64,000 bases of DNA from Nitrosopumilaceae archaeon (lineage in GTDB: Archaea > Thermoproteota > Nitrososphaeria > Nitrososphaerales > Nitrosopumilaceae): assembly GCA_965214835.1 (NCBI GenBank), contig CBDCCK010000002.1, positions 2,784,001 through 2,848,000 of the forward strand, given 5' to 3'. This document shows positions 1-64,000 of this stretch, in pieces. The notes under the pieces are model-generated. The model was not told the origin of the DNA and did not search any database. It worked only from the letters and a program-made list of their open reading frames with translations. Each line of letters opens with the position of its first letter. Within the stretch, counting starts at the first letter, position 1. The position numbers and the translations under genes are program-made.

Positions 1-1
1 C

Positions 2-343
2 CAGATCTGTGATCTGATCAAGGCGCTAGATGCCAAGATCAGGTTTGCAGGCATAATCAACGAGCGGGGCAGGCTGGTGGCCGGCGGGATGAAGCCCGGC
101 GTCACCCCGCTTGAGAACGAAAAGGACGACGAGATGCTGTTCATGGAGCTTGCACTGAGGATCAAGATGCGCCGCGAGTTTGACAGGCAGCTGGGACCTG
201 TAAACTTTGCGATGGCCTCCAGGAAAAGAGCAACCACCATGAGCTTTCTAATCAACGGCGACATCCTGTATGTTGCAGCAGAACCTGACGCCGACTATTG
301 CAGGCTCCCAAAGGAAATCCTGGAGATTATCGAGTCTGACTAG
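2..343 (+). CDS. Thaumarchaeal roadblock-like (DUF6659-type) protein, 5'-partial
   Basis: Frame is open from the window start: KIRFAGIINERGRLVAGG...LGPVNFAMASRKR, a pattern typical of this thaumarchaeal family. Confidence 0.7.
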   Translation, partial: QICDLIKALDAKIRFAGIINERGRLVAGGMKPGVTPLENEKDDEMLFMELALRIKMRREFDRQLGPVNFAMASRKRATTMSFLINGDILYVAAEPDADYCRLPKEILEIIESD

Positions 344-388
344 CGCGTCCTGCCAATACATAAATAGAATTGCCGGAGGCTAGACTTG

Positions 389-535
389 ATGCCGGTGGAT
401 CCTGTGTGTGGAATCGAGCTTGACGAGGGCCTCGCACTGATCCACGAGCACGACGGGCAAAGATACTATTTCTGCTGCAACGGCTGCAGGCGCATCTTTG
501 TCAAAAAACCGCGCAAGTGGAAGAAGAACGGCTAG
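389..535 (+). CDS. YHS/TRASH metal-binding domain protein (48 aa; not in the ORF track)
   Basis: Manual translation MPVDPVCGIELDEGLALIHEHDGQRYYFCCNGCRRIFVKKPRKWKKNG; DPVCG...YYFCCxxC motif; TAAATA about 25 nt upstream. Confidence 0.9.
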   Translation: MPVDPVCGIELDEGLALIHEHDGQRYYFCCNGCRRIFVKKPRKWKKNG

Positions 536-1476
536 ACAGGAAACCTTCCGCACATCCTGCAAAACCTGGACCCCGCCTCGACTGCATGCCTGCAGTCCGG
601 ACAGGCGTCCTCGGATCCAGAGTCCGGACTGGGGTGGAACCTCCTAAACGCCTGGTAGTAGTGAAGCGACTCCTTGGTCCTTATGTTCACACCGTCTGCC
701 TCCAGAATCTCCACCCTTCTCTGCACGAATGCCTCGTCTGAGATCAGGGTCTCAAACAGGCCGGTCAGTCCCGCGGTTCCAGAGCCGTCCTGCATCGGAG
801 CCTTTTGCCTCCAGACGACTTGATCCGGGATCCTGCCCTCTAGCGCCCTTCTGATGATCATCTTTCCGAACCTGCGCCCCCCGTGCGAGCCGACCTTGTA
901 CTCTGGCGGCAGGCTCCCGGCAAACTCGACCATCTCCTCGTCCAAAAACGGGGCCTGCACTGCAACCCCAAGCGACCTGCCTATCTTCTTTGAGGGAAAG
1001 TGCATGATGCCAGCAATTCTTTGCAGGTCCCTTTCCAGCTCCGCGGCGGGCTTTTTCAGCAGAAAGCTGTATCCTGCAAACAGCTCGTCTGCGCCATCCC
1101 CTGTTATGATGGAGGCCTTGCCGTCCTCCTTTGCAGCCCTGATTGCAAGGTACATCACAAGCGAGTTTCTGATCTCAATGTCGTTAAAGTTCCCCAGAAT
1201 TTTTACCGTCTCGTCGGCTGCGGACACGACCTCCTCGGTTCCCGCCCTTTTCATGTACAGCGGCAGATCCAGCCGGGATGAGATCACCTGGCAGTATGTC
1301 AGATCGGATGAGGCAAAGTCCCTTGCGATTACTGCGTATGCGTCCGGCCTCCTATCTCGCATACAGTATGCAATTGCGCTGCTGTCAAGGCCACCCGAGA
1401 GCGCAATGCTTCCTGACGGGCACCTTGACGAGGAGTCCTCCAGAATCTCTAGGAACCTTTCCCGGTACTGGCCCAT
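532..1476 (-). CDS. Asparagine synthase C-terminal-domain protein with C-terminal double zinc ribbon
   Basis: SGGLDSS PP-loop, TGDGADELFAGY, RQKAPMQDGSG, CPDC...FCRMCG; no N-terminal glutaminase domain. Confidence 0.85.
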   Translation of the reverse strand: MGQYRERFLEILEDSSSRCPSGSIALSGGLDSSAIAYCMRDRRPDAYAVIARDFASSDLTYCQVISSRLDLPLYMKRAGTEEVVSAADETVKILGNFNDIEIRNSLVMYLAIRAAKEDGKASIITGDGADELFAGYSFLLKKPAAELERDLQRIAGIMHFPSKKIGRSLGVAVQAPFLDEEMVEFAGSLPPEYKVGSHGGRRFGKMIIRRALEGRIPDQVVWRQKAPMQDGSGTAGLTGLFETLISDEAFVQRRVEILEADGVNIRTKESLHYYQAFRRFHPSPDSGSEDACPDCRHAVEAGSRFCRMCGRFPV

Positions 1477-1524
1477 CGGTCTTGTTTTCAGGCGCGACTA
1501 TAATAGGTTGGCCTGGCCTCAACG

Positions 1525-1614
1525 GCAAGAGTTTGCCCCTCCAGAGGATATGGCGTGGAAGGCATGTCGTGGAGGGCCTTGGCAGGTGGGGGTCGCCTGA
1601 GGGGCAGACTCCAG
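1525..1614. mobile_element. Degenerate MITE family B (IS66-like ends)
   Basis: GCAAGAGTTTGCCCC...GGGGCAGACTCC; internal similarity to the copy at 48032. Confidence 0.5.
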
Positions 1615-1777
1615 AGCTGTCCCTTTTTGCACTCTTGCAGGCGGGTACTGCCGTTGCAAGCATCATCCGTATGTGGACACCTTTTGACGTTAAATGGGGG
1701 CCATAGTGATGGTTAAAGGCTTGAGCACGCATGGGCGCAAACTGCGCAAAAGGACACCTTTTGGTGATCAAAGACCT

Positions 1778-3078
1778 TCAGCCGCCGTTATGGTTGGTAT
1801 CATGGATGCGCGAAAGCACGTACGGCCGCTCGTTTGGCTCTAGCGACAGCATGACCCTTTCCGTCTCAAAAACAAACTCGCCCAGATACGTGCCGTCCGA
1901 GTAGACTGCAAACGGCGCGCCCTTCCAGTCCGCGGGCTGGTCAAACAACACGGTCAACGGCTGGTCAAAGACTGCGTCGTCCAGCCCGTCTGAGACGGTA
2001 ATCTTGATGCGCTCAATTCGCGGCGGCGGGTGGTCTGTTGCCACCTCGACGGTCACCTGTGCGTCTGCCCTCTCCCTTGCATACAGCGTTATCTCGTTCA
2101 TGGGAGACACCCAAAAGTCGCGGACTGCAATGGATTCCACGTCCTTTCGGAACTCGTCCATGTCGTACCACCCGTACCCCTCAGGCAGTCCTATGTTGTG
2201 GTATGTCAGTATGATCCACGAGGTCCGCTCCAGCGCCTCGTCGAGGACCGGCTCCAGCTCGCCGTTGTCGTTTATGCATGACTCGCACGGCCCATGGTCC
2301 TCCGACTCGAAATGTATGCTCTGCATGGGCAGTGACTGCAGGGCAAACCAGTTGTCCGGCTCCGTCCTGTCGTCTGCAATGTTGTGGAACCTGTCCGGAT
2401 TGGTCGTCAGCAGCCTGCCGCTGAGAAATCCCGCATCCTCCAGGGCCTGCTGCGTCTCCCCCTCAGATCCGGCGTTTCGCGGGTAGGCGTAGGCGACCGG
2501 CTTTAACCCCATCCATACCATGGCATCAAAGCAGGCCTGAAACGACTCTAGCGCCTCCCCGTATGACATTTTGTCGTGGTCGACGTGGTTGTGGCCGTGC
2601 CCGAAATAGCCGGCGCCGCCGGGAATCAGATCCGTCAGCAGGTAGATCAGATCGGCATCATGCGGATTGCTGTATTCTGGAACACCGTGATAGCTGCTTC
2701 CGGTCACCATCTCGTATCCAATAGCCACGCCGTGCTCATCGGCGTGGCTGACTGCCTCCGGGATGTCCGAGGGACGGCCGTCATACGTGATTGATGCCGC
2801 AGCGGTATGGTTGTCAAACCACTTTGCGACCCGTGCGCCCGACGGCAGGTCTCCTGCCTTAACCACGTGCCACTGCATCCTCTCAGCGGTGGCCTCCCCC
2901 ACGCACGCCGGGCTCCAGTCCCCACGGATTACAGGCACCAGACCGTCTGCGCACCGTACATCCCCGAGGGATGCCCCGGACTCTATCTGCTGCCTGAGGC
3001 TTTGGGGGGGGGATCAGCCCAGCCGTATGATGGCGCCATGATCAAGAGAATGCCGGCACAGGGGAGCAGGAGCAGCAC
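1778..3078 (-). pseudogene. Secreted polysaccharide deacetylase (NodB-like), split by a frameshift in a C9 tract
   Basis: SITYD, GHGHNH, AYAYP, WIILTYH motifs; signal-peptide frame VLLLLPCAGILLIMAPSYGWAD (GTG at 3078) is one base out of frame with QSLRQQIESG...C...SPACV at G9 (3004-3012). Confidence 0.7.
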
Positions 3079-3115
3079 ATGCGACCGGGACGCGTGGCGG
3101 AGGGCCGCCTTGCCG

Positions 3116-4924
3116 TCAAACCGCCATGGTGGATTCGTCATACTCGCTTTCTGCACCCATTTCCTTGAGGGCCTCGTCGCCGATATCCCTCAGGCTGGAG
3201 CCGAACCTTTTCTCCAAGAGCTCAAGTGCCTTTTTGTTGTTGGTTGACTCGGCCTTGTCGCCCAGGATCTTTCTTATCACGTCGCCCTTGGATGTCAGGA
3301 TTTCTGCTATGTACTCGTCAAAGGTGTCGGTTCCTATGATATAGTGCGAAAAGACGCGGTTTTTCTGCCCTATGCGGTGCAGCCTGTCCTCTGCCTGCGC
3401 GTGCACTGCTGGGGACCAGTCAAGCTCTGCAAATATCACGTATGATGCCTCGGTGAGGTTTATTCCGACGTTGCCTGCGCGCAGGCCGCAGATCATGACC
3501 CGCTCATGCCTGTCCCTCTGGAACGAGTCTATGGCCTTTTGTCTTGCAAAGTCGGACTGGCCGCCGATTATCTGCAGTGGATGGTGCTGCCACAGTCCGT
3601 CTGCGAGGATCTTGTGCACCCTCCTGTGGTGGCAGAACACGACGAATTTTTCGTCCACATAGTCGTCCAAAAGCCCCTTGATGTATTCGATCACGTACGG
3701 AACCTTGGCAAGGCCTGCTATCTGCCGCTCCTCGACCCTCATCTCAAGCAGCAGGCTGTTGAACCTGGCCAGCTTGCGCTTTTTGTCTGCGCCCTCGGCG
3801 GCGGCCCCCAGGGCCATCCTTGCCTCTGCTATCTTGTCGTACAGCTCCCTTATCTTTTCCTCGTACATTTTCTTGTCAATCGGGATGGTCTGCTGGATCC
3901 TGTTCTTCTCGGGAAGGTCTGCCAGCACGTCTGCCTTCCTCCTCCTTATCATGAGGTTTCTCTGCAGGAACTTGGAAAGCTCGTCCTGCTTGAAGGTGAC
4001 TGTCCCGTATATCTCGTCCACATGGTAATAGTCCTCCTTGAACTGCTCCTTGTTGCCAAATATGCCAGGCCTTAGAATCTCGGCGATCTCGTACATCTCC
4101 TCCCCGTTGTTGTATACCGGGGTTCCAGACAGGCCTATTCTGTGGATCGTCGAGTCATGGTTTGCAAGATCCGTGCAGGCGTTAATCTTGTACGTGTTGG
4201 AGCGGCGCAGGTTTTGTATCTCGTCAAAGACTGCCGTTTTCGGGTTTGTTGATACGATGTCCTTTATGCGCTTGTGAACCAGCTCGTAGTTTATGAGGTA
4301 AAAGTCTGCATCCTCAAGATCCTTGCCCTTGCCGGACCGTATTATCTGCACGCGCGGTATGCGCCTGTCTTTGCCCGTGCCCAGCCTGAGAAACCTCTGT
4401 ATCTCCCTTTTCCAGTTCTCCAGCGTGACTAGGGGGGCAACGACGACTACGGGTATCGACTGCGGCTGCTGGGCCACAAATGCCAGGGTCTGAACGGTCT
4501 TGCCAAGCCCCATCTCGTCGGCCATGAGTGCGCTGCCGCCGGTCCTGAGCAAAAAGTCCAGCCCGTACTTTTGAAACGGCATGAGGACCCCCGTAAAGTG
4601 TTCCGGGTTGGGCGTGACGGGGACAAGGCTCGAGATGGTATCCTGTACGTATTTTTTCTCCTTCATCTCCATCAAAAGGCCGTACCACCTGTCCTTGCCC
4701 ACTATGTGCAACGGGTATTCGCCAAGGGCCATGTTCAGCATGCGTACATTCTCGCTTTTCGCGTCAAATGAGAACGGACGCGCCCTGTGCGACGGTATGA
4801 GGCGATCCAGCACCTCCACCACCTCGGGCTGCGCGGTTATGACGATGTTGTGGTGCTTGGCATCCCCGTACAATGCGTTTTTTTGCATGACCTCCATCAT
4901 GCCATACGACTTGGCCCTAGCCAT
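3116..4924 (-). CDS. SNF2/SMARCAL1-like DEAD/DEAH helicase
   Basis: LMADEMGLGKT, FDEIQ, LSGTP, GINLT, QAEDRLHRIGQ; probable ATG at 4924. Confidence 0.92.
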   Translation of the reverse strand: MARAKSYGMMEVMQKNALYGDAKHHNIVITAQPEVVEVLDRLIPSHRARPFSFDAKSENVRMLNMALGEYPLHIVGKDRWYGLLMEMKEKKYVQDTISSLVPVTPNPEHFTGVLMPFQKYGLDFLLRTGGSALMADEMGLGKTVQTLAFVAQQPQSIPVVVVAPLVTLENWKREIQRFLRLGTGKDRRIPRVQIIRSGKGKDLEDADFYLINYELVHKRIKDIVSTNPKTAVFDEIQNLRRSNTYKINACTDLANHDSTIHRIGLSGTPVYNNGEEMYEIAEILRPGIFGNKEQFKEDYYHVDEIYGTVTFKQDELSKFLQRNLMIRRRKADVLADLPEKNRIQQTIPIDKKMYEEKIRELYDKIAEARMALGAAAEGADKKRKLARFNSLLLEMRVEERQIAGLAKVPYVIEYIKGLLDDYVDEKFVVFCHHRRVHKILADGLWQHHPLQIIGGQSDFARQKAIDSFQRDRHERVMICGLRAGNVGINLTEASYVIFAELDWSPAVHAQAEDRLHRIGQKNRVFSHYIIGTDTFDEYIAEILTSKGDVIRKILGDKAESTNNKKALELLEKRFGSSLRDIGDEALKEMGAESEYDESTMAV

Positions 4925-5198
4925 GAATTCGGGAATGCGCCTGGACTTAAAAACTGTCTGTATGTAATTTTTTTTACAACCGTACAAGGTTACCTAGACT
5001 TTCATTTAGGCATCAATGGTGAGTATCCAAGACTGACAATCGATCGCAGGGGGACGGACAATTTTCGTCAATGGATCTAGACTAGATGTGATTATACACA
5101 GTGCCTATGTGAAGCAGTCGATCATGGTTTTGACACGCCGTGCCTGCCTGCACAAAAATGATCGGCCTTCGATCGCAGGCGCTACGCGCCCGTCCCAG

Positions 5199-6887
5199 TC
5201 ATGATTCCATCTGTTCTGCAAGCTGCGGGTATTTTGCCTCCAGATCCGAGACCAGCTCCCTGCTCTTTGTGACGTGGTTTGGTATGTTCTTCATGATCCT
5301 AATGTGCCTCTTTATGGCATCATAATCGTGTATGGTCATGGCAGACTTGACCAGCATGGGAAGCTGCTCTGCATACTTTTCATAATACTGGTTTGGGTAT
5401 TTGCGGGAGAACTCCCCACTGTATGCGTCAAGCAGATCCAGGTTGCAGCTCTCAAGTGCGGCCTTGACGGCATCATCGGCCTTTTTCTCATGCAATAGCA
5501 CATCTATGCAGGTATGGATATGCCCATAGCTCCTGAGATCAGCAAGAATCATCCCCAGCTGCGACTCCCAGTCGTCGGCGATGTCCTTTATCTTTTCATA
5601 GTACGTCCAGTTGGATGTCGCAATGAACATATCGCGTAGGGCGCCGACCTGGTTTGGATCCCCCTTTTGCTCCAGAATAAAGCTCCGTATCCGCGCAAAT
5701 TGCTCGGGATTTTTAAACATCTTGGAGGCCTTGTGTGCGATCCGCAGCGCCTCATCAGCGTCGCTTTCCATCAGATTCCAAATGTACTTTGTGCACAGGC
5801 TCTCGCTTTGCTCGTGATGATCAGAGAGAAAGTCCATCATGTCGTCACTGCCGCCCTCCATCCTCTCTAGCACCGATGAGGCCGCCTCTAGGATCTCGGT
5901 CTGATCCCGCTGCAGGCGGTCTGGTGCAACGACGGGTTTGCCGCCAAGAATCTGCGACTCAAAAAGTGACTTGCAGTACCGGGCGTCCTCGATGCCGTCT
6001 AGCATGTTTAAGAGCGCGCCAAGGTAGATTGGTGCAAAGTGGCCGACCTTTTCTTGCATGTGCCTCTCAAAGAAATACAGGATATGATCCCGCTTTTTGT
6101 CGTGATCTAGCTTGAGCCTGCGTATGAGCGTGACGGCATCCAACATGGAACGCCTGACCTGTCCCGTATAGTAGTGCTTCATGTTGTCTACCACGTCGAT
6201 ATTCTCCGAGATGTACTCGCACATGTGCCTGTACACCTCTATTGCCTTTTCGGGATGGCCACAGTCGTTGTAACTTGTCGCCATATTCTCGATTGAGTCA
6301 AACGAGACCCTGTTTTTGCTCGTGATGCGGCCGTTTTTGCCTTTTGCGCCCTCGTACAGGCGCTTCATATGCTGCCTGCACTTGCGTGAAGGCGGTGTCT
6401 TGTCATTTACTGCCGCAGGAGGCCTTTTGACGTCCCATCCCTTTGGCATTACGCCCCTTCCTGTGCCGATACCCTGTAATGCATTCCTTACGAACTCCAA
6501 GACAGCACTAGGATCATCATACGGCATGCCGTAATCCCGGGCGCTACTGCCGTGGCCTCCTCTCGGCGCATACTTGTAGTCAAGATCCACGTCGTTTATT
6601 ATGTCGACGTTTCCTGTGCGGTCATACACACTAAACAGTACGGCCACTATGTGCTTGCAAAATCCATCACGGTCATACGGGCACGTACAGTGTAAAATGG
6701 ACTTTTTGTAGTTCTTTACTATTGAGACCGAATATACCTTCGTGTCTGTCACCTTTGCTGTCACAACATCATCGTCTATGTGCAGCTGGCCCACGCGTCC
6801 CTCATGGAAATACCGGATCCCCTCCATGTGTGAACTGATGGTGGACATCTCTTCTATTATCTGCAGGTGGGGCTGGTCGTAGCTCAT
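5199..6887 (-). CDS. SWIM zinc-finger protein with helical repeat C-terminus
   Basis: CTCPYDRDGFCKH SWIM motif; lies upstream of the SNF2 gene, a common pairing. Confidence 0.85.
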   Translation of the reverse strand: MSYDQPHLQIIEEMSTISSHMEGIRYFHEGRVGQLHIDDDVVTAKVTDTKVYSVSIVKNYKKSILHCTCPYDRDGFCKHIVAVLFSVYDRTGNVDIINDVDLDYKYAPRGGHGSSARDYGMPYDDPSAVLEFVRNALQGIGTGRGVMPKGWDVKRPPAAVNDKTPPSRKCRQHMKRLYEGAKGKNGRITSKNRVSFDSIENMATSYNDCGHPEKAIEVYRHMCEYISENIDVVDNMKHYYTGQVRRSMLDAVTLIRRLKLDHDKKRDHILYFFERHMQEKVGHFAPIYLGALLNMLDGIEDARYCKSLFESQILGGKPVVAPDRLQRDQTEILEAASSVLERMEGGSDDMMDFLSDHHEQSESLCTKYIWNLMESDADEALRIAHKASKMFKNPEQFARIRSFILEQKGDPNQVGALRDMFIATSNWTYYEKIKDIADDWESQLGMILADLRSYGHIHTCIDVLLHEKKADDAVKAALESCNLDLLDAYSGEFSRKYPNQYYEKYAEQLPMLVKSAMTIHDYDAIKRHIRIMKNIPNHVTKSRELVSDLEAKYPQLAEQMES

Positions 6888-7184
6888 ACTCTGTCCTACA
6901 CACTTGGCCTACACAGACATATTTACAGGGTTTTGGGTTTTCTTAGTTTACCATACAGCTCGATTTTTTTGCCTAACTTGGCGAATATAGAAGGATCGCG
7001 ATCGATTTCAGATCAACTCCTTGCTCCGATCTCGCGGCGTACGGGGCGGCGTCCTTTCGATGTCCATTCGGCGCGCTTGTGGCATACGGATCAGTATTGC
7101 CATCGATGCCCAACTGGTAGTTAGGTGGGCGTGACCTAATACCTTTTTACGGTCTATCCGCGTGCCCATCTGGCGGGATATCTG

Positions 7185-8269
7185 AGAAGCGATTCTTAAT
7201 TAGCAGATTTTGACCCACTTGGGCACTAATCTATGCCTGACGGATCAAAATACCTGTAAAACCATGTACAAATCATGTGTTTGATCGATAGACTGACAAA
7301 AAACCCACGGACGTTCCGGATGTTTGCAGGAATGACCGAGGCAGAGTTTGACCAGCTGTGTACCGAGGTGCAAAAGAAATTTCCAGATACCGAGAAGAAG
7401 AGGCTCTCAAGGCCCGACCGTGTGCGGGATATAGGCGCAGGCAGGCCCTTTGCCCTAGATCTGAGGAACCGCGTACTGCTGGTCTTGTTCTACTACAGGA
7501 CGTACGTCTCCCAGGACGTGGCTGGCGCCATGTTCGGTATAGGACAGGCGTCGGTCTCGCGCTCCATAAGCCTGACTGAGCCCCTGCTAAAACAATGCCT
7601 GCCGATCCCCGAGAAGATTTACAAGGACTCCAAGAGGATCTCCTCAGTCGAGGAGCTGGCCGAGATCTTCCCGGGGATGGTGTGCCTGACTGACGCCTCC
7701 GAGCAGCCCACAAACAGGCCCAAGAGAAAGGACATGGAAAAGTCGCACTATTCGGGCAAGGCAGGCACGCACACGGCCAAGGTCCAGTATACGGTCAACA
7801 TACACGGTGCCATAGTGCACAAGACCCCGCACTCGCCGGGGCGCGTAAACGACGTCAAGATATACCAGATGAAGCACCCCACATTCTGGAGCGGTGAGGA
7901 GGACGGCGAGGAGCTGCGGCACTATATGGATCGCGGATACCAGGGTGCGCAGCACATCGATGCAGGGACGAAGGTTATACTTCCAATCAAGAAGAGTCCT
8001 GGCGGCAAGCTGACCGACGATGAAAAAGAGTACAACAGAACACACTCAAAGATACGGGTGTACGTGGAGAATGGCATACGCAGGGTCAAGACATTCAAGA
8101 TAATGAGCTACAAGTACAGAAACAGGCTCAGAAAGTACGATCTGGCCAACAGTATCGTGTGCGGGCTGGTCAACCTGAGGATACTGGAACGGATAGCTGC
8201 TGTGGCCTGAAAAACACGGCAGAAAACAACTGCAACCTGCCACTCGTAATTTAATTACGGATTGCTTCT
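7185..8269 (+). mobile_element. IS5-family element (1085 bp), copy 1
   Basis: Ends AGAAGCGATTCTTAATTA / TAATTACGGATTGCTTCT; near-identical to 25579-26663 and 61855-62939; flanks CTG/CAG do not form a TSD. Confidence 0.93.
7275..8210 (+). CDS. IS5-family (DDE_Tnp_4-type) transposase
   Basis: HTH region, DASEQ, YSGK, MDRGYQG, RVYVENGIRRVK. Confidence 0.93.
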   Translation: MCLIDRLTKNPRTFRMFAGMTEAEFDQLCTEVQKKFPDTEKKRLSRPDRVRDIGAGRPFALDLRNRVLLVLFYYRTYVSQDVAGAMFGIGQASVSRSISLTEPLLKQCLPIPEKIYKDSKRISSVEELAEIFPGMVCLTDASEQPTNRPKRKDMEKSHYSGKAGTHTAKVQYTVNIHGAIVHKTPHSPGRVNDVKIYQMKHPTFWSGEEDGEELRHYMDRGYQGAQHIDAGTKVILPIKKSPGGKLTDDEKEYNRTHSKIRVYVENGIRRVKTFKIMSYKYRNRLRKYDLANSIVCGLVNLRILERIAAVA

Positions 8270-8821
8270 CAGGGCTGCCATGCGGCGCGTGCCGTATGTG
8301 GGCCTCTGCTTGCCAATCCGCTCCACATACATGACCGTCTGCCCGTCCGGCGGCACATTCCTGGGCGTCTTGTTATAGTATAGCGCCGTCCGGGTTGCCC
8401 CGCTGTACTGTAACGCCCTGTGCGTGCTCCAGTCCCTGTCCTTCAGTTCGGTTGCGGCCGTCACCTTTTGCCTGCCTCCAAGGTTTTTTTTAATACCGCA
8501 TTGGCCACGGCGTACTCTCCGACTATCTTTTTGAGCGATTCGATCTCCTTTTGCTGTCGCTCCTCCGTTGACTTGTGGCCCCTGCCAGACAGTGAGGCGC
8601 GTCCGGCCTGCAAAAAGCGCTCCCTCCACTGGTAAAACGTCCTCGGGGAGAGGTTGTGGCGGCGGCACAGCTCTGCAGTCTCAATGTTGGTGTTAAGATG
8701 CCCCCATGACTATCCCTATCTTGTCCTGTGCACTCCATGTTTTCTTGGTCATATTTGTGATTCGACCTCCTGACTCAAAAAGTGTGCGAAAAAAAGCGTT
8801 CCTATTCTAGTGGGGTCCGCA
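8270..8821 (-). mobile_element. IS3-family remnant (degraded orfA and start of orfB), truncated by the IS5 copy
   Basis: Terminal TG at 8821; orfA-like ELCRRHNLSPRTFYQWRERF; orfB-like RPTYGTRRMAAL. Confidence 0.75.
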
Positions 8822-8829
8822 CCAATTGG

Positions 8830-9200
8830 AATATTCCTGGACTCTTATTATCTAGCGTTTTGAGTATTTTCTAATACAGAAGCCTAAAGAGACCAACAAC
8901 GGATTGCTTTTCGTAGATGCCAGTCAAAAGATTCCAGAGTCGGAAATCAAAGACATAGTTTGGAGACTGGTTAGAATAGGCAGTTTGTGGCAACAAGTTG
9001 AGCATGTTATTAAAGATCCGATTTTCACCAAATCACATTTGCGAAATTTGATTCAGCTTGCAGATATGATCGCATATGTAATTCACAAGCATTACAAAGG
9101 TGATCCTAAATTCGCAGATTGGTTTGAGATGTTAAAACCAAAGATGTATCAGCCTAATGGAAAATCGCATGGTTTTGGCATCAAAGAATTTCCTGACTGA
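8830..9200 (+). pseudogene. DUF3800-family protein, C-terminal fragment
   Basis: DPIFTKSHLRNLIQLADMIAY (QxAD motif); AT-rich; 5' part replaced by the IS3 remnant. Confidence 0.7.
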
Positions 9201-9317
9201 TATAAACAATAGCAGGAAGCAGGTCCACACAGATGCAGAGTACTACTTCCCTACAATCGCACCGATGCGATTCTTATCGCATTATGTCATCTCGCTATAT
9301 ATTTTCTTTTTGTATGT

Positions 9318-9439
9318 CAGCCTTCCCAGATGTAATCAGGCTCATGACGGTGCAGACTGCAACGTGCGGATCTGCAGGCAGTACGGCCCGGATTGTACCA
9401 AACATGGAGTCGTTTTACGGGGAGCTTTTGGGAAGACCG
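9318..9439. mobile_element. MITE family D (about 120 bp; CAGTCTTCCCA-type ends)
   Basis: CAGCCTTCCCAGATGTAA...TTTTGGGAAGACCG; colinear with the reverse complement of 19708-19828. Confidence 0.65.
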
Positions 9440-9483
9440 ACAGTGCTACACAAATTTATTACAGAAGACGGATCAGTGGAGGC

Positions 9484-9765
9484 ATGAATGAAGACATGTT
9501 TGAGGCATTTATCAACCAGACTTTAGACGCAGTATTGGCAACCGTGCCAGTACAGCTGCAGGAGGTTGAGCAAAATGGCGTGGAGTGGAAGGTGGAAAAT
9601 CCAAAGGAATTTGTCTACGGCTTTGTTGTGGGAACGGCACTGTCAATGGGAGGCGCGTTGCTTAGTGCGCAATCAGAGGGCATGCCAACCCCAGAAGAAC
9701 AGATGAAGGTAAGAGATGCCGTTTATGACAGGATTCCGGATATCAGGGAAAGGATATTTGGATGA
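9484..9765 (+). CDS. Conserved thaumarchaeal hypothetical protein
   Basis: MNEDMFEAFINQTLD...VENPKEFVYGFVVG...IRERIFG; TTTATTA about 25-30 nt upstream of the ATG. Confidence 0.75.
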   Translation: MNEDMFEAFINQTLDAVLATVPVQLQEVEQNGVEWKVENPKEFVYGFVVGTALSMGGALLSAQSEGMPTPEEQMKVRDAVYDRIPDIRERIFG

Positions 9766-9871
9766 AGGGACTCAACGAAGGGCGAGTCAGGCCTCTCGAA
9801 TCCGCAAATGGGCTCCGGATCTGCCGCAAGTCACAGGGACATCGTGCATGCAGGGCCGGTCTGAAGCGGAG

Positions 9872-9979
9872 GTGCCTGAAACGCTAAAGATAATAGCAGA
9901 CGGGAAGTTCCTTATCATCTACGGGCAGAGCTATAGTTAGCGCGTGCCTGAAACGCTAAAGATAATAGCAGACGGGAAG
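9872..9979. repeat. 36-bp perfect direct repeat / 36-bp unique insert / repeat (single CRISPR-like unit)
   Basis: GTGCCTGAAACGCTAAAGATAATAGCAGACGGGAAG at 9872-9907 and 9944-9979. Confidence 0.95.
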
Positions 9980-9989
9980 ACTGCCAGTC

Positions 9990-10265
9990 ATGAACAAGAT
10001 CAAGTGCTCGCACATTCTGGTAAAAAGGCAGGGCGAGGCCCTAGAAATACTGGAGAGGATCAAAGGCGGGGAAAAGTTTGGAAGGCTGGCAAGGGAGCTC
10101 TCGACTGACTCGGGCAGTGCAAAAAGGGACGGAAACCTAGGGTATTTTGCAAGGGGCAAGATGGTAAAACCGTTTGAGGAGGCAGCGTTCAGGCTGCAGG
10201 TCGGCCAGATTTCCGGGCCCGTAAGGTCAGAGTACGGCTATCACATAATCAAGAGGCTAGGCTAG
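9990..10265 (+). CDS. pinA: Parvulin-type peptidyl-prolyl cis-trans isomerase
   Basis: CSHILVK, LARELSTD, GNLGYFARGKMVKPFEEAAF, GYHIIKR. Confidence 0.95.
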   Translation: MNKIKCSHILVKRQGEALEILERIKGGEKFGRLARELSTDSGSAKRDGNLGYFARGKMVKPFEEAAFRLQVGQISGPVRSEYGYHIIKRLG

Positions 10266-11755
10266 GTAAAATCATCGAGTCCTGTTTGCTCCTGGTTTTC
10301 CTCCAGCACCTTGGTCATCCTGGCCCCCATGCTCCTTGCAGACTCTATCTTCCGCTTCCCGATCCAATAATAGGTCTCATCAATGGTGTCCCTGGCAATC
10401 AAGACAATCAGCCTCCCGCTGTCCTTTCGTCCGGTTCTGCCCCTGCGCTGGACAAACCTGATGGAGCTTGGAACGTTGTCATAAAAAACCACCAGGTTGA
10501 CCTCTGAGACGTCAAGCCCCTCCTCGCCGACCCGGGTTGCAACCAGTACTTGGTATTGGCCGCTTCGGAACTTTTCGACGGCCTCAATCTGTGCCTTTTG
10601 TTTCAGGCCGGCCTCGCCTGCCTTTCCAATCAGGATTCCCGCACGTATCCCGTCCCGGATCAAATTCTTGTGGATTACGTCCACGGAGTCCCGATAGCTG
10701 GAAAACACAAGCGCCTTGCCCTCAAGATTCTGCAGTATTTGAAGAAGCTTGGGGATCTTAGAGTGCTCGATGCCCTTTTGCTGTGCAGAATGCGCCAGCT
10801 GAACCGCACGCGTAAAGTTCGGGTCTGTCTCAAAGAGCTCCCTTACGCCGGCCCCCTTCTTCTGCCTTGCCCGCTCGCAGAACTTCAAAAATGGGGTGAT
10901 GCCGTGGGCCTCCAGGATGCCAAGCGCATAATGAATCCGGATGGCGGTGAAAAGCGGTTTTGCAGAACGTCGGTTCTGTGCAAGCACGAACTGCCGGGTT
11001 CGAAGCAGTGCAGACAGTGATTTTTGCTTGGACAGGTCTATCCCGTTTTTTTTCAGTGTATCATATCTCTCGTCGAGTGCATTCTTTACCAGAGCCTGGA
11101 TTGTCCTGAGCTCGTCGGGCAGCCTGACGCTAACCCACCTGGTATCAGTCTCCTGGACATACGGCTTTACGTCGTCGCTTTCTTCGGTACGCTGCGCCAC
11201 GCTTGCGATTCTCAGGGTGGTCAGGATTTCTGTCGCCTTTTCCTTTTCACTGGGCAGTGTTGCAGTCATTCCCATCATCCTGGCATTAGAGCCTGCAAAG
11301 CGCCCTGCGATTCCCGAATAGGCATAGTCGCCTACGGTCCTGTGGGCCTCATCAAAGATCACCAAGGCAAACTGATCCGAGTCTACGATTCCGCGGTCTA
11401 GATCGTTTTTTGTGATTTCGGGGGTGGCGCAGACGATGCTGTTGGACCACAGCTTTTTTCGCTTGGATATATGATCCGTGCCGGTAACGACTCCGATATC
11501 ATCAAGCAGGACGTTTTCCTTGAGAAACTGATAGTGCTGGTTTACCAGGACGCGGGTCGGCGCAAGAAACAGAACCCCGCCGGCCCCCTTTTGCAGATAC
11601 TCGCATATTACCTGCAGTGCTATCGTGGTCTTTCCAAGGCCGGTGGGCAGGACCACGATACAGTTCTCAGAGACGGCCTGCCGGGCAAGGCTTACCTGGT
11701 AATCCCGCCTTTCAATGGAGTCCTTTTTCACGAACCTGTTCTCGAAATATTCCAA
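10262..11755 (-). CDS. hef: Hef/FANCM-type DEAD/DEAH helicase (no nuclease domain)
   Basis: RDYQ, LPTGLGKT, DEAHR, MTAT, EEGLDV, QRRGRTGR. Confidence 0.9.
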   Translation of the reverse strand: MEYFENRFVKKDSIERRDYQVSLARQAVSENCIVVLPTGLGKTTIALQVICEYLQKGAGGVLFLAPTRVLVNQHYQFLKENVLLDDIGVVTGTDHISKRKKLWSNSIVCATPEITKNDLDRGIVDSDQFALVIFDEAHRTVGDYAYSGIAGRFAGSNARMMGMTATLPSEKEKATEILTTLRIASVAQRTEESDDVKPYVQETDTRWVSVRLPDELRTIQALVKNALDERYDTLKKNGIDLSKQKSLSALLRTRQFVLAQNRRSAKPLFTAIRIHYALGILEAHGITPFLKFCERARQKKGAGVRELFETDPNFTRAVQLAHSAQQKGIEHSKIPKLLQILQNLEGKALVFSSYRDSVDVIHKNLIRDGIRAGILIGKAGEAGLKQKAQIEAVEKFRSGQYQVLVATRVGEEGLDVSEVNLVVFYDNVPSSIRFVQRRGRTGRKDSGRLIVLIARDTIDETYYWIGKRKIESARSMGARMTKVLEENQEQTGLDDFT

Positions 11756-11888
11756 TCAGCCTTCTAGTGGCATGGCTTTGATTTTATTCTTTTAGTGTAG
11801 CATAAAGGAAGCTATTGCTCAATTCTGCGTCAGCCTCGGATCCAAAGATCCGCTGAATATTAAATAAGGGGCGGTAAAAACCCCAACC

Positions 11889-11978
11889 ATGAACAGCGAC
11901 TTCAAGGCAATAGGGTATTCCTTGATCGGCATAATAGCCCTAGGCATAGCCTGGGGATTCTATACAGTCTACGGCTAG
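11889..11978 (+). CDS. Small single-pass membrane protein (29 aa; not in the ORF track)
   Basis: MNSDFKAIGYSLIGIIALGIAWGFYTVYG; TTAAATA about 25 nt upstream. Confidence 0.65.
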   Translation: MNSDFKAIGYSLIGIIALGIAWGFYTVYG

Positions 11979-12036
11979 TCGTTTAGATCGGTTCCCGGCT
12001 CAAATCCATATATTGCGGCAGTGGCAACTGTGCGTG

Positions 12037-12555
12037 TTGAGCACCTTTGAGAGGCCAGGCTGGGACGAGTACTTTATGCTGCAGGCAGAGCTGGCCAAGC
12101 TGCGCTCCAACTGCATAGCAAGGCAGGTCGGCGCGGTGATTGTAAGGGACAACAGGCAGCTTGCCACAGGCTATAACGGAACACCGCCTGGCGTAAAAAA
12201 CTGCTTTGATGGCGGGTGCAAGAGATGCCAGCTGCGCACGGAGGGGAAGATCAAGTCAGGGGATCTGCTTGACAGGTGTCTTTGCAACCATGCAGAGGCC
12301 AATGCAATCATGCACTGCGCGATCCTAGGCATCGAGGCAGGCGTCAAAGGGGCAATGCTGTATACGACGCTGGTGCCATGCCTAGAGTGCACAAAAATGG
12401 CAGTCACGATTGGAATCAGGAGGATTATTTGCCTTGACTCCTACCCCGAAACAGATTATGGGCTGATAAAGGAGGCAGGGGTGAAGGTGGTCACGCTGGA
12501 TAAAAACAAGATTCAAAAATGGGCACAGCAGCTAACGGGTGATTATTCAAAATAG
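12037..12555 (+). CDS. dCMP deaminase
   Basis: RPGWDEYFM, GYNG, HAEANAI, PCLEC zinc motifs; probable TTG start. Confidence 0.92.
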   Translation: MSTFERPGWDEYFMLQAELAKLRSNCIARQVGAVIVRDNRQLATGYNGTPPGVKNCFDGGCKRCQLRTEGKIKSGDLLDRCLCNHAEANAIMHCAILGIEAGVKGAMLYTTLVPCLECTKMAVTIGIRRIICLDSYPETDYGLIKEAGVKVVTLDKNKIQKWAQQLTGDYSK

Positions 12556-12557
12556 CC

Positions 12558-15104
12558 ATGTCAGTACAACAAGCACAAAGAGTAACCGAGCTGCCTCCCT
12601 CCATGCTGGTGTCTGCGACATATGACAGCAAGAACAGGTGCGCAGTACTAAAGTTCTACGAACCAGAGTCGCAGAAAATCATCCTATGGCGGGACGAGAT
12701 AGGCCACAGGCCGTACTGCTACTCAAAGCTAAACCCGGACGAGCTTGGATTCATCGCAGGCAGGAAGGATCTGATAGAAATCAAGGACGTCCGGCGAAAC
12801 GACCTGCTCAGGAGCGAGGAGATTCCGCTATCAAAGATTGTCGTAGAGGATCCGCTGGCCATAGGCGGCACTGCAACGGACAAAAGCCTGAGAAACGTAA
12901 TCGAGACGTGGGAGTCAGACATAAAATACTATGAGAGTTATCTTTACGACAGATCGTTGATCATCGGCAAGTTCTACGAGATCAAGGACTCAAAGGTGAC
13001 CCCGCACGACATGGAGATCCCCCCGGAGGTAAAAGAGTCGCTCAAGACCCTGCTGTGGGAGAATATCTCAGATGAGAAGATGGTAGATCCCGGGCAGTTT
13101 GAGGAGTACATTTCAGACTGGGCGGATCTGCTCAACCAGCCCATTCCAAAGATGAGACGGGTGAGCGTGGACATAGAGGTAGAGGCGGAGGTCGGCCGCA
13201 TTCCGGATCCCAAGCTGGCCGAAAGGAAGGTTACGGCCATAGGGTTTTCAGGAAGCGACGGGTTCAGGGAGATCCTTGTGCTAAGGAAAGCGGGGGTTCA
13301 GCAGGGGGCCAACGACCTGGACTTTGAGCCAAGGTTCTACGAGGAGGAGGACGAAAGACAGATGATACTGGACGCCTTTGGCCTGCTCAGGGAGTTTGCG
13401 TTCGTCCTGACGTATAACGGGGACGAGTTTGATCTGCCGTACCTTTTCAATCGGGCAGAGAGGCTGGGAGTCAAGACGGAGGACAACCCGCTGTACATGA
13501 TGAGGGACTCGGCCACCCTAAAGCACGGCGTGCACATCGACCTGTACAGGACCCTGTCCAACAGATCCTTTCAGATCTACGCATTCAGCCACAAGTATTC
13601 GGACTTTTCGCTCAACAGCGTCTCAAAGGCGCTGCTGGGCAAGGAGAAGATCGACTATGGCGTGGAGTTAAACGACCTGACGCTTTACCAGACTGCAAAC
13701 TATTGCTACAACGACGCGCTACTGACCTACGAGCTTGCAAGCTTTAACAGCGACCTGCTGATGAACCTGCTAGTCGTAATCGCAAGAATCGGCAGGATGC
13801 CGATTGACGACATTGCAAGGCTCGGGGTGTCGCAGTGGATTCGCAGCCTGATGTATTACGAGCACCGCCAGAGAAACGCGCTGATTCCAAAGAGGGAGGA
13901 GCTGCAAAAGCACTCGGCTGCGGTGTCCTCAGAGGCCGTAATCAAGGACAAAAAGTACCGGGGCGGCCTGGTCGTGGATCCCATGGAGGGAATCCACTTT
14001 AACGTCACGGTGATGGACTTTGCAAGCCTGTATCCGAGCATCATCAAGGTGCGAAACCTGTCCTATGAGACGGTAAGGTGTCCGCACGAGGAGTGCAGGG
14101 CAAACACCATCCCGCAGACCAGCCACTGGGTATGCACCAAGAAAAACGGGATGACGGCCATGCTCATAGGCTCGCTACGGGACCTTAGGGTAAACTACTA
14201 CAAGAGCCTGTCAAAAAGGGAGTCGATTACAGAGGAGCAGAGGCAGCAGTACACGGTCGTCAGCCAGGCGCTCAAGGTCATCCTCAACGCCAGCTACGGT
14301 GTAATGGGCGCAGAGATATTCCCCCTGTACTTCCTGCCTGCCGCGGAGGCCACGACTGCCATCGGGAGGCACATAATTTTGCAGACGATTGAAAGGTGCA
14401 AGGAGTTTGGAGTCGAGGTGCTATACGGCGACACGGACTCGCTGTTCATCAAGAACCCCACGCAGGAGCAGATCGACAGGGTCATCAAGCAGGCAAAAAA
14501 GGATCACGGTGTTGACCTTGAGGTGGACAAGGAGTACAGGTATGCGGTGCTGAGCAACAGAAAGAAGAACTACCTGGGGGTCACAAGGTCAGGCAAGGTG
14601 GACGTCAAGGGGCTGACGGGGAAAAAATCCCACACGCCGGGGTTCATCAAAAAGCTGTTTTATGAGCTGCTCGACGTGCTATCCGAGGTCGAAACAATAG
14701 AGGGCTTTGAGCGCGCCAAAAAGGAGATCAGCGACAGGATTGCAGGCTATGCAAAAAAGGTGCAGGAAAAGGAGATCCCGCTTGAGGATCTGGCGTACAA
14801 CGTCATGATAAGCAAGGCGCCCTCAGAGTATGTCAAGACGGTCCCCCAGCACATCAGGGCCGCCAAGATGCTAGAGTCCACAAGGGAGATCAAAAAGGGT
14901 GACATCATATCGTACATCAAGACGCTGGGCAAGCCAGGTGTAAAGCCAGTCGAGCTTGCAAGGCAGACCGAGATTGATCCGAAGAAATACCTCGAGTTCA
15001 TGGAGTCGACACTTGACCAGATAACGTCCTCCATGGATCTTGACTTTGACACCATACTGGGCAAGCCAAAGCAGACCGGCCTGGACCAGTTTTTCTGGAA
15101 CTGA
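12558..15104 (+). CDS. polB: Family B DNA polymerase (PolB1)
   Basis: Exonuclease DIE, YNGDEFD; polymerase DFASLYPS, KVILNASYG, YGDTDS, KKNY. Confidence 0.97.
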   Translation: MSVQQAQRVTELPPSMLVSATYDSKNRCAVLKFYEPESQKIILWRDEIGHRPYCYSKLNPDELGFIAGRKDLIEIKDVRRNDLLRSEEIPLSKIVVEDPLAIGGTATDKSLRNVIETWESDIKYYESYLYDRSLIIGKFYEIKDSKVTPHDMEIPPEVKESLKTLLWENISDEKMVDPGQFEEYISDWADLLNQPIPKMRRVSVDIEVEAEVGRIPDPKLAERKVTAIGFSGSDGFREILVLRKAGVQQGANDLDFEPRFYEEEDERQMILDAFGLLREFAFVLTYNGDEFDLPYLFNRAERLGVKTEDNPLYMMRDSATLKHGVHIDLYRTLSNRSFQIYAFSHKYSDFSLNSVSKALLGKEKIDYGVELNDLTLYQTANYCYNDALLTYELASFNSDLLMNLLVVIARIGRMPIDDIARLGVSQWIRSLMYYEHRQRNALIPKREELQKHSAAVSSEAVIKDKKYRGGLVVDPMEGIHFNVTVMDFASLYPSIIKVRNLSYETVRCPHEECRANTIPQTSHWVCTKKNGMTAMLIGSLRDLRVNYYKSLSKRESITEEQRQQYTVVSQALKVILNASYGVMGAEIFPLYFLPAAEATTAIGRHIILQTIERCKEFGVEVLYGDTDSLFIKNPTQEQIDRVIKQAKKDHGVDLEVDKEYRYAVLSNRKKNYLGVTRSGKVDVKGLTGKKSHTPGFIKKLFYELLDVLSEVETIEGFERAKKEISDRIAGYAKKVQEKEIPLEDLAYNVMISKAPSEYVKTVPQHIRAAKMLESTREIKKGDIISYIKTLGKPGVKPVELARQTEIDPKKYLEFMESTLDQITSSMDLDFDTILGKPKQTGLDQFFWN

Positions 15105-15108
15105 TTGC

Positions 15109-15396
15109 ATGTACCTGGACGAAGGCACGCTTACCCTAGTCGGAATTCTTGCGGGAATCCTGATTTTGTCTGGATGGGTGCAGCAGATCATCAAGGGATA
15201 CAGGACAAAAAGCCTCAAGGACGTATCCAGGTACCTGATGTCCCTGATTGCAGCAGGGGCGGCGCTGTGGCTGGTCTACGGGATAGAGGTGGAGGACGTC
15301 TACATCATAGGCACGAACCTTGCGGCAATAGTGCTGATGGTAATCGTGATTGCCATGAAGCAAAGGTACGACAGGAACATCCGGATCAAGGATTAA
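15109..15396 (+). CDS. SemiSWEET/PQ-loop-family membrane protein
   Basis: Three hydrophobic segments; QIIKGYRTKSLKDVS...LWLVYG. Confidence 0.8.
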   Translation: MYLDEGTLTLVGILAGILILSGWVQQIIKGYRTKSLKDVSRYLMSLIAAGAALWLVYGIEVEDVYIIGTNLAAIVLMVIVIAMKQRYDRNIRIKD

Positions 15397-15792
15397 ATAG
15401 CAACAAGGGGTGCATTGAGACAGGCCTTGTTTGTCGGGACTAGTAAGTTAACGGGAGCTGATTTATCTTGGAAAGCGTCGGGAGCTGGAACTTGTGACCA
15501 TTCTAGGCACTAACCGCCGAGTGATGCGTTCAACTGGCAGACCTGCGCTTACTCAGTTTAATCGAATATCTCCATCGACTATCTTCTGTATCTCAAGCGG
15601 ATCCCCCTGTCTAAAATCGAACTTTGGCGTAAGCTGGCCTGCTCATATTAAACTAGGCGTGGGTTAGAGAGACACCGTCCGCCACCGCTAAAGGGCCCGA
15701 ACGTTTTAACATAGATGGGAAGACTGCACGTCTAGAAAGACTGAAATGAGACGATCACTTTTTGTGTATGTAACCATTTATCGTTCTATTGT

Positions 15793-15850
15793 ATGAAAAT
15801 TGCAAAATTCAAAAGTAGAATCAAGGTGGCAGGCAGGGCTGTTGAATACT
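15793..15850 (+). pseudogene. First 19 codons of a gene (possibly a GHKL/MORC-type ATPase) cut by an IS
   Basis: MKIAKFKSRIKVAGRAVEY runs into the IS left end; family is a guess from the N-terminal pattern. Confidence 0.35.
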
Positions 15851-16830
15851 AGACCTTATGCGTAAACGAAATTAGCGGTGGTACCCCCGATACCCATGCT
15901 ACAAAGAGAGGGCGCAGCAGTGACGGCACACACACATGACGGTGCCTTGCAATGTTCAAAATATTTGATCAAAACCACAACTGTTTTCAGACGATTGATT
16001 TAGATCCGGGATCCATTCCCTCACAAGAGTAATGGCAAAGTCCGAGACCGAGCAGATACGACTGCTGAGGAAGAGAATCGAGCAGTACGAGAAGGAGAAG
16101 GTACAGGACAGGAAGGAGAAGGCGCGGGACAAAAAGAAGATCAGGAAGTATGAGAAGAGGATCAAGAGGCACGAGAAGAAAATCGGGAAGGACAGGAAGG
16201 AGAAGGCGCGGGCAGGCAGGAGAGGATGCGGTACAGGAAGGAGATCAGAGAGTACGAGAAGAAGGGCAGGCAGGACGGCAGGAGGCACGAGCGGGATCAG
16301 GAGAGGATAGGGCAGCTGGAGCAGCAGCTGGACGCCGAGCGCCGGATGTGGCCCGCAACCTGGGATGACGACAGGCGCACCGCGGACAACGCCGCGTTCA
16401 TACACAGGCTCGAGGTGCTCGAGGACATAATCGGCGGCGGATCCCTGCAGCCCACCACGTCGATGAACCGCCGCCGGTTTGACTATACATACGACCGGTT
16501 TACGGAGTTTGCCAAAAAGCACACGGAGGGCCCCCTATTCTCAGAGGACGAGGACGACGGGCCCGGAAACCGGTGCAAGCTGTCCTACCGCCACGCTCCC
16601 CTGCTGGCCCTGATGCGCAAGTACGGAAACCCGACACGGGAGCAGCTTGCGGCGTTCTTTGGCATAGACCAGAGCACGGTATGCAGATACCTCAAGTATT
16701 GCGACATGATATTTCTCAAGATACTGCCCACGCCGGACGCCGTATCTCAGAAGATACGAAACGCCCGCACGATCGAGGGGCTCAGGGAGATCATCCCGGA
16801 TCTGACCGTGATTGTAGACGGCACGCACAT

Positions 16831-18246
16831 CAGTAGTTCCTCGATGTACTTTTGCAGGCACGATAATTACGCAATTTGCCGAGATTTTTTGACCATCATA
16901 CTATAGATCAGGCGGTGTGCCAACCATCATCATGATACCAACACAAAACGACGTGTTTGCACACCAGTTTGACATAACATCGAGACAGTTTAAAACATTG
17001 CGACGGCGGTTTCCCAAGCTCGGGCTGGCCGTCTCAAAGAGTCGCAACGCAGTGTATGACCACATCGACGCACTGCGCGTTCTATATTTCATGTCTGAGA
17101 GGAGGATGTTTGCAGAATCTGCCGTGACGCACCTTCGCAGGCGGGCCTCAAAATGCAGCAGGCAGCAGCATGACGACGGGGCTGCCTCCAAGGGCGGCGC
17201 GTATAGTTGCCGTACGCCTAGTCCGGACTGGATCCTAAAGGCGATCCGGGGCGTCAGCCTGGATGATGCGCAAAAGTGGTGCAGCTCCATGCTGCAGCAT
17301 ACGGTAAGGTGCGCCCGCAGGTCAGGCATGCTGCACAACACGGACGTCGTGGCAGTGGACGTTACCGACGTGGAATACTATGGCAAGGGCCTGGAGGATA
17401 TCGCCAGAAAGTCAAAGCCCAAGAACGGCACGTCGACGTTTCTCTCGCACATTACCATGCACGGAATAGGATCAGATGACGGGTCTGACCTCGTGCTTTC
17501 CTCGCTGCAGCTTCCAAAAGAGGCAAAACTGGCCGATTTCGTGCCTAAAATGATCCGCAAGGCGTCCAGATCAGGGATGAGGATCAAGACGTTCCTGTAT
17601 GACCGCGGGTTCTTTAACGTGGACTGCATGAGGGCTGCAGAAACAAGCACGGGCAGCTACATCATGCCTGCCGTCAAGAACAGGAGGATAGTGGCGGCAA
17701 TAGAGGAGCATGACCGCGGAGAACGCGGTGCGGTATCAAAATATACAATGACCAACAAGGACGGCAAGAGCGCCACATTCAGGCTAGTCATTGTGGAAAA
17801 GGACGAGGTAGAAAAGGACGGCACGGCAGCAGCAAAGAAGGACAAGGCAGAAGAGACCATAGCCGACAGGTATCTGGTCTTTGCCACCAACATGTCTGCT
17901 AAAAGTGCAGAGGCAGTCATTGAGCAGATACCGGAGGAGTACCGCAGTCGGTGGGGAATCGAGACCGGGTTCAGGGTGATCAAGGGGATAATGGGCAAGA
18001 CGTGCAGCAATTCCCCGGTCGTCAGGCTGCTGCTGTTCTATATGTCTGTCATACTGTACAACCTGTGGAGGACTGCCGTGTTCATAGACGTGGAATCCAA
18101 GTGGGACGGATTTGCAGGAGGGAAGGGGTTTACCATGATGCTGTTTGTCGCGTGCATTGTCGATGCGGCCGACTCGTTTGTAAACGATCGCGGAAAGTAG
18201 CGGAGGTGCCGTGTCGGGTCTGCAAAAGTACATCTAGGAAGTACTG
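16831..18246 (+). mobile_element. ISH3-like (IS4 superfamily) element, copy 1 (1416 bp)
   Basis: TIRs CAGTAGTTCCTCGATGTACTTTTGCAG / CTGCAAAAGTACATCTAGGAAGTACTG; 4-bp TSD ACAT. Confidence 0.92.
16917..18200 (+). CDS. ISH3/IS4-type DDE transposase
   Basis: AVDVT, YDRGF, YRSRWGIETGFR (YREK-like motif). Confidence 0.92.
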   Translation: MPTIIMIPTQNDVFAHQFDITSRQFKTLRRRFPKLGLAVSKSRNAVYDHIDALRVLYFMSERRMFAESAVTHLRRRASKCSRQQHDDGAASKGGAYSCRTPSPDWILKAIRGVSLDDAQKWCSSMLQHTVRCARRSGMLHNTDVVAVDVTDVEYYGKGLEDIARKSKPKNGTSTFLSHITMHGIGSDDGSDLVLSSLQLPKEAKLADFVPKMIRKASRSGMRIKTFLYDRGFFNVDCMRAAETSTGSYIMPAVKNRRIVAAIEEHDRGERGAVSKYTMTNKDGKSATFRLVIVEKDEVEKDGTAAAKKDKAEETIADRYLVFATNMSAKSAEAVIEQIPEEYRSRWGIETGFRVIKGIMGKTCSNSPVVRLLLFYMSVILYNLWRTAVFIDVESKWDGFAGGKGFTMMLFVACIVDAADSFVNDRGK

Positions 18247-18988
18247 ACATCGACATACAGCGCCCCTCGGACAAGGAGCCAAGAAAGGGGGGCGTACTCG
18301 GGCAGGAAGAAGAGCTTTACGCGCAACACCCAGGTGATTGCCGGCAAGAAGGGACTGACGATGTATGCAAGTCGGCGCCCGGAAGCGTGCACGACCTCAC
18401 CATGATAAAGAACAACCCACCGGATCTGGGAATCCTGACTGCCAGGAGCGCGGCAACAGAAAGCACCACGAGGACGAGAAGGTAAAGATGTTCTCGGATC
18501 TGGGATACGTGGGAATCGAGGAGGTGTATCCCGGGGTCAGATCCGTGCAGCCCAACAAGAAGCCAAGGAAAGGCAAGCTTACAAAGAAACAGAAAGCGCA
18601 GAACAGGAGGATAAGCAGCAAGAGGGTGACAGTAGAGCACGCCATAGGACGGATAAGGCAGTACAAGCGGATGCGTGATCCGTACGACGGGACTGCCCGA
18701 GGAGTTCGACAGGGAGTTCCAGGTGACGGCCGGGCTTGCCAACTTTAGGCTGCTGTGGGACAAGCGGAACAAGAAGCTCATGCATGGGTTCTGATATCAC
18801 GATACGGAGCGCATTGAGGCGCCACACGATGCCGCACGACATGGTAGTTTTTACCAGCTGGAATGGTCCGTAGCTGCACGATATACGGACTCTGCCGCCC
18901 CTGTACACGTCATGTGATGCCGTCAGCCTTGCATGTGTGGCCGGCCACCGTCGGAATATTTCGATCCGGTCGATTACGCATAAGGTCT

Positions 18989-19122
18989 AGTCTCTTCCTC
19001 TGATCTTCAAGAGCCTCATCGACGATGTATTCCTCCATGCTCTGCTCGATACATCTGAAGGTCTTCACCGGGACACTGCGTGTCAGAATTCCCCTTTCAA
19101 CCCTGGAAAAATCGACTTGCAA
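18989..19122 (-). pseudogene. Probable GNAT-type toxin N-terminus, truncated by the IS5 end
   Basis: FRCIEQSMEEYIVDEALEDQ resembles the F-x-C...L..F/Y...AL start of AtaT/TacT-like GNATs; directly abuts the small upstream gene. Confidence 0.5.
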
Positions 19123-19284
19123 TTAGAAAGTCACGGTGGGGATGTCTTTGGCGGACTTGAGCGCCTCTTTCAGTGCTTGGGCCTGTTCTGCCGTCTGCCC
19201 GGCCTCCACATCATCCGTAAGCTCCTTCCACTCAGCATCATCCAACGGCTCGATCTCTCTTAATGTCATGCATTTGGCAACCAT
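19123..19284 (-). CDS. Small acidic protein, putative antitoxin
   Basis: MVAKCMTLREIEPLDDAEWKELTDDVEAG...; stop abuts the putative toxin start. Confidence 0.55.
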   Translation of the reverse strand: MVAKCMTLREIEPLDDAEWKELTDDVEAGQTAEQAQALKEALKSAKDIPTVTF

Positions 19285-19319
19285 CACTCCTTTAATAAAA
19301 ATTGAGGCTTCCTTCAGGA

Positions 19320-19375
19320 GCAAGAGTTTACCCCTCATGCGGCACTGCTGGCCGGAGCCTTCATGATCACGCATG
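19320..19375. mobile_element. Partial MITE family B
   Basis: GCAAGAGTTTACCCC...CACTGCTGGCCGGAGCCTTCATGATCACG matches the first half of 26713-26803. Confidence 0.6.
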
Positions 19376-19581
19376 CTGGAGGAGTTCCTCGGTTTCACAG
19401 CATTGATTTCCTCAAAATCATCCAACCGGCAAAATCCGCCTACTCGACCTCACAGAATCACCCGTCTTTAACCTCTCAGGCAGAAACTCACATGTCACTG
19501 TGATCTTCGCGCCCTGATGATAGTGGACTCTGCCTGATCAACACCGGTCACTCCGCGCTTAAATCATCGTACGTATGGTGA

Positions 19582-19828
19582 CAGTCTTCCCAGAAGTAAC
19601 CCAGAAAACGGCCCCAGATTTGAAACAAATCAAATTAGGATATCTACAGATTCGCCTGCCGCCATCTGCACAGTCATGAATCACGTACTTCTGGGAAGAC
19701 TGCTAATCAGTCTTCCCAAAAGTACCGCATCAAATCATCCTAGGCTCGAAACAATTCAGATGATGATGCCTGCAGATCCACATGTCACCTACTGCACCGC
19801 CGTGAGTCGGTTACTTCTGGGAAGACGA
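19582..19828. mobile_element. Two tandem MITE family D copies (19582-19702, 19708-19828)
   Basis: Each is bounded by CAGTCTTCCCA(G/A)AAGTA ... TACTTCTGGGAAGAC. Confidence 0.75.
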
Positions 19829-19876
19829 TGTACCAATTACGCACAAAGTCTAGTATAGTGTAGATAAAGCTACTGA

Positions 19877-19967
19877 GTACGAGTTTACCACTTGGGCGTC
19901 ATTGGTGTCTGGAGCCTTCATGATCACGCCTGTCACACCGTATCTCAGGTGAGGGGTAAACTCGTAC
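19877..19967. mobile_element. MITE family B (91 bp)
   Basis: Perfect 13-bp TIR GTACGAGTTTACC / GGTAAACTCGTAC, identical to the left end of the element at 37272; flanked by ACTGA on both sides. Confidence 0.85.
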
Positions 19968-20235
19968 ACTGAGTGACATCTACGACGTGGATTTCTCTTT
20001 TCTCAACAAAAAGCGCACATCGAAGTATGACATCTTCCTCTTTGACATACACCTTGAAGCCTTCTCCACATGTAATAAAATGAAGCGATCCCATGGCTCT
20101 TGCCATGTTCCTAATGCTTTCAATCTCTTTCATGTAGATTTCAAAAGAATTAGAATCCTGTGAGTTGCGTGATCTAATCCAACTAATGACAGTTTGACTT
20201 ATTAGAGTATGCCAGCCATTTTGAGACAATTTCAA
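19945..20235 (-). CDS. Hypothetical protein, RelE-like size and pattern (putative toxin)
   Basis: 96 aa, downstream of a 43-aa partner; C-terminus extended by the MITE. Confidence 0.45.
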   Translation of the reverse strand: MKLSQNGWHTLISQTVISWIRSRNSQDSNSFEIYMKEIESIRNMARAMGSLHFITCGEGFKVYVKEEDVILRCALFVEKREIHVVDVTQCTSLPLT

Positions 20236-20236
20236 G

Positions 20237-20368
20237 TCACGAACTTAGAATATCTTTCAGGTTTCCCGTATAGTGCAATGGCGTTATGGAACCATCACGT
20301 ACCTTGGCCTTGTATGCCTTAATTGCGTCCGTATCATCCTGTGTCCATTCAAGCTTGCTAGGATTCAT
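20237..20368 (-). CDS. 43-aa protein, putative antitoxin (not in the ORF track)
   Basis: MNPSKLEWTQDDTDAIKAYKAKVRDGSITPLHYTGNLKDILSS; TTTAAATA about 25 nt upstream. Confidence 0.55.
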   Translation of the reverse strand: MNPSKLEWTQDDTDAIKAYKAKVRDGSITPLHYTGNLKDILSS

Positions 20369-20419
20369 GTTACACAGCACAAGTGCAATTATTTAAAGGT
20401 AATTATTTTAGGGGACTGG

Positions 20420-21470
20420 TGTGTTATATGAAAATTAGGTTCGTTAGTCATTGATGTCCCTCTCCATCCATTTTGGGTCTTTTTTTCTGATCGCTTCTGT
20501 AGCCTCCCTTGCCAAAAAGGCCTGCAGTGGCGTCTCACACTTGTCGATATCCAGTGCAGTGCAGCCTGCGCTCGTTATAGTACTCCACGTATGCAGCCAG
20601 GCTCTCATAGTGGTGGATTTCCTTCTCTATGCTGCCGTGCAACCGTTCCAGCTTGCCGTTGGTCTCCGGATGGTACGGCCTGGAGTTTATCAGCCCGATG
20701 CCCCGGTCCAGCAGCTCGGCCTCAAATGCAGTCGGCTTCCACGTCCCCTTTGGCATGTTCTTCTTGCTACGGCCGCCGTTGAAGCACCTGCCGTTGTCAG
20801 ACAGTATGGTAGCCGGCGTGCCAAATCTGTCTATGGCATCCCTGAGTGTTATCACCACGTTTTCTGATGTGGCCTCGGCAAACGTCCGTGCCGCCATGAT
20901 ACATCTGGATGAATCGTCCAAAAACGTGACTAATTTGAGCCCTCTCAGGCGTGGATCCTTCATATCGTGCCAGTCCACGTGCCACATTGCGTTGGAGTAC
21001 TTGCGCTCATAGCGTAGCCACTTGCGCTGTCCGGATCTTGCAGCAGACTTTGAGACCAGCTTGTTCTCACTCATTATCCTGTATACAGAGTTGTAGCTTA
21101 TATTCAATTCCTCCCTTGCACGCCTGGCCGTGCGCACCACACCGATGTCCTGCTCGGCGTACAGGCGAAGTACCGTCCGAACCTCATCGCTTGAGGGCGG
21201 CGGCGATGCTGGCCTGCCGGGACTCTTTTGCACGTGTATTACGCCGGTTCTTTCGAACTCGGCGCACAGTCTGCCCACGTACTGGGGCGTCACCTTCAGC
21301 TCCTCTGCTATTGCCTTGAGCGTCCTGCCCTTCTTACGCTGTCTTGTGGCGTATCTTATCTGTCGCTCTGTCAGTGCTTTCTTTTTCGTCGTTTTTCTTG
21401 ATCGGTAAAGGGTAAAGTATTCCTTGGCTTTTCTCAAAATCTTAGGCGAACCTAATTTCCATATAAGACA
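20420..21470 (-). mobile_element. IS481-family element; transposase 20535-21437 with a late frameshift
   Basis: TGT...ACA ends with TIR TGT(G/C)TTATATG(A/G)AAATTAGGTTCG; MWHVD, LDDSSR, LSDNG, PETNGKLER; no TSD. Confidence 0.88.
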
Positions 21471-21871
21471 ACCGAACCTGTGTCCAGATATGTGGTCTTG
21501 GCCGATGCCAGAACCAATGAAAGGTATGTGGTCACTTCCCCCTGCTGGCCAGGCGTGAAAATCATAACCCTACATGCCAATTCGTGCCTGATTGATAGGG
21601 GTAGGTGACCTCGTACAATGAAAGTATGTTTATGTCAAGTCCAGCGGTGGGGATTCCTGCAAGGACACCCTCGACACATACCCCCCCCCCCACCACAGAA
21701 TGGGTCTAGCAACGATACAGGTTTAGTCTCTTGGATCATCTTTTTTGCAAGAGCTGGAATCATAGATGCCACATACGGATGCATTCCATGAGTGGCATAA
21801 GTGGTGCTGATTTTCTTGAATTGGAAATCATCACGCAGAATAGGTCTGGCTAGTCGTGCATGTGTCGTCAT
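21471..21871 (-). pseudogene. DNA amino-methyltransferase N-terminus (poly-G frameshift, MITE insertion, truncation)
   Basis: THGMHPYVASMIP, LLDPFCGGGG; removing one G gives VCVEGVLAGIPTAGLDINILS, and removing the MITE continues LVLASAKTT. Confidence 0.8.
21524..21616. mobile_element. MITE family A (93 bp)
   Basis: TIR GTATGTGGTCAC / GTGACCTCGTAC; 8-bp TSD AATGAAAG. Confidence 0.9.
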
Positions 21872-22044
21872 TTTTCACACCCACCTTTCACCATTATTTT
21901 TTTGCCCTCAATCACAAATTGAATCGATTTGGGGTTATTAAGGAAATCTCTGATCGGTTTGGGTACTCGGCAGATTATACTATGCCTTCCATCATCTGAC
22001 AGTTTTACACAAAACCTAGTTTCGTCTTCCTTCCATCTTGTCAA
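21868..22044 (-). CDS. AbrB/MazE-like small DNA-binding protein (58 aa, TTG start; not in the ORF track)
   Basis: MTRWKEDETRFCVKLSDDGRHSIICRVPKPIRDFLNNPKSIQFVIEGKKIMVK; stop overlaps the MTase ATG (ATGA). Confidence 0.75.
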   Translation of the reverse strand: MTRWKEDETRFCVKLSDDGRHSIICRVPKPIRDFLNNPKSIQFVIEGKKIMVKGGCEK

Positions 22045-22090
22045 TAATCCATTTACGCTGACAGGTTATATTAAGCGATCGGATAACTAT

Positions 22091-22131
22091 GCATACGGAT
22101 AGCAGCAAGGATTAAATAAGCATACGGATAA
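22091..22131 (+). promoter_or_regulatory. TATA box for the tRNA (TTAAATA, 22112-22118) between two GCATACGGATA repeats
   Basis: About 25 nt upstream of tRNA G1; direct repeats at 22091 and 22120 are possible operator sites. Confidence 0.55.
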
Positions 22132-22141
22132 TATCGCGTAT

Positions 22142-22225
22142 GGCGAGGTTGCTTAGGCAGGTAGAGCGACGATCTGAAAAATCGTTGGGTGTGCACCTAC
22201 GGGGGTTCGAATCCCCCTCTCGCCG
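22142..22225 (+). tRNA. Class II (Ser-like) tRNA with GAA anticodon
   Basis: Acceptor GGCGAGG/TCTCGCC, discriminator G; D-stem GCT/AGC; anticodon stem ACGAT/ATCGT with loop CTGAAAA; variable arm TGGGT-GTGC-ACCTA; T-arm GGGGG-TTCGAAT-CCCCC. Confidence 0.9.
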
Positions 22226-23240
22226 CTTACAACATTTTCCATTATTCTCTATTTTAACTTTTGAGCGGGATCAGATATGAACGCAAGGGAAAAGAAGGCC
22301 AGACAGATCATGTCGGTGCCAAACCACGCATTCGAAACAATAGGAGAAAATACATTCAAGGTAAGGTCACAATCCGACCCATCCAAGTTCTACATAATCA
22401 CAAGAACCGGCAACGGGCTTGTCTGCGAGTGTCCAGACCACCGGATCAGAAAGGCGGACTGCAAGCACATCAAGGTCATACTGGAGTATGTCAGAAGAAA
22501 CGTGTTCGGACACGAGGGATTCAGGATAATGGAGAGGTCGAAGATCAGGCTGTGCAAGTTCTTCGATTCTGGCAACGTCATCAAGAAGGGAACGAGAAAA
22601 AACAAGAATGGCGATGTGCAGATTTTCAAGTGTACCGACTGCAACAGACGATTTACAGCAAACTTTGGCTTTGAGAAAAAACAGTTTGATGACAGAACCG
22701 TAACTGCTGCCTTGTAGATGTACTATACGGGAATGTCAGTACGGGATATCGCAGACCATTACGAGATGATGGGAATTGATGTGTGCCATAAGACCGTCTA
22801 CAACTGGATTGACGAGTACTCCAAACTCACCACACGGTACATAAACGGAATCGTCCCAAGGGTCGGCAGTTGGTTCAGGGCCGACGAGGTATGGGTAAAA
22901 ATCGCAGGAAAGCAGTGCTGTATTTTTGCATCAATGGATGATGACACACGATACTGGCTGGCCTCCGACCTTGCAGACAACAAGTTCCAGCACAATGCGG
23001 ACAGCCTACTACAGCTAACCAAGCTACAAGCTGGCAAGTCACCTAGGAACTTTATCACTGATGGCCTGCCTGCCTACATGAAATCATCCAAGAAGGTGTT
23101 TGGAAATAAGACAAACCACGTAAGGCACATCCACCTGGCTGGAAAAAGAGACCGTGACAATAACAACAAGATGGAGAGGCTCAACGGCGAGATCAGAGAC
23201 CGTGAGAAGGTGTTTCGGGGCCTCAAGAAGATGGATACTT

Positions 23241-24656
23241 CAGTACTTCCTAGATGTACTTTTGCAGACCCGACACGGCACCTCCGCTACTTTCCGCGAT
23301 CGTTTACAAACGAGTCGGCCGCATCGACAATGCACGCGACAAACAGCATCATGGTAAACCCCTTCCCTCCTGCAAATCCGTCCCACTTGGATTCCACGTC
23401 TATGAACACGGCAGTCCTCCACAGGTTGTACAGTATGACAGACATATAGAACAGCAGCAGCCTGACGACCGGGGAATTGCTGCACGTCTTGCCCATTATC
23501 CCCTTGATCACCCTGAACCCGGTCTCGATTCCCCACCGACTGCGGTACTCCTCCGGTATCTGCTCAATGACTGCCTCTGCACTTTTAGCAGACATGTTGG
23601 TGGCAAAGACCAGATACCTGTCGGCTATGGTCTCTTCTGCCTTGTCCTTCTTTGCTGCTGCCGTGCCGTCCTTTTCTACCTCGTCCTTTTCCACAATGAC
23701 TAGCCTGAATGTGGCGCTCTTGCCGTCCTTGTTGGTCATTGTATATTTTGATACCGCACCGCGTTCTCCGCGGTCATGCTCCTCTATTGCCGCCACTATC
23801 CTCCTGTTCTTGACGGCAGGCATGATGTAGCTGCCCGTGCTTGTTTCTGCAGCCCTCATGCAGTCCACGTTAAAGAACCCGCGGTCATACAGGAACGTCT
23901 TGATCCTCATCCCTGATCTGGACGCCTTGCGGATCATTTTAGGCACGAAATCGGCCAGTTTTGCCTCTTTTGGAAGCTGCAGCGAGGAAAGCACGAGGTC
24001 AGACCCGTCATCTGATCCTATTCCGTGCATGGTAATGTGCGAGAGAAACGTCGACGTGCCGTTCTTGGGCTTTGACTTTCTGGCGATATCCTCCAGGCCC
24101 TTGCCATAGTATTCCACGTCGGTAACGTCCACTGCCACGACGTCCGTGTTGTGCAGCATGCCTGACCTGCGGGCGCACCTTACCGTATGCTGCAGCATGG
24201 AGCTGCACCACTTTTGCGCATCATCCAGGCTGACGCCCCGGATCGCCTTTAGGATCCAGTCCGGACTAGGCGTACGGCAACTATACGCGCCGCCCTTGGA
24301 GGCAGCCCCGTCGTCATGCTGCTGCCTGCTGCATTTTGAGGCCCGCCTGCGAAGGTGCGTCACGGCAGATTCTGCAAACATCCTCCTCTCAGACATGAAA
24401 TATAGAACGCGCAGTGCGTCGATGTGGTCATACACTGCGTTGCGACTCTTTGAGACGGCCAGCCCGAGCTTGGGAAACCGCCGTCGCAATGTTTTAAACT
24501 GTCTCGATGTTATGTCAAACTGGTGTGCAAACACGTCGTTTTGTGTTGGTATCATGATGATGGTTGGCACACCGCCTGATCTATAGTATGATGGTCAAAA
24601 AATCTCGGCAAATTGCGTAATTATCGTGCCTGCAAAAGTACATCGAGGAACTACTG
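23241..24656 (-). mobile_element. ISH3-like element, copy 2 (1416 bp)
   Basis: Inverted copy of 16831-18246; 4-bp TSD ACTT. Confidence 0.92.
23287..24570 (-). CDS. ISH3/IS4-type transposase
   Basis: Protein identical to 16917-18200. Confidence 0.92.
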   Translation of the reverse strand: MPTIIMIPTQNDVFAHQFDITSRQFKTLRRRFPKLGLAVSKSRNAVYDHIDALRVLYFMSERRMFAESAVTHLRRRASKCSRQQHDDGAASKGGAYSCRTPSPDWILKAIRGVSLDDAQKWCSSMLQHTVRCARRSGMLHNTDVVAVDVTDVEYYGKGLEDIARKSKPKNGTSTFLSHITMHGIGSDDGSDLVLSSLQLPKEAKLADFVPKMIRKASRSGMRIKTFLYDRGFFNVDCMRAAETSTGSYIMPAVKNRRIVAAIEEHDRGERGAVSKYTMTNKDGKSATFRLVIVEKDEVEKDGTAAAKKDKAEETIADRYLVFATNMSAKSAEAVIEQIPEEYRSRWGIETGFRVIKGIMGKTCSNSPVVRLLLFYMSVILYNLWRTAVFIDVESKWDGFAGGKGFTMMLFVACIVDAADSFVNDRGK

Positions 24657-24877
24657 ACTTCCATACTTGACGGAATGAGGGTATACTATAATTTCACGAA
24701 AAAACACGGTGCACTGGACGGTCAGACCCCCGCAGAGTCGGCCCTGATAAGCGTGGACGGTACGAACAAGTGGAAAACCATAATCCAGAACGCCTCACTA
24801 AGTAAAAATTCAGCCTAGTCGTAAAAATCGAATCTGAAGAAGATCCATATTTCAGGTCTCGAAGATTACACAGAACC

Positions 24878-25343
24878 TTATTTTAGGGTCACGTGAATTC
24901 CCCGGTAGATGATTTCAATGTGCATCCCTGTCTTGTAGGTCGTGAACCCGCCTCCCGCACCAACGGAGTGAATCCTTTCTGCCCGGCTCAGATCCATTTT
25001 CAGCCACTCTGCTATCCGCCTCGGAATAAAGCAGGAGTATGTGGTCACGTCCCTTGCTAGCTAGGCACGAAAATCACAATCATGCATCTAATTCGTGCCT
25101 GACTGATGGGGGTAGTTGACCTCGTACAAGCAGGAATCTGCCCGAGTCAACCAGCCCACGTACACTCAATTCTGGATTGGTCTTGGCGTCTGCGCCTTCT
25201 GATCCCTTTCGTATGACTACTGCCACTCTTGGACGTCTTGTCAGGGTTTCCTTTCCGTCCACGCCTACAGCCCGATCGACTCGGTAGTCGAACTTCATCA
25301 CGTCTGTAGGACTGTCCCTGTCGGCCATGTCAGCAGCTCGCAT
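24878..25343 (-). pseudogene. Retropepsin-like aspartyl protease (frameshift plus MITE insertion)
   Basis: RRPRVAV...GLVDSG-(frameshift)-ADSCFIPRRIAEWL...SVGAGG. Confidence 0.7.
25037..25127. mobile_element. MITE family A (91 bp)
   Basis: GTATGTGGTCAC...TTGACCTCGTAC; 8-bp TSD AAGCAGGA. Confidence 0.9.
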
Positions 25344-25344
25344 G

Positions 25345-25569
25345 TCAGAGGATGTACGTTGTGGCCTCTAGGTTTGCCGGAATATGCTCTACAAAAGGCG
25401 TCTTTCCATTTGTCTTCTCTGCTGCCTCCTGGCATACCTTATAGACGTCCTTGCCAGATGCGACGATCTCCCTGCCGACAATCGCAATCCACTTTCCCTT
25501 GTACGGCTCGATATCCTTCAGGCTCAGAGACTCTAAAAACTCATCTTCCACGCTTGACATTGCCTTCAA
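25345..25569 (-). CDS. DUF5678-family protein
   Basis: YKGKWIAIVGREIVASGKD motif; sits upstream of the retropepsin gene, its usual partner. Confidence 0.8.
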   Translation of the reverse strand: MKAMSSVEDEFLESLSLKDIEPYKGKWIAIVGREIVASGKDVYKVCQEAAEKTNGKTPFVEHIPANLEATTYIL

Positions 25570-25578
25570 CCCTCACTG

Positions 25579-26663
25579 AGAAGCAATCCGTAATTAAATT
25601 ACGAGTGGCAGGTTGCAGTTGTTTTCTGCCGTGTTTTTCAGGCCACAGCAGCTATCCGTTCCAGTATCCTCAGGTTGACCAGCCCGCACACGATACTGTT
25701 GGCCAGATCGTACTTTCTGAGCCTGTTTCTGTACTTGTAGCTCATTATCTTGAATGTCTTGACCCTGCGTATGCCATTCTCCACGTACACCCGTATCTTT
25801 GAGTGTGTTCTGTTGTACTCTTTTTCATCGTCGGTCAGCTTGCCGCCAGGACTCTTCTTGATTGGAAGTATAACCTTCGTCCCTGCATCGATGTGCTGCG
25901 CACCCTGGTATCCGCGATCCATATAGTGCCGCAGCTCCTCGCCGTCCTCCTCACCGCTCCAGAACGTGGGATGCTTCATCTGGTATATCTTGATGTCGTT
26001 TACGCGCCCCGGCGAGTGCGGGGTCTTGTGCACTATGGCACCGTGTATGTTGACCGTATACTGGACCTTGGCCGTGTGCGTGCCTGCCTTGCCCGAATAG
26101 TGCGACTTTTCCATGTCCTTTCTCTTGGGCCTGTTTGTGGGCTGCTCGGAGGCGTCAGTCAGGCACACCATCCCCGGGAAGATCTCGGCCAGCTCCTCGA
26201 CTGAGGAGATCCTCTTGGAGTCCTTGTAGATCTTCTCGGGGATCGGCAGGCATTGTTTTAGCAGGGGCTCAGTCAGGCTTATGGAGCGCGAGACCGACGC
26301 CTGTCCTATACCGAACATGGCGCCAGCCACGTCCTGGGAGACGTACGTCCTGTAGTAGAACAAGACCAGCAGTACGCGGTTCCTCAGATCCAGGGCAAAG
26401 GGCCTGCCTGCGCCTATATCCCGCACACGGTCGGGCCTTGAGAGCCTCTTCTTCTCGGTATCTGGAAATTTCTTTTGCACCTCGGTACACAGCTGGTCAA
26501 ACTCTGCCTCGGTCATTCCTGCAAACATCCGGAACGTCCGTGGGTTTTTTGTCAGTCTATCGATCAAACACATGATTTGTACATGGTTTTACAGGTATTT
26601 TGATCCGTCAGGCATAGATTAGTGCCCAAGTGGGTCAAAATCTGCTAATTAAGAATCGCTTCT
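25579..26663 (-). mobile_element. IS5-family element, copy 2
   Basis: Same ends as copy 1; 3-bp TSD CTG. Confidence 0.93.
25638..26573 (-). CDS. IS5-family transposase
   Basis: Differs from copy 1 by one V/I change. Confidence 0.93.
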   Translation of the reverse strand: MCLIDRLTKNPRTFRMFAGMTEAEFDQLCTEVQKKFPDTEKKRLSRPDRVRDIGAGRPFALDLRNRVLLVLFYYRTYVSQDVAGAMFGIGQASVSRSISLTEPLLKQCLPIPEKIYKDSKRISSVEELAEIFPGMVCLTDASEQPTNRPKRKDMEKSHYSGKAGTHTAKVQYTVNIHGAIVHKTPHSPGRVNDIKIYQMKHPTFWSGEEDGEELRHYMDRGYQGAQHIDAGTKVILPIKKSPGGKLTDDEKEYNRTHSKIRVYVENGIRRVKTFKIMSYKYRNRLRKYDLANSIVCGLVNLRILERIAAVA

Positions 26664-26712
26664 CTGGATATAATGCGCAAATCTTACTATTAAAGACAGA
26701 TGAGAACCGATC

Positions 26713-26803
26713 GTAAGAGTTTGCCGCCTAGGCGACACTGCTGGCCGAAGCCTTCATGATCACGTCTGCTGTGCCGTATCTCGAGGGAGGGGTAAACTCT
26801 TAC
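26713..26803. mobile_element. MITE family B (91 bp)
   Basis: GTAAGAGTTTGCC / GGTAAACTCTTAC; no TSD; abuts the 5'-truncated MTase. Confidence 0.8.
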
Positions 26804-27166
26804 TACCTGTGGTATGTCAGGGACAGGGACTCGCACACGTTCAACCTGGACGCCGTAAGGGATCAAAACGTGGCGTATCCGGGGCAGAAAAAGAACGGCA
26901 GGCCAAGGTGCAACCCGCTTGGAAAGAATCCGACAAACGTGTGGGAGATTCCGAAGGTCACCTCCGGCAGGAACAGGTCGTCCAGGGAGCGTGCAGACCA
27001 CATCACAAATGCATTCATATTGTTTCTTGGTATCCGGGGCAGGAACAGGTCGTCCAGGGAGCGTGCAGACCACCCTGCGCAGTTTCCACTTGCCGTCCTG
27101 GACCGCATAATAAGGGCCTCAAGTGACTGCGGCGACCTTGTCTTTGATCCGTTCATCGGCTCTGGC
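26804..27166 (+). pseudogene. N6/N4 DNA methyltransferase (beta class), C-terminal fragment
   Basis: LWYVR...FNLDAVR...GKNPTNVW...HPAQFP...VFDPFIGSG. Confidence 0.85.
26966..27073. repeat. 36-bp repeat / 36-bp insert / repeat inside the MTase frame
   Basis: GGCAGGAACAGGTCGTCCAGGGAGCGTGCAGACCAC at 26966-27001 and 27038-27073. Confidence 0.95.
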
Positions 27167-27408
27167 AGGGCAGTGTCAACGGAGCGGCCCGACTTGATTG
27201 CCGGTGCCGCAAAGGCCGTAAGGGGTGCGGGGGGAAAGACAAGGCTGCTATGCGGGACCGGGATGTCTCAGGGGAGGATGTTGCCAAGGCAGTAGAGCTG
27301 GGATCGGCAGGAGTACTCGTGGCAAGCGGCATCGTCAGGGCCAAAAACTGGGACAGGGCAATATCAGAGTTTGCAAGGTCGATGCGACCTGGCACTCCAG
27401 GGAAGTAA
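27155..27408 (+). pseudogene. tpiA: Triosephosphate isomerase, C-terminal remnant
   Basis: IGSGRAVSTERPDLI...LLCG-(frameshift)-SGEDVAKAVELGSAGVLVASGIVRA matches the archaeal TIM C-terminus. Confidence 0.85.
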
Positions 27409-27673
27409 AATCCCCCACGCCCTCGTTTCTTGATCAGGGTCAGGGGCCCAAGGGGTCTGGCCGGGAGGCGCATCCAAGGCTTTGATTGCAATTGGATCTT
27501 TTCTGAAAAAACAATCCCGTCCTCAAGCAGGCTGCTTGATCCCGAAAAAGCCCATGTAGCAGAGTTTCCGGGACTGACGGCAAGATCTGCCAGGAAAAGA
27601 TCAGGCCGCCGAAACGAATCGTTTTTTCATGATATTCATTTAATACACCCATTTCCGGTTCAGGTTTCTAGTA

Positions 27674-30331
27674 ATGAAGTCGGTATACGCATTTGAGGAG
27701 GCAGACAGCAAGAACAGAATGCTTCTAGGCGGAAAAGGCGCCGGACTAAGCGAGATGACCCGGCTAAAGCTGCCGGTGCCACCGGGGTTTACCATCACGA
27801 CTGAGGTCTGCGCCAAGTATTACGCAAACGGTCAAAGACTGCCAAAGGACGTGATGCCCTCAGTGATGAAAAACATTGAAAAAATAGAGAAAAAGACAGG
27901 CAAGAAGTGGAACTCCGCCAAGAATCCACTGCTGGTCTCGGTGCGATCCGGTGCGGCAATATCGATGCCGGGCATGATGGATACGATTTTGAATTTGGGG
28001 CTAAACGAGGGAACCGTCAATGGACTGGCCGAGCAGACGCAAAATCCGCGTTTTGCCTGGGATTCATACAGGCGGTTTGTCCAGCTGTTTGGAAAGGTGG
28101 TGTTTGGTGTAAATGATGAAAGGTTCGAAGACGTGCTGGACTCGGCAAAATCCAGGCAGGGCACAAGGGACGACGGCCAGCTAAGCGTCGAATCGCTAAA
28201 GAAGGTCGTTGCGCAGTACAAAAGGATCTGTGAAAAACACGCCAAAAGGAGATTCCCAGACTCGCCTGACGAGCAGCTGAGCCTGTCAATCGAGGCGGTA
28301 TTCAAAAGCTGGATGGGCGAGAGGGCAGTCGTTTACCGTGAGAAAAACGGCATAACCAGGGACGTTGCAAGCGGAACCGCGGTAAACGTCGTGGCAATGG
28401 TATTTGGCAACATGGGCGACGACAGTGCCACAGGAGTCGTATTTACAAGAAACGGCCACAACGGCAGAAAGGAGCTGGAGGGCGAATACCTGATCAACGC
28501 GCAGGGAGAAGACGTTGTTGCAGGAGCAAGAACGGGGAAAAACGTATCCCTACTCAGAAAGGAGATGCCAGAGTCATATGACGAGCTAAACAAGGCATGC
28601 GCAAAGCTGGAAAGGCACTTTAGGGAGCCGCAGGACATCGAGTTTACCATAGAGCAGGGAAGGTTCTACCTGCTGCAGACAAGGGCCGCAAAAATGAGCG
28701 CCATGGCGCTGGTAAAGACGTCAGTTGACATGGTAAGGGAGAAGCTGATTGACAAGAACAGGGCACTCATGAGGATACCTGCACAGCAGCTAGAGGCACT
28801 GCTGCACAGGACGGTGGACGAGTCAGGGGTCAAGGACTTCAAGAAGCTGTGTGTGGGAATCGCCGCCTCGCCGGGGGCCGCAAGCGGGACTGCGGTATTT
28901 GACGTAAAAAAGGCAATAGAGCTCGGAGAGGCAGGAAGGAGGGTCATCCTGATCAGGCGGGAGACAAAGCCAGAGGACGTTCCGGCGTTCTTCTCATCAG
29001 AAGGCGTCCTGACCAGCCTGGGCGGCAAGTCATCACATGCTGCAATCGTCTCAAGGGGCATGGGAAAGCCGTGCATAGTGGGATGTGCGGATCTGAAAAT
29101 AGACTATGACGGCAGCAGGTGCACGGCAGGCGGGGTCACCGTAAGGGAGGGCCAGACGGTATCCATCGACGGCAGTACGGGCGCAGTATACATAGGCAAA
29201 GTCCCCACGGTGGAGCCAAGGGTCACAAGGGACTTTGAGCAGATCCTAGACTGGGCGCAAGGGGCAAAGGTTCTGGGGGTCAGGGCCAATGCAGACACGC
29301 CGGAGGCCGCAAGGCTTGCACGGAGGTTCGGTGCAAGGGGTATAGGACTGTGCAGGACCGAGAGAATGTTCAACGCAGGCGACAGGATCGGACTGTTCGT
29401 CGACATGATCATGGCAGACGGCACCGACGAGCGCGCCAGGATCCTCAAAAAGCTGGGACGGCTGCAAAAAAGCGACTTTGTCCAGATCCTGAGGGCAATG
29501 GAGGGCCACGAGGTGACCATCAGGCTGCTTGATCCCCCGCTGCACGAGTTCCTGCCAAACCCGGAGGAGCTGGCAGAGAAAATCCGCAAGCTAAAGGCAA
29601 AAAAGGCGGCAGGGGAGCTCAAAAAGGCAGAGGTCGTCCTGAGACGGGCAAGGGAGCTGGCAGAGGTAAACCCGATGATGGGGCACAGGGGGGTCAGGGT
29701 CGGAATCACGTATCCGGAGATCTACGAGATGCAGATTCGCGCAGTATTTGAGGCGCTTGTGGCACTGACAAAGAGGGGGACAAGAGCGCACCCCCAGATC
29801 ATGATTCCCCAGATCAGCAGCGTCGCAGAACTGGATCACATCAAGAAGATTTATGACAAAATAAAGAGCGAGGTCGAGGCCAAAAACAGGATGAGGCTGA
29901 CGGTAAGCTTTGGGACGATGATCGAGGTCGTGAGGGCCGCACTGACTGCAGGCGAGCTTGCAGGAACGGCGGAGTTCTTCAGCTTTGGCACCAATGATCT
30001 GACGCAGGGAACGTTCAGCTTCAGCAGGGAGGACGTGGAGGGAAAGTTCCTTCCCGAATACATGGAAAAGGAGCTACTAGAGAAAAGCCCGTTCCAGTCA
30101 ATTGACGTAGGCGGGGTCGGCAGCCTAATGAGGATGGGAATCGCCCACGGACGAAAGGCCAGAAAGGGCATGGAGGTCGGAATATGCGGGGAGCACGGTG
30201 GGGATCCAAGCTCGATTGAGTTCTGCCATGATGCGGGCCTAAGCTACGTCAGCGCCTCGCCGCACAGGATACCCATTGCAATCGTCGCCGCAGCACAGGC
30301 GGCGATCAAGAAGCCGGCGGGACGAAAATAG
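27674..30331 (+). CDS. ppdK: Pyruvate, phosphate dikinase
   Basis: LLGGKGAGL, VSVRSGA, NAQGEDVV, GGKSSHAAIV, FSFGTNDLTQ, GICGEHGG. Confidence 0.97.
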   Translation: MKSVYAFEEADSKNRMLLGGKGAGLSEMTRLKLPVPPGFTITTEVCAKYYANGQRLPKDVMPSVMKNIEKIEKKTGKKWNSAKNPLLVSVRSGAAISMPGMMDTILNLGLNEGTVNGLAEQTQNPRFAWDSYRRFVQLFGKVVFGVNDERFEDVLDSAKSRQGTRDDGQLSVESLKKVVAQYKRICEKHAKRRFPDSPDEQLSLSIEAVFKSWMGERAVVYREKNGITRDVASGTAVNVVAMVFGNMGDDSATGVVFTRNGHNGRKELEGEYLINAQGEDVVAGARTGKNVSLLRKEMPESYDELNKACAKLERHFREPQDIEFTIEQGRFYLLQTRAAKMSAMALVKTSVDMVREKLIDKNRALMRIPAQQLEALLHRTVDESGVKDFKKLCVGIAASPGAASGTAVFDVKKAIELGEAGRRVILIRRETKPEDVPAFFSSEGVLTSLGGKSSHAAIVSRGMGKPCIVGCADLKIDYDGSRCTAGGVTVREGQTVSIDGSTGAVYIGKVPTVEPRVTRDFEQILDWAQGAKVLGVRANADTPEAARLARRFGARGIGLCRTERMFNAGDRIGLFVDMIMADGTDERARILKKLGRLQKSDFVQILRAMEGHEVTIRLLDPPLHEFLPNPEELAEKIRKLKAKKAAGELKKAEVVLRRARELAEVNPMMGHRGVRVGITYPEIYEMQIRAVFEALVALTKRGTRAHPQIMIPQISSVAELDHIKKIYDKIKSEVEAKNRMRLTVSFGTMIEVVRAALTAGELAGTAEFFSFGTNDLTQGTFSFSREDVEGKFLPEYMEKELLEKSPFQSIDVGGVGSLMRMGIAHGRKARKGMEVGICGEHGGDPSSIEFCHDAGLSYVSASPHRIPIAIVAAAQAAIKKPAGRK

Positions 30332-30359
30332 TTTAAACCAGCACCCTGCAAGTACCATC

Positions 30360-30911
30360 ATGCTTCCAAGGATCGACTCGATCAAGCAGATGAGGCTCAA
30401 GGCAGGAATCACGCAGAAAAGGCTGGCAGGCATGGCAGGGGTCAGCACCTCGATGATAAACCAGATAGAGTCAGGCAGGAGCAGGCCGAGCTATGAGACG
30501 GCAAAAAGGATCTTCGACAGCCTGGCCACGCTCGAGGGCGAGTCGTCATCACATACGGCGGGGGACTTTTGCAGCAGGGATATTGCAAAGCTCAGGCCGG
30601 GCAACACCCTGTATGATGCAATCAAAAAGATGCACGAGCTCTCAATCAGCCAGATTCCGATATTTGACGGGGCCGAGCCGGTAGGCCTGGTCTCAGAGGA
30701 CGGCATCGTAAGGCACCTCTCAGACGGCGGGACGGAGCTGAAAAAGGCCAAGATCTCAGACGCCATGGACTCGATCCCGCCGATAGTGGACTTTGAGACC
30801 CCTGCAAACGTACTGGTTCCCCTGATCAGGTACTCAAAGTGCATCCTTGTCTCAAGGCAGACGAGGGTCATCGGGATAATCACGGCATCAGACACCCTGA
30901 GGATGGTATAA
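30360..30911 (+). CDS. XRE-HTH plus tandem CBS-domain transcriptional regulator
   Basis: ITQKRLA...INQIESG; ISQIPI; GIITASD. Confidence 0.9.
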   Translation: MLPRIDSIKQMRLKAGITQKRLAGMAGVSTSMINQIESGRSRPSYETAKRIFDSLATLEGESSSHTAGDFCSRDIAKLRPGNTLYDAIKKMHELSISQIPIFDGAEPVGLVSEDGIVRHLSDGGTELKKAKISDAMDSIPPIVDFETPANVLVPLIRYSKCILVSRQTRVIGIITASDTLRMV

Positions 30912-30925
30912 CGGCAGACCCAAGG

Positions 30926-31037
30926 GTCTGCGCGGCTCCAGCCGGCAGGACTGCTGTCCAAGCCTCAGGGCAGCCGAGCAGAGACTCAAGACACTTAATG
31001 TCTGCGCGGCTCCAGCCGGCAGGACTGCTGTCCAAGC
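30926..31037. repeat. 38-bp repeat / 36-bp insert / repeat (period 74)
   Basis: GTCTGCGCGGCTCCAGCCGGCAGGACTGCTGTCCAAGC at 30926-30963 and 31000-31037. Confidence 0.95.
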
Positions 31038-31206
31038 ACGGAGGCCGCAGCTGCGCGTGGACTCATGCAATTAGTTAAAGGTCGGTGACCACATACTCTA
31101 CTAGATTTGGGTCTAAATTTAATAGCGTATTGTGGGCATGTTCGGTATGGACATATTGTATGCCACCCCCCCCCCCGGGGCGGCCCGGATGCGGCAGAGG
31201 TAGTCT

Positions 31207-34200
31207 GTGGCCATGATATGTAGGCACACATCAGATCCTGCAGTGACGGTTTGCATGCTCATTGCGTTCGTCGCGGCAGCGGCGGGCCTGACAGCGGTAG
31301 GCGAGCCTGTGCCGGTGGCGCACGCCCTGCAAACGCAGTATCTCAACGTGACTGCCGCCGGGCATCTGGCCGACGCCGGGGAGCTGATCCTCGACGAGCC
31401 GCTCGACTTGGATCTGTACACGATCGGAGACAAAATCTACGTGGCAGTATCCACGCGCGGCGGCCCCTTTAATGGCCCAGGTCCCCACGGCCTCCAGCTG
31501 ATCAACATTACCGATCCCTATGATCCTGTCGGCCTAGGACAGCTTACAAACGAAGAGATCCCGGCACTGTACCAGCCAGGCAGCATACACGCCTTTCAGA
31601 TCGGAGGCGGCGCATATGCGGCGATGGGCAGCGCCAATGGGGGCATCCAGTTCATCAACGTCACCGATCCCACCGATCCGGAGGCCGCAGCGCATATGAG
31701 CAGCGCCGCCTTGAACTTAACCAGGAACGTCTACATGGACACGTTCACGTCTGGAGGCGAGACCCACATGGTGGCAGTAGCCGCAAACAACAAAGGCATC
31801 CGGGTGATCAACGTGACGGATCCGTACGACCCGCGGCACGTTGGAACCCTGCTGGACGACGAATCCCTTTTGCTTAACAGCGGCCGCAGCGCGGACATAT
31901 TTGAGACAGATGGCAGAGTCTACACACTGGTGGTCTCGCGCGCCGGCGGCATTCAGATAGTAGATGTCAGTGATCCCCGCAGTCCGGCTCCGGCAGGACA
32001 CCTGGATAGCCCCAACTCGCTGCTGCTCAACAGCACCAGTGATGGAGACACCTTTGAGGTGAACTCGCGGATCTACGCGGCGGTGGTCGACGACTTTGAA
32101 AGCTTTTTCCACATAGTCGACATCACGGATCCCCACAATCCGATCACGTTCAGGAGCCTGCCGGCCGATCGCGGATCTTCAGCCCACTTTGACCCCCAGA
32201 GTGTGCATGTCTTCAAGATCGACTCTGCCATCTATGCGGCGGTGATCTCCTACCACGACAGCACCACCACGTTTCAGGTAATCGATGTCAGCGACCCGGC
32301 CTTTCCGGCGGGAGCCGGGCGGCTGGTGGACGCCGAGGGCCCCGACGAGTTGCTGCTTGATGGAGCCCAGGAGACAAGGACATTCGAGGTGGACGGTGTC
32401 ACCTATGCGGTATTGGCAAGCATAATCGACACCGGCATCCAGATAGTAAAGATGGAGCCCCTGTCCGACGAGTTTGAACCCGTCTTCAGATCCGCCGTTT
32501 TGAACCTGATAACCGGCAAGATGACAGTCGAGTTCGACGAGGTAACAGACATCTCCGAGACCGACCTATCCAAGATGTACATAAGCGACGTAAACCAGAC
32601 AAACACCGTTTCGTTGAACGGCGCCATGATGAACTTTTCGTCTGCCGACGTCGAGACCCTCTCGCTTACACTGACCGAGTCCCAGCTAACGCAGGTGTTT
32701 CCGATGGATGAGCCAGAGCTCGATATTACCGTCGGCGCCGTAGTAGACATACTTGGAAACCAGATAAAAGACTCGCCTGACAACCCGATCACGGTCATTA
32801 CCGACACGACACCGCCCGTCATTACAGTAAACGGCGACAACCCTGTCACCATCGAGCTGGGCAGCAGCTATACGGATGCCGGCGCGAGTGCCACCGACAA
32901 CGATCCGGCATATGACGGGACTGTGAGCGACGACGCTGCCAGCGTGGACGCCGGCAGGTCCGGCAGCTATACGGTAACCTACACTGCCACCGATCCGTCC
33001 AGCAATACCGCGACTGCTACCAGGATAGTGCATGTCAATGATACCACAAAGCCGGTCATCGAACTAAACGGGAACTTGACTGTCACAGTAGAGCTGGGCG
33101 ACGCCTACGCCGAGCTGGGCGCCAACGTAACTGACAACGATCCCACGTATCCAGCCACCGAGGCCACCGTCGGCGGCGATACCGTCGACGTGAATTCGGT
33201 GGGAAACTACATCATAAACTATACGGCACCGGCAGATGCGGCAGGCAACGTCCCCGACGAGGTGACCCGCACCGTCATAGTCCAGGACACCAATGCCCCG
33301 GTGATCACACTAAACGGCAACAACCCGCTGCATCATGAGCTTGGAGACGACCCCTACGTGGATCCGGGAGCGACAACAAACGACGGCTCTACTGTAACAA
33401 TCAACTCCACGGCAGTCGACGTCTACGTGCGCGGCGACTATACTGTCAGATTCAACGCCACTGACGAGAACAACAACACCGGCACGGCCACCAGGACAGT
33501 CGAGGTGCGTGACACAACAAAGCCGGTCATTGCGCTAAACGGAGGGGACGTCACAGTCGAGCTTGGAGGCACATACACCGAGCAGGACGCCACCGTATCT
33601 GACAACGATCCGGCATACAGCGGAAACGTCACCGCTACGGGCGCCGTGGACACAGCCAAGGCGGCTACATACACCATAACATATACTGCGCCGCCAGATG
33701 CTGCAAACAACACACCTGATTCCGTGGAAAGGACGGTGACAGTCCAGGACACAACAAAGCCGGTCATTGCGCTAGACGGATCCCCCAGCATTACAGTAGA
33801 GCTAGGTAATAGATATAACGAACCCGGTGTCAGTGTAACTGACAACGATCCGGCATACACTGGCACGGTGAATTATAGTTATTTTCGCAGTAATGAAACT
33901 CCTTGGATATCAATAGACACGTTAGTTGTAAAGTCCGTTGGAGTTCACAACGTAACCTATACTGCGCCAGCAGATGCGGCAGGCAACGTACCCGACGAGG
34001 TGACCCGCACCGTCATAGTCCAGGACACCAATGCCCCGGTGATCACACTAAACGGCAACAACCCGCTGCATCATGAGCTTGGAGACGACCCCTACGTGGA
34101 TCCGGGAGCGACAACAAACGACGGCTCTACTGTAACAATCAACTCCACGGCAGTCGACGTCTACGTGCGCGGCAACTATACTGTAACCTTCAACGCCACT

Positions 34201-37161
34201 GACGAGAACAACAACACCGGCACGGCCACCAGGACAGTCGAGGTGCGTGACACAACAAAGCCGGTCATTGCGCTAAACGGAGGGGACGTCACAGTCGAGC
34301 TTGGAGGCACATACACCGAGCAGGACGCCACCGTATCTGACAACGATCCGGCATACAGCGGAAACGTCACCGCTACGGGCGCCGTGGACACAGCCAAGGC
34401 GGCTACATACACCATAACATATACTGCGCCGCCAGATGCTGCAAACAACACACCTGATTCCGTGGAAAGGACGGTGACAGTCCAGGACACAACAAAGCCG
34501 GTCATTGCGCTAGACGGATCCCCCAGCATTACAGTAGAGCTAGGTAATAGATATAACGAACCCGGTGTCAGTGTAACTGACAACGATCCGGCATACACTG
34601 GCACGGTGAATTATAGTTATTTTCGCAGTAATGAAACTCCTTGGATATCAATAGACACGTTAGTTGTAAAGTCCGTTGGAGTTCACAACGTAACCTATAC
34701 TGCGCCAGCAGATGCGGCAGGCAACGTACCCGACGAGGTGACCCGCACCGTCATAGTCCAGGACACCAATGCCCCGGTGATCACACTAAACGGCAACAAC
34801 CCGCTGCATCATGAGCTTGGAGACGACCCCTACGTGGATCCGGGAGCGACAACAAACGACGGCTCTACTGTAACAATCAACTCCACGGCAGTCGACGTCT
34901 ACGTGCGCGGCAACTATACTGTAACCTTTGAGGCGACCGACGGGGAGGACAACACCGGCATGGCCACCAGGACAGTCGAGGTGCGTGATACTACAAAGCC
35001 GGTCATCAAACTCAACGGGAACTCTACTGTAACCGTCGAGCGCGGCAACACCTACACCGAGCTGGGCGCCAACGTGACTGACAACGATCCCGCATACATG
35101 ACCACCAATGCCACAGTCGGCGGCGATGCCGTCGACGTGGATTCGGTGGGAAGCTACGTCATAAACTATACGGCGCCCGCAGATGACGCCGGCAATGAGC
35201 CTGACGCCGTCACCAGGACGGTGCAGGTGCGCGACAGCCTGCCGCCCACATTTGCGTCGGCGACCCTTAACGAGAACACTGGGGCAATGATGATCATGTT
35301 TGACGAGACCGTCGATGTCTCGGCTACCAACCTGTCGCTGCTGTATGTCAGTGACATAAACCAGACAAATACAGTTCCGCTGAACGGCGCCATGATGAAC
35401 TTTTCGTCTGCCGACGTCGAGACCCTCTCACTTACGCTAGTCGAGTCCCAGATGTTGCATGTGTTTCCAATGGGAACCCCGCAGCTGGACATCTCCGCCG
35501 GTGCCGTATCAGATATACTCAGCAACCAGATAGAGGACTCTCCGGACAACCCGATCACGGTCATCCCCGACACCACAAAGCCCGTCATTGACCTCAATGG
35601 AAACTCTACCATCACAATCGAGCTGGGCGACAGCTACACCGAACCGGGTGCCACCGTATCTGACAACGATCCTACCTACAAAGTGACGGTGAGTATCGCC
35701 GGGACGGTGAACGCGACAACCGTGGGAAGCTATAACGTGACATATACGGCGCCCGCAGATGACGCCGGCAATGAGCCTGACGCCGTCACCAGGACGGTGC
35801 AGGTGCGCGACAGCATGCCGCCCACCTTTGCATCGGCGACCCTTGACGAGAATACTGGGGCAATGACGATCACGTTTGATGAGACCGTCGATGTCTCGGT
35901 TACCAACCTGTCACTGCTGTATGTCAGTGACGTAAACCAGGTAAACGACGTTACGCTGGGCGGCGCCATGATGGACTTTGGCTCTGCCGACGTCGATACC
36001 CTCTCGCTTACACTAACCGAGCCCCAGCTGCTGCAGGTGTTTCCGATGGGTACTCCGCAGCTCGACATCACCGCTGGCGCCGTATCGGATCTGTCTGGAA
36101 GCATGATAGATGATTCACCGGACAATACAATTGCACTCACCGAGATTGTTCCAGTCGATGACGATGATACTGACACCGAAGTGCCGCCGCCCAACGGAGG
36201 CGGACCTGGATCCAATGGCGACACGGACGGCGGACGACCATCAGGCGGCGGTGGCGGCGGTGGCGGCGGTGGCGGTGGCAGCCGAGGATCCAACACCAAC
36301 ACAGACATCAGGCAGACATCAGGCGGCGGCAGAGACCTGGTCAACATACTGTCCATATCATGGGACTGTTCCACAGAGTTGATCAGGACGACCGTCGAGC
36401 CAGACACAGGAGACCTGTCCGTGTTGGTGCGCACCAGCGAGTACGGCACCCAACGGGCCGTCGAAGTGCCCGCCAACGGGCTGGCTAATCCTGCAGGATA
36501 CAGGGTATTCACAGCCAAGATGCACAGTGAGGAGAGTTACATAGGGGTCGACGCGGTGCTGCTCCTAGGAAGCAGCCTGTTGCGTGACAAGGAGTCGGTA
36601 AATGTGGACTCATGCACAGGCCAGGAGACCTTCAATTACGGCGAGGTACTCTTCCCGCCCGAAACCGTCCTAGTGTCCGACGAGACGCCAGACGAGTCTG
36701 ATGCAGGAGAATCCATACGTCCGGCGGTACCCCCACCCACCCAAGTGGACATGGTTCTGCCCGGGCACTTCGGGTGCGGGCCTGGCGTCGAACTGATCGA
36801 CGGTGTGTGCCTCCCCGCAGTGCGGACGGGCGGATGTGGGCCCGGTGCCGAGCTGATCGACGGTGTGTGCCTCCCCGCAGTGCGGACGGGCGGATGTGGG
36901 CCCGGTGCCGAGCTGATCGACGGTGTGTGCACACTCCTAGATCAGTCCGGCGCTATCCCCCCACAAGACGCCATCTCAGACGACCAGCCCGCCATGTGGG
37001 CATCCCCCGTACCGTTCGGCTTTGGCATAGATCTGCTCATAAGCGCAGTAGTCGTGGCCATCATGGCCCTGATCATGGGAATCATCCTGTGGGTTATATC
37101 CAAGTTGAGAAGATCAAGGGATCATCAGGAGGCGGCCCCTACACCGGGGACCACCATCTGA
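31207..37161 (+). CDS. Giant membrane-anchored surface protein (LVIVD-like propeller, DUF5011/HYR-like Ig repeats, Gly-rich linker, C-terminal TM)
   Basis: Signal-like N-terminus; QIVDVSDP repeats; DTTKPVI...YTA units; GCGPG-E-LIDGVC repeats; hydrophobic C-terminal helix. Confidence 0.88.
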   Translation: MAMICRHTSDPAVTVCMLIAFVAAAAGLTAVGEPVPVAHALQTQYLNVTAAGHLADAGELILDEPLDLDLYTIGDKIYVAVSTRGGPFNGPGPHGLQLINITDPYDPVGLGQLTNEEIPALYQPGSIHAFQIGGGAYAAMGSANGGIQFINVTDPTDPEAAAHMSSAALNLTRNVYMDTFTSGGETHMVAVAANNKGIRVINVTDPYDPRHVGTLLDDESLLLNSGRSADIFETDGRVYTLVVSRAGGIQIVDVSDPRSPAPAGHLDSPNSLLLNSTSDGDTFEVNSRIYAAVVDDFESFFHIVDITDPHNPITFRSLPADRGSSAHFDPQSVHVFKIDSAIYAAVISYHDSTTTFQVIDVSDPAFPAGAGRLVDAEGPDELLLDGAQETRTFEVDGVTYAVLASIIDTGIQIVKMEPLSDEFEPVFRSAVLNLITGKMTVEFDEVTDISETDLSKMYISDVNQTNTVSLNGAMMNFSSADVETLSLTLTESQLTQVFPMDEPELDITVGAVVDILGNQIKDSPDNPITVITDTTPPVITVNGDNPVTIELGSSYTDAGASATDNDPAYDGTVSDDAASVDAGRSGSYTVTYTATDPSSNTATATRIVHVNDTTKPVIELNGNLTVTVELGDAYAELGANVTDNDPTYPATEATVGGDTVDVNSVGNYIINYTAPADAAGNVPDEVTRTVIVQDTNAPVITLNGNNPLHHELGDDPYVDPGATTNDGSTVTINSTAVDVYVRGDYTVRFNATDENNNTGTATRTVEVRDTTKPVIALNGGDVTVELGGTYTEQDATVSDNDPAYSGNVTATGAVDTAKAATYTITYTAPPDAANNTPDSVERTVTVQDTTKPVIALDGSPSITVELGNRYNEPGVSVTDNDPAYTGTVNYSYFRSNETPWISIDTLVVKSVGVHNVTYTAPADAAGNVPDEVTRTVIVQDTNAPVITLNGNNPLHHELGDDPYVDPGATTNDGSTVTINSTAVDVYVRGNYTVTFNATDENNNTGTATRTVEVRDTTKPVIALNGGDVTVELGGTYTEQDATVSDNDPAYSGNVTATGAVDTAKAATYTITYTAPPDAANNTPDSVERTVTVQDTTKPVIALDGSPSITVELGNRYNEPGVSVTDNDPAYTGTVNYSYFRSNETPWISIDTLVVKSVGVHNVTYTAPADAAGNVPDEVTRTVIVQDTNAPVITLNGNNPLHHELGDDPYVDPGATTNDGSTVTINSTAVDVYVRGNYTVTFEATDGEDNTGMATRTVEVRDTTKPVIKLNGNSTVTVERGNTYTELGANVTDNDPAYMTTNATVGGDAVDVDSVGSYVINYTAPADDAGNEPDAVTRTVQVRDSLPPTFASATLNENTGAMMIMFDETVDVSATNLSLLYVSDINQTNTVPLNGAMMNFSSADVETLSLTLVESQMLHVFPMGTPQLDISAGAVSDILSNQIEDSPDNPITVIPDTTKPVIDLNGNSTITIELGDSYTEPGATVSDNDPTYKVTVSIAGTVNATTVGSYNVTYTAPADDAGNEPDAVTRTVQVRDSMPPTFASATLDENTGAMTITFDETVDVSVTNLSLLYVSDVNQVNDVTLGGAMMDFGSADVDTLSLTLTEPQLLQVFPMGTPQLDITAGAVSDLSGSMIDDSPDNTIALTEIVPVDDDDTDTEVPPPNGGGPGSNGDTDGGRPSGGGGGGGGGGGGSRGSNTNTDIRQTSGGGRDLVNILSISWDCSTELIRTTVEPDTGDLSVLVRTSEYGTQRAVEVPANGLANPAGYRVFTAKMHSEESYIGVDAVLLLGSSLLRDKESVNVDSCTGQETFNYGEVLFPPETVLVSDETPDESDAGESIRPAVPPPTQVDMVLPGHFGCGPGVELIDGVCLPAVRTGGCGPGAELIDGVCLPAVRTGGCGPGAELIDGVCTLLDQSGAIPPQDAISDDQPAMWASPVPFGFGIDLLISAVVVAIMALIMGIILWVISKLRRSRDHQEAAPTPGTTI
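33232..34990 (+). repeat. 738-bp near-identical tandem duplication (about 2.4 units) within the surface gene
   Basis: GCAGATGCGGCAGGCAACGT recurs at about 33232, 33970 and 34708. Confidence 0.85.
36772..36930 (+). repeat. 60-bp coding tandem repeat (GCGPGAELIDGVCLPAVRTG)
   Basis: Three Cys-pair units with identical linkers. Confidence 0.85.
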
Positions 37162-37271
37162 GCGGGCCACCATACATCCGGAAATGTAACAGTTCGGGCC
37201 AGGGAAGCGTACGAGGCCACCAATCAGGCACGAATTAGCATGTATGATTGTGATTTTCATGCCTGGCCATC

Positions 37272-38921
37272 GTACGAGTTTACCCCTCAGGCGACGCTGC
37301 CAGTCAGGGTCTTGACGAGCATTTCCCTCACGCCGCACCCCCGGGCGCGCCAATTCATCGCGCACGTCATCAATACGGTGAACATCTCCATGCCTTCCAT
37401 GGTACGGAGTCCTTGGAATACCTTGCGCGCAATTACGGACGGCCTCAGCATGCGCTCGGCCAGGTTGTTGGTGGGCTCCATGCCTGGATGCAATGTGAAC
37501 GTGTAGAGAAATTCCGAGGCGTTCCCAAGCTTTGTGGCAAAGCTCTCGCATCCGGCCTCCCTGCCGAATGCCTCGGCCAGCCCGCGCGTTTCTGCCACCA
37601 GCATGTCGTGCCGGGCGGCGCCCTCCTCCTCCGGCGGCCCCAGCCCCTTGGCATGGATGAACTTTTTCTTGAGTGTACCATACAGCGCGTGGGCCTTCCG
37701 GGAGGTCTTGCCGGCCTCCCTGGCCTCCCGGAGTATGTGTGCCCAGCACCACTGCCTGGTCTTGAATGCGGCGTATACGCCGTACCCGTCGACTGTGACC
37801 GGTTTGTCATAATACGGAAAGTTCATGTCAACTACGGCCCTGCCCCTACTGGGTGCGGCCAGCGTGTGGACGCCGGCGACGGTGCCGTCCCTGTTCCTGC
37901 CCACGACCACCCATATGCGGGCCGTCCTGCCGTTGTATGGCATGGCAGTCTCGTCAATATGCAGATAATCAGAATCCCTGATGGCCTGCCTGATGCTCTC
38001 TACGCCGGGCTTTATCGCATTGGCGCCGGCCCTCAGGCACTGCAGCACGCCTGCCTCTGACACTTCTATGCCTAGGATTTCTGAGCACAGTGTGGCCGTG
38101 GCCTGTATGGAGGCAGGTGCCACGCGTATTGCGGCCATCATCCCCGTGATGTTTGGTCCAAACTCGGTTCCCGGCACGTTCCATGACCTGTCGTCTTCGA
38201 TGCACATGTTGCCACAGTCGGCGCATTTGCGCCTGTATGCGGTGTGCTGTGTCGTGACCGGCTCGGGCCTCTTGGGGGTATCGGTCACAAGCTTGGAGAA
38301 GATCTTTTTCGGCTTCTTCATGTTGGTGCTGCCGCACTTGCCGCACTTTTTGGGGCAGTGCTTTACAAACAAGGTCGGTTTTCTGGCGTGTGAGACCCCC
38401 TCGTGTCCCTGTCTGCGGCCCGGCTTTGCCTTTGCAGGTGCCGGTACATTACCTGATGCCTTTGCCGCGGCGGCCTTTTTCTGCCGGGTAGGAATAGAGT
38501 TCTGCGATGAGGGGGTGTGAGGGTTTTCGTAATATCTGATGTGCTGTCTGAGCTGCTGGTTTTCTGCTTCCAGTGCCGCGGTTTGCGCGTCAGGTGCCGT
38601 CCCTCCCCGGGGTTCGCCCTCTGGCCACCCTGGGGCGGGCCCCTTTTGCTTGAACCAGTTGATCTGTGCTGTCTGCATCAGGATTGTCACCGAGGCCTCG
38701 GCCAGCTGTTCGGCAAGCCCGACTATTGCCCGATCCCTGTCTGCGATGATTCCATCCTTCTTGTCTGATTCGGCTATGACGCGGGCCAGCTCGTCGCGCA
38801 GTATCTTGATCTCTGAATCAGGCAATGAATACAGGTGTGGTCTTGACGTATATGGATCCAGATGGTGATCAAAAGTTGGCCTCGTACTCAACCTAAACTA
38901 TAGGGAGGGGTAAACTCATAC
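37272..38921 (-). mobile_element. IS66-family single-ORF element (ISBst12-like); likely autonomous partner of MITE B
   Basis: TIR GTA(C/T)GAGTTTACCCCTC; flanking duplication CTGGCCATC. Confidence 0.9.
37287..38891 (-). CDS. IS66-family transposase
   Basis: Coiled coil, CGKCG/CADCG, HIDET, VDGYGVY, QWCWAHILR, PTNNLAERMLR. Confidence 0.92.
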   Translation of the reverse strand: MSTRPTFDHHLDPYTSRPHLYSLPDSEIKILRDELARVIAESDKKDGIIADRDRAIVGLAEQLAEASVTILMQTAQINWFKQKGPAPGWPEGEPRGGTAPDAQTAALEAENQQLRQHIRYYENPHTPSSQNSIPTRQKKAAAAKASGNVPAPAKAKPGRRQGHEGVSHARKPTLFVKHCPKKCGKCGSTNMKKPKKIFSKLVTDTPKRPEPVTTQHTAYRRKCADCGNMCIEDDRSWNVPGTEFGPNITGMMAAIRVAPASIQATATLCSEILGIEVSEAGVLQCLRAGANAIKPGVESIRQAIRDSDYLHIDETAMPYNGRTARIWVVVGRNRDGTVAGVHTLAAPSRGRAVVDMNFPYYDKPVTVDGYGVYAAFKTRQWCWAHILREAREAGKTSRKAHALYGTLKKKFIHAKGLGPPEEEGAARHDMLVAETRGLAEAFGREAGCESFATKLGNASEFLYTFTLHPGMEPTNNLAERMLRPSVIARKVFQGLRTMEGMEMFTVLMTCAMNWRARGCGVREMLVKTLTGSVA

Positions 38922-38950
38922 CTGGCCATCAGTGGGACGTGACCCCATAC

Positions 38951-39590
38951 GAATACGACTATTGCCATGACGTTCGTGCCGCAATACTCCCCCGGCAGCA
39001 CGGCGGAGGTGTGCTTTTTCTTGCATGACTTGCAGTAGCGCCTGATAACGCTCCATTGCATCTTGATCCACCTGCCGTCGATCAGATCCCCGAGAGATCC
39101 TTGAGTACTCTTCGGATCAGTCAGAGCTTGTTGCCGCACCAAGGGCAGGACTAGGCGTCTGCTGCACATGTACGTGTGACGGCCTTTCTTGCGTGTCTCT
39201 TTTGTGGCCTCCCTTTGGTGGTGCGGGAGATTATTGAGCTTGTGCACGTTATAGCCGCGGGAGTTTGGCTTCTTACGGGCCTACTTTGGAAGAGTCGCCC
39301 GTCGACTCGGATCCCGTTGCCGCCGTCCGTTGTTGGCCAAGCAGTGCCTTAGCCGTTGATTCCCTTTTTATAGCTGCTGGTATTTGCTTTGCACCTACTG
39401 GCTTTCGCTCTGCAGCTGTTGGATCTCTTTTTCAACCTTCCCCATCCCTGGCTTTAGGTATTCAAACAGGTGGAGCGCGTCTGGATTGTTCCAGTCCACA
39501 TCCTCAATGTCAGGATCCCCGACCGATACTTGGAAAGCAGGTTCCGTGATCTTTGTGTGGCAGGATAACCCCTAGGCAGAATAAGTCATG
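38951..39590 (-). pseudogene. Degraded IS66-like transposase N-terminal remnant
   Basis: RRYCKSCKK...PGEYCGTN fragment; multiple stops. Confidence 0.5.
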
Positions 39591-39678
39591 ACCCCCCCCC
39601 CCCTGCCGGACAGGCATGAAAACCACAGTTGCAAGCAAATGCATGCCTTGCTGCTGCCTAGGCAGGTGCTGTCCTATT

Positions 39679-39758
39679 AGACTTTATGCGTAATCGACCT
39701 GAATGAGATGGATTTGTTCGTAATAATCCTAGATCTGAGCCGATTACGCATAAGGTCT
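39679..39758. mobile_element. MITE family C (80 bp; ends of the 15851-18988 IS5)
   Basis: AGACTTTATGCGTAATCG / CGATTACGCATAAGGTCT; 3-bp TSD ATT; inserted in a degenerate IS66-type end (CTAGGCAGG...CCTATTAC). Confidence 0.8.
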
Positions 39759-39832
39759 ATTACGTGCTGTCCGGAAGGCCTCCGAGGCGGCAAGATTCAC
39801 GCCCAAGCCTCCAGAACCCGAGCTGCCACGCA

Positions 39833-41899
39833 GTACAACTTCAGGTCCTTTTTATACTGACAGTCAAACATTTTTGGGCAGCATCTTATGATCAGATGCC
39901 CCTGCGAACATGGCTGAACATCAGACATTTGTGATCAGACATTGCAGGTTTGGAATTTACGGGAGTGACATAATATCGGCATCTTGGTCAAAGAATTTCG
40001 ATGGAAATCTTTTTTGATCTTGCCTGTCTGATGTAACATATGGACTCCAAAGCCGTGCTTGCACGCTGTACGGATCCTAGAAAGGCACTTGTCATGATCA
40101 TGGAGCAAGATGAGAAGATCTCCGGGCTGGAAAAAGAACTCTCTATTGTCAAGAAGGAGAATGCGGATGTCAAGAAGGAGAATGCTGAGCTTCAGGCAAG
40201 GCTTGCCCTGTACGAGAGTCCCAACATGCCCACGTCCACGCCGTCATTATACAATGATGCCAGAAAAAAGTTCAGGGAGAAAAGGGGCGAGGATCCCGGC
40301 GGCAGTCCCGGCGATGCGGCCAGGGGCAAGAAACGCGGCCCTCCGTGCGGACACCATGGTACATCGCACGGCAACCGGCCATCCATGACATTAAGGTACG
40401 ATCTTGATTTCAAAATATGCCCAAAGTGCAACATCCAGTTACGGATGCTCAAGCCGATCCACAAGCTTGTCAACGATCTGGACGGCTCCATGCGCATGAT
40501 TACTGCCAATGCCATCATCCAAAACGCGGTGTGTCCACAGTGCAATACCGTGCATGTCGCAGCTACCCCGTTTCTAGGCGGCACGTCACTTGGGCCCGTC
40601 TCACTCTCTCTAATCATGATGTTCTTTGAGAAGGGAAACATAGACGAGGACATTGCAGAGTACTTTCAGTATATGTTTGGATTCAAGATGGCCCCAAATA
40701 CCGTGACTGCCGCCCGGCACGCAGTGGCAGAGGCACTCCGGCAAAACATGATACAATGCATACAGACATTCATTGCGGGCAGGCCGTGGATACAGATGGA
40801 CGAGACCGGCTTTAAGCGCGGCGACGGACACACGGGGTACGTCTGGGTGCTCAACTGTGCGGGGGCGTGCTTTGTGGTCTTTGCAGATTCCCGGTCCTCT
40901 GAGGTACTGCACACGCACTTTGGATGGCTGGATCCCAGGGTTCCCATAGTCGTCGACGGGCTGGCCCAGTACAAGCTGTTCTTTGAGATAATCCAGAGGT
41001 GCTGGAGGCACCTTCTGGCGTATGCAGAAAAGCTTGCAGTAAAGATGCCCGAAGGCGATGATGGGAAAAGGTATGACTTGCTGCTGGAATTTTACAGGGA
41101 GGTAAAAAAGATCAAAGACGCTTGCGTCGCTTACATACATGGAGCTTTCAAGGGAGGCATACAAAATAATCAGCCCGTATGAGGACGATCACGTGCGTAC
41201 ACACCTGCTAAACGCCATACCCAACATGTTTACGTTTCTAGCGCGTCCGGGAATGCCGCCGCACAACAACGATACGGAGCGATGCATACGCGACGGGATC
41301 ATACCACAGCGCAATGCGCGCCACAAGATCGTAACTGACGGGGGAAGAAAGACGGCTTCTGCGCTGCTGACGTTCTCGATGACATGCCGCAAGCAAAACA
41401 TACATCCTGCCGGTGGACTCTTGAAATACCTGCGGGATCCGGGCTGGGATATCTTTGCAGGGGCCAAGGATGACGCGCACCTGCTGTCCTCGCTTGTCAA
41501 TACGGACGGTACAAGATACAGTGTCTTTGAGTGTCCCGGGCCGCCGCCGGTGTGGCCGCCTGCAGCAGGTGCAGGCAAGGGGGCGGTACGCTGGAACCAG
41601 ACGGCCGTCGTACCCGTAGCCCCGATGGCACTTTGATCCGTCTGGCGCCTACGGGACGGCGTAACCCGTAGCCTCATATCGAAGGATCCGGCTGAATCTG
41701 CCAGTCAACGGCACCGAATGCAACAGTTTCTGATTGCCTGCAGGTGCCGTCTGTCAATGTGTTGCCTGCACGGCGCCGGTTCTGGCATGTACAAAGGATG
41801 TGTGGTGATGCAACGGGTCTGTCACAACGGATGCGGAAGGATCAAAAAGTTCCGGACAAAAAGTTCCCTGGGCGCTTTAAATAGGACCTGAAGTTGTAC
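39833..41899 (+). mobile_element. IS66-family element A, copy 1 (2067 bp)
   Basis: Perfect 17-bp TIR GTACAACTTCAGGTCCT; 8-bp TSD GCCACGCA. Confidence 0.93.
40040..41636 (+). pseudogene. IS66-family transposase split into two frames near 41104-41117
   Basis: QMDETG, VDG, QRCWRH in ORF1; PHNNDTERCIR in the +1 frame ORF2. Confidence 0.85.
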
Positions 41900-41980
41900 G
41901 CCACGCATGATGCGTCAAAATCATGATCCGTTTTTTGGCGTGCGCACCGCGGTTTTCGTTTTTGCGCTAGCGTCCGGCAC

Positions 41981-42373
41981 TCAGGGGTGGGAGCAAAGCT
42001 CTGTCAGCACGCCCTCCAGGGACTTGGGATGGATGAACGTGACCCGGGTTCCCTCAGAGCCGGGCCTCACCTTCCCCAGAAACCGGATGCCGCAGTCCTC
42101 CATGCGGGAGACCTCGGCGTCAATGTCGTCAGTCTGCAGGGCCACGTGATGCAGGCCCTGCCCCTTCTTCTCCAGGAACCGCCTGATCGGGCTGTCGTCT
42201 CTTGTCGGCTCCATCAGCTCGATTCTGCCGTTTTCCAGCCTTATGATGGCGACTCTGACGCCCTCGGTCTCGACGGTCTCAAACTCGACATGATCGACGC
42301 CCAGCGCCTCCCGGTATACCTTGGCAGATGCCTCAACGTCGCTTACCGCGATCGCAATGTGGTCTATCCTCAT
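41981..42373 (-). CDS. mce: Methylmalonyl-CoA epimerase
   Basis: IDHIAIAV, IELMEP, GLHHVA, FIHPK, ELC; adjacent to the mutase gene. Confidence 0.95.
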   Translation of the reverse strand: MRIDHIAIAVSDVEASAKVYREALGVDHVEFETVETEGVRVAIIRLENGRIELMEPTRDDSPIRRFLEKKGQGLHHVALQTDDIDAEVSRMEDCGIRFLGKVRPGSEGTRVTFIHPKSLEGVLTELCSHP

Positions 42374-43978
42374 CTAGAACACCTCCCTTGGCCGGTATTC
42401 GCCAAAGACCCTGCGGAACGAGTCGCTGATCTCGCCGGTCGTCGCATATGCCTTGGCCGCATCGATGATGTAGGGCATCAGGTTCCCGTCGGTCTCGGCT
42501 GCCGCCTCCATTGCAGACAGGGCCTTTTCGACCTTGGAGGCGTCCCGGGATGAGCGCAGCCTCCCTAGCGCCCTTTTCTGCTGGACCTCGATCTTGCCGC
42601 CGACCCGCAGCAGGTCAGGCTGCTTTTCTGCCTCCGTATACCTGTTGACGCCCACCAGGATTCTCTGGCCGTCGTCTGCCTCTTTTTTCAGGCGGTATGC
42701 GTTCTGCCGGATTTCTGACTGGAAAAAGCCCCTCTCGATTGCGCGCACAGAGCCGCCCATCCTCTCAATCCGCCTGAGGTACTTCCAGACGCCGTCCTCG
42801 ATTTGATCGCACAGCTCCTCAAGATAGTAGGAGCCGGCCATCGGGTCGGCAGTCTTGGTCACGCCGCTCTCGTGCGCCACGATCTGCTGGGTCCGGAGCG
42901 CGATTTTCGCGGATTCCTGGGTGGGCAGCGCCAGCGCCTCGTCCCTGGAATTTGTGTGAAGCGACTGGGTGCCGCCCATTACTGCGGCCATGGTCTGGAT
43001 GGCCACGCGCACGATGTTGTTGTCAGGCTGCTGCGCCGTGAGCGACTCGCCGCTGGTCTGCGTGTGGAACTTTAGCTGCATTGACTTTGGGTTCCTGGCG
43101 TGAAACATCTCCCGGAGGATTTTGGCATACACCCTTCTTGCGACGCGGAACTTTGCGACCTCCTCGAAGAACTCTATGGTACAGCAGAAGAAAAACGACA
43201 GCCGCGGGGCAAAGTCGTCAATCCCCAGGCCCCTGTCTATGCATGTCCGGATGTAGGCAATCGCGTTTGCAAGCGTGAATGCCACCTCCTGCGTCGCGGT
43301 GCACCCTGCCTCCCTCATGTGATAGCCGGAGATCGATACCGGATACCAGGACGGAACCTCCTGCGCGCAGTAGCCTATCATGTCGCCAATCAGCCTCATC
43401 GAGGGCTGCGGCGGATAGATGTAGGTATTCCTTGCGATGTACTCCTTGAGGATGTCGTTCTGTGTGGTTCCCCGGAGCTGCCGGCTTTGGAATCCCTGGG
43501 ACTGGCCCACTGCTATATAGTATGCAAGCAGGGTGGATGCCGTCGAGTTGATCGTCATCGAGGAGCTTACCCTGCCCAGCGGAATCCCCTCAAAGGCAGT
43601 CATCATGTCCTTTAGTGACGCAATCGAGACGCCCACCTTGCCGACCTCGCCCTCGGCCTGTGCCGAGTCCGGATCGTAGCCGATCTGTGTCGGCAGATCA
43701 AAGGCCATGCTGAGGCCGGTCTGCCCCTTTTCAAGCATGAACTTGAATCGCTCGTTGGTGAGTCTTGCATCGCCGAATCCGGAGTACTGGCGCATGGTCC
43801 AGAGCCTGTCACGGTACATTCCCGGGTGGATTCCACGCGTGAACGGGTACCTTCCGGCATCCTCGGCAGGCCTCTTTTTTGCAGATCCCCTGTAGATCCG
43901 CTTTACTGCAAAGTTAGAATCAGTAAAGATCTTCCTTTCTGGCTCTTTTGCCGTTTTTGTAGGTTTTTTTGCCGCCAT
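42374..43978 (-). CDS. mcmA: Methylmalonyl-CoA mutase, large (substrate-binding) subunit
   Basis: YPFTRG, WTMRQYSGF, FDLPTQ, QNDILKEY, SISGYHMREAG, QSLHTNSRDEA; no B12-binding domain. Confidence 0.95.
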   Translation of the reverse strand: MAAKKPTKTAKEPERKIFTDSNFAVKRIYRGSAKKRPAEDAGRYPFTRGIHPGMYRDRLWTMRQYSGFGDARLTNERFKFMLEKGQTGLSMAFDLPTQIGYDPDSAQAEGEVGKVGVSIASLKDMMTAFEGIPLGRVSSSMTINSTASTLLAYYIAVGQSQGFQSRQLRGTTQNDILKEYIARNTYIYPPQPSMRLIGDMIGYCAQEVPSWYPVSISGYHMREAGCTATQEVAFTLANAIAYIRTCIDRGLGIDDFAPRLSFFFCCTIEFFEEVAKFRVARRVYAKILREMFHARNPKSMQLKFHTQTSGESLTAQQPDNNIVRVAIQTMAAVMGGTQSLHTNSRDEALALPTQESAKIALRTQQIVAHESGVTKTADPMAGSYYLEELCDQIEDGVWKYLRRIERMGGSVRAIERGFFQSEIRQNAYRLKKEADDGQRILVGVNRYTEAEKQPDLLRVGGKIEVQQKRALGRLRSSRDASKVEKALSAMEAAAETDGNLMPYIIDAAKAYATTGEISDSFRRVFGEYRPREVF

Positions 43979-43984
43979 GCCCAG

Positions 43985-44902
43985 TCACCCCAGTATTGAC
44001 CTCGAGATTCTGTCTCCTGCCTCAAGCGGGTCTATCTTCCCAGATTTTAGTTTTTTAAGACAACTGGCGTATGTCTTGCTAGAGCCAAGCATGGTATCGA
44101 TCTGTCCTGCTATGTTATTTAAAACAATATCGCGCAGCTCGCCCTCCAGACGGATTGGATCCCTTTCCTTTTTCTCCTTTTTCTTGGCAGCCATCATCCC
44201 CTTGAGCTGCCTTGCAAACTCCTTGATTCCCCTGTTTTTCTTGGCAGATGTCTTTAGGATTACGGGTTTTTTCTGGGAGGTCCCGATATGATCCAGGACT
44301 GCATCGAAGAGCTGGGATGCCCCATCCAGGTCAGACTTGTTTACAATGTACATGTCCCCGATCTCGGTCAGTCCTGCCTTGATGGCCTGGATGCTGTCGC
44401 CGGTATGGGGATTGAAGACGACTACGGTGACATCGGCGATGTTGGAGATCTCTACCTCCGTCTGCCCGGCCCCCACGCTCTCTATGATTATCGGGTTGAA
44501 TCCCGCATATTCCAGGACGCGGATGCTGTTGCGCAGCGAGCGCGATACGGCACCAGCAGAGCCGCGGGATGCAATGCTCCTGATATAGGTTCCCGAGTCC
44601 GTCGATTCGGTCATCCTGACCCTGTCGCCCAAGATTGCTCCGCCGGTAAGATGGCTGGTGGGATCGACGGCAAGGACGGCAGGCTTGGTCTTGAGCCTTC
44701 GAAGCTCGACTGTGGTCTTGTCGATAAGCGAGCTTTTCCCGGCGCCGGCAGGACCGGTTATGCCTATTACGATGGACTTGCCGGGGCCACGGAAGATCTC
44801 CTTTAGGAGCCTTCTGGTTCCCTTTTGATCGTTTTCGACGACGGAGATTGCCCTGGCAATTGCGCCGCGCCTTCCCCTCTTTAGATCGGCTAGCATGTCC
44901 AA
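43985..44902 (-). CDS. meaB: Methylmalonyl-CoA mutase-associated GTPase MeaB
   Basis: GITGPAGAGKSS, AVDPTS...GAILGDRVRM, ESVGAGQ, NKSD. Confidence 0.95.
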   Translation of the reverse strand: MDMLADLKRGRRGAIARAISVVENDQKGTRRLLKEIFRGPGKSIVIGITGPAGAGKSSLIDKTTVELRRLKTKPAVLAVDPTSHLTGGAILGDRVRMTESTDSGTYIRSIASRGSAGAVSRSLRNSIRVLEYAGFNPIIIESVGAGQTEVEISNIADVTVVVFNPHTGDSIQAIKAGLTEIGDMYIVNKSDLDGASQLFDAVLDHIGTSQKKPVILKTSAKKNRGIKEFARQLKGMMAAKKKEKKERDPIRLEGELRDIVLNNIAGQIDTMLGSSKTYASCLKKLKSGKIDPLEAGDRISRSILG

Positions 44903-44949
44903 CAGTTATGGTGGATTTTTACTGCAATAAAATCTTGCAGGTGATCCGG

Positions 44950-45357
44950 TCACAGGTAGCTGTATATCACCGCAGGCTTGGGCTCTCCGGGGGCTCGGAT
45001 CTCTGTCTTTAGTCCAACCTTTCCCAGCTCCGGATGCTCTATTACAAACGTGACAGGATGCACCTTCCATCCGTACTTTGGGGGCAGTCCGAAGGCGACT
45101 TCCTCGACAAAGCTGGTCTCTTCATAGTATCTCTGAAACGTCTCATCCATTCCCAGAACCTCCATTGTTACAGATGTCGACTGGCTGCCCGTATCCTCAA
45201 AGGAGATCCGCACGAGTCCCTGCTCCTCATGATATGTTGCATCAACGACAAACGTGCCGCCAAGATCCGGCGGTCCGCCTGCGCCTGCAACAAGAAACAG
45301 CACCGCAAGGCCGGTGACGACTATGATGCCAAAAACAGACATTGTCTTTGCAATCAT
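44950..45357 (-). CDS. Conserved thaumarchaeal exported protein
   Basis: N-terminal TM/signal; PKYGWKVHPVTF; within the backbone operon. Confidence 0.75.
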   Translation of the reverse strand: MIAKTMSVFGIIVVTGLAVLFLVAGAGGPPDLGGTFVVDATYHEEQGLVRISFEDTGSQSTSVTMEVLGMDETFQRYYEETSFVEEVAFGLPPKYGWKVHPVTFVIEHPELGKVGLKTEIRAPGEPKPAVIYSYL

Positions 45358-45363
45358 ATCAGA

Positions 45364-47862
45364 TCAGCTGCTTTTCAGATCCTCTTTGACGGATGCAAGG
45401 AACCTTGAGCGTATGCGCATTCGCTCCAGGGTCTGCTCCAGGGTTCTGTCGGTTCCCGGGGTGGGGTTCTTTTTGAAAAACGACCGGATCTCCTTTTCTG
45501 CCTTTGCATCTGCTGCCTGGCCAATGCTTGCAACGATTCTGTTGAACAGTAGATTTCCGTGCCCTACCTTTTTGCTGAGCTTTGTCCAGTTCTTCTGAAG
45601 CCAGGGCCAGAGGATTTCCCTTCCGTGCGGATTGGCCGCAACGCGCATTATTGGCAGCTGCATGTTCTGCGAGCGCACCTCCGGTGTTTGTGAGAAGTTC
45701 AGCGTCCTGACAAGCAGCCTCCTGTCCTGGAAGTTGCACAGTGCGCCCAGGAACCGGAGCTTTTCCTCCTGGGTCTTGGTCTTTTTGAAGAGATCCGTAA
45801 GCTGCGCATGTGTCTTAGAGTCGCCGTTCCATGCCACAGCGGAGAACACGGCCTCACGCAGGTCTGGGTGCAGGGAATGCGGCCGTTTCAGGAACGCCCT
45901 GAACCTGGATTCGGCCTCCCCGGCTACCTGCTCGTCGCCCAGTCTTGCCAGGGCAGAGATCGTAAAGCCTCGAAGCAGTGCATCGGTGTGTCGGTCAGAC
46001 TTTTTGGGATTCCAGCCCAGCCGGTGCAGCAGGTGCCTGAAATAGTTCATGGCATGACCCCGGATCACCTCAGATGTGGGCTCCCAGTAGGTCATCAGAA
46101 ACAACGAGTAGATGTTGCGCGCTACGTTTACGGATACAAGATAGCTGTCCTCCTCAAAGTATGCGTCGCTAAAGTCAAGATAGTTTCCCACGGTATCGTC
46201 TCCAGACATGCACAGTGCAAACAGGTCGTTTTGGACTGCCCACCGGTCAACGTGGGGGATTCGCTTTTGATCTACTAGCATCTTCAGATCAAGGAGGATT
46301 CCGGCATCATACTTTGTGCGGTAGAATCCGTTTCTGCCCCGATTGACTATAGGGGTGGAGTTTTCGAGAACCCTGATGTTCTTTGATTTCGAGGTCAAAA
46401 GATGGCCCTGGTGCCGGGTGCCAGCAGAGACGTCGACTGGGATCTGCCACAGTCCCCTTTGGTGCCTTTTGTCAGGCTCTAGCAGGAACCGTTTTTGCCG
46501 GAGTCTGACACCGGTCCCGTTCTTGCTCACCTCAAGCACGGGAAAGCCCGGCTGTCTGAGCCAGCTGTTCACCATGGATTTTACAGGCTTGCCTGAGGCC
46601 TCGCCGATTGCCGACCATAGATCGTCGCCTGCGGCGTTTTGGTACTTGAACTGCGACAGATATCTTCTCAGGCCCTTCCTAAAGCTGGGCTCGCCCACGT
46701 AGTTCTCAAGCATCCGCAGGATGCAGCCGCCCTTGTCATAGGATATGGCATCGAAGATCTCCCGGATCTGGGCAGGGCTGTCTACCTTGACATCGATGGG
46801 ATGGGTGGACTTGAGGGAGTCAAGATCCATTGCAGTGTTCATCGCGTCTTCGACGAACTGATCCCACAGTTCCCACTCCGGATAGAACATGTCAACGAAC
46901 TTTGTTGCCATAAACGTGGCAAAGCTTTCGTTGAGCCACAGGTCGTTCCACCACCTCATGGTCACGAGGTTTCCAAACCACTGGTGTGCAATCTCGTGTG
47001 AGATGACCTCCGCAATGAACTGCTTTGTCCTAGTAGAAGAGGTCCGGGGATCATAGAGCAGGATCGTCTCCCTGAACGTGATTGCGCCCCAGTTCTCCAT
47101 GGCGCCTGCCGCAAAGTCTGGTATTGCAAGAAGGTCGAGTTTTGGCAGTGGGTACTTTATGCCGAAATACTTCTCATAAGATGCAAGCAGTCTCTTTGCA
47201 AGATCCAGTGAGAACCTGCCGTGGGCCTTGTTTCCCCTGGTTGTGATCACCCGGACGCTTGTCCTGCCGGATCTGCCCGATATGTATTCAAATTCTCCCA
47301 CCCCGAGATAAACAAGGTAGGTTGACATGACAGGAGTGGTGTCGAACCGGTGGCGGGTCTTCCTGCCAAGCTTCCTCCTGGAGACTGCCGGCATGTTGGA
47401 GACTGCCATGTAGTTGCTTTCAGCAGTTATTGCAATGTCAAAGGTGGCCTTTGCCTGGGGCTCATCCCAGCAGGGAAACGCACGCCTAGCATCGGCTGCC
47501 TCAAACTGGGTTGTGGCCATGTACTTTGTCTTAGAGCCGACCTTGTACTGGCTGCGATAAAATCCCAGCAGCCGGTCATTTAAGACCCCGGCAAAGTCAA
47601 TCTCTAGGACAAACCTGCCCCTGACCGGGGATCCCGTTGTTATGTGAAGCTGCTCGGATTTTTCATCCAGCCGGGTCTTGGCCCGTGTCTTGGAGTCTCC
47701 ATGCACGATATGGCAGGACTTGATCTTGAGCTCTGCTGCATGGATCGATATTTTGCTGGTAGGCCTGCTGGCAACTGCCGTAATGACTTCCCTGCCGGCA
47801 AACGTGAAGTTTTTGAGGTCTGGCTCAAATTCCAGATCATAGTTTATTGGAGATACCAGCAT
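45364..47862 (-). CDS. M1-family aminopeptidase (puromycin-sensitive/Tricorn-factor-like)
   Basis: TQFEAADARRAFPCWDEP, GAMENWG, HEIAHQW...LWLNE; probable ATG at 47862 (the longer ORF start lies in a MITE). Confidence 0.93.
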   Translation of the reverse strand: MLVSPINYDLEFEPDLKNFTFAGREVITAVASRPTSKISIHAAELKIKSCHIVHGDSKTRAKTRLDEKSEQLHITTGSPVRGRFVLEIDFAGVLNDRLLGFYRSQYKVGSKTKYMATTQFEAADARRAFPCWDEPQAKATFDIAITAESNYMAVSNMPAVSRRKLGRKTRHRFDTTPVMSTYLVYLGVGEFEYISGRSGRTSVRVITTRGNKAHGRFSLDLAKRLLASYEKYFGIKYPLPKLDLLAIPDFAAGAMENWGAITFRETILLYDPRTSSTRTKQFIAEVISHEIAHQWFGNLVTMRWWNDLWLNESFATFMATKFVDMFYPEWELWDQFVEDAMNTAMDLDSLKSTHPIDVKVDSPAQIREIFDAISYDKGGCILRMLENYVGEPSFRKGLRRYLSQFKYQNAAGDDLWSAIGEASGKPVKSMVNSWLRQPGFPVLEVSKNGTGVRLRQKRFLLEPDKRHQRGLWQIPVDVSAGTRHQGHLLTSKSKNIRVLENSTPIVNRGRNGFYRTKYDAGILLDLKMLVDQKRIPHVDRWAVQNDLFALCMSGDDTVGNYLDFSDAYFEEDSYLVSVNVARNIYSLFLMTYWEPTSEVIRGHAMNYFRHLLHRLGWNPKKSDRHTDALLRGFTISALARLGDEQVAGEAESRFRAFLKRPHSLHPDLREAVFSAVAWNGDSKTHAQLTDLFKKTKTQEEKLRFLGALCNFQDRRLLVRTLNFSQTPEVRSQNMQLPIMRVAANPHGREILWPWLQKNWTKLSKKVGHGNLLFNRIVASIGQAADAKAEKEIRSFFKKNPTPGTDRTLEQTLERMRIRSRFLASVKEDLKSS

Positions 47863-47934
47863 GGGATTTGGCTCTTTGTACGGCCTTAAGTAGATTGGCG
47901 TCTGAGGTGTTTGGCCAGAGTTTTTCCAGAAATC

Positions 47935-48122
47935 GCAAGAGTTTGCCTCCCAGGTAGCACTGCTGGCCAAGGCCTTGATCGCCATGCCCGCCACGCCATA
48001 TTTTCGGTGGATAAACCCCTACCACCAAGATGCAAGAGTTTACCCCGCCCCCGAGATGCGGCGTGGCAGGCGTGATCATAAAGACTCCGGCCAGCAGTGT
48101 CACCTGAAGGGTAAACTCACAC
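47935..48122. mobile_element. Two adjacent, oppositely oriented MITE family B copies (47935-48022, 48032-48122)
   Basis: GCAAGAGTTT(G/A)CC starts; internal CACTGCTGGCC / GGCCAGCAGTG. Confidence 0.7.
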
Positions 48123-48235
48123 CGAGATAGTGAAAGAGGTATTATGCCAAGATCTACTATGAACGTCATGAGGGTGTGCCTCTGGCTGCTATGCCAGATC
48201 TACCCACGGCGTTCCGTCTAGCAGCACCGGGGATC

Positions 48236-48327
48236 GTATGTGGTCACCTGCCCCTATCAATTAGGCATGAATTGGCATGTACAATGTGATTTTCGTGCCT
48301 AGATAGCAAGGGGACGTGACCACGTAC
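48236..48327. mobile_element. MITE family A
   Basis: GTATGTGGTCAC / GTGACCACGTAC; internal sequence is the reverse complement of 21524-21616. Confidence 0.85.
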
Positions 48328-48329
48328 GG

Positions 48330-48990
48330 TGGTATTGGAGAGCACCCTTCTGATCGAGTACCTTGTCAGGGAGTACGGCCTAAATGGGGGCCGCCAGACA
48401 GCTGCGCGATGAGGTGGACGTAACGTTTGTGTTCTGCGGCAGCGGCTAGGACGAGTCGGAAGCCAAGTACACCGAGGAAAACGACCTCTCCAACGTGAGA
48501 TTCTTGGGACTTGTGGGATCCCAGCAGCTGCTAGAGTGCATGAAGAGTAGCGACGTGTGCCTCGGACTGTTCCAGACAAACAGCAAGATGGAGGGATCAC
48601 TGCCCAACAAGGTCAACCAGATCCTGTCATCTGCCAAGCCCCTGATTACGGCAAGCACGTCTGCAGTGCGCGAGAGGACTGGCAGGCAACACCCCTAGGA
48701 GCACAAAACCAACCCCTGATTACGGCAAGCACGTCTGCAGTGCGCGAGAGGACTGGCAGGCAACACCCCTAGGAGCACAAAACCAACCCCTGATTACGGC
48801 AAGCACGTCTGCAGTGCGCGAGGCTGGCCTAGTCGACAAGGAGAACTGCATGCTAGTGCAGTCCGACTCGCTAGGGAGCTGGCCCGGTGCACCTTACAGC
48901 TGAGGGACGACGGCGGCCTTCGGAGGTACGTGGCAATGCAGGAGCAACGACACTATGTAGAAAGACTGTCAGCTGATCGGTCGGGCAGGC
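48330..48990 (+). pseudogene. GT4-type glycosyltransferase remnant
   Basis: NVRFLGLV...SSDVCLGLF...LPNKVNQILSSAKPLITAS...DKENCMLV; stops and frameshifts. Confidence 0.75.
48639..48822. repeat. Three 36-bp repeats separated by two identical 38-bp inserts
   Basis: CCCCTGATTACGGCAAGCACGTCTGCAGTGCGCGAG at 48639, 48713 and 48787. Confidence 0.95.
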
Positions 48991-49129
48991 AGCTGGGCAG
49001 ATACATGTAGGACGTGTGCAAGGATGGGCGTTCGAGCTGTCCGACAGGCGGCGTCCATGCGCAGCACACCCCCGATCCAGAGATGCCCCCCACCCAAGAT
49101 CACCCTGACTGACCAGAGCCAAGACGGAA

Positions 49130-49221
49130 CTACGAGATCATCACCCTCTAGTTATTCAAGCATGAATTCGCATGTGACTGTGATCTCCATGCTTGGCTGG
49201 CAAGGGGATGTGGCCTCATAC
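49130..49221. mobile_element. Degenerate MITE family A
   Basis: TACGAGATCA...GCATGAATTCGCATGT...GGGGATGTGGCCTCATAC. Confidence 0.6.
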
Positions 49222-49304
49222 GCGGAACTTGATCTAGCCGTCCCCCTCGTAACGCCTCCACAAGAACCTGCAAGGGCCATCATGGTTCCGTCCCGCCGGC
49301 TATG

Positions 49305-50080
49305 TCACTTTTTGATTTCCCCAAGGATCGCAGCAAGCCTGTCTGCGGCCACGCTGCTGTCACAGTTGTCCTGCACGAACCTGCGTCCCTGCCTTCCCAT
49401 GTCCCGGGCCCTTTCTGCATCGCCCAGCAGCAGCGTGATCTTCTCTATCCACCCCCTATAGTCCCCCAAACATACCAAGAGCCCCGTCATTCCGTCCCGC
49501 ATCGTCTCTGAGACGCCGCTAGCATCCGTTGCAATGGCAGGCTTTTCCATGGACATGGCCTGCTTGAGCGAGTATGGCCACATGTCAATGCCGCTTACCA
49601 GGCTGTAGACGTCGATCGAGGAGAGGTACTCCATGATCCTATCGGTCCCTCCAGCGGCTCCAGTATCCTGTCGCGGTAGCGCCCGTCGCCGGCTCAGTAA
49701 AATGATACGTGTGGGAGCGCCTCGACTGCCTTGGGCAGGATGAGCATCTCCCTTGTCTTGGGCCAGCAGCCAGCGCTCTAGCAGGCCCACGCACGGATGC
49801 CTCAGCTCCATGGCACCCCCGGGATCCCTCGCTCTTCCAGTTGTCCGCGTCTATGCTCGAATGCAGGAACGTTACTGTGTTGTTTTTTGGATAGTGCTTC
49901 CTTATGGTGCCCGCTATGAAGCCTGTCTCGGCAGGCAACAGTTCGGGCTTTGGAAGCGGCTTGCGATTTTAGGTGCAGATTACATCTGCAAAGATCCCCG
50001 GCGGCAAAGCTCACGCCCGGACTTCGAGTCCGAGCTGTTACCCATACATACCTAGCTGGCCGAAGGCAGGCGGCCATGCG
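49305..50080 (-). pseudogene. GT4-type glycosyltransferase remnant
   Basis: YLSSIDVYSLVSG...SLKQAMSMEKPAIATDASGVSETMRDGMTGLLV; upstream part fragmented. Confidence 0.75.
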
Positions 50081-50121
50081 CTTTGCCCTGCAGGCTCTGT
50101 CGGCCCGGTATCCATGCCGGA

Positions 50122-53100
50122 CTAGTCCGATACGTGGTATGTCATGGACATCATCCTGTCTATGATCTCCTGCGCCCTGAGCCGCTCGGCCTGCAGGGCG
50201 TCGGCCAGCTGCTCAAGCCGCACGTCCCCGGGCTGTATGTCAGGATACTCGTATGCAAACACGGATCCGGGCTCCGGTACAAGCTGCGCCGCATCAAAGA
50301 CCAGCACGGCCCGGTCATGCTCGGCCTGCACGAGCGTCGCAAAGTTGGAGTTCATCCTGTTCATCACCTTCCATGCGTCGTCCTGGTGGCGCTCAAAGGC
50401 ATCGGGAACCGTCCTGTACCAGGTGCCGTGCGAGTTGCGGGCCCACTCGTTGCCCCACTGGTCTGCCCACAGGTCTGCCAGCTTGTCGGTGCGCTCCAGC
50501 TGTATTACGGCCGCCTCGTGCTGCTGTCCGCGCTTGTATATCCCCGCCGTATCCAGCGGGGCAGGATTCATCGAGTCGCCCTGTACAAGCAGGCCGTCGT
50601 TCATGTAGTTCTGCGCGCTCCAGCGCTGTACGTCCATCACATATATGACAAAGGGCTCGTGGTACATCTGCTCCCTGAACAGCAGTCCCCCGATTGAGAG
50701 CTCGACGCACTTTGTAGGATCGGCGGGGGACATGCACCCGACAAGTTCCACGCCGAGGACTGCCTCTCCTATGACGTCGTTTGGATCCGTGTATGCGGCA
50801 TCCAGTATCTCATATGTAGAGTCTGCAGAATAGTCGCGCCCGAGCTCGACGGTCAGGACGGCCTCTGATGCGCCCATCGGCGAGCCGACCTCGGGCACCC
50901 CAAAGCCTATCTGGAACTGCTGTACCCCGGCTACGGAGTGCGCCCTCAGCGTAAAGTCGTGCTTGGTATTGGTCTGTATTGATTCGCGCCTGTAATCGAC
51001 GTGATAGTCAAGCACGTCGCGGCACGTGCCGTCCATCGAGTATCCGCAGGCCACCACCTGGCTGCCCGTCTGCGGGGATATGCCAAAGGTCGGGGCCGTC
51101 TGCCACTCGTCGTCGTTGCCGCCGCCCCTTGAGTCAGGGATGAATCCGTCATCCCATACGCCCAGGCGCGTCCAGCCCGAGCCGTCTATCCCCCATACGG
51201 CATATATGGACCTGTCCAGGTCTCCTGCCGCGTTGAGATTGATGTCGCCTATGGCCCCCTCATGCCCTGATGCGGCCTGCGGAATGGCATCCTTTATTTC
51301 AGCAAACCCCGCATCCCATCCGGCCCGCTCAAGTGCCAGGCCCAGGACCCGTATGGTATCGTACGTGCTGTATGTGTACACGGCAGGCGTGGTGGTGCCA
51401 AACTCGTCGTCTATCCTGTCCGTCAGCGACTCGTACAGGTCGCTGCCCGAATCCTCTGCAAAGGCGGATGCCTGGAATTCTGCGCCTGCCAGGAACCCGC
51501 GTATCCTCGGATCGCCTGCTAGGTTCCCGTCAAGGACGGATGCATCAGAGCCCATCCACCGCACGGTGCCCAGTGCCGGATAGTCTGCTGCCCTGTCCAC
51601 GAACCGGAACGTCTCGTCCTGCCCTATGAACAGGACAGACACCCTGTCGGCGCCCACGTCCTCGGTGTGCCCGGAGACGGCCGTGTTGAGGCGCTGGGCT
51701 AGGCCTGCAAACGTGCCGTTCAGGTTTGCGTCATCCGGATCATAGCTGCCCACGGTCTCATCGACCGTTCCCCCGAGCGCCTCAAACCCGGCCACAGCCG
51801 AGTTCTTGATGCCCTCGCCCCAGATGTCACCGCGCCATACCACCACCACGACGTCCTTTTCGTACTCTTCCCGCAGCAGGTCGGCAATCACGGGTCCCTG
51901 CTGCGAGTCGTCAGGTGCCATCCTGAAGACGTTATCACCCGCAATTGCAAGCGAGGGCGCCGTCGAGCAGCAGCTGAAAAGTATCATGTCGTTGGAATCC
52001 GCATAGTTCCTTACGGCATCCAGCTCGGAGCTGCGGACGGGTCCGGAGACCAGCGTGACGTTGGCAGTGTCAAGCGACCGGATCGCGGCGTCCGCGCCGG
52101 CAGCCTCCGTATCCCTGATCTCCAGGACGGCGCGCCAGACTGCATCGGTGCTGGCAAGGTGTGCATTGAGGTCGGCTATGGCCTGCTCTGCTGCAAAGGT
52201 GTGGTGTGCTCCCAGCTGGCCGCCTAGGCCCCCGGTCTGCGGAATCATGGCGCCTATCGCTATCATCTCTACGGGAATCACCACGGTTCTGGTGGCAGTG
52301 GCCGTGTTGCCGGCAGCATCGGTTGCCGTGTAGATTACCGCATAGGTTCCGAGCCTGTCCGTATCCACCGTGGTGGCATCGGTAGATATGGACTCTGTGT
52401 ATGCTGGATCGTTGTCAGTGGAGCTGGCACCCGCGTCTGTGTATGTCGAGCCCAGCGGTATGGTGACCGGATCCTCGCCTGATATCGTGATGACAGGTGG
52501 CGTGGTGTCGCGCACCACCACGGTCCTGCTGGCAGTAAGGGGGTTGCCATCGGTGCTGGTTGCCGTATAGTTTACGATATAGTCGCCTGTCAGATTTGCA
52601 TCCACCGCAGAGGCGTCGGTGACGACCGGCGAGCCGTCGGTTACCGTGGCTCCCGGATCTGTATACGGGGTGCCAAGCTCGTGGTACAGCGGATTGGATC
52701 CGTTGAGCATGATTATGGCCTCGGCGGATACCGTTATCTCAAAGGTTTGTGAGTCGGTGCCGCCGCGGCCGTCATCTACCGTTATTGTAACCTCGTGGGT
52801 CAATCCATCGACCGAAGTTGGCGTCCAGGTAAGGATGCCGTCGGATGTGGAAAACACGGCAGCTGCCGGCAGCGTGCCGCGCGATATAGAGTACGTGTGT
52901 GTGTCGGTGGGATCGGCGTCGGTTACCATAGGCGTTACTGTCAGCTGGACTCCCACCACCGTAGTCCGGCTGCCTATGGTTTCCAGCACGGGGTCGTTGT
53001 TGTCGCGCGTTATGGTTATCGTTATGGTACCCTGCGCCGTGTCGATGCCGTCAGATACCGTATATCCGAACGTGTCGGTGCCCGTATAGTCCTGGTCGGG

Positions 53101-56100
53101 CGTGTACGTTATCGTAGTACCGTCATGGGTGGCAGTCCCGTTGGGCGGATTCTCCACTGCCGATATCCTCGGGACATCTATTGTATCAGGATCCGATATG
53201 GCAGGCGTTATGGTTACCTGCACATCCTCTGTGGTGGTGGCCGTCGCGTCCGGCGCCACCGGCGCGTTGTTGGGAATCAGATCTGCACCCTCTACAAGCT
53301 TTGCCATCTGGAGTCCCTCCGTGTCAGAGACCACCGCGGCGTACGTGTCCCTGCCGATCATAAACAGGTCCAGATCCCGTGCATTTTCAAGTGAGTACTG
53401 CGGGCCGTCCTCCAGGGATCCGGCCTCCGACGGATTATCAGGATCGGTGACATCCACAATCTGAAGGCCGTCGTCGGACTGGGATGTCATGGCCGCATAG
53501 ACGGCCTGGCCCACCCTGAATATCTCCACGCCGCTGGCCCCGTCAAGCTGCAGCTCGCCGCCGTCTGCAAGCTTGCCGGCAGCTGCCGGATTTTGCGGAT
53601 CGGTGACATCCACAATCTGAAGGCCGTCGTCATGAAATGATGCGGCCGCCACATATGTGGAGCCGCCCTCCTCGAAGACTGCCAGGGCGCGGGTTCCGTT
53701 GAGCAGCAGGTCGCTGTCGTCTTCCAGCTGTCCTGCGGCTGCCGGGCTGGCCGGGTTGGTTATGTCTATAATCTGGAGGCCGGGCTCACCCCAGGAGGCC
53801 ACGACGGCATACGTGGAGCCTCCCGTCTCGAAGATGTCCACGGCGCTGGTATCTACAAGCAGCCGGTTGCTGTCGTCTTCCAGCTTGCCGGCAGCTGCCG
53901 GGCTGGCCGGGTTGGTTATGTCTATAATCTGGAGGCCGTCGTCGTTCTGGGTGGTGACGGCAGCATAGATGTTCGGGCCTATCCTGAAGGTGGTTACTGC
54001 ATTGACGCCGTCAAGAAGCAGGTTGCCGCCGTCTTCCACCTCTCCGACAGAGGCCGGGCTGGCCGGATTGGTGACGTCGACTATCTCGACGCCGTCGTCG
54101 TCATTGGAGGCCACGACGGCGTAGGTCTTGCCGCCTGTCGCAAACACATCCACTGCGCGGGCTCCATCAAGCTCCCTAGTGGTATTATCTGCCAGACTGC
54201 CAACGGCGGTAAGACTGGCAGGATTGGTGACGTCTACAATCTGGATGCCGTCCTCGCCACCGGAGGCGACCACCGCATACGTGGAGCCGCCTATCTCAAA
54301 GGTGTCCACGCCGCGAGACCGATCAAGTAAAAGCTGCGCGCTGTCGGGCAGGCTTCCAGAGTAAAGCGGGCTGTCCGGACTGGCCGTCGTGATCGGGTTG
54401 TCAGCTGCCGCAGATATCCGGTTTCCAAGCAGATCAGATATGGCGCCCGCTGCAATGTCAAGCTGCGGGGTACGCATCTGGCCTACGTCGTCTATCTGGG
54501 ACTGGGTAAGCGTGAGCGATATCGTATCAGAGTCCGGTACCGTGTCATCGAATGTCGCCCCAGTCAGGGCCACCTCGTTTGTTTCGCCCGTGTCGCTGAC
54601 ATACACCTTGGACAGGTCTGTATCTGAGACATCTATGGCTTCGCTAAAGGTTACAGCCATGAGGCCCGTGCGCACGTCAAGGGTTGCCGATGCAAACTCG
54701 GGCATTATTGTGTCAGTCTCGCCAAGCTTTGCCACCTGGAGGCCCTCCGCCTCTGTTACCACAGCAGCGTAGGTGTCCCCGCTGCTCGTAAACAGTGCCA
54801 GATCCCGGGCATTTCTAAGGGAGTACTGCGGGCCGTCCTCCAGGGATCCGGCAGCTGTAGGGCTGTCGGGATCGGTGAGATCCACAATCTGGAGGCCGCC
54901 GTCGGACTGGGATGTCATGGCCGCATAGGCGGTTCCGTCCACCCTGAATATCTCCACGCCGCTGGCCCCGTCAAGCTGCAGCTCGCCGCCGTCTGCAAGC
55001 TTGCCGGCAGCTGCCGGATTTTGCGGATCGGTGACATCCACAATCTGGAGGCCGTCGTCATGAAATGATGCGGCCGCCACATATGTGGAGCCGCCCTCCT
55101 CAAAGACTGCCAGGGCGCGGGTTCCGTTGAGCAGCAGGTCGCTGTCGTCTTCCAGCTGTCCTGCGGCTGCCGGGCTGGCCGGGTTGGTTATGTCTATAAT
55201 CTGGAGGCCGGGCTCACCCCAGGAGGCCACGACGGCATACGTGGAGCCTCCCGTCTCGAAGATGTCCACGGCGCTGGTATCTACAAGCAGCCGGTCGCTG
55301 TCGTCTTCCAGCTTGCCGGCAGCTGCCGGGCTGGCCGGATTGGTTATGTCTATAATCTGGAGGCCGTCGTCGTTCTGGGTGGTGACGGCAACATAGATGT
55401 TCGGGCCTATCCTGAAGGTGGTTACTGCATTGGCGCCGTCAAGAAGCAGGTTGCCGTCGTCTTCCACCTCTCCGACAGAGGCCGGGCTGGCCGGATTGGT
55501 GACGTCGACTATCTCGACGCCATCGTCTCCAACGGAGGCCACGACGGCGTAGGTCTTGCCGCCTGTCGCAAACACATCCACTGCGCGGGCTCCATCAAGC
55601 TCCCTAGTGGTATTATCTGCCAGACTGCCAACGGCGGTAAGACTGGCAGGATTGGTGACGTCTACAATCTGGATGCCGTCCTCGCCACCGGAGGCGACCA
55701 CCGCATACGTGGAGCCGCCTATCTCAAAGGTGTCCACGCCGCGAGACCGATCAAGTAAAAGCTGCGCGCTGTCGGGCAGGCTTCCAGAGTAAAGCGGGCT
55801 GTCCGGACTGGCCGTCGTGATCGGGTTGTCAGCTGCCGCAGATATCCGGTTTCCAAGCAGATCAGATACGGCGCCCGCTGCAATGTCAAGCTGCGGGGCA
55901 TTCATCTGGTTTGCATCGTCCAGCTGGGAGGGGGTAAGCATGAATGATATCGTATCAGAGTCCGGTACCGTGTCATCGAATGTCGCCCCAGTCAGGGCCA
56001 CCTCGTTTGTTTCGCCCGCGTCGCTGACATACACCTTAGACAGGTCTGTATCTGAGACATCTATGGTCTCGCTGAAGGTTATAGTCATGAGGCCCGTGTT

Positions 56101-58491
56101 CTCGTCAAGGGTTGCCGATGCAAACTCGGGCATTATTGTGTCAGTCTCGCCAAGATTTACCATCTGGAGGCCCTCCACGTTTGTTACCACCACGGCGTAC
56201 GTGTCCCCGTCGATCGTTGACAGGGCCAGATCCCGGGCATTTCTAAGGGAGTGCTGCGAGTCGTCCTCCAGGAATCCGGCAGCTGCGGGTTTGTCAGGAT
56301 CGGTGACATCCACAATCTGGAGGCCGTCGTCGGACTGGGATGTCATAATTGCATAGACGGCCTTGTCCGCCCTGAATATCTCCACGCCGCTGGCCCCGTC
56401 AAGCTGCAGCTCGCCGCCGTCTGCAAGCTTGCCGGCAGCTGCCGGATTTTGCGGATCGGTGACATCCACAATCTGAAGGCCGTCGTCATGAAATGATGCG
56501 GCCGCCACATATGTGGAGCCGCCCTCCTCGAAGACTGCCAGGGCGCGGATTCCGTTGAGCAGCAGGTCGCTGTCGTCTTCCAGCTGTCCTGCGGCTGCCG
56601 GGCTGGCCGGGTTGGTTATGTCTATAATCTGGAGGCCGGGCTCACCCCAGGAGGCCACGACGGCATACGTGGAGCCTCCCGTCTCGAAGATGTCCACGGC
56701 GCTGGTATCTACAAGCAGCCGGTTGCTGTCGTCTTCCAGCTTGCCGGCAGCTGCCGGGCTGGCCGGATTGGTTATGTCTATAATCTGGAGGCCGTCGTCG
56801 TTCTGGGTGGTGACGGCAACATAGATGTTCGGGCCTATCCTGAAGGTGGTTACTGCATTGGCGCCGCCAAGAAGCAGGTTGCCGTCGTCTTCCACCTCTC
56901 CGACAGAGGCCGGGCTGGCCGGATTGGTGACGTCGACTATCTCGACGCCATCGTCTCCAACGGAGGCCACGACGGCGTAGGTCTTGCCGCCTGTCGCAAA
57001 CACATCCACTGCGCGGGCTCCATCAAGCTCCCTAGTGGTATTATCTGCCAGACTGCCAACGGCGGTAAGACTGGCAGGATTGGTGACGTCTACAATCTGG
57101 ATGCCGTCCTCGCCACCGGAGGCGACCACCGCATACGTGGAGCCGCCTATCTCAAAGGTGTCCACGCCGCGAGACCGATCAAGTAAAAGCTGCGTGCTGT
57201 CGGGCAGGCTTCCGTAGAAGATCGGGTTGTCCGGGCTGATCGGGATCTGGCTGATCTCCGCTAGCTGGAAGCCGCTGTCACCCCAAGCGGCGACTGCGGC
57301 GTAGGTCTTGTCGTCTATTGTGAAGACGTTCACGCCTCTAGCGCCACGAAGCTCCCTAGAACCCCCATCACCCAGATGCCCTGCGGCGGTTGGAGTGGCA
57401 GGATCGGTGATGTCTATAATCTGGAGGCCGTGGTCGATATTAGAGGCTATTGCTGCATAGGTTCTGCTGTCTAATGTGAATATGTCCACGCCATAGGCAC
57501 CGTCAAGCAACAGCTCGTTACCTCCATCAGCATCTTTCAAATTGCCTACGGCAGTGGGACGGGCTGGGTTGGAGACATCCACAATCTGGAGGCTGTCACC
57601 ATTCTCGGAGACAACTACGGCGTAGGTTGTGCTATCCATCGTGAAGACTGTCACATCTTGGGCGTTTGTAAGCAATACGTTAGTACCATCATGTCTCAGA
57701 TTACCGGCCGCTTGCGGATCGGTAGGATCGGAGACGTTGACTAGCTGGATGCCGGCGTCACTAAAGGAGGTCACTACGGCGTAGGTGTTTGTTCCTATCG
57801 TGAAGACATCCACGCTATAGGGGGCATCAAACAGCAAGGAGCCGGTATTCCCCAGACGCCCGGCAGCTGCCGGGCTGGCAGGGTTGGTGACGTCTATAAT
57901 TTGGAGGCCGTCATCGACGGAGGAGACCACTGCAGCGTAGGTGTTTGTTCCTATCGTGAAGGTATCCACGCTTCTGGCGCCATCAAGTAGCAGTGTGTTA
58001 CCTTCATCGGCATCTTTCAAATTGCCTACGGCAGTGGGACGGGCTGGGTTGGTGACATCTACGATCTGGAGGGCGTCTTCCTCTAAGGCGACGACTGCGG
58101 CGTAGGTGTTTGTTCCTATCGTGAAGATAGCCACATCAAAGGCGCCATCAAGCGCCCTAGTACCCCCCTCTCTCAGATTTCCCACAGGAGTAGGACTGGC
58201 AGGATCAGTGACATTTACAATCTGGAGGGCATCACTAAAGTAGGACGCTACTGCGGCGTAGGTGTTTGTTCCTATCGTGAAGGTATCCACGTTGCGGGCG
58301 CCTTCAAATTCCCGAGAACTGCCATCAGTCAGCATCCCGGTGGGAGTTACCTCGACCGGGAATTGGATCTGCTGTGCATATGCATCCTGCAGACCGCCGG
58401 CGGCTACAAGACCTAAGACGGCCGCAATTAACACCAAGCACATAGAGGCAGTATCTACACGGGCCCGACGGGACGGGTGCGGCCATGTCAA
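50122..58491 (-). CDS. Giant secreted protein (LVIVD-like propellers, cadherin/Ig-like domains, branched-chain amino acid-binding-protein-like domain)
   Basis: Signal-like LVLIAAVLGLVAAG; many GLQIVDVTNP repeats; IGAMIPQTG...STAPSLA...NVFRMAPDD...GDINLNAAGD. Confidence 0.88.
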   Translation of the reverse strand: MTWPHPSRRARVDTASMCLVLIAAVLGLVAAGGLQDAYAQQIQFPVEVTPTGMLTDGSSREFEGARNVDTFTIGTNTYAAVASYFSDALQIVNVTDPASPTPVGNLREGGTRALDGAFDVAIFTIGTNTYAAVVALEEDALQIVDVTNPARPTAVGNLKDADEGNTLLLDGARSVDTFTIGTNTYAAVVSSVDDGLQIIDVTNPASPAAAGRLGNTGSLLFDAPYSVDVFTIGTNTYAVVTSFSDAGIQLVNVSDPTDPQAAGNLRHDGTNVLLTNAQDVTVFTMDSTTYAVVVSENGDSLQIVDVSNPARPTAVGNLKDADGGNELLLDGAYGVDIFTLDSRTYAAIASNIDHGLQIIDITDPATPTAAGHLGDGGSRELRGARGVNVFTIDDKTYAAVAAWGDSGFQLAEISQIPISPDNPIFYGSLPDSTQLLLDRSRGVDTFEIGGSTYAVVASGGEDGIQIVDVTNPASLTAVGSLADNTTRELDGARAVDVFATGGKTYAVVASVGDDGVEIVDVTNPASPASVGEVEDDGNLLLGGANAVTTFRIGPNIYVAVTTQNDDGLQIIDITNPASPAAAGKLEDDSNRLLVDTSAVDIFETGGSTYAVVASWGEPGLQIIDITNPASPAAAGQLEDDSDLLLNGIRALAVFEEGGSTYVAAASFHDDGLQIVDVTDPQNPAAAGKLADGGELQLDGASGVEIFRADKAVYAIMTSQSDDGLQIVDVTDPDKPAAAGFLEDDSQHSLRNARDLALSTIDGDTYAVVVTNVEGLQMVNLGETDTIMPEFASATLDENTGLMTITFSETIDVSDTDLSKVYVSDAGETNEVALTGATFDDTVPDSDTISFMLTPSQLDDANQMNAPQLDIAAGAVSDLLGNRISAAADNPITTASPDSPLYSGSLPDSAQLLLDRSRGVDTFEIGGSTYAVVASGGEDGIQIVDVTNPASLTAVGSLADNTTRELDGARAVDVFATGGKTYAVVASVGDDGVEIVDVTNPASPASVGEVEDDGNLLLDGANAVTTFRIGPNIYVAVTTQNDDGLQIIDITNPASPAAAGKLEDDSDRLLVDTSAVDIFETGGSTYAVVASWGEPGLQIIDITNPASPAAAGQLEDDSDLLLNGTRALAVFEEGGSTYVAAASFHDDGLQIVDVTDPQNPAAAGKLADGGELQLDGASGVEIFRVDGTAYAAMTSQSDGGLQIVDLTDPDSPTAAGSLEDGPQYSLRNARDLALFTSSGDTYAAVVTEAEGLQVAKLGETDTIMPEFASATLDVRTGLMAVTFSEAIDVSDTDLSKVYVSDTGETNEVALTGATFDDTVPDSDTISLTLTQSQIDDVGQMRTPQLDIAAGAISDLLGNRISAAADNPITTASPDSPLYSGSLPDSAQLLLDRSRGVDTFEIGGSTYAVVASGGEDGIQIVDVTNPASLTAVGSLADNTTRELDGARAVDVFATGGKTYAVVASNDDDGVEIVDVTNPASPASVGEVEDGGNLLLDGVNAVTTFRIGPNIYAAVTTQNDDGLQIIDITNPASPAAAGKLEDDSNRLLVDTSAVDIFETGGSTYAVVASWGEPGLQIIDITNPASPAAAGQLEDDSDLLLNGTRALAVFEEGGSTYVAAASFHDDGLQIVDVTDPQNPAAAGKLADGGELQLDGASGVEIFRVGQAVYAAMTSQSDDGLQIVDVTDPDNPSEAGSLEDGPQYSLENARDLDLFMIGRDTYAAVVSDTEGLQMAKLVEGADLIPNNAPVAPDATATTTEDVQVTITPAISDPDTIDVPRISAVENPPNGTATHDGTTITYTPDQDYTGTDTFGYTVSDGIDTAQGTITITITRDNNDPVLETIGSRTTVVGVQLTVTPMVTDADPTDTHTYSISRGTLPAAAVFSTSDGILTWTPTSVDGLTHEVTITVDDGRGGTDSQTFEITVSAEAIIMLNGSNPLYHELGTPYTDPGATVTDGSPVVTDASAVDANLTGDYIVNYTATSTDGNPLTASRTVVVRDTTPPVITISGEDPVTIPLGSTYTDAGASSTDNDPAYTESISTDATTVDTDRLGTYAVIYTATDAAGNTATATRTVVIPVEMIAIGAMIPQTGGLGGQLGAHHTFAAEQAIADLNAHLASTDAVWRAVLEIRDTEAAGADAAIRSLDTANVTLVSGPVRSSELDAVRNYADSNDMILFSCCSTAPSLAIAGDNVFRMAPDDSQQGPVIADLLREEYEKDVVVVVWRGDIWGEGIKNSAVAGFEALGGTVDETVGSYDPDDANLNGTFAGLAQRLNTAVSGHTEDVGADRVSVLFIGQDETFRFVDRAADYPALGTVRWMGSDASVLDGNLAGDPRIRGFLAGAEFQASAFAEDSGSDLYESLTDRIDDEFGTTTPAVYTYSTYDTIRVLGLALERAGWDAGFAEIKDAIPQAASGHEGAIGDINLNAAGDLDRSIYAVWGIDGSGWTRLGVWDDGFIPDSRGGGNDDEWQTAPTFGISPQTGSQVVACGYSMDGTCRDVLDYHVDYRRESIQTNTKHDFTLRAHSVAGVQQFQIGFGVPEVGSPMGASEAVLTVELGRDYSADSTYEILDAAYTDPNDVIGEAVLGVELVGCMSPADPTKCVELSIGGLLFREQMYHEPFVIYVMDVQRWSAQNYMNDGLLVQGDSMNPAPLDTAGIYKRGQQHEAAVIQLERTDKLADLWADQWGNEWARNSHGTWYRTVPDAFERHQDDAWKVMNRMNSNFATLVQAEHDRAVLVFDAAQLVPEPGSVFAYEYPDIQPGDVRLEQLADALQAERLRAQEIIDRMMSMTYHVSD
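53390..57213 (-). repeat. 1428-bp near-identical tandem triplication within the giant gene
   Basis: Identical shadow ORFs at 54128, 55556 and 56984 give a period of 1428. Confidence 0.9.
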
Positions 58492-58635
58492 AGCTACGGT
58501 AGCTCACCCCCCCCCCAAGCGATCAGGGGAACTTTGGCAGGGGTGCCCTGCCCCATGACAACATGTAAGTCATTCATTCTGATGTCATGGTTAAATCGAG
58601 TGTGATTATTAAAGATATTGAAACCTCTTAGCCTG

Positions 58636-59071
58636 TGTCTCATATGATAATTAGTTCCGCCTAACATTTGTATCCTTCTCCATCCATTTGGGGTCGCTTT
58701 TCCTGATCGCTTCTGTGGCCTCCCTTGCCGAGAAGGCCATCCTGGGCATCTCGGCACGCCCCATGTCAAGCGACCAGTGCGTCCTGCGCTCGTTGTAGAA
58801 CTCGATGAACTCGTCGACCGTCTAAGTGCGTCAGCTCCTTCTCAAGCGTCCTGAACCACCTCTCCAGCTTGCCGTTGGTCTGGGGGTGGTGCGGACGCGA
58901 GTTGAGCAGGACGATGTTGCGCTCTAGCAGCTCGTCCTCAAACAGCGTGGGCGTCCAGCTGCCCCTGGGGGTGCCGCGCCTGGCCGGCGTAAAGAGCTGC
59001 CGTTGTCAGAGAGTATCTGGGCCGGCGTCCCGAATTGCCTGATGGCCTTGCGCAGCACCGGCACTGCATTC
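58636..59071 (-). mobile_element. IS481-family 3' remnant
   Basis: TIR TGTCTCATATGATAATTAG; ILSDNG, SRPHHPQTNGKLERWF; truncated by IS66 element A. Confidence 0.8.
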
Positions 59072-60002
59072 GTACAACTTCAGGTCCTTTTTATACTGAC
59101 AGTCAAACATTTTTGGGCAGCATCTTATGATCAGATGCCCCTGCGAACATGGCTGAACATCAGACATTTGTGATCAGACATTGTAGGTTTGGAATTTACG
59201 GGAGTGACATAATATCGGCATCTTGGTCAAAGAATTTCGATGGAAATCTTTTTTGATCTTGCCTGTCTGATGTAACATATGGACTCCAAAGCCGTGCTTG
59301 CACGCTGTACGGATCCTGGAAAGGCACTTGTCATGATCATAGAGCAGGATGAGAAGATCTCCGGGCTGGAAAAAGAACTCTCTATTGTCAAGAAGGAGAA
59401 TGCGGATGTCAAGAAGGAGAATGCTGAGCTTCAGGCAAGGCTTGCCCTGTACGAGAGTCCCAACATGCCCACGTCCACGCCGTCATTATACAATGATGCC
59501 AGAAAAAAGTTCAGGGAGAAAAGGGGCGAGGATCCCGGAGGCAGTCCCGGCGATGCGGCCAGGGGCAAGAAACGCGGCCCTCCGTGCGGACACCATGGTA
59601 CATCGCACGGCAACCGGCCATCCATGACATTAAGGTACGATCTTGATTTCAAAATATGCCCAAAGTGCAACATCCAGTTACGGATGCTCAAGCCGATCCA
59701 CAAGCTTGTCAACGACCTGGACGGCTCCATGCGCATGATTACTGCCAATGCCATCATCCAAAACGCGGTGTGTCCACAGTGCAATACCGTGCATGTCGCA
59801 GCTACCCCGTTTCTAGGCGGCACGTCACTTGGGCCCGTCTCACTCTCTCTAATCATGATGTTCTTTGAGAAGGGAAGCATAGACGAGGACATTGCAGAGT
59901 ACTTTCAGTAGTAATAGGTTAGCCCCTGCCTAGAGTTAAAGTCACACCCACCGTCTTTTCAGGCATGAAAATCACAACTGCAGGCAGATTAGTGCAGGAT
60001 TG

Positions 60003-61634
60003 CTAGGGGCAGACGACCACGTACCCGGGGTTTCCGACCAGCGCGTCCCTGATCATGTCCGTAACGTTGCACCCCCGGAGGCGCCATGTCTCGATGCACG
60101 TCAACATGTTACCGAACATCTTCTGTCCGTCTTTTGTCCGCAGTCCGAACCGTATCTTGCGCGCGATCACGCCGGGCCTCAGCGTGCGCTCTGCCAGGTT
60201 GTTGGTGGGATCCATCCCAGGACGCGTCGTAAACGTGTAGAGAAACTCCGAGGCGTTGTCAATCTTTGTGGCACAGCTGTCACATCCTTCCTTCCTGTAT
60301 GTGGCGGCAATCTCGCGTGTTTCTGCCACCCGACTGTCGTGCTGCCTGGCAGCCTCCTCCGGCGGCCCCGGCCCCTTGGCGCAATGCATCTGCCACTTGA
60401 GGCGCTCGCCTGCGGCGCGAACCTCCGGGGAGTCCGTTTTCTCGCTTTGGGCATCTGCCTCCCGGATTATGTGGGCCCAGCACCGCTGCCTGTTCCTGCC
60501 AAAGAACTTGTCGTATCCGGGGTATCCGTCAGTCACCCCGACTCTGGGCACGTATGAAAAGTGCTCATCCAGTACGGATGCCCTCCTGCTGTCAGTTGCC
60601 ACCATGTGCGCGCCGACGGCATTGCCGTCCTTGACGCCCACTGCCACCCACATGTAGCCGCTCTTGCCGTCGTATGGCATCCCCGTCTCGTCCATGTGGA
60701 CGTGGTCGCATCCTGCAATGTCTTTTTTGATGTCCTCCACGCACGGATCAAGCTTCTTTGTAACGGTCTTGAGGCAGTTCTGTATCATCGCCTTGCTTAC
60801 ATCAATTTTAAAGATCTCCTTTACGATGCGCCTGATCGAGCCGACGGATGCCGGCATGGTGTACAGGGTGCCGATATAGGAGGCAATGTTGGGTCCAAAC
60901 TCGGTGCCCGGAACGACCAGCCCGCCCCCGTTTGTCGTGGTGATGGCGCCGCACTTGCGGCACTTGCGGCGGGTAAAGTAGTGCTGTGTCGTGACCGGCT
61001 CTGGGATCTCTGGAATGTCAGTAGCCATCCTAGTTCCGGCGGGAACCGGATCTGTCAGGTCGCGCCCGTTGCACGCGCCGCACATGTCAGGCACGTGGTT
61101 CATTTCCCGGGTCGGTGTTCTCCTGTGTGATATGCCCTCGTGTCCGGGCCTGCGGCCCGGCCTTGTAGGTGCCCTTCCAGATGCCCCTGCCGCGGCTGCT
61201 GCCTTTTTCTGCCTGGTCGGAATCGAGTTCTGCGAGGAGGGGCTGTGCGGGTTCTCATAATATGTGATGCGTTGTTTGAACTGCTTGATTTGTGCTGTCT
61301 GCGTCGCGATTTGCGCGGCAGAGACGGCATTGTCAGATTTGCGTCCCGCCTTCTCAGCGGCAAGCTCCTCCCGTGTCCTCTGATGTTCCTTCTGCTCCTT
61401 CTGAAGCTTGCCTTGCGTCCTCTGATGTTCCTTCTGCTCCTTCTGAAGCTTGCCTTGCGTCCTCTGATGTTCCTTCTGCTCCTTCTGAAGCTTGCCTTGC
61501 GTCCTCTGATGTTCCTTCTGCTCCTTCTGAAGCTTGCCTTGCGTCCTCTGATGTTCCTTCTGCTCCTTCTGAAGTTCCGCTTTTTCGCGGGCAAGCTCAT
61601 TGCATAGTTCCTTGAATTCCGAGGCTGTAGGCAT
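60003..61634 (-). CDS. IS66-family transposase with an expanded coiled coil
   Basis: HMDETG, TDGYPGY, QRCWAHIIR, PTNNLAERTLR; probable ATG at 61634. Confidence 0.92.
   Translation of the reverse strand: MPTASEFKELCNELAREKAELQKEQKEHQRTQGKLQKEQKEHQRTQGKLQKEQKEHQRTQGKLQKEQKEHQRTQGKLQKEQKEHQRTREELAAEKAGRKSDNAVSAAQIATQTAQIKQFKQRITYYENPHSPSSQNSIPTRQKKAAAAAGASGRAPTRPGRRPGHEGISHRRTPTREMNHVPDMCGACNGRDLTDPVPAGTRMATDIPEIPEPVTTQHYFTRRKCRKCGAITTTNGGGLVVPGTEFGPNIASYIGTLYTMPASVGSIRRIVKEIFKIDVSKAMIQNCLKTVTKKLDPCVEDIKKDIAGCDHVHMDETGMPYDGKSGYMWVAVGVKDGNAVGAHMVATDSRRASVLDEHFSYVPRVGVTDGYPGYDKFFGRNRQRCWAHIIREADAQSEKTDSPEVRAAGERLKWQMHCAKGPGPPEEAARQHDSRVAETREIAATYRKEGCDSCATKIDNASEFLYTFTTRPGMDPTNNLAERTLRPGVIARKIRFGLRTKDGQKMFGNMLTCIETWRLRGCNVTDMIRDALVGNPGYVVVCP
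61375..61575 (-). repeat. 42-bp perfect tandem repeat (QKEQKEHQRTQGKL, about 4.7 copies)
   Basis: Directly visible in the sequence. Confidence 0.9.
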
Positions 61635-61854
61635 GTATTTCCCGGGTAATGATAGTTTATAGATCAGGTGGTCAGAAAAAATCAACTAGGCAGGGGCTAA
61701 CCTATTACTTTCAGTATATGTTTGGATTCAAGATGGCCCCAAATACCGTGACTGCCGCCCGGCACGCAGTGGCAGAGGCACTCCGGCAAAACATGATACA
61801 ATGCATACAGACATTCATTGCGGGCAGGCCGTGGATACAGATGGACGAGACCGG

Positions 61855-62939
61855 AGAAGCAATCCGTAATTAAATTACGAGTGGCAGGTTGCAGTTGTTT
61901 TCTGCCGTGTTTTTCAGGCCACAGCGGCTATCCGTTCCAGTATCCTCAGGTTGACCAGCCCGCACACGATACTGTTGGCCAGATCGTACTTTCTGAGCCT
62001 GTTTCTGTACTTGTAGCTCATTATCTTGAATGTCTTGACCCTGCGTATGCCATTCTCCACGTACACCCGTATCTTTGAGTGTGTTCTGTTGTACTCTTTT
62101 TCATCGTCGGTCAGCTTGCCGCCAGGACTCTTCTTGATTGGAAGTATAACCTTCGTCCCTGCATCGATGTGCTGCGCACCCTGGTATCCGCGATCCATAT
62201 AGTGCCGCAGCTCCTCGCCGTCCTCCTCACCGCTCCAGAACGTGGGATGCTTCATCTGGTATATCTTGACGTCGTTTACGCGCCCCGGCGAGTGCGGGGT
62301 CTTGTGCACTATGGCACCGTGTATGTTGACCGTATACTGGACCTTGGCCGTGTGCGTGCCTGCCTTGCCCGAATAGTGCGACTTTTCCATGTCCTTTCTC
62401 TTGGGCCTGTTTGTGGGCTGCTCGGAGGCGTCAGTCAGGCACACCATCCCCGGGAAGATCTCGGCCAGCTCCTCGACTGAGGAGATCCTCTTGGAGTCCT
62501 TGTAAATCTTCTCGGGGATCGGCAGGCATTGTTTTAGCAGGGGCTCAGTCAGGCTTATGGAGCGCGAGACCGACGCCTGTCCTATACCGAACATGGCGCC
62601 AGCCACGTCCTGGGAGACGTACGTCCTGTAGTAGAACAAGACCAGCAGTACGCGGTTCCTCAGATCCAGGGCAAAGGGCCTGCCTGCGCCTATATCCCGC
62701 ACACGGTCGGGCCTTGAGAGCCTCTTCTTCTCGGTATCTGGAAATTTCTTTTGCACCTCGGTACACAGCTGGTCAAACTCTGCCTCGGTCATTCCTGCAA
62801 ACATCCGGAACGTCCGTGGGTTTTTTGTCAGTCTATCGATCAAACACATGACTTGTACATGGTTTTACAGGTATTTTGATCCGTCAGGCATAGATTAGTG
62901 CCCAAGTGGGTCAAAATCTGCTAATTAAGAATCGCTTCT
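61855..62939 (-). mobile_element. IS5-family element, copy 3
   Basis: 3-bp TSD CGG, verified against the uninterrupted sequence at about 40807. Confidence 0.95.
61914..62849 (-). CDS. IS5-family transposase
   Basis: Protein identical to copy 1. Confidence 0.93.
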   Translation of the reverse strand: MCLIDRLTKNPRTFRMFAGMTEAEFDQLCTEVQKKFPDTEKKRLSRPDRVRDIGAGRPFALDLRNRVLLVLFYYRTYVSQDVAGAMFGIGQASVSRSISLTEPLLKQCLPIPEKIYKDSKRISSVEELAEIFPGMVCLTDASEQPTNRPKRKDMEKSHYSGKAGTHTAKVQYTVNIHGAIVHKTPHSPGRVNDVKIYQMKHPTFWSGEEDGEELRHYMDRGYQGAQHIDAGTKVILPIKKSPGGKLTDDEKEYNRTHSKIRVYVENGIRRVKTFKIMSYKYRNRLRKYDLANSIVCGLVNLRILERIAAVA

Positions 62940-64000
62940 CGGCTTTAAGCGCGGCGACGGACACACGGGGTACGTCTGGGTGCTCAACTGTGCGGGGGCG
63001 TGCTTTGTGGTCTTTGCAGATTCCCGGTCCTCTGAGGTACTGCACACGCACTTTGGATGGCTGGATCCCAGGGTTCCCACAGTCGTCGACGGGCTGGCCC
63101 AGTACAAGCTGTTCTTTGAGATAATCCAGAGGTGCTGGAGGCACCTTCTGGCGTATGCAGAAAAGCTTGCAGTAAAGATGCCCGAAGGCGATGATGGGAA
63201 AAGGTATGACTTGCTGCTGGAATTTTACAGGGAGGTAAAAAAGATCAAAGACGCTTGCGTCGCTTACATACATGGAGCTTTCAAGGGAGGCATACAAAAT
63301 AATCAGCCCGTATGAGGACGATCACGTGCGTACACACCTGCTAAACGCCATACCCAACATGTTTACGTTTCTAGCGCGTCCGGGAATGCCGCCGCACAAC
63401 AACGATACGGAGCGATGCATACGCGACGGGATCATACCACAGCGCAATGCGCGCCACAAGATCGTAACTGACGGGGGAAGAAAGACGGCTTCTGCGCTGC
63501 TGACGTTCTCGATGACATGCCGCAAGCAAAACATACATCCTGCCGGTGGACTCTTGAAATACCTGCGGGATCCGGGCTGGGATATCTTTGCAGGGGCCAA
63601 GGATGACGCGCACCTGCTGTCCTCGCTTGTCAATACGGACGGTACAAGATACAGTGTCTTTGAGTGTCCCGGGCCGCCGCCGGTGTGGCCGCCTGCAGCA
63701 GGTGCAGGCAAGGGGGCGGTACGCTGGAACCAGACGGCCGTCGTACCCGTAGCCCCGATGGCACTTTGATCCGTCTGGCGCCTACGGGACGGCGTAACCC
63801 GTAGCCTCATATCGAAGGATCCGGCTGAATCTGCCAGTCAACGGCACCGAATGCAACAGTTTCTGATTGCCTGCAGGTGCCGTCTGTCAATGTGTTGCCT
63901 GCACGGCGCCGGTTCTGGCATGTACAAAGGATGTGTGGTGATGCAACGGGTCTGTCACAACGGATGCGGAAGGATCAAAAAGTTCCGGACAAAAAGTTCC

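What the first reader, a model, noticed from the sequence alone, without database searches (positions are those of the whole stretch)
9872..48822. Four dispersed 36-bp duplications around 36-38-bp inserts: candidate natural off-array CRISPR spacer integration
Seen: at 9872, 26966, 30926 and 48639 a genomic segment of 36, 36, 38 and 36 bp is perfectly duplicated around an insert of 36, 36, 36 and 38 bp. The four repeats are unrelated to each other, as are the four inserts. At two sites the repeat is native coding sequence and removing one repeat plus insert restores the expected protein (MTase; glycosyltransferase), so these are insertions with a very long TSD. The IS TSDs in this window are only 3-9 bp, and the inserts have no TIRs or ORFs. 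Known: Cas1-Cas2 integrates fixed-length prespacers and duplicates a repeat-length target by a ruler mechanism; off-target integration has been shown experimentally. Inference: a promiscuous Cas1-type (or unknown ruler-type) integrase is seeding one-spacer neo-arrays and mutating genes across this genome. All four duplicated targets contain GCAGAC on one strand, though at different offsets. No cas genes are in this window.
Basis: partly seen in the sequence, partly recalled or inferred. Interest (0 to 1): 0.93.

Follow-up and report, generated by a model that had tools for sequence, protein, structure and literature searches.

The report
Natural off-array CRISPR spacer insertions genome-wide
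The four odd duplications are real scars of the cell's own CRISPR spacer-integrating enzyme inserting short DNA pieces at ordinary, non-CRISPR sites, and about forty such scars pepper this archaeal genome, some inside genes.

Summary
All four window sites are exact 36-bp target duplications around 36-38-bp inserts. Site 3 resolves to 36+38; site 4 carries three target copies and two identical inserts.

They belong to about 43 independent solo units on the 3.2-Mb chromosome, seen as a sharp peak at periods 71-76 bp. The genome has one Cas1: a type I-G Cas4/Cas1 fusion with Cas2, beside a 148-repeat array with a 36-nt repeat and 35-40-nt spacers, the same dimensions as the units.

Empty sites (a single target copy, no insert) were found for 8 of 11 units tested, all four window sites included (site 1 only partly), in a same-genus genome or in paralogous copies.

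Twelve of 43 inserts are copies of distant chromosomal DNA. Seven of those 12 sources carry the type I-G PAM (TTN), and four lie within 6.3 kb beside the replication origin. None of the 147 array spacers matches the chromosome.

Targets share only a short flank preference, CAGG|G/C, which resembles the leader ends. GCAGAC is not supported beyond the discovery set.

Off-target Cas1-Cas2 integration is known from experiments. A natural genome carrying about 40 such events appears new.

The parts
9872..9907 (.). Site 1, target copy 1 (36 bp)
   Evidence: Exact copy of 9944-9979. It lies just upstream of a parvulin-type PPIase gene (9990-10262, PF00639).
9908..9943 (.). Site 1, insert (36 bp, spacer-like)
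   Evidence: No source found in this genome or by exact match in viral contigs.
9944..9979 (.). Site 1, target copy 2
   Evidence: Same-genus genome G002 aligns from inside this copy onward and shows one copy only; the DNA upstream is diverged.
26966..27001 (.). Site 2, target copy 1 (36 bp), inside an N6/N4 DNA methylase frame
   Evidence: PF01555, 79 bits.
27002..27037 (.). Site 2, insert (36 bp)
   Evidence: In frame with no stop; together with the second target copy it adds 24 codons. No exact match in viral or metagenome contigs and none in this genome.
27038..27073 (.). Site 2, target copy 2, followed by CCTG (CAGG| on the other strand)
   Evidence: The paralogous methylase copy at C2 121183-121475 has a single target and no insert.
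30926..30961 (.). Site 3, target copy 1 (36 bp), preceded by AAGG
   Evidence: It lies between an HTH/CBS gene (30276-30908) and a 1984-aa frame.
30962..30999 (.). Site 3, insert (38 bp once the source is used to set the boundary)
   Evidence: Source at C2 980452-980495: 32 of 36 nt aligned with 1 mismatch, 91% over 44 nt. The 'GC' just before is shared with the source. No TTN next to this source.
31000..31035 (.). Site 3, target copy 2
   Evidence: G002 (93-94% identical flanks) has one target copy followed directly by the native flank.
48639..48674 (.). Site 4, target copy 1 (36 bp), in a glycosyltransferase-like pseudogene
48675..48712 (.). Site 4, insert copy 1 (38 bp)
   Evidence: No other source in the genome.
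48713..48748 (.). Site 4, target copy 2
48749..48786 (.). Site 4, insert copy 2, identical to copy 1
   Evidence: Best read as a later duplication of one 74-bp target+insert unit by slippage or unequal exchange (inference).
48787..48822 (.). Site 4, target copy 3
   Evidence: Paralogues at C2 954804-955320 and 1059661-1060114 carry one target copy and no insert.
41376..41411 (-). Copy of the source (protospacer) of a solo insert elsewhere (unit at C2 2950434), inside an IS copy and flanked 5' by TTC
63509..63544 (-). Second in-window copy of the same IS-borne protospacer, flanked 5' by TTC

Best explanation
The four sites are products of off-array spacer integration by the genome's own type I-G adaptation complex (Cas4/Cas1 fusion plus Cas2).

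Proposed steps:
1. The complex captures fragments of about 36-38 bp, from the cell's own chromosome (especially next to the replication origin and from IS copies) and from unknown DNA. Many are chosen next to a TTN PAM.
2. It normally joins them at the leader-repeat junction. Here it occasionally joins them to ordinary DNA.
3. The two strand-transfer reactions fall 36 bp apart on opposite strands. That distance is set by the enzyme, because the duplicated targets are not repeat-like.
4. Gap repair duplicates the 36-bp target around the insert, giving target-insert-target.
5. Site choice is loose, with a preference for CAGG immediately outside the target and G/C as its first base. This resembles the ends of the two real leaders.
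6. The duplicated targets are not CRISPR repeats, so the units are probably not processed into guide RNAs. Self-derived inserts are therefore tolerated there, while they are absent from the real array.
7. The net effect is insertional mutation of 71-76 bp: in-frame additions or frameshifts in genes.

Shown: dimensions, genome-wide abundance, the cas genes, empty sites, distant sources with a PAM, and the flank motif.

Inferred: that this enzyme made the units, the strand-transfer chemistry, and the lack of guide-RNA production.
For: 1. Dimensions. The 43 independent units have periods 69 (2), 71 (3), 72 (16), 73 (9), 74 (5), 75 (6) and 76 (2). Exact repeat length is 36 in 15 and 37 in 11, and 34 of 43 fall within 35-39. 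The resident array has 148 identical 36-nt repeats, with spacers of 35 (7), 36 (45), 37 (54), 38 (18), 39 (16) and 40 (4) nt.

2. Excess over chance. There are 52 hits at periods 71-76 against 0-1 each at periods 70, 77 and 78.

3. Enzyme. There is one Cas1 match in the genome. It is a Cas4g/Cas1g fusion (NF049935, 754.8 bits against a cut-off of 560), followed by Cas2 and then the leader and array. Cas3g, Cas8g2 (100.8 bits, below its cut-off of 125), Csb1 and Csb2 lie downstream.

4. Empty sites. They were found for 8 of 11 units tested; site 1 among them is only partial (a single copy with diverged upstream DNA). None of the 11 was seen filled elsewhere. Nine other copies of one IS lack the insert.

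5. Sources. Twelve of 43 inserts have full or near-full matches at distant chromosomal loci. TTN lies directly 5' of the source in 7 of 12, against a null of 0.119 (P = 1.6e-4). This matches the TTN PAM and 36-bp spacers reported for a I-U/I-G Cas4/1 module (PMC6547450, passages).

6. Array contrast. Zero of 147 array spacers match the chromosome, against 12 of 43 solo inserts (Fisher P = 4.7e-9).

7. Origin hot spot. Four of 12 sources lie within 6.3 kb beside cdc6/orc1 and PolD, next to ORB-like repeats (P = 1.4e-5). An oriC hot spot for self spacers was reported in Pyrococcus (PMC5737086, passages).

8. Flank motif. GG lies at positions -2,-1 on 11 of 30 sides of the 15 unambiguous units, against a background of 0.07 (P = 3e-6). 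AGG occurs in 7 units against 0.6 expected. The real leaders end ACGGG| and GCAGT|.
Against:
- The targets resemble the true repeat only marginally: 12.4 against 11.7 matches of 36, z = 2.3.
- Five of 12 sources lack TTN at the exact boundary, although 3 of these have it shifted by one base.
- PAM-defined insert orientation and flank-motif orientation agree in 2 units and disagree in 2, so no orientation rule is shown.
- Thirty-one of 43 inserts have no known source. Two window inserts gave no exact match in viral contigs, and one of them none in metagenome contigs.
- Same-genus genomes with a related Cas4/1 show only 0-1 candidate units per 400-kb sample. Why this genome is so rich in them is unexplained.
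- Nothing here shows the enzyme acting.
Confidence: 0.93

Rival explanations
1. An unknown, non-Cas 'ruler' integrase or a cryptic mobile element family makes 36-bp target duplications around short cargo.
For: The targets are not repeat-like. Site choice needs only a short motif. Orientation relative to the PAM is unresolved.
Against: The inserts share no sequence, ends or ORFs. Both the duplication length and the insert length distribution equal those of the resident array. The sources carry the I-G PAM. The only Cas1-family gene is the Cas4/1 fusion at the array.
Confidence: 0.03
2. Repair or replication errors (template switching, templated insertion at breaks) duplicated local sequence and copied filler DNA from elsewhere.
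For: Twelve inserts are copies of other chromosomal loci. Site 4 shows a slippage-type tandem duplication.
Against: Repair filler would not give a fixed 36-bp duplication and 35-40-bp inserts in about 43 cases, nor TTN next to the sources. The sources are distant, not nearby (one search gives the positions).
Confidence: 0.02
3. Assembly artefact.
For: The reads could not be inspected.
Against: There are 43 different unique units with one fixed geometry. The inserts have PAM-flanked sources. Orthologous and paralogous empty sites have exact boundaries. One unit lies within a duplicated region and is present in both copies (1921439 and 1966990).
Confidence: 0.01

Closest known systems
Off-target ('non-canonical') spacer integration giving neo-CRISPR loci, E. 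coli type I-E Cas1-Cas2 (Nivala, Shipman & Church 2018). The paper is not held; it is known here from citing passages and from recall.
   Same: A spacer-sized insert flanked by a duplicated, repeat-length piece of ordinary genomic DNA, made by the adaptation integrase away from the array.
   Different: That work used over-produced Cas1-Cas2 and supplied oligonucleotides. Natural evidence was called circumstantial, in two species (10.1101/148544). Here the system is natural, archaeal and type I-G. There are about 43 fixed events in one genome, with gene disruption, PAM-flanked self sources and verified empty sites.
Type I-U/I-G Cas4/Cas1-Cas2 adaptation module of Geobacter sulfurreducens (PMC6547450, passages read)
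   Same: A fused Cas4/Cas1, a TTN PAM upstream of the sources, and a predominant spacer length of 36 bp.
   Different: That study scored integration only at a leader-repeat construct. Off-array sites were not examined in the passages I read.
Self-derived spacer hot spots in Pyrococcus furiosus (PMC5737086), and in-vitro off-target integration by P. furiosus Cas1-Cas2 at repeat-like plasmid sites (PMC6698737)
   Same: Self spacers arise preferentially near oriC and transposons. Off-target sites reveal what the integrase recognises.
   Different: Those events were read in arrays of laboratory cultures or in vitro. Here the record is kept in off-array scars of a wild genome, and the targets are barely repeat-like.
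Casposons (Cas1-family transposons; recalled)
   Same: A Cas1-family integrase makes staggered cuts and target duplications.
   Different: As recalled, casposons are multi-kb elements with terminal inverted repeats and target duplications of about 14-15 bp. Here the inserts are 33-40 bp with unrelated sequences and no terminal repeats, and the only Cas1 is the array-linked Cas4/1 fusion.

Membership tests
Off-array integration products of Cas1-Cas2 (neo-CRISPR units) | The target duplication equals the resident repeat length | tested here: met
   The repeat is 36 nt. Exact duplication length is 36 in 15 and 37 in 11 of 43 units, and 34 of 43 fall within 35-39.
Off-array integration products of Cas1-Cas2 (neo-CRISPR units) | Insert lengths follow the resident spacer lengths | tested here: met
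   Implied inserts are 33 (2), 35 (3), 36 (16), 37 (9), 38 (5), 39 (6) and 40 (2) nt. Array spacers are 35-40 nt, with a mode of 36-37.
Off-array integration products of Cas1-Cas2 (neo-CRISPR units) | Intact Cas1 and Cas2 in the same genome | tested here: met
Off-array integration products of Cas1-Cas2 (neo-CRISPR units) | The inserts are captured fragments with the system's PAM at their source | tested here: met
   Twelve of 43 have distant sources. TTN lies directly 5' in 7 of 12, against a null of 0.119.
Off-array integration products of Cas1-Cas2 (neo-CRISPR units) | An empty (pre-integration) site exists with a single target copy | tested here: met
   Found for 8 of 11 units tested (site 1 only partly). 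The other 3 had no usable homologue.
Off-array integration products of Cas1-Cas2 (neo-CRISPR units) | The target resembles the leader-repeat junction | tested here: inconclusive
   The flank preference CAGG| resembles the leader ends ACGGG| and GCAGT|. The target body is hardly repeat-like (z = 2.3).
Off-array integration products of Cas1-Cas2 (neo-CRISPR units) | Integration is catalysed by the complex | not testable with these tools
   This needs biochemistry or heterologous expression.
Functional CRISPR array | Leader/promoter, several repeats, and a repeat that the system's processing nuclease recognises | tested here: not met
   Each unit has its own unrelated 'repeat' made of native, often coding, sequence. 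No unit has two different inserts. No leader-like sequence was seen beyond 4-5 nt.
IS/MITE-type transposable element | A conserved element sequence with terminal inverted repeats and a short target duplication | tested here: not met
   The inserts are unrelated to each other. The duplication is 36 bp.
Type I-G CRISPR-Cas system (the resident locus) | Cas4/Cas1 fusion, Cas2, Cas3g, Cas8g, Cas7g (Csb1) and Cas5/6 (Csb2) | tested here: met
   NF049935 754.8 bits (cut-off 560), TIGR02621 630.3 (400), TIGR02570 140.7 (38), TIGR02165 210.7 (45). Cas8g2 (TIGR04106) scores 100.8, below its cut-off of 125, with E = 1e-28.

The most novel reading that the evidence does not exclude
In this archaeal lineage the CRISPR adaptation module is unusually promiscuous. 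This may be because cas4/1-cas2 sit 618 bp behind a ribosomal-protein operon, or because a leader-guiding host factor is weak. Spacer integration would then be a major source of heritable insertions and gene inactivation.

The off-array scars would be an unselected natural log of what the enzyme captures: self DNA, with a hot spot at the replication origin. They would also be the raw material from which new arrays can arise; site 4 has already grown to three 'repeats'.
Probability: 0.4. Interest if true: 0.9.

Novelty: new variant of a known kind. Interest (0 to 1): 0.82.

Why it matters
Off-target integration by Cas1-Cas2 has been a laboratory observation, with only circumstantial natural traces. 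This genome shows it happening in the wild at scale, which bears on four questions.

- **Fitness cost.** CRISPR adaptation has a measurable cost beyond autoimmunity: insertional mutation of genes.
- **Enzyme properties.** About 40 natural target sites let one read the integrase's intrinsic ruler (36 bp without a repeat) and its minimal site preference (CAGG|).
- **Capture pool.** The off-array units record what is captured before interference filters it. Twelve of 43 are self-derived, against 0 of 147 in the array. That makes the long-standing self/non-self question in naive adaptation testable in an uncultured archaeon.
- **Origin of arrays.** The units document the first step of the proposed de novo birth of CRISPR arrays.

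Tried and rejected
- **GCAGAC as the target motif.** It occurs in 7 of 43 targets against about 1.4-1.55 expected. Four of the seven are the discovery sites, and 3 of 39 others is not significant. It is also not significant among the 2080 hexamers tested.
- **Full-length motif search.** An EM search over flank+target+flank over-fitted, so I used only the junction statistics.
- **Spacer-end composition of the array as an orientation marker.** No useful bias was found.
- **In-frame bias as a sign of selection.** Twenty-four of 43 periods are multiples of 3, against 42% in the array (P = 0.052). This is not established.
- **A provirus as the 900-906 kb source cluster.** Rejected: the region holds PolD, cdc6/orc1 and ORB-like repeats, i.e. 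the origin.
- **C1 (13 kb) as a virus or plasmid targeted by array spacer 41.** It encodes an IS66 transposase, a large GT2 protein and a LamG protein. Its nature is undecided.
- **Exact-match searches for window inserts.** Viral contigs gave nothing for sites 1 and 2, and metagenome contigs gave nothing for site 2. Exact matching is insensitive, so this says little.
- **Csx17 family search.** It rang nowhere, controls included, and is uninformative. The gap gene is a Cas8g2 relative.
- **Homologue searches for three units.** Units 204691, 1033730 and 3127496 gave no homologue spanning the site.
- **Rows dropped before counting.** Of 62 raw candidates at periods 69-80, 13 were removed as tandem, low-complexity or coding repeats, and site 4 was added, giving 49. 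A further 6 were removed, giving 43. These were four copies of an IS-internal 42-45-bp repeat with period 79, unit 1736693 (which belongs to the same repeated family and has a paralogous filled copy), and one of two copies in a duplicated region.
- **Looser scan.** Fifteen further decayed candidates (28-32 of 36 identical) appeared at periods 72-75. They were not curated.


Full report
**Observation.** The four sites exist as described.
- Site 1: 9872-9907 / 9908-9943 / 9944-9979.
- Site 2: 26966-27001 / 27002-27037 / 27038-27073.
- Site 3: the maximal repeat is 38 bp, at 30926 and 31000. The insert's source elsewhere in the chromosome also carries the 'GC' that precedes it. The likelier partition is therefore a 36-bp target (30926-30961, 31000-31035) and a 38-bp insert (30962-30999).
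- Site 4: this is not a single unit. It has three 36-bp target copies (48639, 48713, 48787) and two identical 38-bp inserts.

**Gene context of the window sites.**
- Site 2 lies in an N6/N4 DNA-methylase frame (PF01555). The 72 bp are in frame without a stop, adding 24 codons.
- Site 4 lies in a glycosyltransferase-like frame. The 148 bp shift that frame, but the frame also has stops upstream, so it is a pseudogene regardless.
- Site 1 sits just upstream of a parvulin-type PPIase gene.
- Site 3 sits between an HTH/CBS gene and a 1984-aa frame.

**Genome-wide picture.** The window is C2:2784001-2848000 of a 3.22-Mb, two-contig genome.
- I scanned C2 for near-exact direct repeats (29 of 30 nt or better) separated by at least 15 non-matching bases, outside the CRISPR arrays. 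This gave 3, 23, 10, 4, 9 and 3 hits at periods 71-76, i.e. 52 in all. Periods 70, 77 and 78 gave 0-1 each.
- Curation removed tandem, coding and IS-internal repeats and one duplicate copy. The dropped rows are listed under Tried and rejected. This left 43 independent units.
- Their periods are 69 (2), 71 (3), 72 (16), 73 (9), 74 (5), 75 (6) and 76 (2).
- Their exact repeat length is 36 in 15, 37 in 11, 38 in 3, 39 in 2, 35 in 3 and shorter in 9. This is what a fixed 36-bp duplication gives once chance extension and a few later mutations are added.
- A looser scan found 15 more decayed candidates at periods 72-75. These were not curated.

**The resident system.**
- C2 carries an array of 148 identical 36-nt repeats at 2482178-2492954. 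Its spacers are 35 (7), 36 (45), 37 (54), 38 (18), 39 (16) and 40 (4) nt long. A second, 8-repeat array with variant repeats lies at 135.8 kb.
- Immediately upstream of the large array lie Cas2 and a 566-aa Cas4/Cas1 fusion (NF049935, 754.8 bits, cut-off 560). This is the only Cas1 match in the genome.
- Downstream lie an IS630 transposase, Cas3g, a Cas8g2 relative, Csb1/Cas7g and Csb2. This is a type I-G system that looks complete.
- The units therefore have exactly the repeat and spacer dimensions of the resident system.

**They are insertions.** I tested 11 units for a homologue without the insert.
- Same-genus genome G002 has a single target copy and no insert at unit C2 2445029. The alignment has clean boundaries.
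- G002 shows the same at window site 3, with flanks 93-94% identical.
- G002 shows the same at unit 1921439, where the two flank matches overlap by 32-34 nt on three contigs.
- At window site 1, G002 again has one copy, but the DNA upstream is diverged.
- Within the genome itself, a paralogous methylase copy is empty for site 2, and two paralogues are empty for site 4.
- Nine other copies of one IS are empty for unit 1625426, and one paralogue is empty for unit 2366624.
- Three units had no usable homologue.
- No unit was found filled in another genome.

**Where the inserts come from.**
- Twelve of 43 inserts match distant chromosomal loci at full or nearly full length. The insert of window site 3 is one of them. 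Another comes from an IS with two copies inside this window.
- TTN lies directly 5' of the source in 7 of 12, against a null of 0.119 (P = 1.6e-4). Three more have it displaced by one base.
- A TTN PAM and 36-bp spacers are what was reported for a I-U/I-G Cas4/1-Cas2 module (PMC6547450, passages).
- Four of the 12 sources (900193, 902215, 904405, 906409) lie within 6.3 kb. They sit beside cdc6/orc1, both PolD subunits and ORB-like repeats. The cumulative GC-skew maximum, at about 880 kb in 20-kb bins, lies some 20 kb away. By simulation P = 1.4e-5.
- An oriC hot spot for self-derived spacers was seen experimentally in Pyrococcus furiosus (PMC5737086, passages).
- By contrast, 0 of 147 array spacers match C2 outside the array; one matches the 13-kb contig C1. 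Comparing 12 of 43 with 0 of 147 gives P = 4.7e-9.
- The simplest reading is that self DNA is captured often. In the array it is removed by self-targeting, whereas off-array units are silent and survive (inference).

**Target choice.**
- Among the 15 units with unambiguous boundaries, 11 of 30 sides carry GG at -2,-1, against a background of 0.07 (P = 3e-6). The side consensus is C-A-G-G|, and the first target base is G or C on 28 of 30 sides.
- AGG occurs in 7 units against 0.6 expected.
- The two real leaders end ACGGG| and GCAGT|, so the motif is leader-end-like.
- The target bodies are hardly repeat-like: 12.4 against 11.7 of 36 matches, z = 2.3. The 36-bp spacing must therefore come from the enzyme, not from repeat sequence.
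- PAM-defined orientation and motif orientation agree twice and disagree twice, so orientation is unresolved.

**Consequences and distribution.**
- After in-silico removal of the unit, 26 of 43 sites lie in open frames of at least 150 aa. Several insertions are in-frame additions that keep long frames open (for example 812 to 836 aa), and others split frames.
- The excess of periods divisible by three is marginal: 24 of 43 against 42% in the array (P = 0.052).
- The units are not uniform along the chromosome (KS P = 4e-5). Sixteen lie in the 350 kb upstream of the cas locus, where about 4.7 are expected. This zone also holds the GC-skew minimum. I cannot separate proximity to the cas locus, the replication terminus and tolerance of insertions.

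**Relatives.**
- Loci encoding related Cas4/1 fusions come mostly from records labelled Nitrosopumilus, Nitrosopumilaceae or Cenarchaeum MAGs, and from Caldilineaceae and Dehalococcoidia MAGs.
- Same-genus G004 has an intact fusion (65% identity) and a 36-nt repeat array. G003 has a fusion with an internal stop.
- One 400-kb sample of each showed one candidate unit (G004) and one doubtful candidate (G003). 400-kb blocks of this genome hold 1-13 units.
- In this genome cas4/1 starts 618 bp after the L22...S8-L6 ribosomal-protein genes. No such genes were found near the G004 locus in the sample.
- Read-through over-expression is therefore a possible cause of the high rate, but it is only a hypothesis.

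**Comparison with what is known.**
- Off-target integration by Cas1-Cas2 was shown in E. coli with over-produced proteins. It was proposed to seed neo-CRISPR loci, with natural evidence described as circumstantial in two species. I did not see that paper (Nivala et al. 2018). This summary rests on citing passages.
- In-vitro off-target sites are known for P. furiosus.
- My literature searches found no report of a natural genome carrying dozens of such units, nor of this in ammonia-oxidising archaea. These searches are, and cover only the held library.
- I therefore file this as a new variant of a known kind. The mechanism is known. The new elements are its natural scale, the type I-G archaeal setting, the mutagenic load and the unfiltered record of self-capture.

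**Limits.**
- Reads could not be examined, and earlier scan notes could not be consulted.
- Enzyme activity, guide-RNA silence and the cause of the high rate are all inferred.
- The catalogue of 43 rests on my curation and may contain a few false members, such as the shortest repeats and the two period-69 units.

Noticed in passing
G000 C2 2479.0-2500.7 kb (loci L001, L002): The type I-G locus is wedged directly after ribosomal-protein genes (L22, S3, L14, L24, S4e, L5, S8, L6). cas4/1 starts 618 bp after L6. An IS630 transposase sits between the array and cas3g. The effector genes look markedly more AT-rich in coding style than the genome.
   Followed up: partly
G000 C2 899.8-902.8 kb (locus L074): Probable replication origin. 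ORB-like direct and inverted repeats lie upstream of cdc6/orc1, flanked by the PolD large and small subunit genes. The GC content dips to 45-49%.
   Followed up: partly
G000 C2 135.8-136.4 kb (locus L003): A second, small array has 8 variant repeats and a leader similar to the main one. It lies next to VirB4- and VirD4-like genes, possibly an integrated conjugative element. Its spacer 7 matches DNA 5.5 kb away with 2 mismatches, and spacers 4 and 5 are identical.
   Followed up: no
G000 C1 6366-6401 (locus L075): Array spacer 41 matches the 13-kb contig C1 inside a large GT2 glycosyltransferase gene, over 36 of its 37 nt with a mismatch at the first spacer base. C1 also carries an IS66 transposase and a LamG-domain protein. 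Whether C1 is chromosomal or episomal is unknown.
   Followed up: partly
window 53400-58320: There are long runs of 156-bp (52-codon) imperfect repeats. The same period dominates many other loci of the genome (69 hits at period 156), pointing to a large family of giant repeat proteins.
   Followed up: no
window 48240-48330: An element of about 88 bp has dozens of copies in same-genus genome G002. It looks like a MITE.
   Followed up: no
window 61362-61616, and more than 10 other loci in C1 and C2: A 42-bp tandem repeat block recurs at many places in the genome, probably inside a multi-copy element.
   Followed up: no
window 25638-26573: A DDE_Tnp_4 transposase gene lies directly upstream of the methylase fragment hit by site 2. 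The methylase matches only profile positions 99-194 of 221, so it may already have been truncated by the IS.
   Followed up: no
G000 C2 1308253, 1624023, 2343411, 2692095 (also 1736693, 608098, 2707231): An IS-like family carries an internal 42-45-bp direct repeat with period 79 (72-75 in diverged copies). It mimics a repeat-spacer-repeat unit but is part of the element, and it was excluded from the catalogue.
   Followed up: partly
G000 C2 2.13-2.48 Mb: Sixteen of the 43 solo units crowd into the 350 kb upstream of the cas locus. This zone also holds the GC-skew minimum. The cause is unexplained.
   Followed up: partly

Follow-up and report, generated by a model that had tools for sequence, protein, structure and literature searches.

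A serine-type tRNA with a phenylalanine anticodon in the intact head of a dead IS6-related cargo transposon of Nitrosopumilaceae

In the genome of an ammonia-oxidising archaeon of the Nitrosopumilaceae, a tRNA (22142-22225) ends 51 nt upstream of the ATG of a transposase gene (22277), a spacing correctly given in the preliminary description of this DNA. The locus raises the question of whether such a tRNA belongs to a mobile element and what it may do there. The window, that is, the whole stretch of 64,000 nt that was analysed, was compared with related loci of other genomes, and the features of the copy and its surroundings at 20403-24885 are collected in Table 1.

Table 1. Features of the transposon copy and of the elements inserted in it (positions in the window)
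Feature	Position	Strand	Remarks
Claimed left target duplication, TTATTTTA	20403..20410		doubtful; family inverted repeat does not come next
IS481-type element, inserted	20420..21470	-	ORF 20535-21437; 3 full copies in genome; own target duplication absent
Methyltransferase-like cargo gene, N-terminal remnant	21471..21871	-	HPY and LLDPFCGGG motifs; weak Pfam match, E 0.11
MITE with 8-bp duplication AATGAAAG	21524..21616		119 matches of at least 80 nt in genome
AbrB/MazE-fold gene, 58 aa, intact	21868..22044	-	predicted repressor; stop overlaps cargo gene start
Back-to-back promoter region	22066..22130		TATA-like boxes 22066-22074, 22112-22119
Operator-like boxes	22075-22085 (degenerate), 22091-22101, 22120-22130		repeat words
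Open frame, 46 codons	22140..22280	+	starts 2 nt before tRNA, crosses it, stops on ATGA of transposase start
tRNA, serine-type body, phenylalanine anticodon GAA (22176-22178)	22142..22225	+	84 nt; 7/5 acceptor/T stems, long variable arm, G73
U-rich tail with conserved TATWTTAAYTTTYGAG motif	22226..22276	+	motif common to tRNA and C/D cassettes
IS6-related transposase, broken	22277..24818	+	SWIM-like domain, zinc ribbon, HTH, DDE; interrupted after 23240, continues at 24661
ISH3/IS4-like element, inserted	23241..24656	-	ORF 23287-24570, DDE_Tnp_1; 4-bp ACTT duplication
Right terminal inverted repeat of family	24862..24877		followed by TTATTTTA at 24878-24885

The decayed copy and its transposon family

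The locus is a dead copy from a large family of cargo transposons that are related to IS6 and have a single transposase. The core of its transposase matches Pfam DDE_Tnp_IS240 (E 1.7e-10), with the D-D-E motifs at 22877, 23054 and 23168, which agrees with the IS6-type assignment made earlier; the N-terminal SWIM and zinc-ribbon domains named with it are likewise borne out, the ribbon by a CxxC...CxxC motif and the SWIM-like domain by structure matches of an intact sister protein (residues 1-78 of the model: ZSWIM8, Z 6.2; a Shu1:Shu2 chain, Z 4.9). Atlas features likewise point to SWIM clusters (0.91-0.92), a Pfam SWIM match was returned for only 1 of 20 family members, and Foldseek on the transposase model gave nothing at E 0.001, the top entry being the ISCth4 transposase. 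Decay of the copy is extensive: the transposase carries a TAG stop at 22715-22717, a Cys to Phe change in the zinc ribbon and an inserted ISH3/IS4-like element (27 near-identical full-length copies in the genome), the methyltransferase-like remnant is frameshifted at an 11-C run (21681-21691) and interrupted by the MITE and the IS481-type element, and a left inverted repeat is absent. The MITE is missing from the contigs of two sequencing runs, and the remainder of the methyltransferase was not located in the genome or family loci searched. Only the head, i.e., the AbrB-fold gene, the operator-like boxes and the tRNA, is still intact.

The two boundaries of the copy fared differently. The IS6-like right end described before is sound: the genome has dozens of ends in common with it, with ACACAGAACC at 24877. 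The boundary claimed on the left at 20411, with its TTATTTTA duplication, did not hold: in the family, GGTTCTG directly abuts the target duplication, and here GGGGACTGG comes next. The 16-nt family end in left-end orientation has no copy at up to 3 mismatches anywhere in the window, and neither a relocated TTATTTTA+GGTTCTG end nor a partner for the flanks of IS481 came up in searches. It speaks for the claim that TTATTTTAGGG occurs only three times in the genome, two of them at the two claimed duplication sites; on balance, we regard it as doubtful that the TTATTTTA duplication is a true remnant. The left part has been rearranged, since the IS481-type element lacks the 14-16-bp duplication present at two other copies. 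For the 481 bp left of this element, no relative among 31 genomes matches beyond 28-32 nt, and an empty site was therefore not found; the two frames to the left of the IS481-type element gave no match in Pfam and PDB sequence searches.

In the family, GGTTCTG ends are present in 49 of the 80 entries examined and an 8-bp target duplication in 42 of the 80, which represent 39 distinct elements. Its transposases form 2,976 protein clusters, PF13610 (DDE_Tnp_IS240) matches all 20 of the aligned members, and the elements measure 1.8-7 kb, with a regulator and cargo inside one pair of ends and restriction-modification functions in 25 of the 50 cargo ORFs scanned. These data support the existence of a distinct cargo-carrying IS6-related family, and with it the proposal of an archaeal transposon class with defence cargo. 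The family shares with IS6 (IS6/IS26), especially its long zinc-finger clades, the DDE_Tnp_IS240 core, the HTH, GG..CTG ends of about 16 bp and the 8-bp target duplication (PMC7986276, PMC6807381), but differs in a transposase of about 375 aa with an extra SWIM-like domain and in a 1.8-7-kb element with a divergent regulator and cargo, where IS6 is a short element with the transposase as its sole gene. A single passenger-carrying member, ISDsp3, is named in the review among these two texts, and the word tRNA occurs in neither of them (PMC7986276, PMC6807381). A literature search, mostly of open-access main texts, returned no account of the element, the leader slot or the tRNA family. Whether or not the tRNA is toxic, restriction-modification genes travel between ammonia oxidisers on this large, cargo-carrying relative of IS6.

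The tRNA and the exchangeable leader slot

The tRNA carries both marks of tRNA-Ser identity, the long variable arm and G73; these are the serine determinants, and the anticodon is ignored in serine identity, while G73 blocks LeuRS in Haloferax and A73 is required for archaeal Phe identity (PMC9976931). In a model search, the closest ordinary tRNAs were all tRNA-Ser (17/17), and 28 related non-serine matches were recovered, 25 of them with G73. All 28 have A35 in the anticodon, which is of six kinds (GAA, GAU, UAU, CAG, GAG and UAA), reads Phe, Leu or Ile codons and varies between sister elements. The cloverleaf is 94.6% paired in eight sequences, with double changes at 12 of 21 pairs (0/500 shuffles). 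Elsewhere in the host genome lie a canonical tRNA-Phe gene and four genes for tRNA-Ser, and the element tRNA is surplus to this set. Three tRNA-bearing sisters are bounded by both ends and 8-bp duplications with the tRNA inside, so that the earlier assignment of the tRNA to the element holds. One element has such a tRNA behind the transposase, on the opposite strand; further odd tRNA families occur elsewhere in the present genome.

The nearest known relatives in kind are the allo-tRNAs of Acidobacteria and others, which share the serine identity and the Leu/Ile-type anticodons and are linked to toxin-antitoxin loci and to a transposon ORF, one allo-tRNA overlapping a transposon-related ORF (PMC5389517). 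Some are toxic in E. coli: allo-tRNAs with serine identity and Leu anticodons inserted Ser and killed the cells, whereas most UAU allo-tRNAs were inactive in translation (Mukai et al., PMC5389517). The acceptor/T stems that define an allo-tRNA are of the 8/4 or 9/3 type (PMC5389517), in contrast to the 7/5 stems found here, and the element tRNA is archaeal and occupies a fixed slot in the transposase leader.

Occupation of this slot is optional; where it is filled, the occupant is either such a tRNA or a box C/D RNA. Among 133 transposase leaders, a strict test found a tRNA in 7, a C/D RNA in at least 11 and neither in 115, and the proposal that the tRNA is integral to the class thus fails. 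The slot state is scattered over the transposase tree, a poorly resolved one built by a quick method on 140 residues, with the tRNA in 5 rows through 5 changes, of which at least 4 are forced, and the C/D RNA in 15 rows through 12 changes, of which at least 5 are forced; the same head module is also found on IS1595-like transposases. The strict pattern of the U-rich tail, which is too narrow, matched in 3 of 401 genomes. An open frame runs through the slot RNA up to the transposase start in 17 of 18 leaders (2.2 expected) and stays open for at least 30 codons in all 11 strict C/D heads. Of the 28 tRNA heads, 17 have the stop of the frame at the start of the transposase, against 1 of 17 host tRNA-Ser matches at the matching offset; part of the frame is inherited, because host tRNA-Ser share the ATG at -2 (11/17) and the openness over at least 30 codons (14/17).

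The guides of the C/D RNAs suggest that some are aimed at functional sites of the ribosome or of tRNA. One forms an 11-nt pairing at a 23S adenosine identified here as A2451 (1/300 shuffles), whose 2'-OH is essential for peptide bond formation (PMC5829716), and five form 10-12-nt pairings at C36 of tRNA-Asp (1-20 of 300 shuffles). All 27 guides were scored on the rRNA and tRNA of the present genome, with a separate run of 11 on own-host rRNA where available; 16 of the 27 did no better than shuffles (p > 0.1), and the combined p of 1e-4 overstates the signal because the guides are related. The guides to A2451 and tRNA-Asp are not housekeeping guides, as the patterns occur in just 6 and 2 of 71 genomes; an 11-unit array of the same scaffold and guides exists with no such transposase behind each unit, and at gathering score Rfam had no match for the nine C/D-bearing loci among 12 loci scanned. 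The C/D RNAs of sister elements share with archaeal box C/D sRNAs the C, D', C' and D boxes and a terminal stem adjoining a coding gene (PMC6009581), but they are mobile and patchy; some of their guides still match rRNA or tRNA under the overlaid open frame, whereas 5' overlap mostly abolishes targeting in that account (PMC6009581). In IS200 of Salmonella, too, a transposase leader (that of tnpA) gives rise to a functional sRNA by cleavage, but this sRNA base-pairs with mRNA, is neither a tRNA nor a guide and is not exchangeable (PMC5435999).

The divergent regulator and its promoter boxes

The preliminary description had proposed a divergent AbrB-like gene coupled to a methyltransferase. The arrangement stands, with a stop/start overlap between the divergent 58-aa gene and the methyltransferase-like frame; the AbrB fold is suggested by ten weak structure matches (Z 2.6-4.2; model pLDDT 69), all of them AbrB/SpoVT/MazE/VapB-type or similar small proteins, and Pfam and PDB sequence searches with the 58-aa protein gave no match. 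The repeats said to flank the TATA box are present, GCATACGGATA lying at 22091 and 22120 on either side of the TATA-like box at 22112; an 11-nt repeat arose in 0 of 200 shuffles of the AbrB-tRNA intergenic region, and the word is borderline at the scale of the whole window (5/100 shuffles). At 22 of 27 loci the promoter is richer in repeats than its shuffled versions, and the words that promoters have in common follow the identity of the hairpin segment of the AbrB-like protein (rho 0.29), not that of its C-terminal half (rho 0.035). Conservation of the AbrB-like gene, on the other hand, is not family-wide: it is one among several regulator types (25 of 121 rows) and is linked to the tRNA, being present divergently at 19 of 28 related non-serine tRNAs and at 0 of 17 host tRNA-Ser, and in 5/5 tRNA rows of the tree set versus 19/100 RNA-less rows. 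Only 1 of 15 C/D rows has this type. Nine of the 28 tRNAs have no AbrB-like neighbour, one with a zinc-finger gene instead and eight with neither seen, and some of these look intact.

Possible roles of the slot RNA

We hold the chances to be evenly balanced that the tRNA is an RNA toxin kept off by the AbrB-fold protein, in the intact head of a dead IS6-related cargo transposon. The proposed mechanism would run as follows: (i) the AbrB-fold protein on the operator-like boxes would repress both promoters; (ii) when expressed, a single leaderless transcript would start at 22140; (iii) the tRNA would be cut out by RNase P and RNase Z of the host and charged with serine by host SerRS; (iv) the charged tRNA would place serine at UUU/UUC codons; (v) unprocessed transcript would yield transposase via re-initiation after the short frame; and (vi) if the repressor-cargo operon were lost or silenced, the toxin would be set free and would thereby guard the defence cargo, much as proposed for CreTA and CRISPR-Cas, or abort an infected cell. 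CreTA likewise consists of a small RNA toxin under transcriptional repression and is a proposed guard of a defence system, but there Cascade with the CRISPR-repeat-derived CreA guide represses CreT (PMC9458426), whereas the predicted repressor here is an AbrB-fold protein, the place of CreT is taken by a complete tRNA or a C/D guide, no guide of a repeat-like kind was noticed in the head, and toxicity of the element tRNA is a prediction. In favour of the reading are the serine identity marks, the toxic allo-tRNAs as a precedent, the divergent AbrB-like gene with its promoter repeats, the slot guides that match A2451 and tRNA-Asp, and the state of the present copy, in which everything but repressor, boxes and tRNA is broken; a selected function is argued for by the compensatory changes, the A35 anticodon rule and the link to one regulator type.

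Several points speak against a toxin: (i) the element can do without the RNA, which the strict test finds missing from 115 of the 133 leaders; (ii) 9 of 28 related tRNAs lack the AbrB-like neighbour; (iii) the AbrB type occurs in only 1 of 15 C/D rows, and structure matches to its fold are weak, with Z no higher than 4.2; (iv) most UAU allo-tRNAs are translationally inactive (Mukai et al., PMC5389517); (v) most of the guides do no better than shuffles, and part of the open frame is inherited from tRNA-Ser; (vi) a toxin on the transposase transcript would be expected to poison a new host upon arrival; and (vii) with a repressor as the only antitoxin, cells that cleanly lost the entire element would not be killed. 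It is possible, though we do not lean towards it, that the head is a portable new kind of toxin-antitoxin, made up of a repressor with reprogrammable operators, an exchangeable RNA weapon by which enzymes of the host are turned on translation (a Ser tRNA misreading Phe, Leu or Ile codons, or a C/D guide that directs fibrillarin at A2451, at the decoding region or at the anticodon of a tRNA) and a short frame that couples it to the transposase. If true, archaeal mobile DNA would practise natural deliberate mistranslation and harmful guided rRNA methylation, and the abundance of anticodon-swapped tRNAs in these genomes would be accounted for. The parts concerned are an 84-nt RNA, a 58-aa protein and a 65-bp promoter.

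Alternatively, the RNA could act mainly in cis as a brake on the transposase, whereby the start codon of the leader is cut away by tRNA processing or masked by L7Ae on the C/D kink-turn, and transposase is made only when host processing lags. The RNase P cut would be expected to take AU off the leader AUG, and the frame stop at the transposase start (17/28 tRNA heads versus 1/17 host tRNA-Ser), the opening of at least 30 codons in 11/11 strict C/D heads and the use of one slot by two unrelated RNA classes fit such a device. A brake, however, requires neither the anticodon rule (28/28 A35) nor guide matches to tRNA-Asp or 23S, and both the 11-unit C/D array without such a transposase behind its units and the opposite-strand tRNA behind a transposase count against it, so that we consider it unlikely. 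Somewhat poorer still are the prospects that the odd tRNAs and the guide RNAs are mild or neutral hitch-hikers, which settle in the heads of transposons by insertion, and that the open frame serves only to keep the transposase translated: the scatter of slot states over the transposase tree, the same head on IS1595-like transposases and the other odd tRNA families of the present genome would suit this, but the compensatory changes in the cloverleaf, the A35 rule and the association with one regulator type would not.

Ribose methylation prevents RNase cleavage, and the slot RNAs might protect the host, with the tRNA serving as a decoy for anticodon nucleases, or as a spare, and the guides methylating sites that rival toxins would cut. 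The defence-rich cargo and the five guides targeting the tRNA-Asp anticodon are compatible with protection, which is nevertheless improbable: a spare tRNA is expected to keep its cognate identity, and the element tRNA has G73 and a long arm, while methylation of the A2451 2'-OH would be expected to disable the ribosome. Finally, tRNA genes are common integration sites of mobile elements, but the reading of this tRNA as an ordinary host or core gene serving as the insertion site is refuted, as three sisters enclose the tRNA within their two ends and 8-bp duplications, the sisters differ in anticodon, and the canonical tRNA-Phe and tRNA-Ser genes of the host are located elsewhere.

The slot before the transposase

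The transposase family of the window element has 2,976 matching protein clusters (E 1e-20), and a match occurs in 72 of the 201 genomes of the host family; the host itself has a 3.2-Mb genome, rich in IS, and is related, among named records, to Nitrosopumilus and other Nitrosopumilaceae. Where 2.5 kb or more of upstream sequence was available (80 entries), both inverted repeats were found in 49 and a target duplication (7 to 8 of 8 bases matching) in 42, giving 39 distinct elements of 1.8 to 7 kb. Of the 72 larger ORFs in these elements, 50 were scanned: 25 match restriction-modification families, 3 match other families and 22 have no match. In the typical arrangement of the family, cargo precedes a divergent small regulator gene, a short repeat-bearing promoter and a leaderless transposase.

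The leader position before the transposase, here called the slot, was empty of either RNA in 115 of 133 non-redundant leaders under a strict test, while 11 held a box C/D RNA and 7 a tRNA; 22 leaders look C/D-like by eye. A U-rich tail is common to all slot RNAs, with which it forms a cassette. Since three tRNA-bearing sister elements have both ends and perfect duplications, the tRNA moves as part of the element. The preliminary description, which had made the tRNA integral to a transposon class, was thus right that it travels inside the element but not that it typifies the class, given its rarity among leaders. In a quick tree built on few columns, slot state is patchy and slot RNA is missing from one 44-row clade, mostly Bathyarchaeia. 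The window's operator-like word, with AbrB-like proteins 72 to 74% identical, accompanies a tRNA in the window, a C/D RNA at one related locus (L206) and no RNA at another (L024), and the same head stands upstream of IS1595-like transposases at L162 (by Pfam) and L231 (by sequence likeness). In L003 and L065, degenerate tRNA-like or T-arm-only hairpins occupy the slot.

Two IS6 reviews (PMC7986276, PMC6807381), in their accessible portions, cover transposases extended by zinc fingers and a single member with a passenger gene, but not a tRNA; a survey of thaumarchaeal IS, in the part available, treats these as elements of one or two genes, and the terms tRNA, passenger and SWIM are absent from the available text of a 2026 survey of archaeal IS. 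The window element is a variant of a known element type, with a putative RNA toxin module that may be of a new kind.

The decayed copy in the window

An IS6-type DDE transposase starting 51 nt past the tRNA had been proposed, and a transposase with an IS240-type DDE core does start at this distance. The extra SWIM domain claimed for it is backed by an intact sister protein, in whose predicted model the N-terminal 78 residues align with SWIM-domain structures and whose N-terminus is also similar to SWIM clusters. The window copy is dead: an in-frame TAG interrupts it, a Cys of the zinc ribbon is replaced by Phe, and an ISH3-like element of 1.4 kb, with 27 near-identical copies, has inserted into it. 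On the opposite strand, a methyltransferase-like frame begins in overlap with the intact 58-aa AbrB-like gene, in agreement with the coupling described earlier; this frame is broken by a frameshift at an 11-C run and by cuts from a MITE and an IS481-type element. Contigs from four sequencing runs of two studies cover the head: those of two runs carry a MITE-free allele, and in that of one run the C run is shorter by one C, which would restore the methyltransferase frame, the run being possibly a phase-variable tract.

The right end matches the inverted repeat of the family, as its description as IS6-like had implied. The proposed left end with its 8-bp duplication does not hold: family left ends have GGTTCTG immediately after the duplication, whereas TTATTTTA is followed by GGGGACTGG; the window has no copy of the family repeat in left-facing orientation; and the IS481 element here lacks the long duplication of its sister copies. 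Because the 11-mer TTATTTTAGGG has only three occurrences in the genome, two of them at this locus, the claimed duplication may still be a remnant, although this is unlikely. A search of relatives' genomes revealed no empty insertion site.

tRNA, regulator and overlaid frame

The window tRNA shares a long variable arm and G73 with the host tRNA-Ser genes (host tRNA-Phe and tRNA-Leu have A73), features that set serine identity independently of the anticodon according to the excerpt available of PMC9976931. Its cloverleaf shows double changes at 12 of 21 pairs. A tRNA-plus-tail model was searched against 150 and 25 genomes, and removal of 4 duplicates from the 49 rows examined left 45 distinct hits, comprising 17 host tRNA-Ser and 28 tRNAs with other anticodons, 7 of which had trained the model. 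All 28 have A35-type anticodons reading Phe, Leu or Ile codons, 25 have G73, and one has a defective 6-nt loop; a window-type IS6-like transposase lies downstream of 10 and an IS1595-like one downstream of 2. The divergent AbrB-like gene, which is not part of the search model, accompanies 19 of the 28 vs none of the 17 host tRNA-Ser, bearing out its suggested link to the tRNA. The model of its protein weakly matches AbrB/SpoVT/MazE/VapB-type folds. Promoter repeats exceed shuffles at 22 of 27 loci, adjoin TATA-like boxes and co-vary, in pairs that are not independent, with the hairpin segment of this protein and not with its C-terminal half; they are best read as its putative operators.

A 46-codon frame starts at an ATG two bases before the window tRNA and stops at the transposase ATGA. 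Of the 18 RNA-bearing leaders in the strict set, 17 keep this frame open for at least 35 codons vs 2.2 expected; of the 115 without slot RNA, 20 keep it open for 30 codons. Because the ATG and an open body are also frequent among host tRNA-Ser genes, the specific feature is only the continuation of the frame through the tail; a stop at the transposase-start offset is found for 17 of 28 non-serine tRNAs vs 1 of 17 host tRNA-Ser. Judged from sequence, the frame points to a single transcript with coupled translation.

Guide targets and a predicted RNA toxin

Of 27 box C/D guides, 11 have a target with a p value no higher than 0.1. Five guides are complementary to the tRNA-Asp anticodon, the fifth position falling on C36, and others match three 16S sites, which we take to lie near U1498, A520 and C970 (E. 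coli numbering); the C970-type match is not significant, and for two U1498-type guides a neighbouring site scores slightly higher. The tRNA-Asp pattern recurs in 6 of 71 genomes and the U1498 pattern in 2 of 71, vs 2 and 3 for the controls. Of the six tRNA-Asp matches that are not the guides' own, three likewise belong to cassette RNAs with the tail. In one guide, the fifth position falls on a 23S adenosine that we identified as A2451, whose 2'-OH is required for peptide bond formation (PMC5829716, available portion). A tandem array in the host genome (L219) comprises 11 box C/D RNA genes on the scaffold of the slot RNAs, several with guides identical to theirs; by eye, an adjoining ORF resembles an actin/ParM-type ATPase.

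Among readings that account for the guide targets and regulator link as well as the anticodon rule, the simplest takes the slot RNA as a predicted toxin, a proposal whose chances we judge evenly poised. The divergent repressor would keep the toxin switched off, and the toxin would guard the operon of repressor and cargo or abort infection. Some allo-tRNAs with serine identity are lethal to E. coli, and allo-tRNAs of this kind have been located at loci of transposons and toxin-antitoxin systems (PMC5389517, in the passages available), and CreTA (PMC9458426, likewise in part) is a precedent for an RNA toxin under transcriptional repression. Several points count against the toxin reading: (i) slot RNA is missing from most elements; (ii) 8 of the 28 non-serine tRNAs show no regulator; (iii) most guides are weak one by one; and (iv) new hosts would be exposed to a toxin that shares its transcript with the transposase. 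The slot RNA might instead be a cis brake on the transposase, which is unlikely, although compatible with a toxin; that slot RNAs are hitch-hikers seems slightly less probable still, and a protective role is improbable.

Coordinates of features in the window, the host genome (G000) and related loci
Feature	Position	Strand	Remark
Two 119-nt direct repeats	window 19582-19826		internal 17-18-nt inverted repeats; read depth high; probably another MITE-like element
ORF pair	window 19945-20368	-	low GC, frameshifted; no Pfam hit, no match among 30 relatives; may be cargo or flank
Claimed left duplication	window 20403		
11-C run	window 21681-21691		
AbrB-like gene	window 21868-22044	-	
Operator-like boxes	window 22075-22130		
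tRNA	window 22142-22225	+	Rfam 54 bits
TAG in transposase	window 22715		
C/D RNA array (L219)	G000:C2:117200-119200		
L162 head	G295:C1:615038		
(TGGTGTC)n repeat	G000:C2:1444700-1445090		long; upstream of another copy of the transposon family
Long-arm G73 tRNA, UAA	L045:7144-7230	-	own TATA-like box; inside element, behind transposase, opposite strand
GAA tRNA	G000:C2:702318		no intron, 6-nt loop; relative of the GAA cassette tRNAs of L265, L228 and L233 (three genomes), which share an identical 14-nt intron at 37/38
Two tandem units (L259/L266)	G413:C1:1696867-1698123		GAU long-arm tRNA, then 127-aa CxxC protein; no AbrB-like gene
Second long-arm G73 tRNA family	G000:C2:1826707, 1824008, 182881, 2887469(-), 914323, 1090322(-)		88-95 nt; GAU, CAG, GAA anticodons; tail differs
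Long-arm G73 tRNA, CCU	G000:C2:148334-148418	-	AT directly before; may be odd tRNA or host tRNA-Arg(CCU)
Five short tRNAs	G000:C2:2234423, 2756709, 3019690, 66617(-), 2749120(-)		four with an alanine-type acceptor (G3:U70) and anticodon GAA, AAG or GAG, the fifth a GUC gene with similar upstream region; own anticodon-arm sequence duplicated ~45 nt upstream of each, which could be antisense neutraliser or recombination scar
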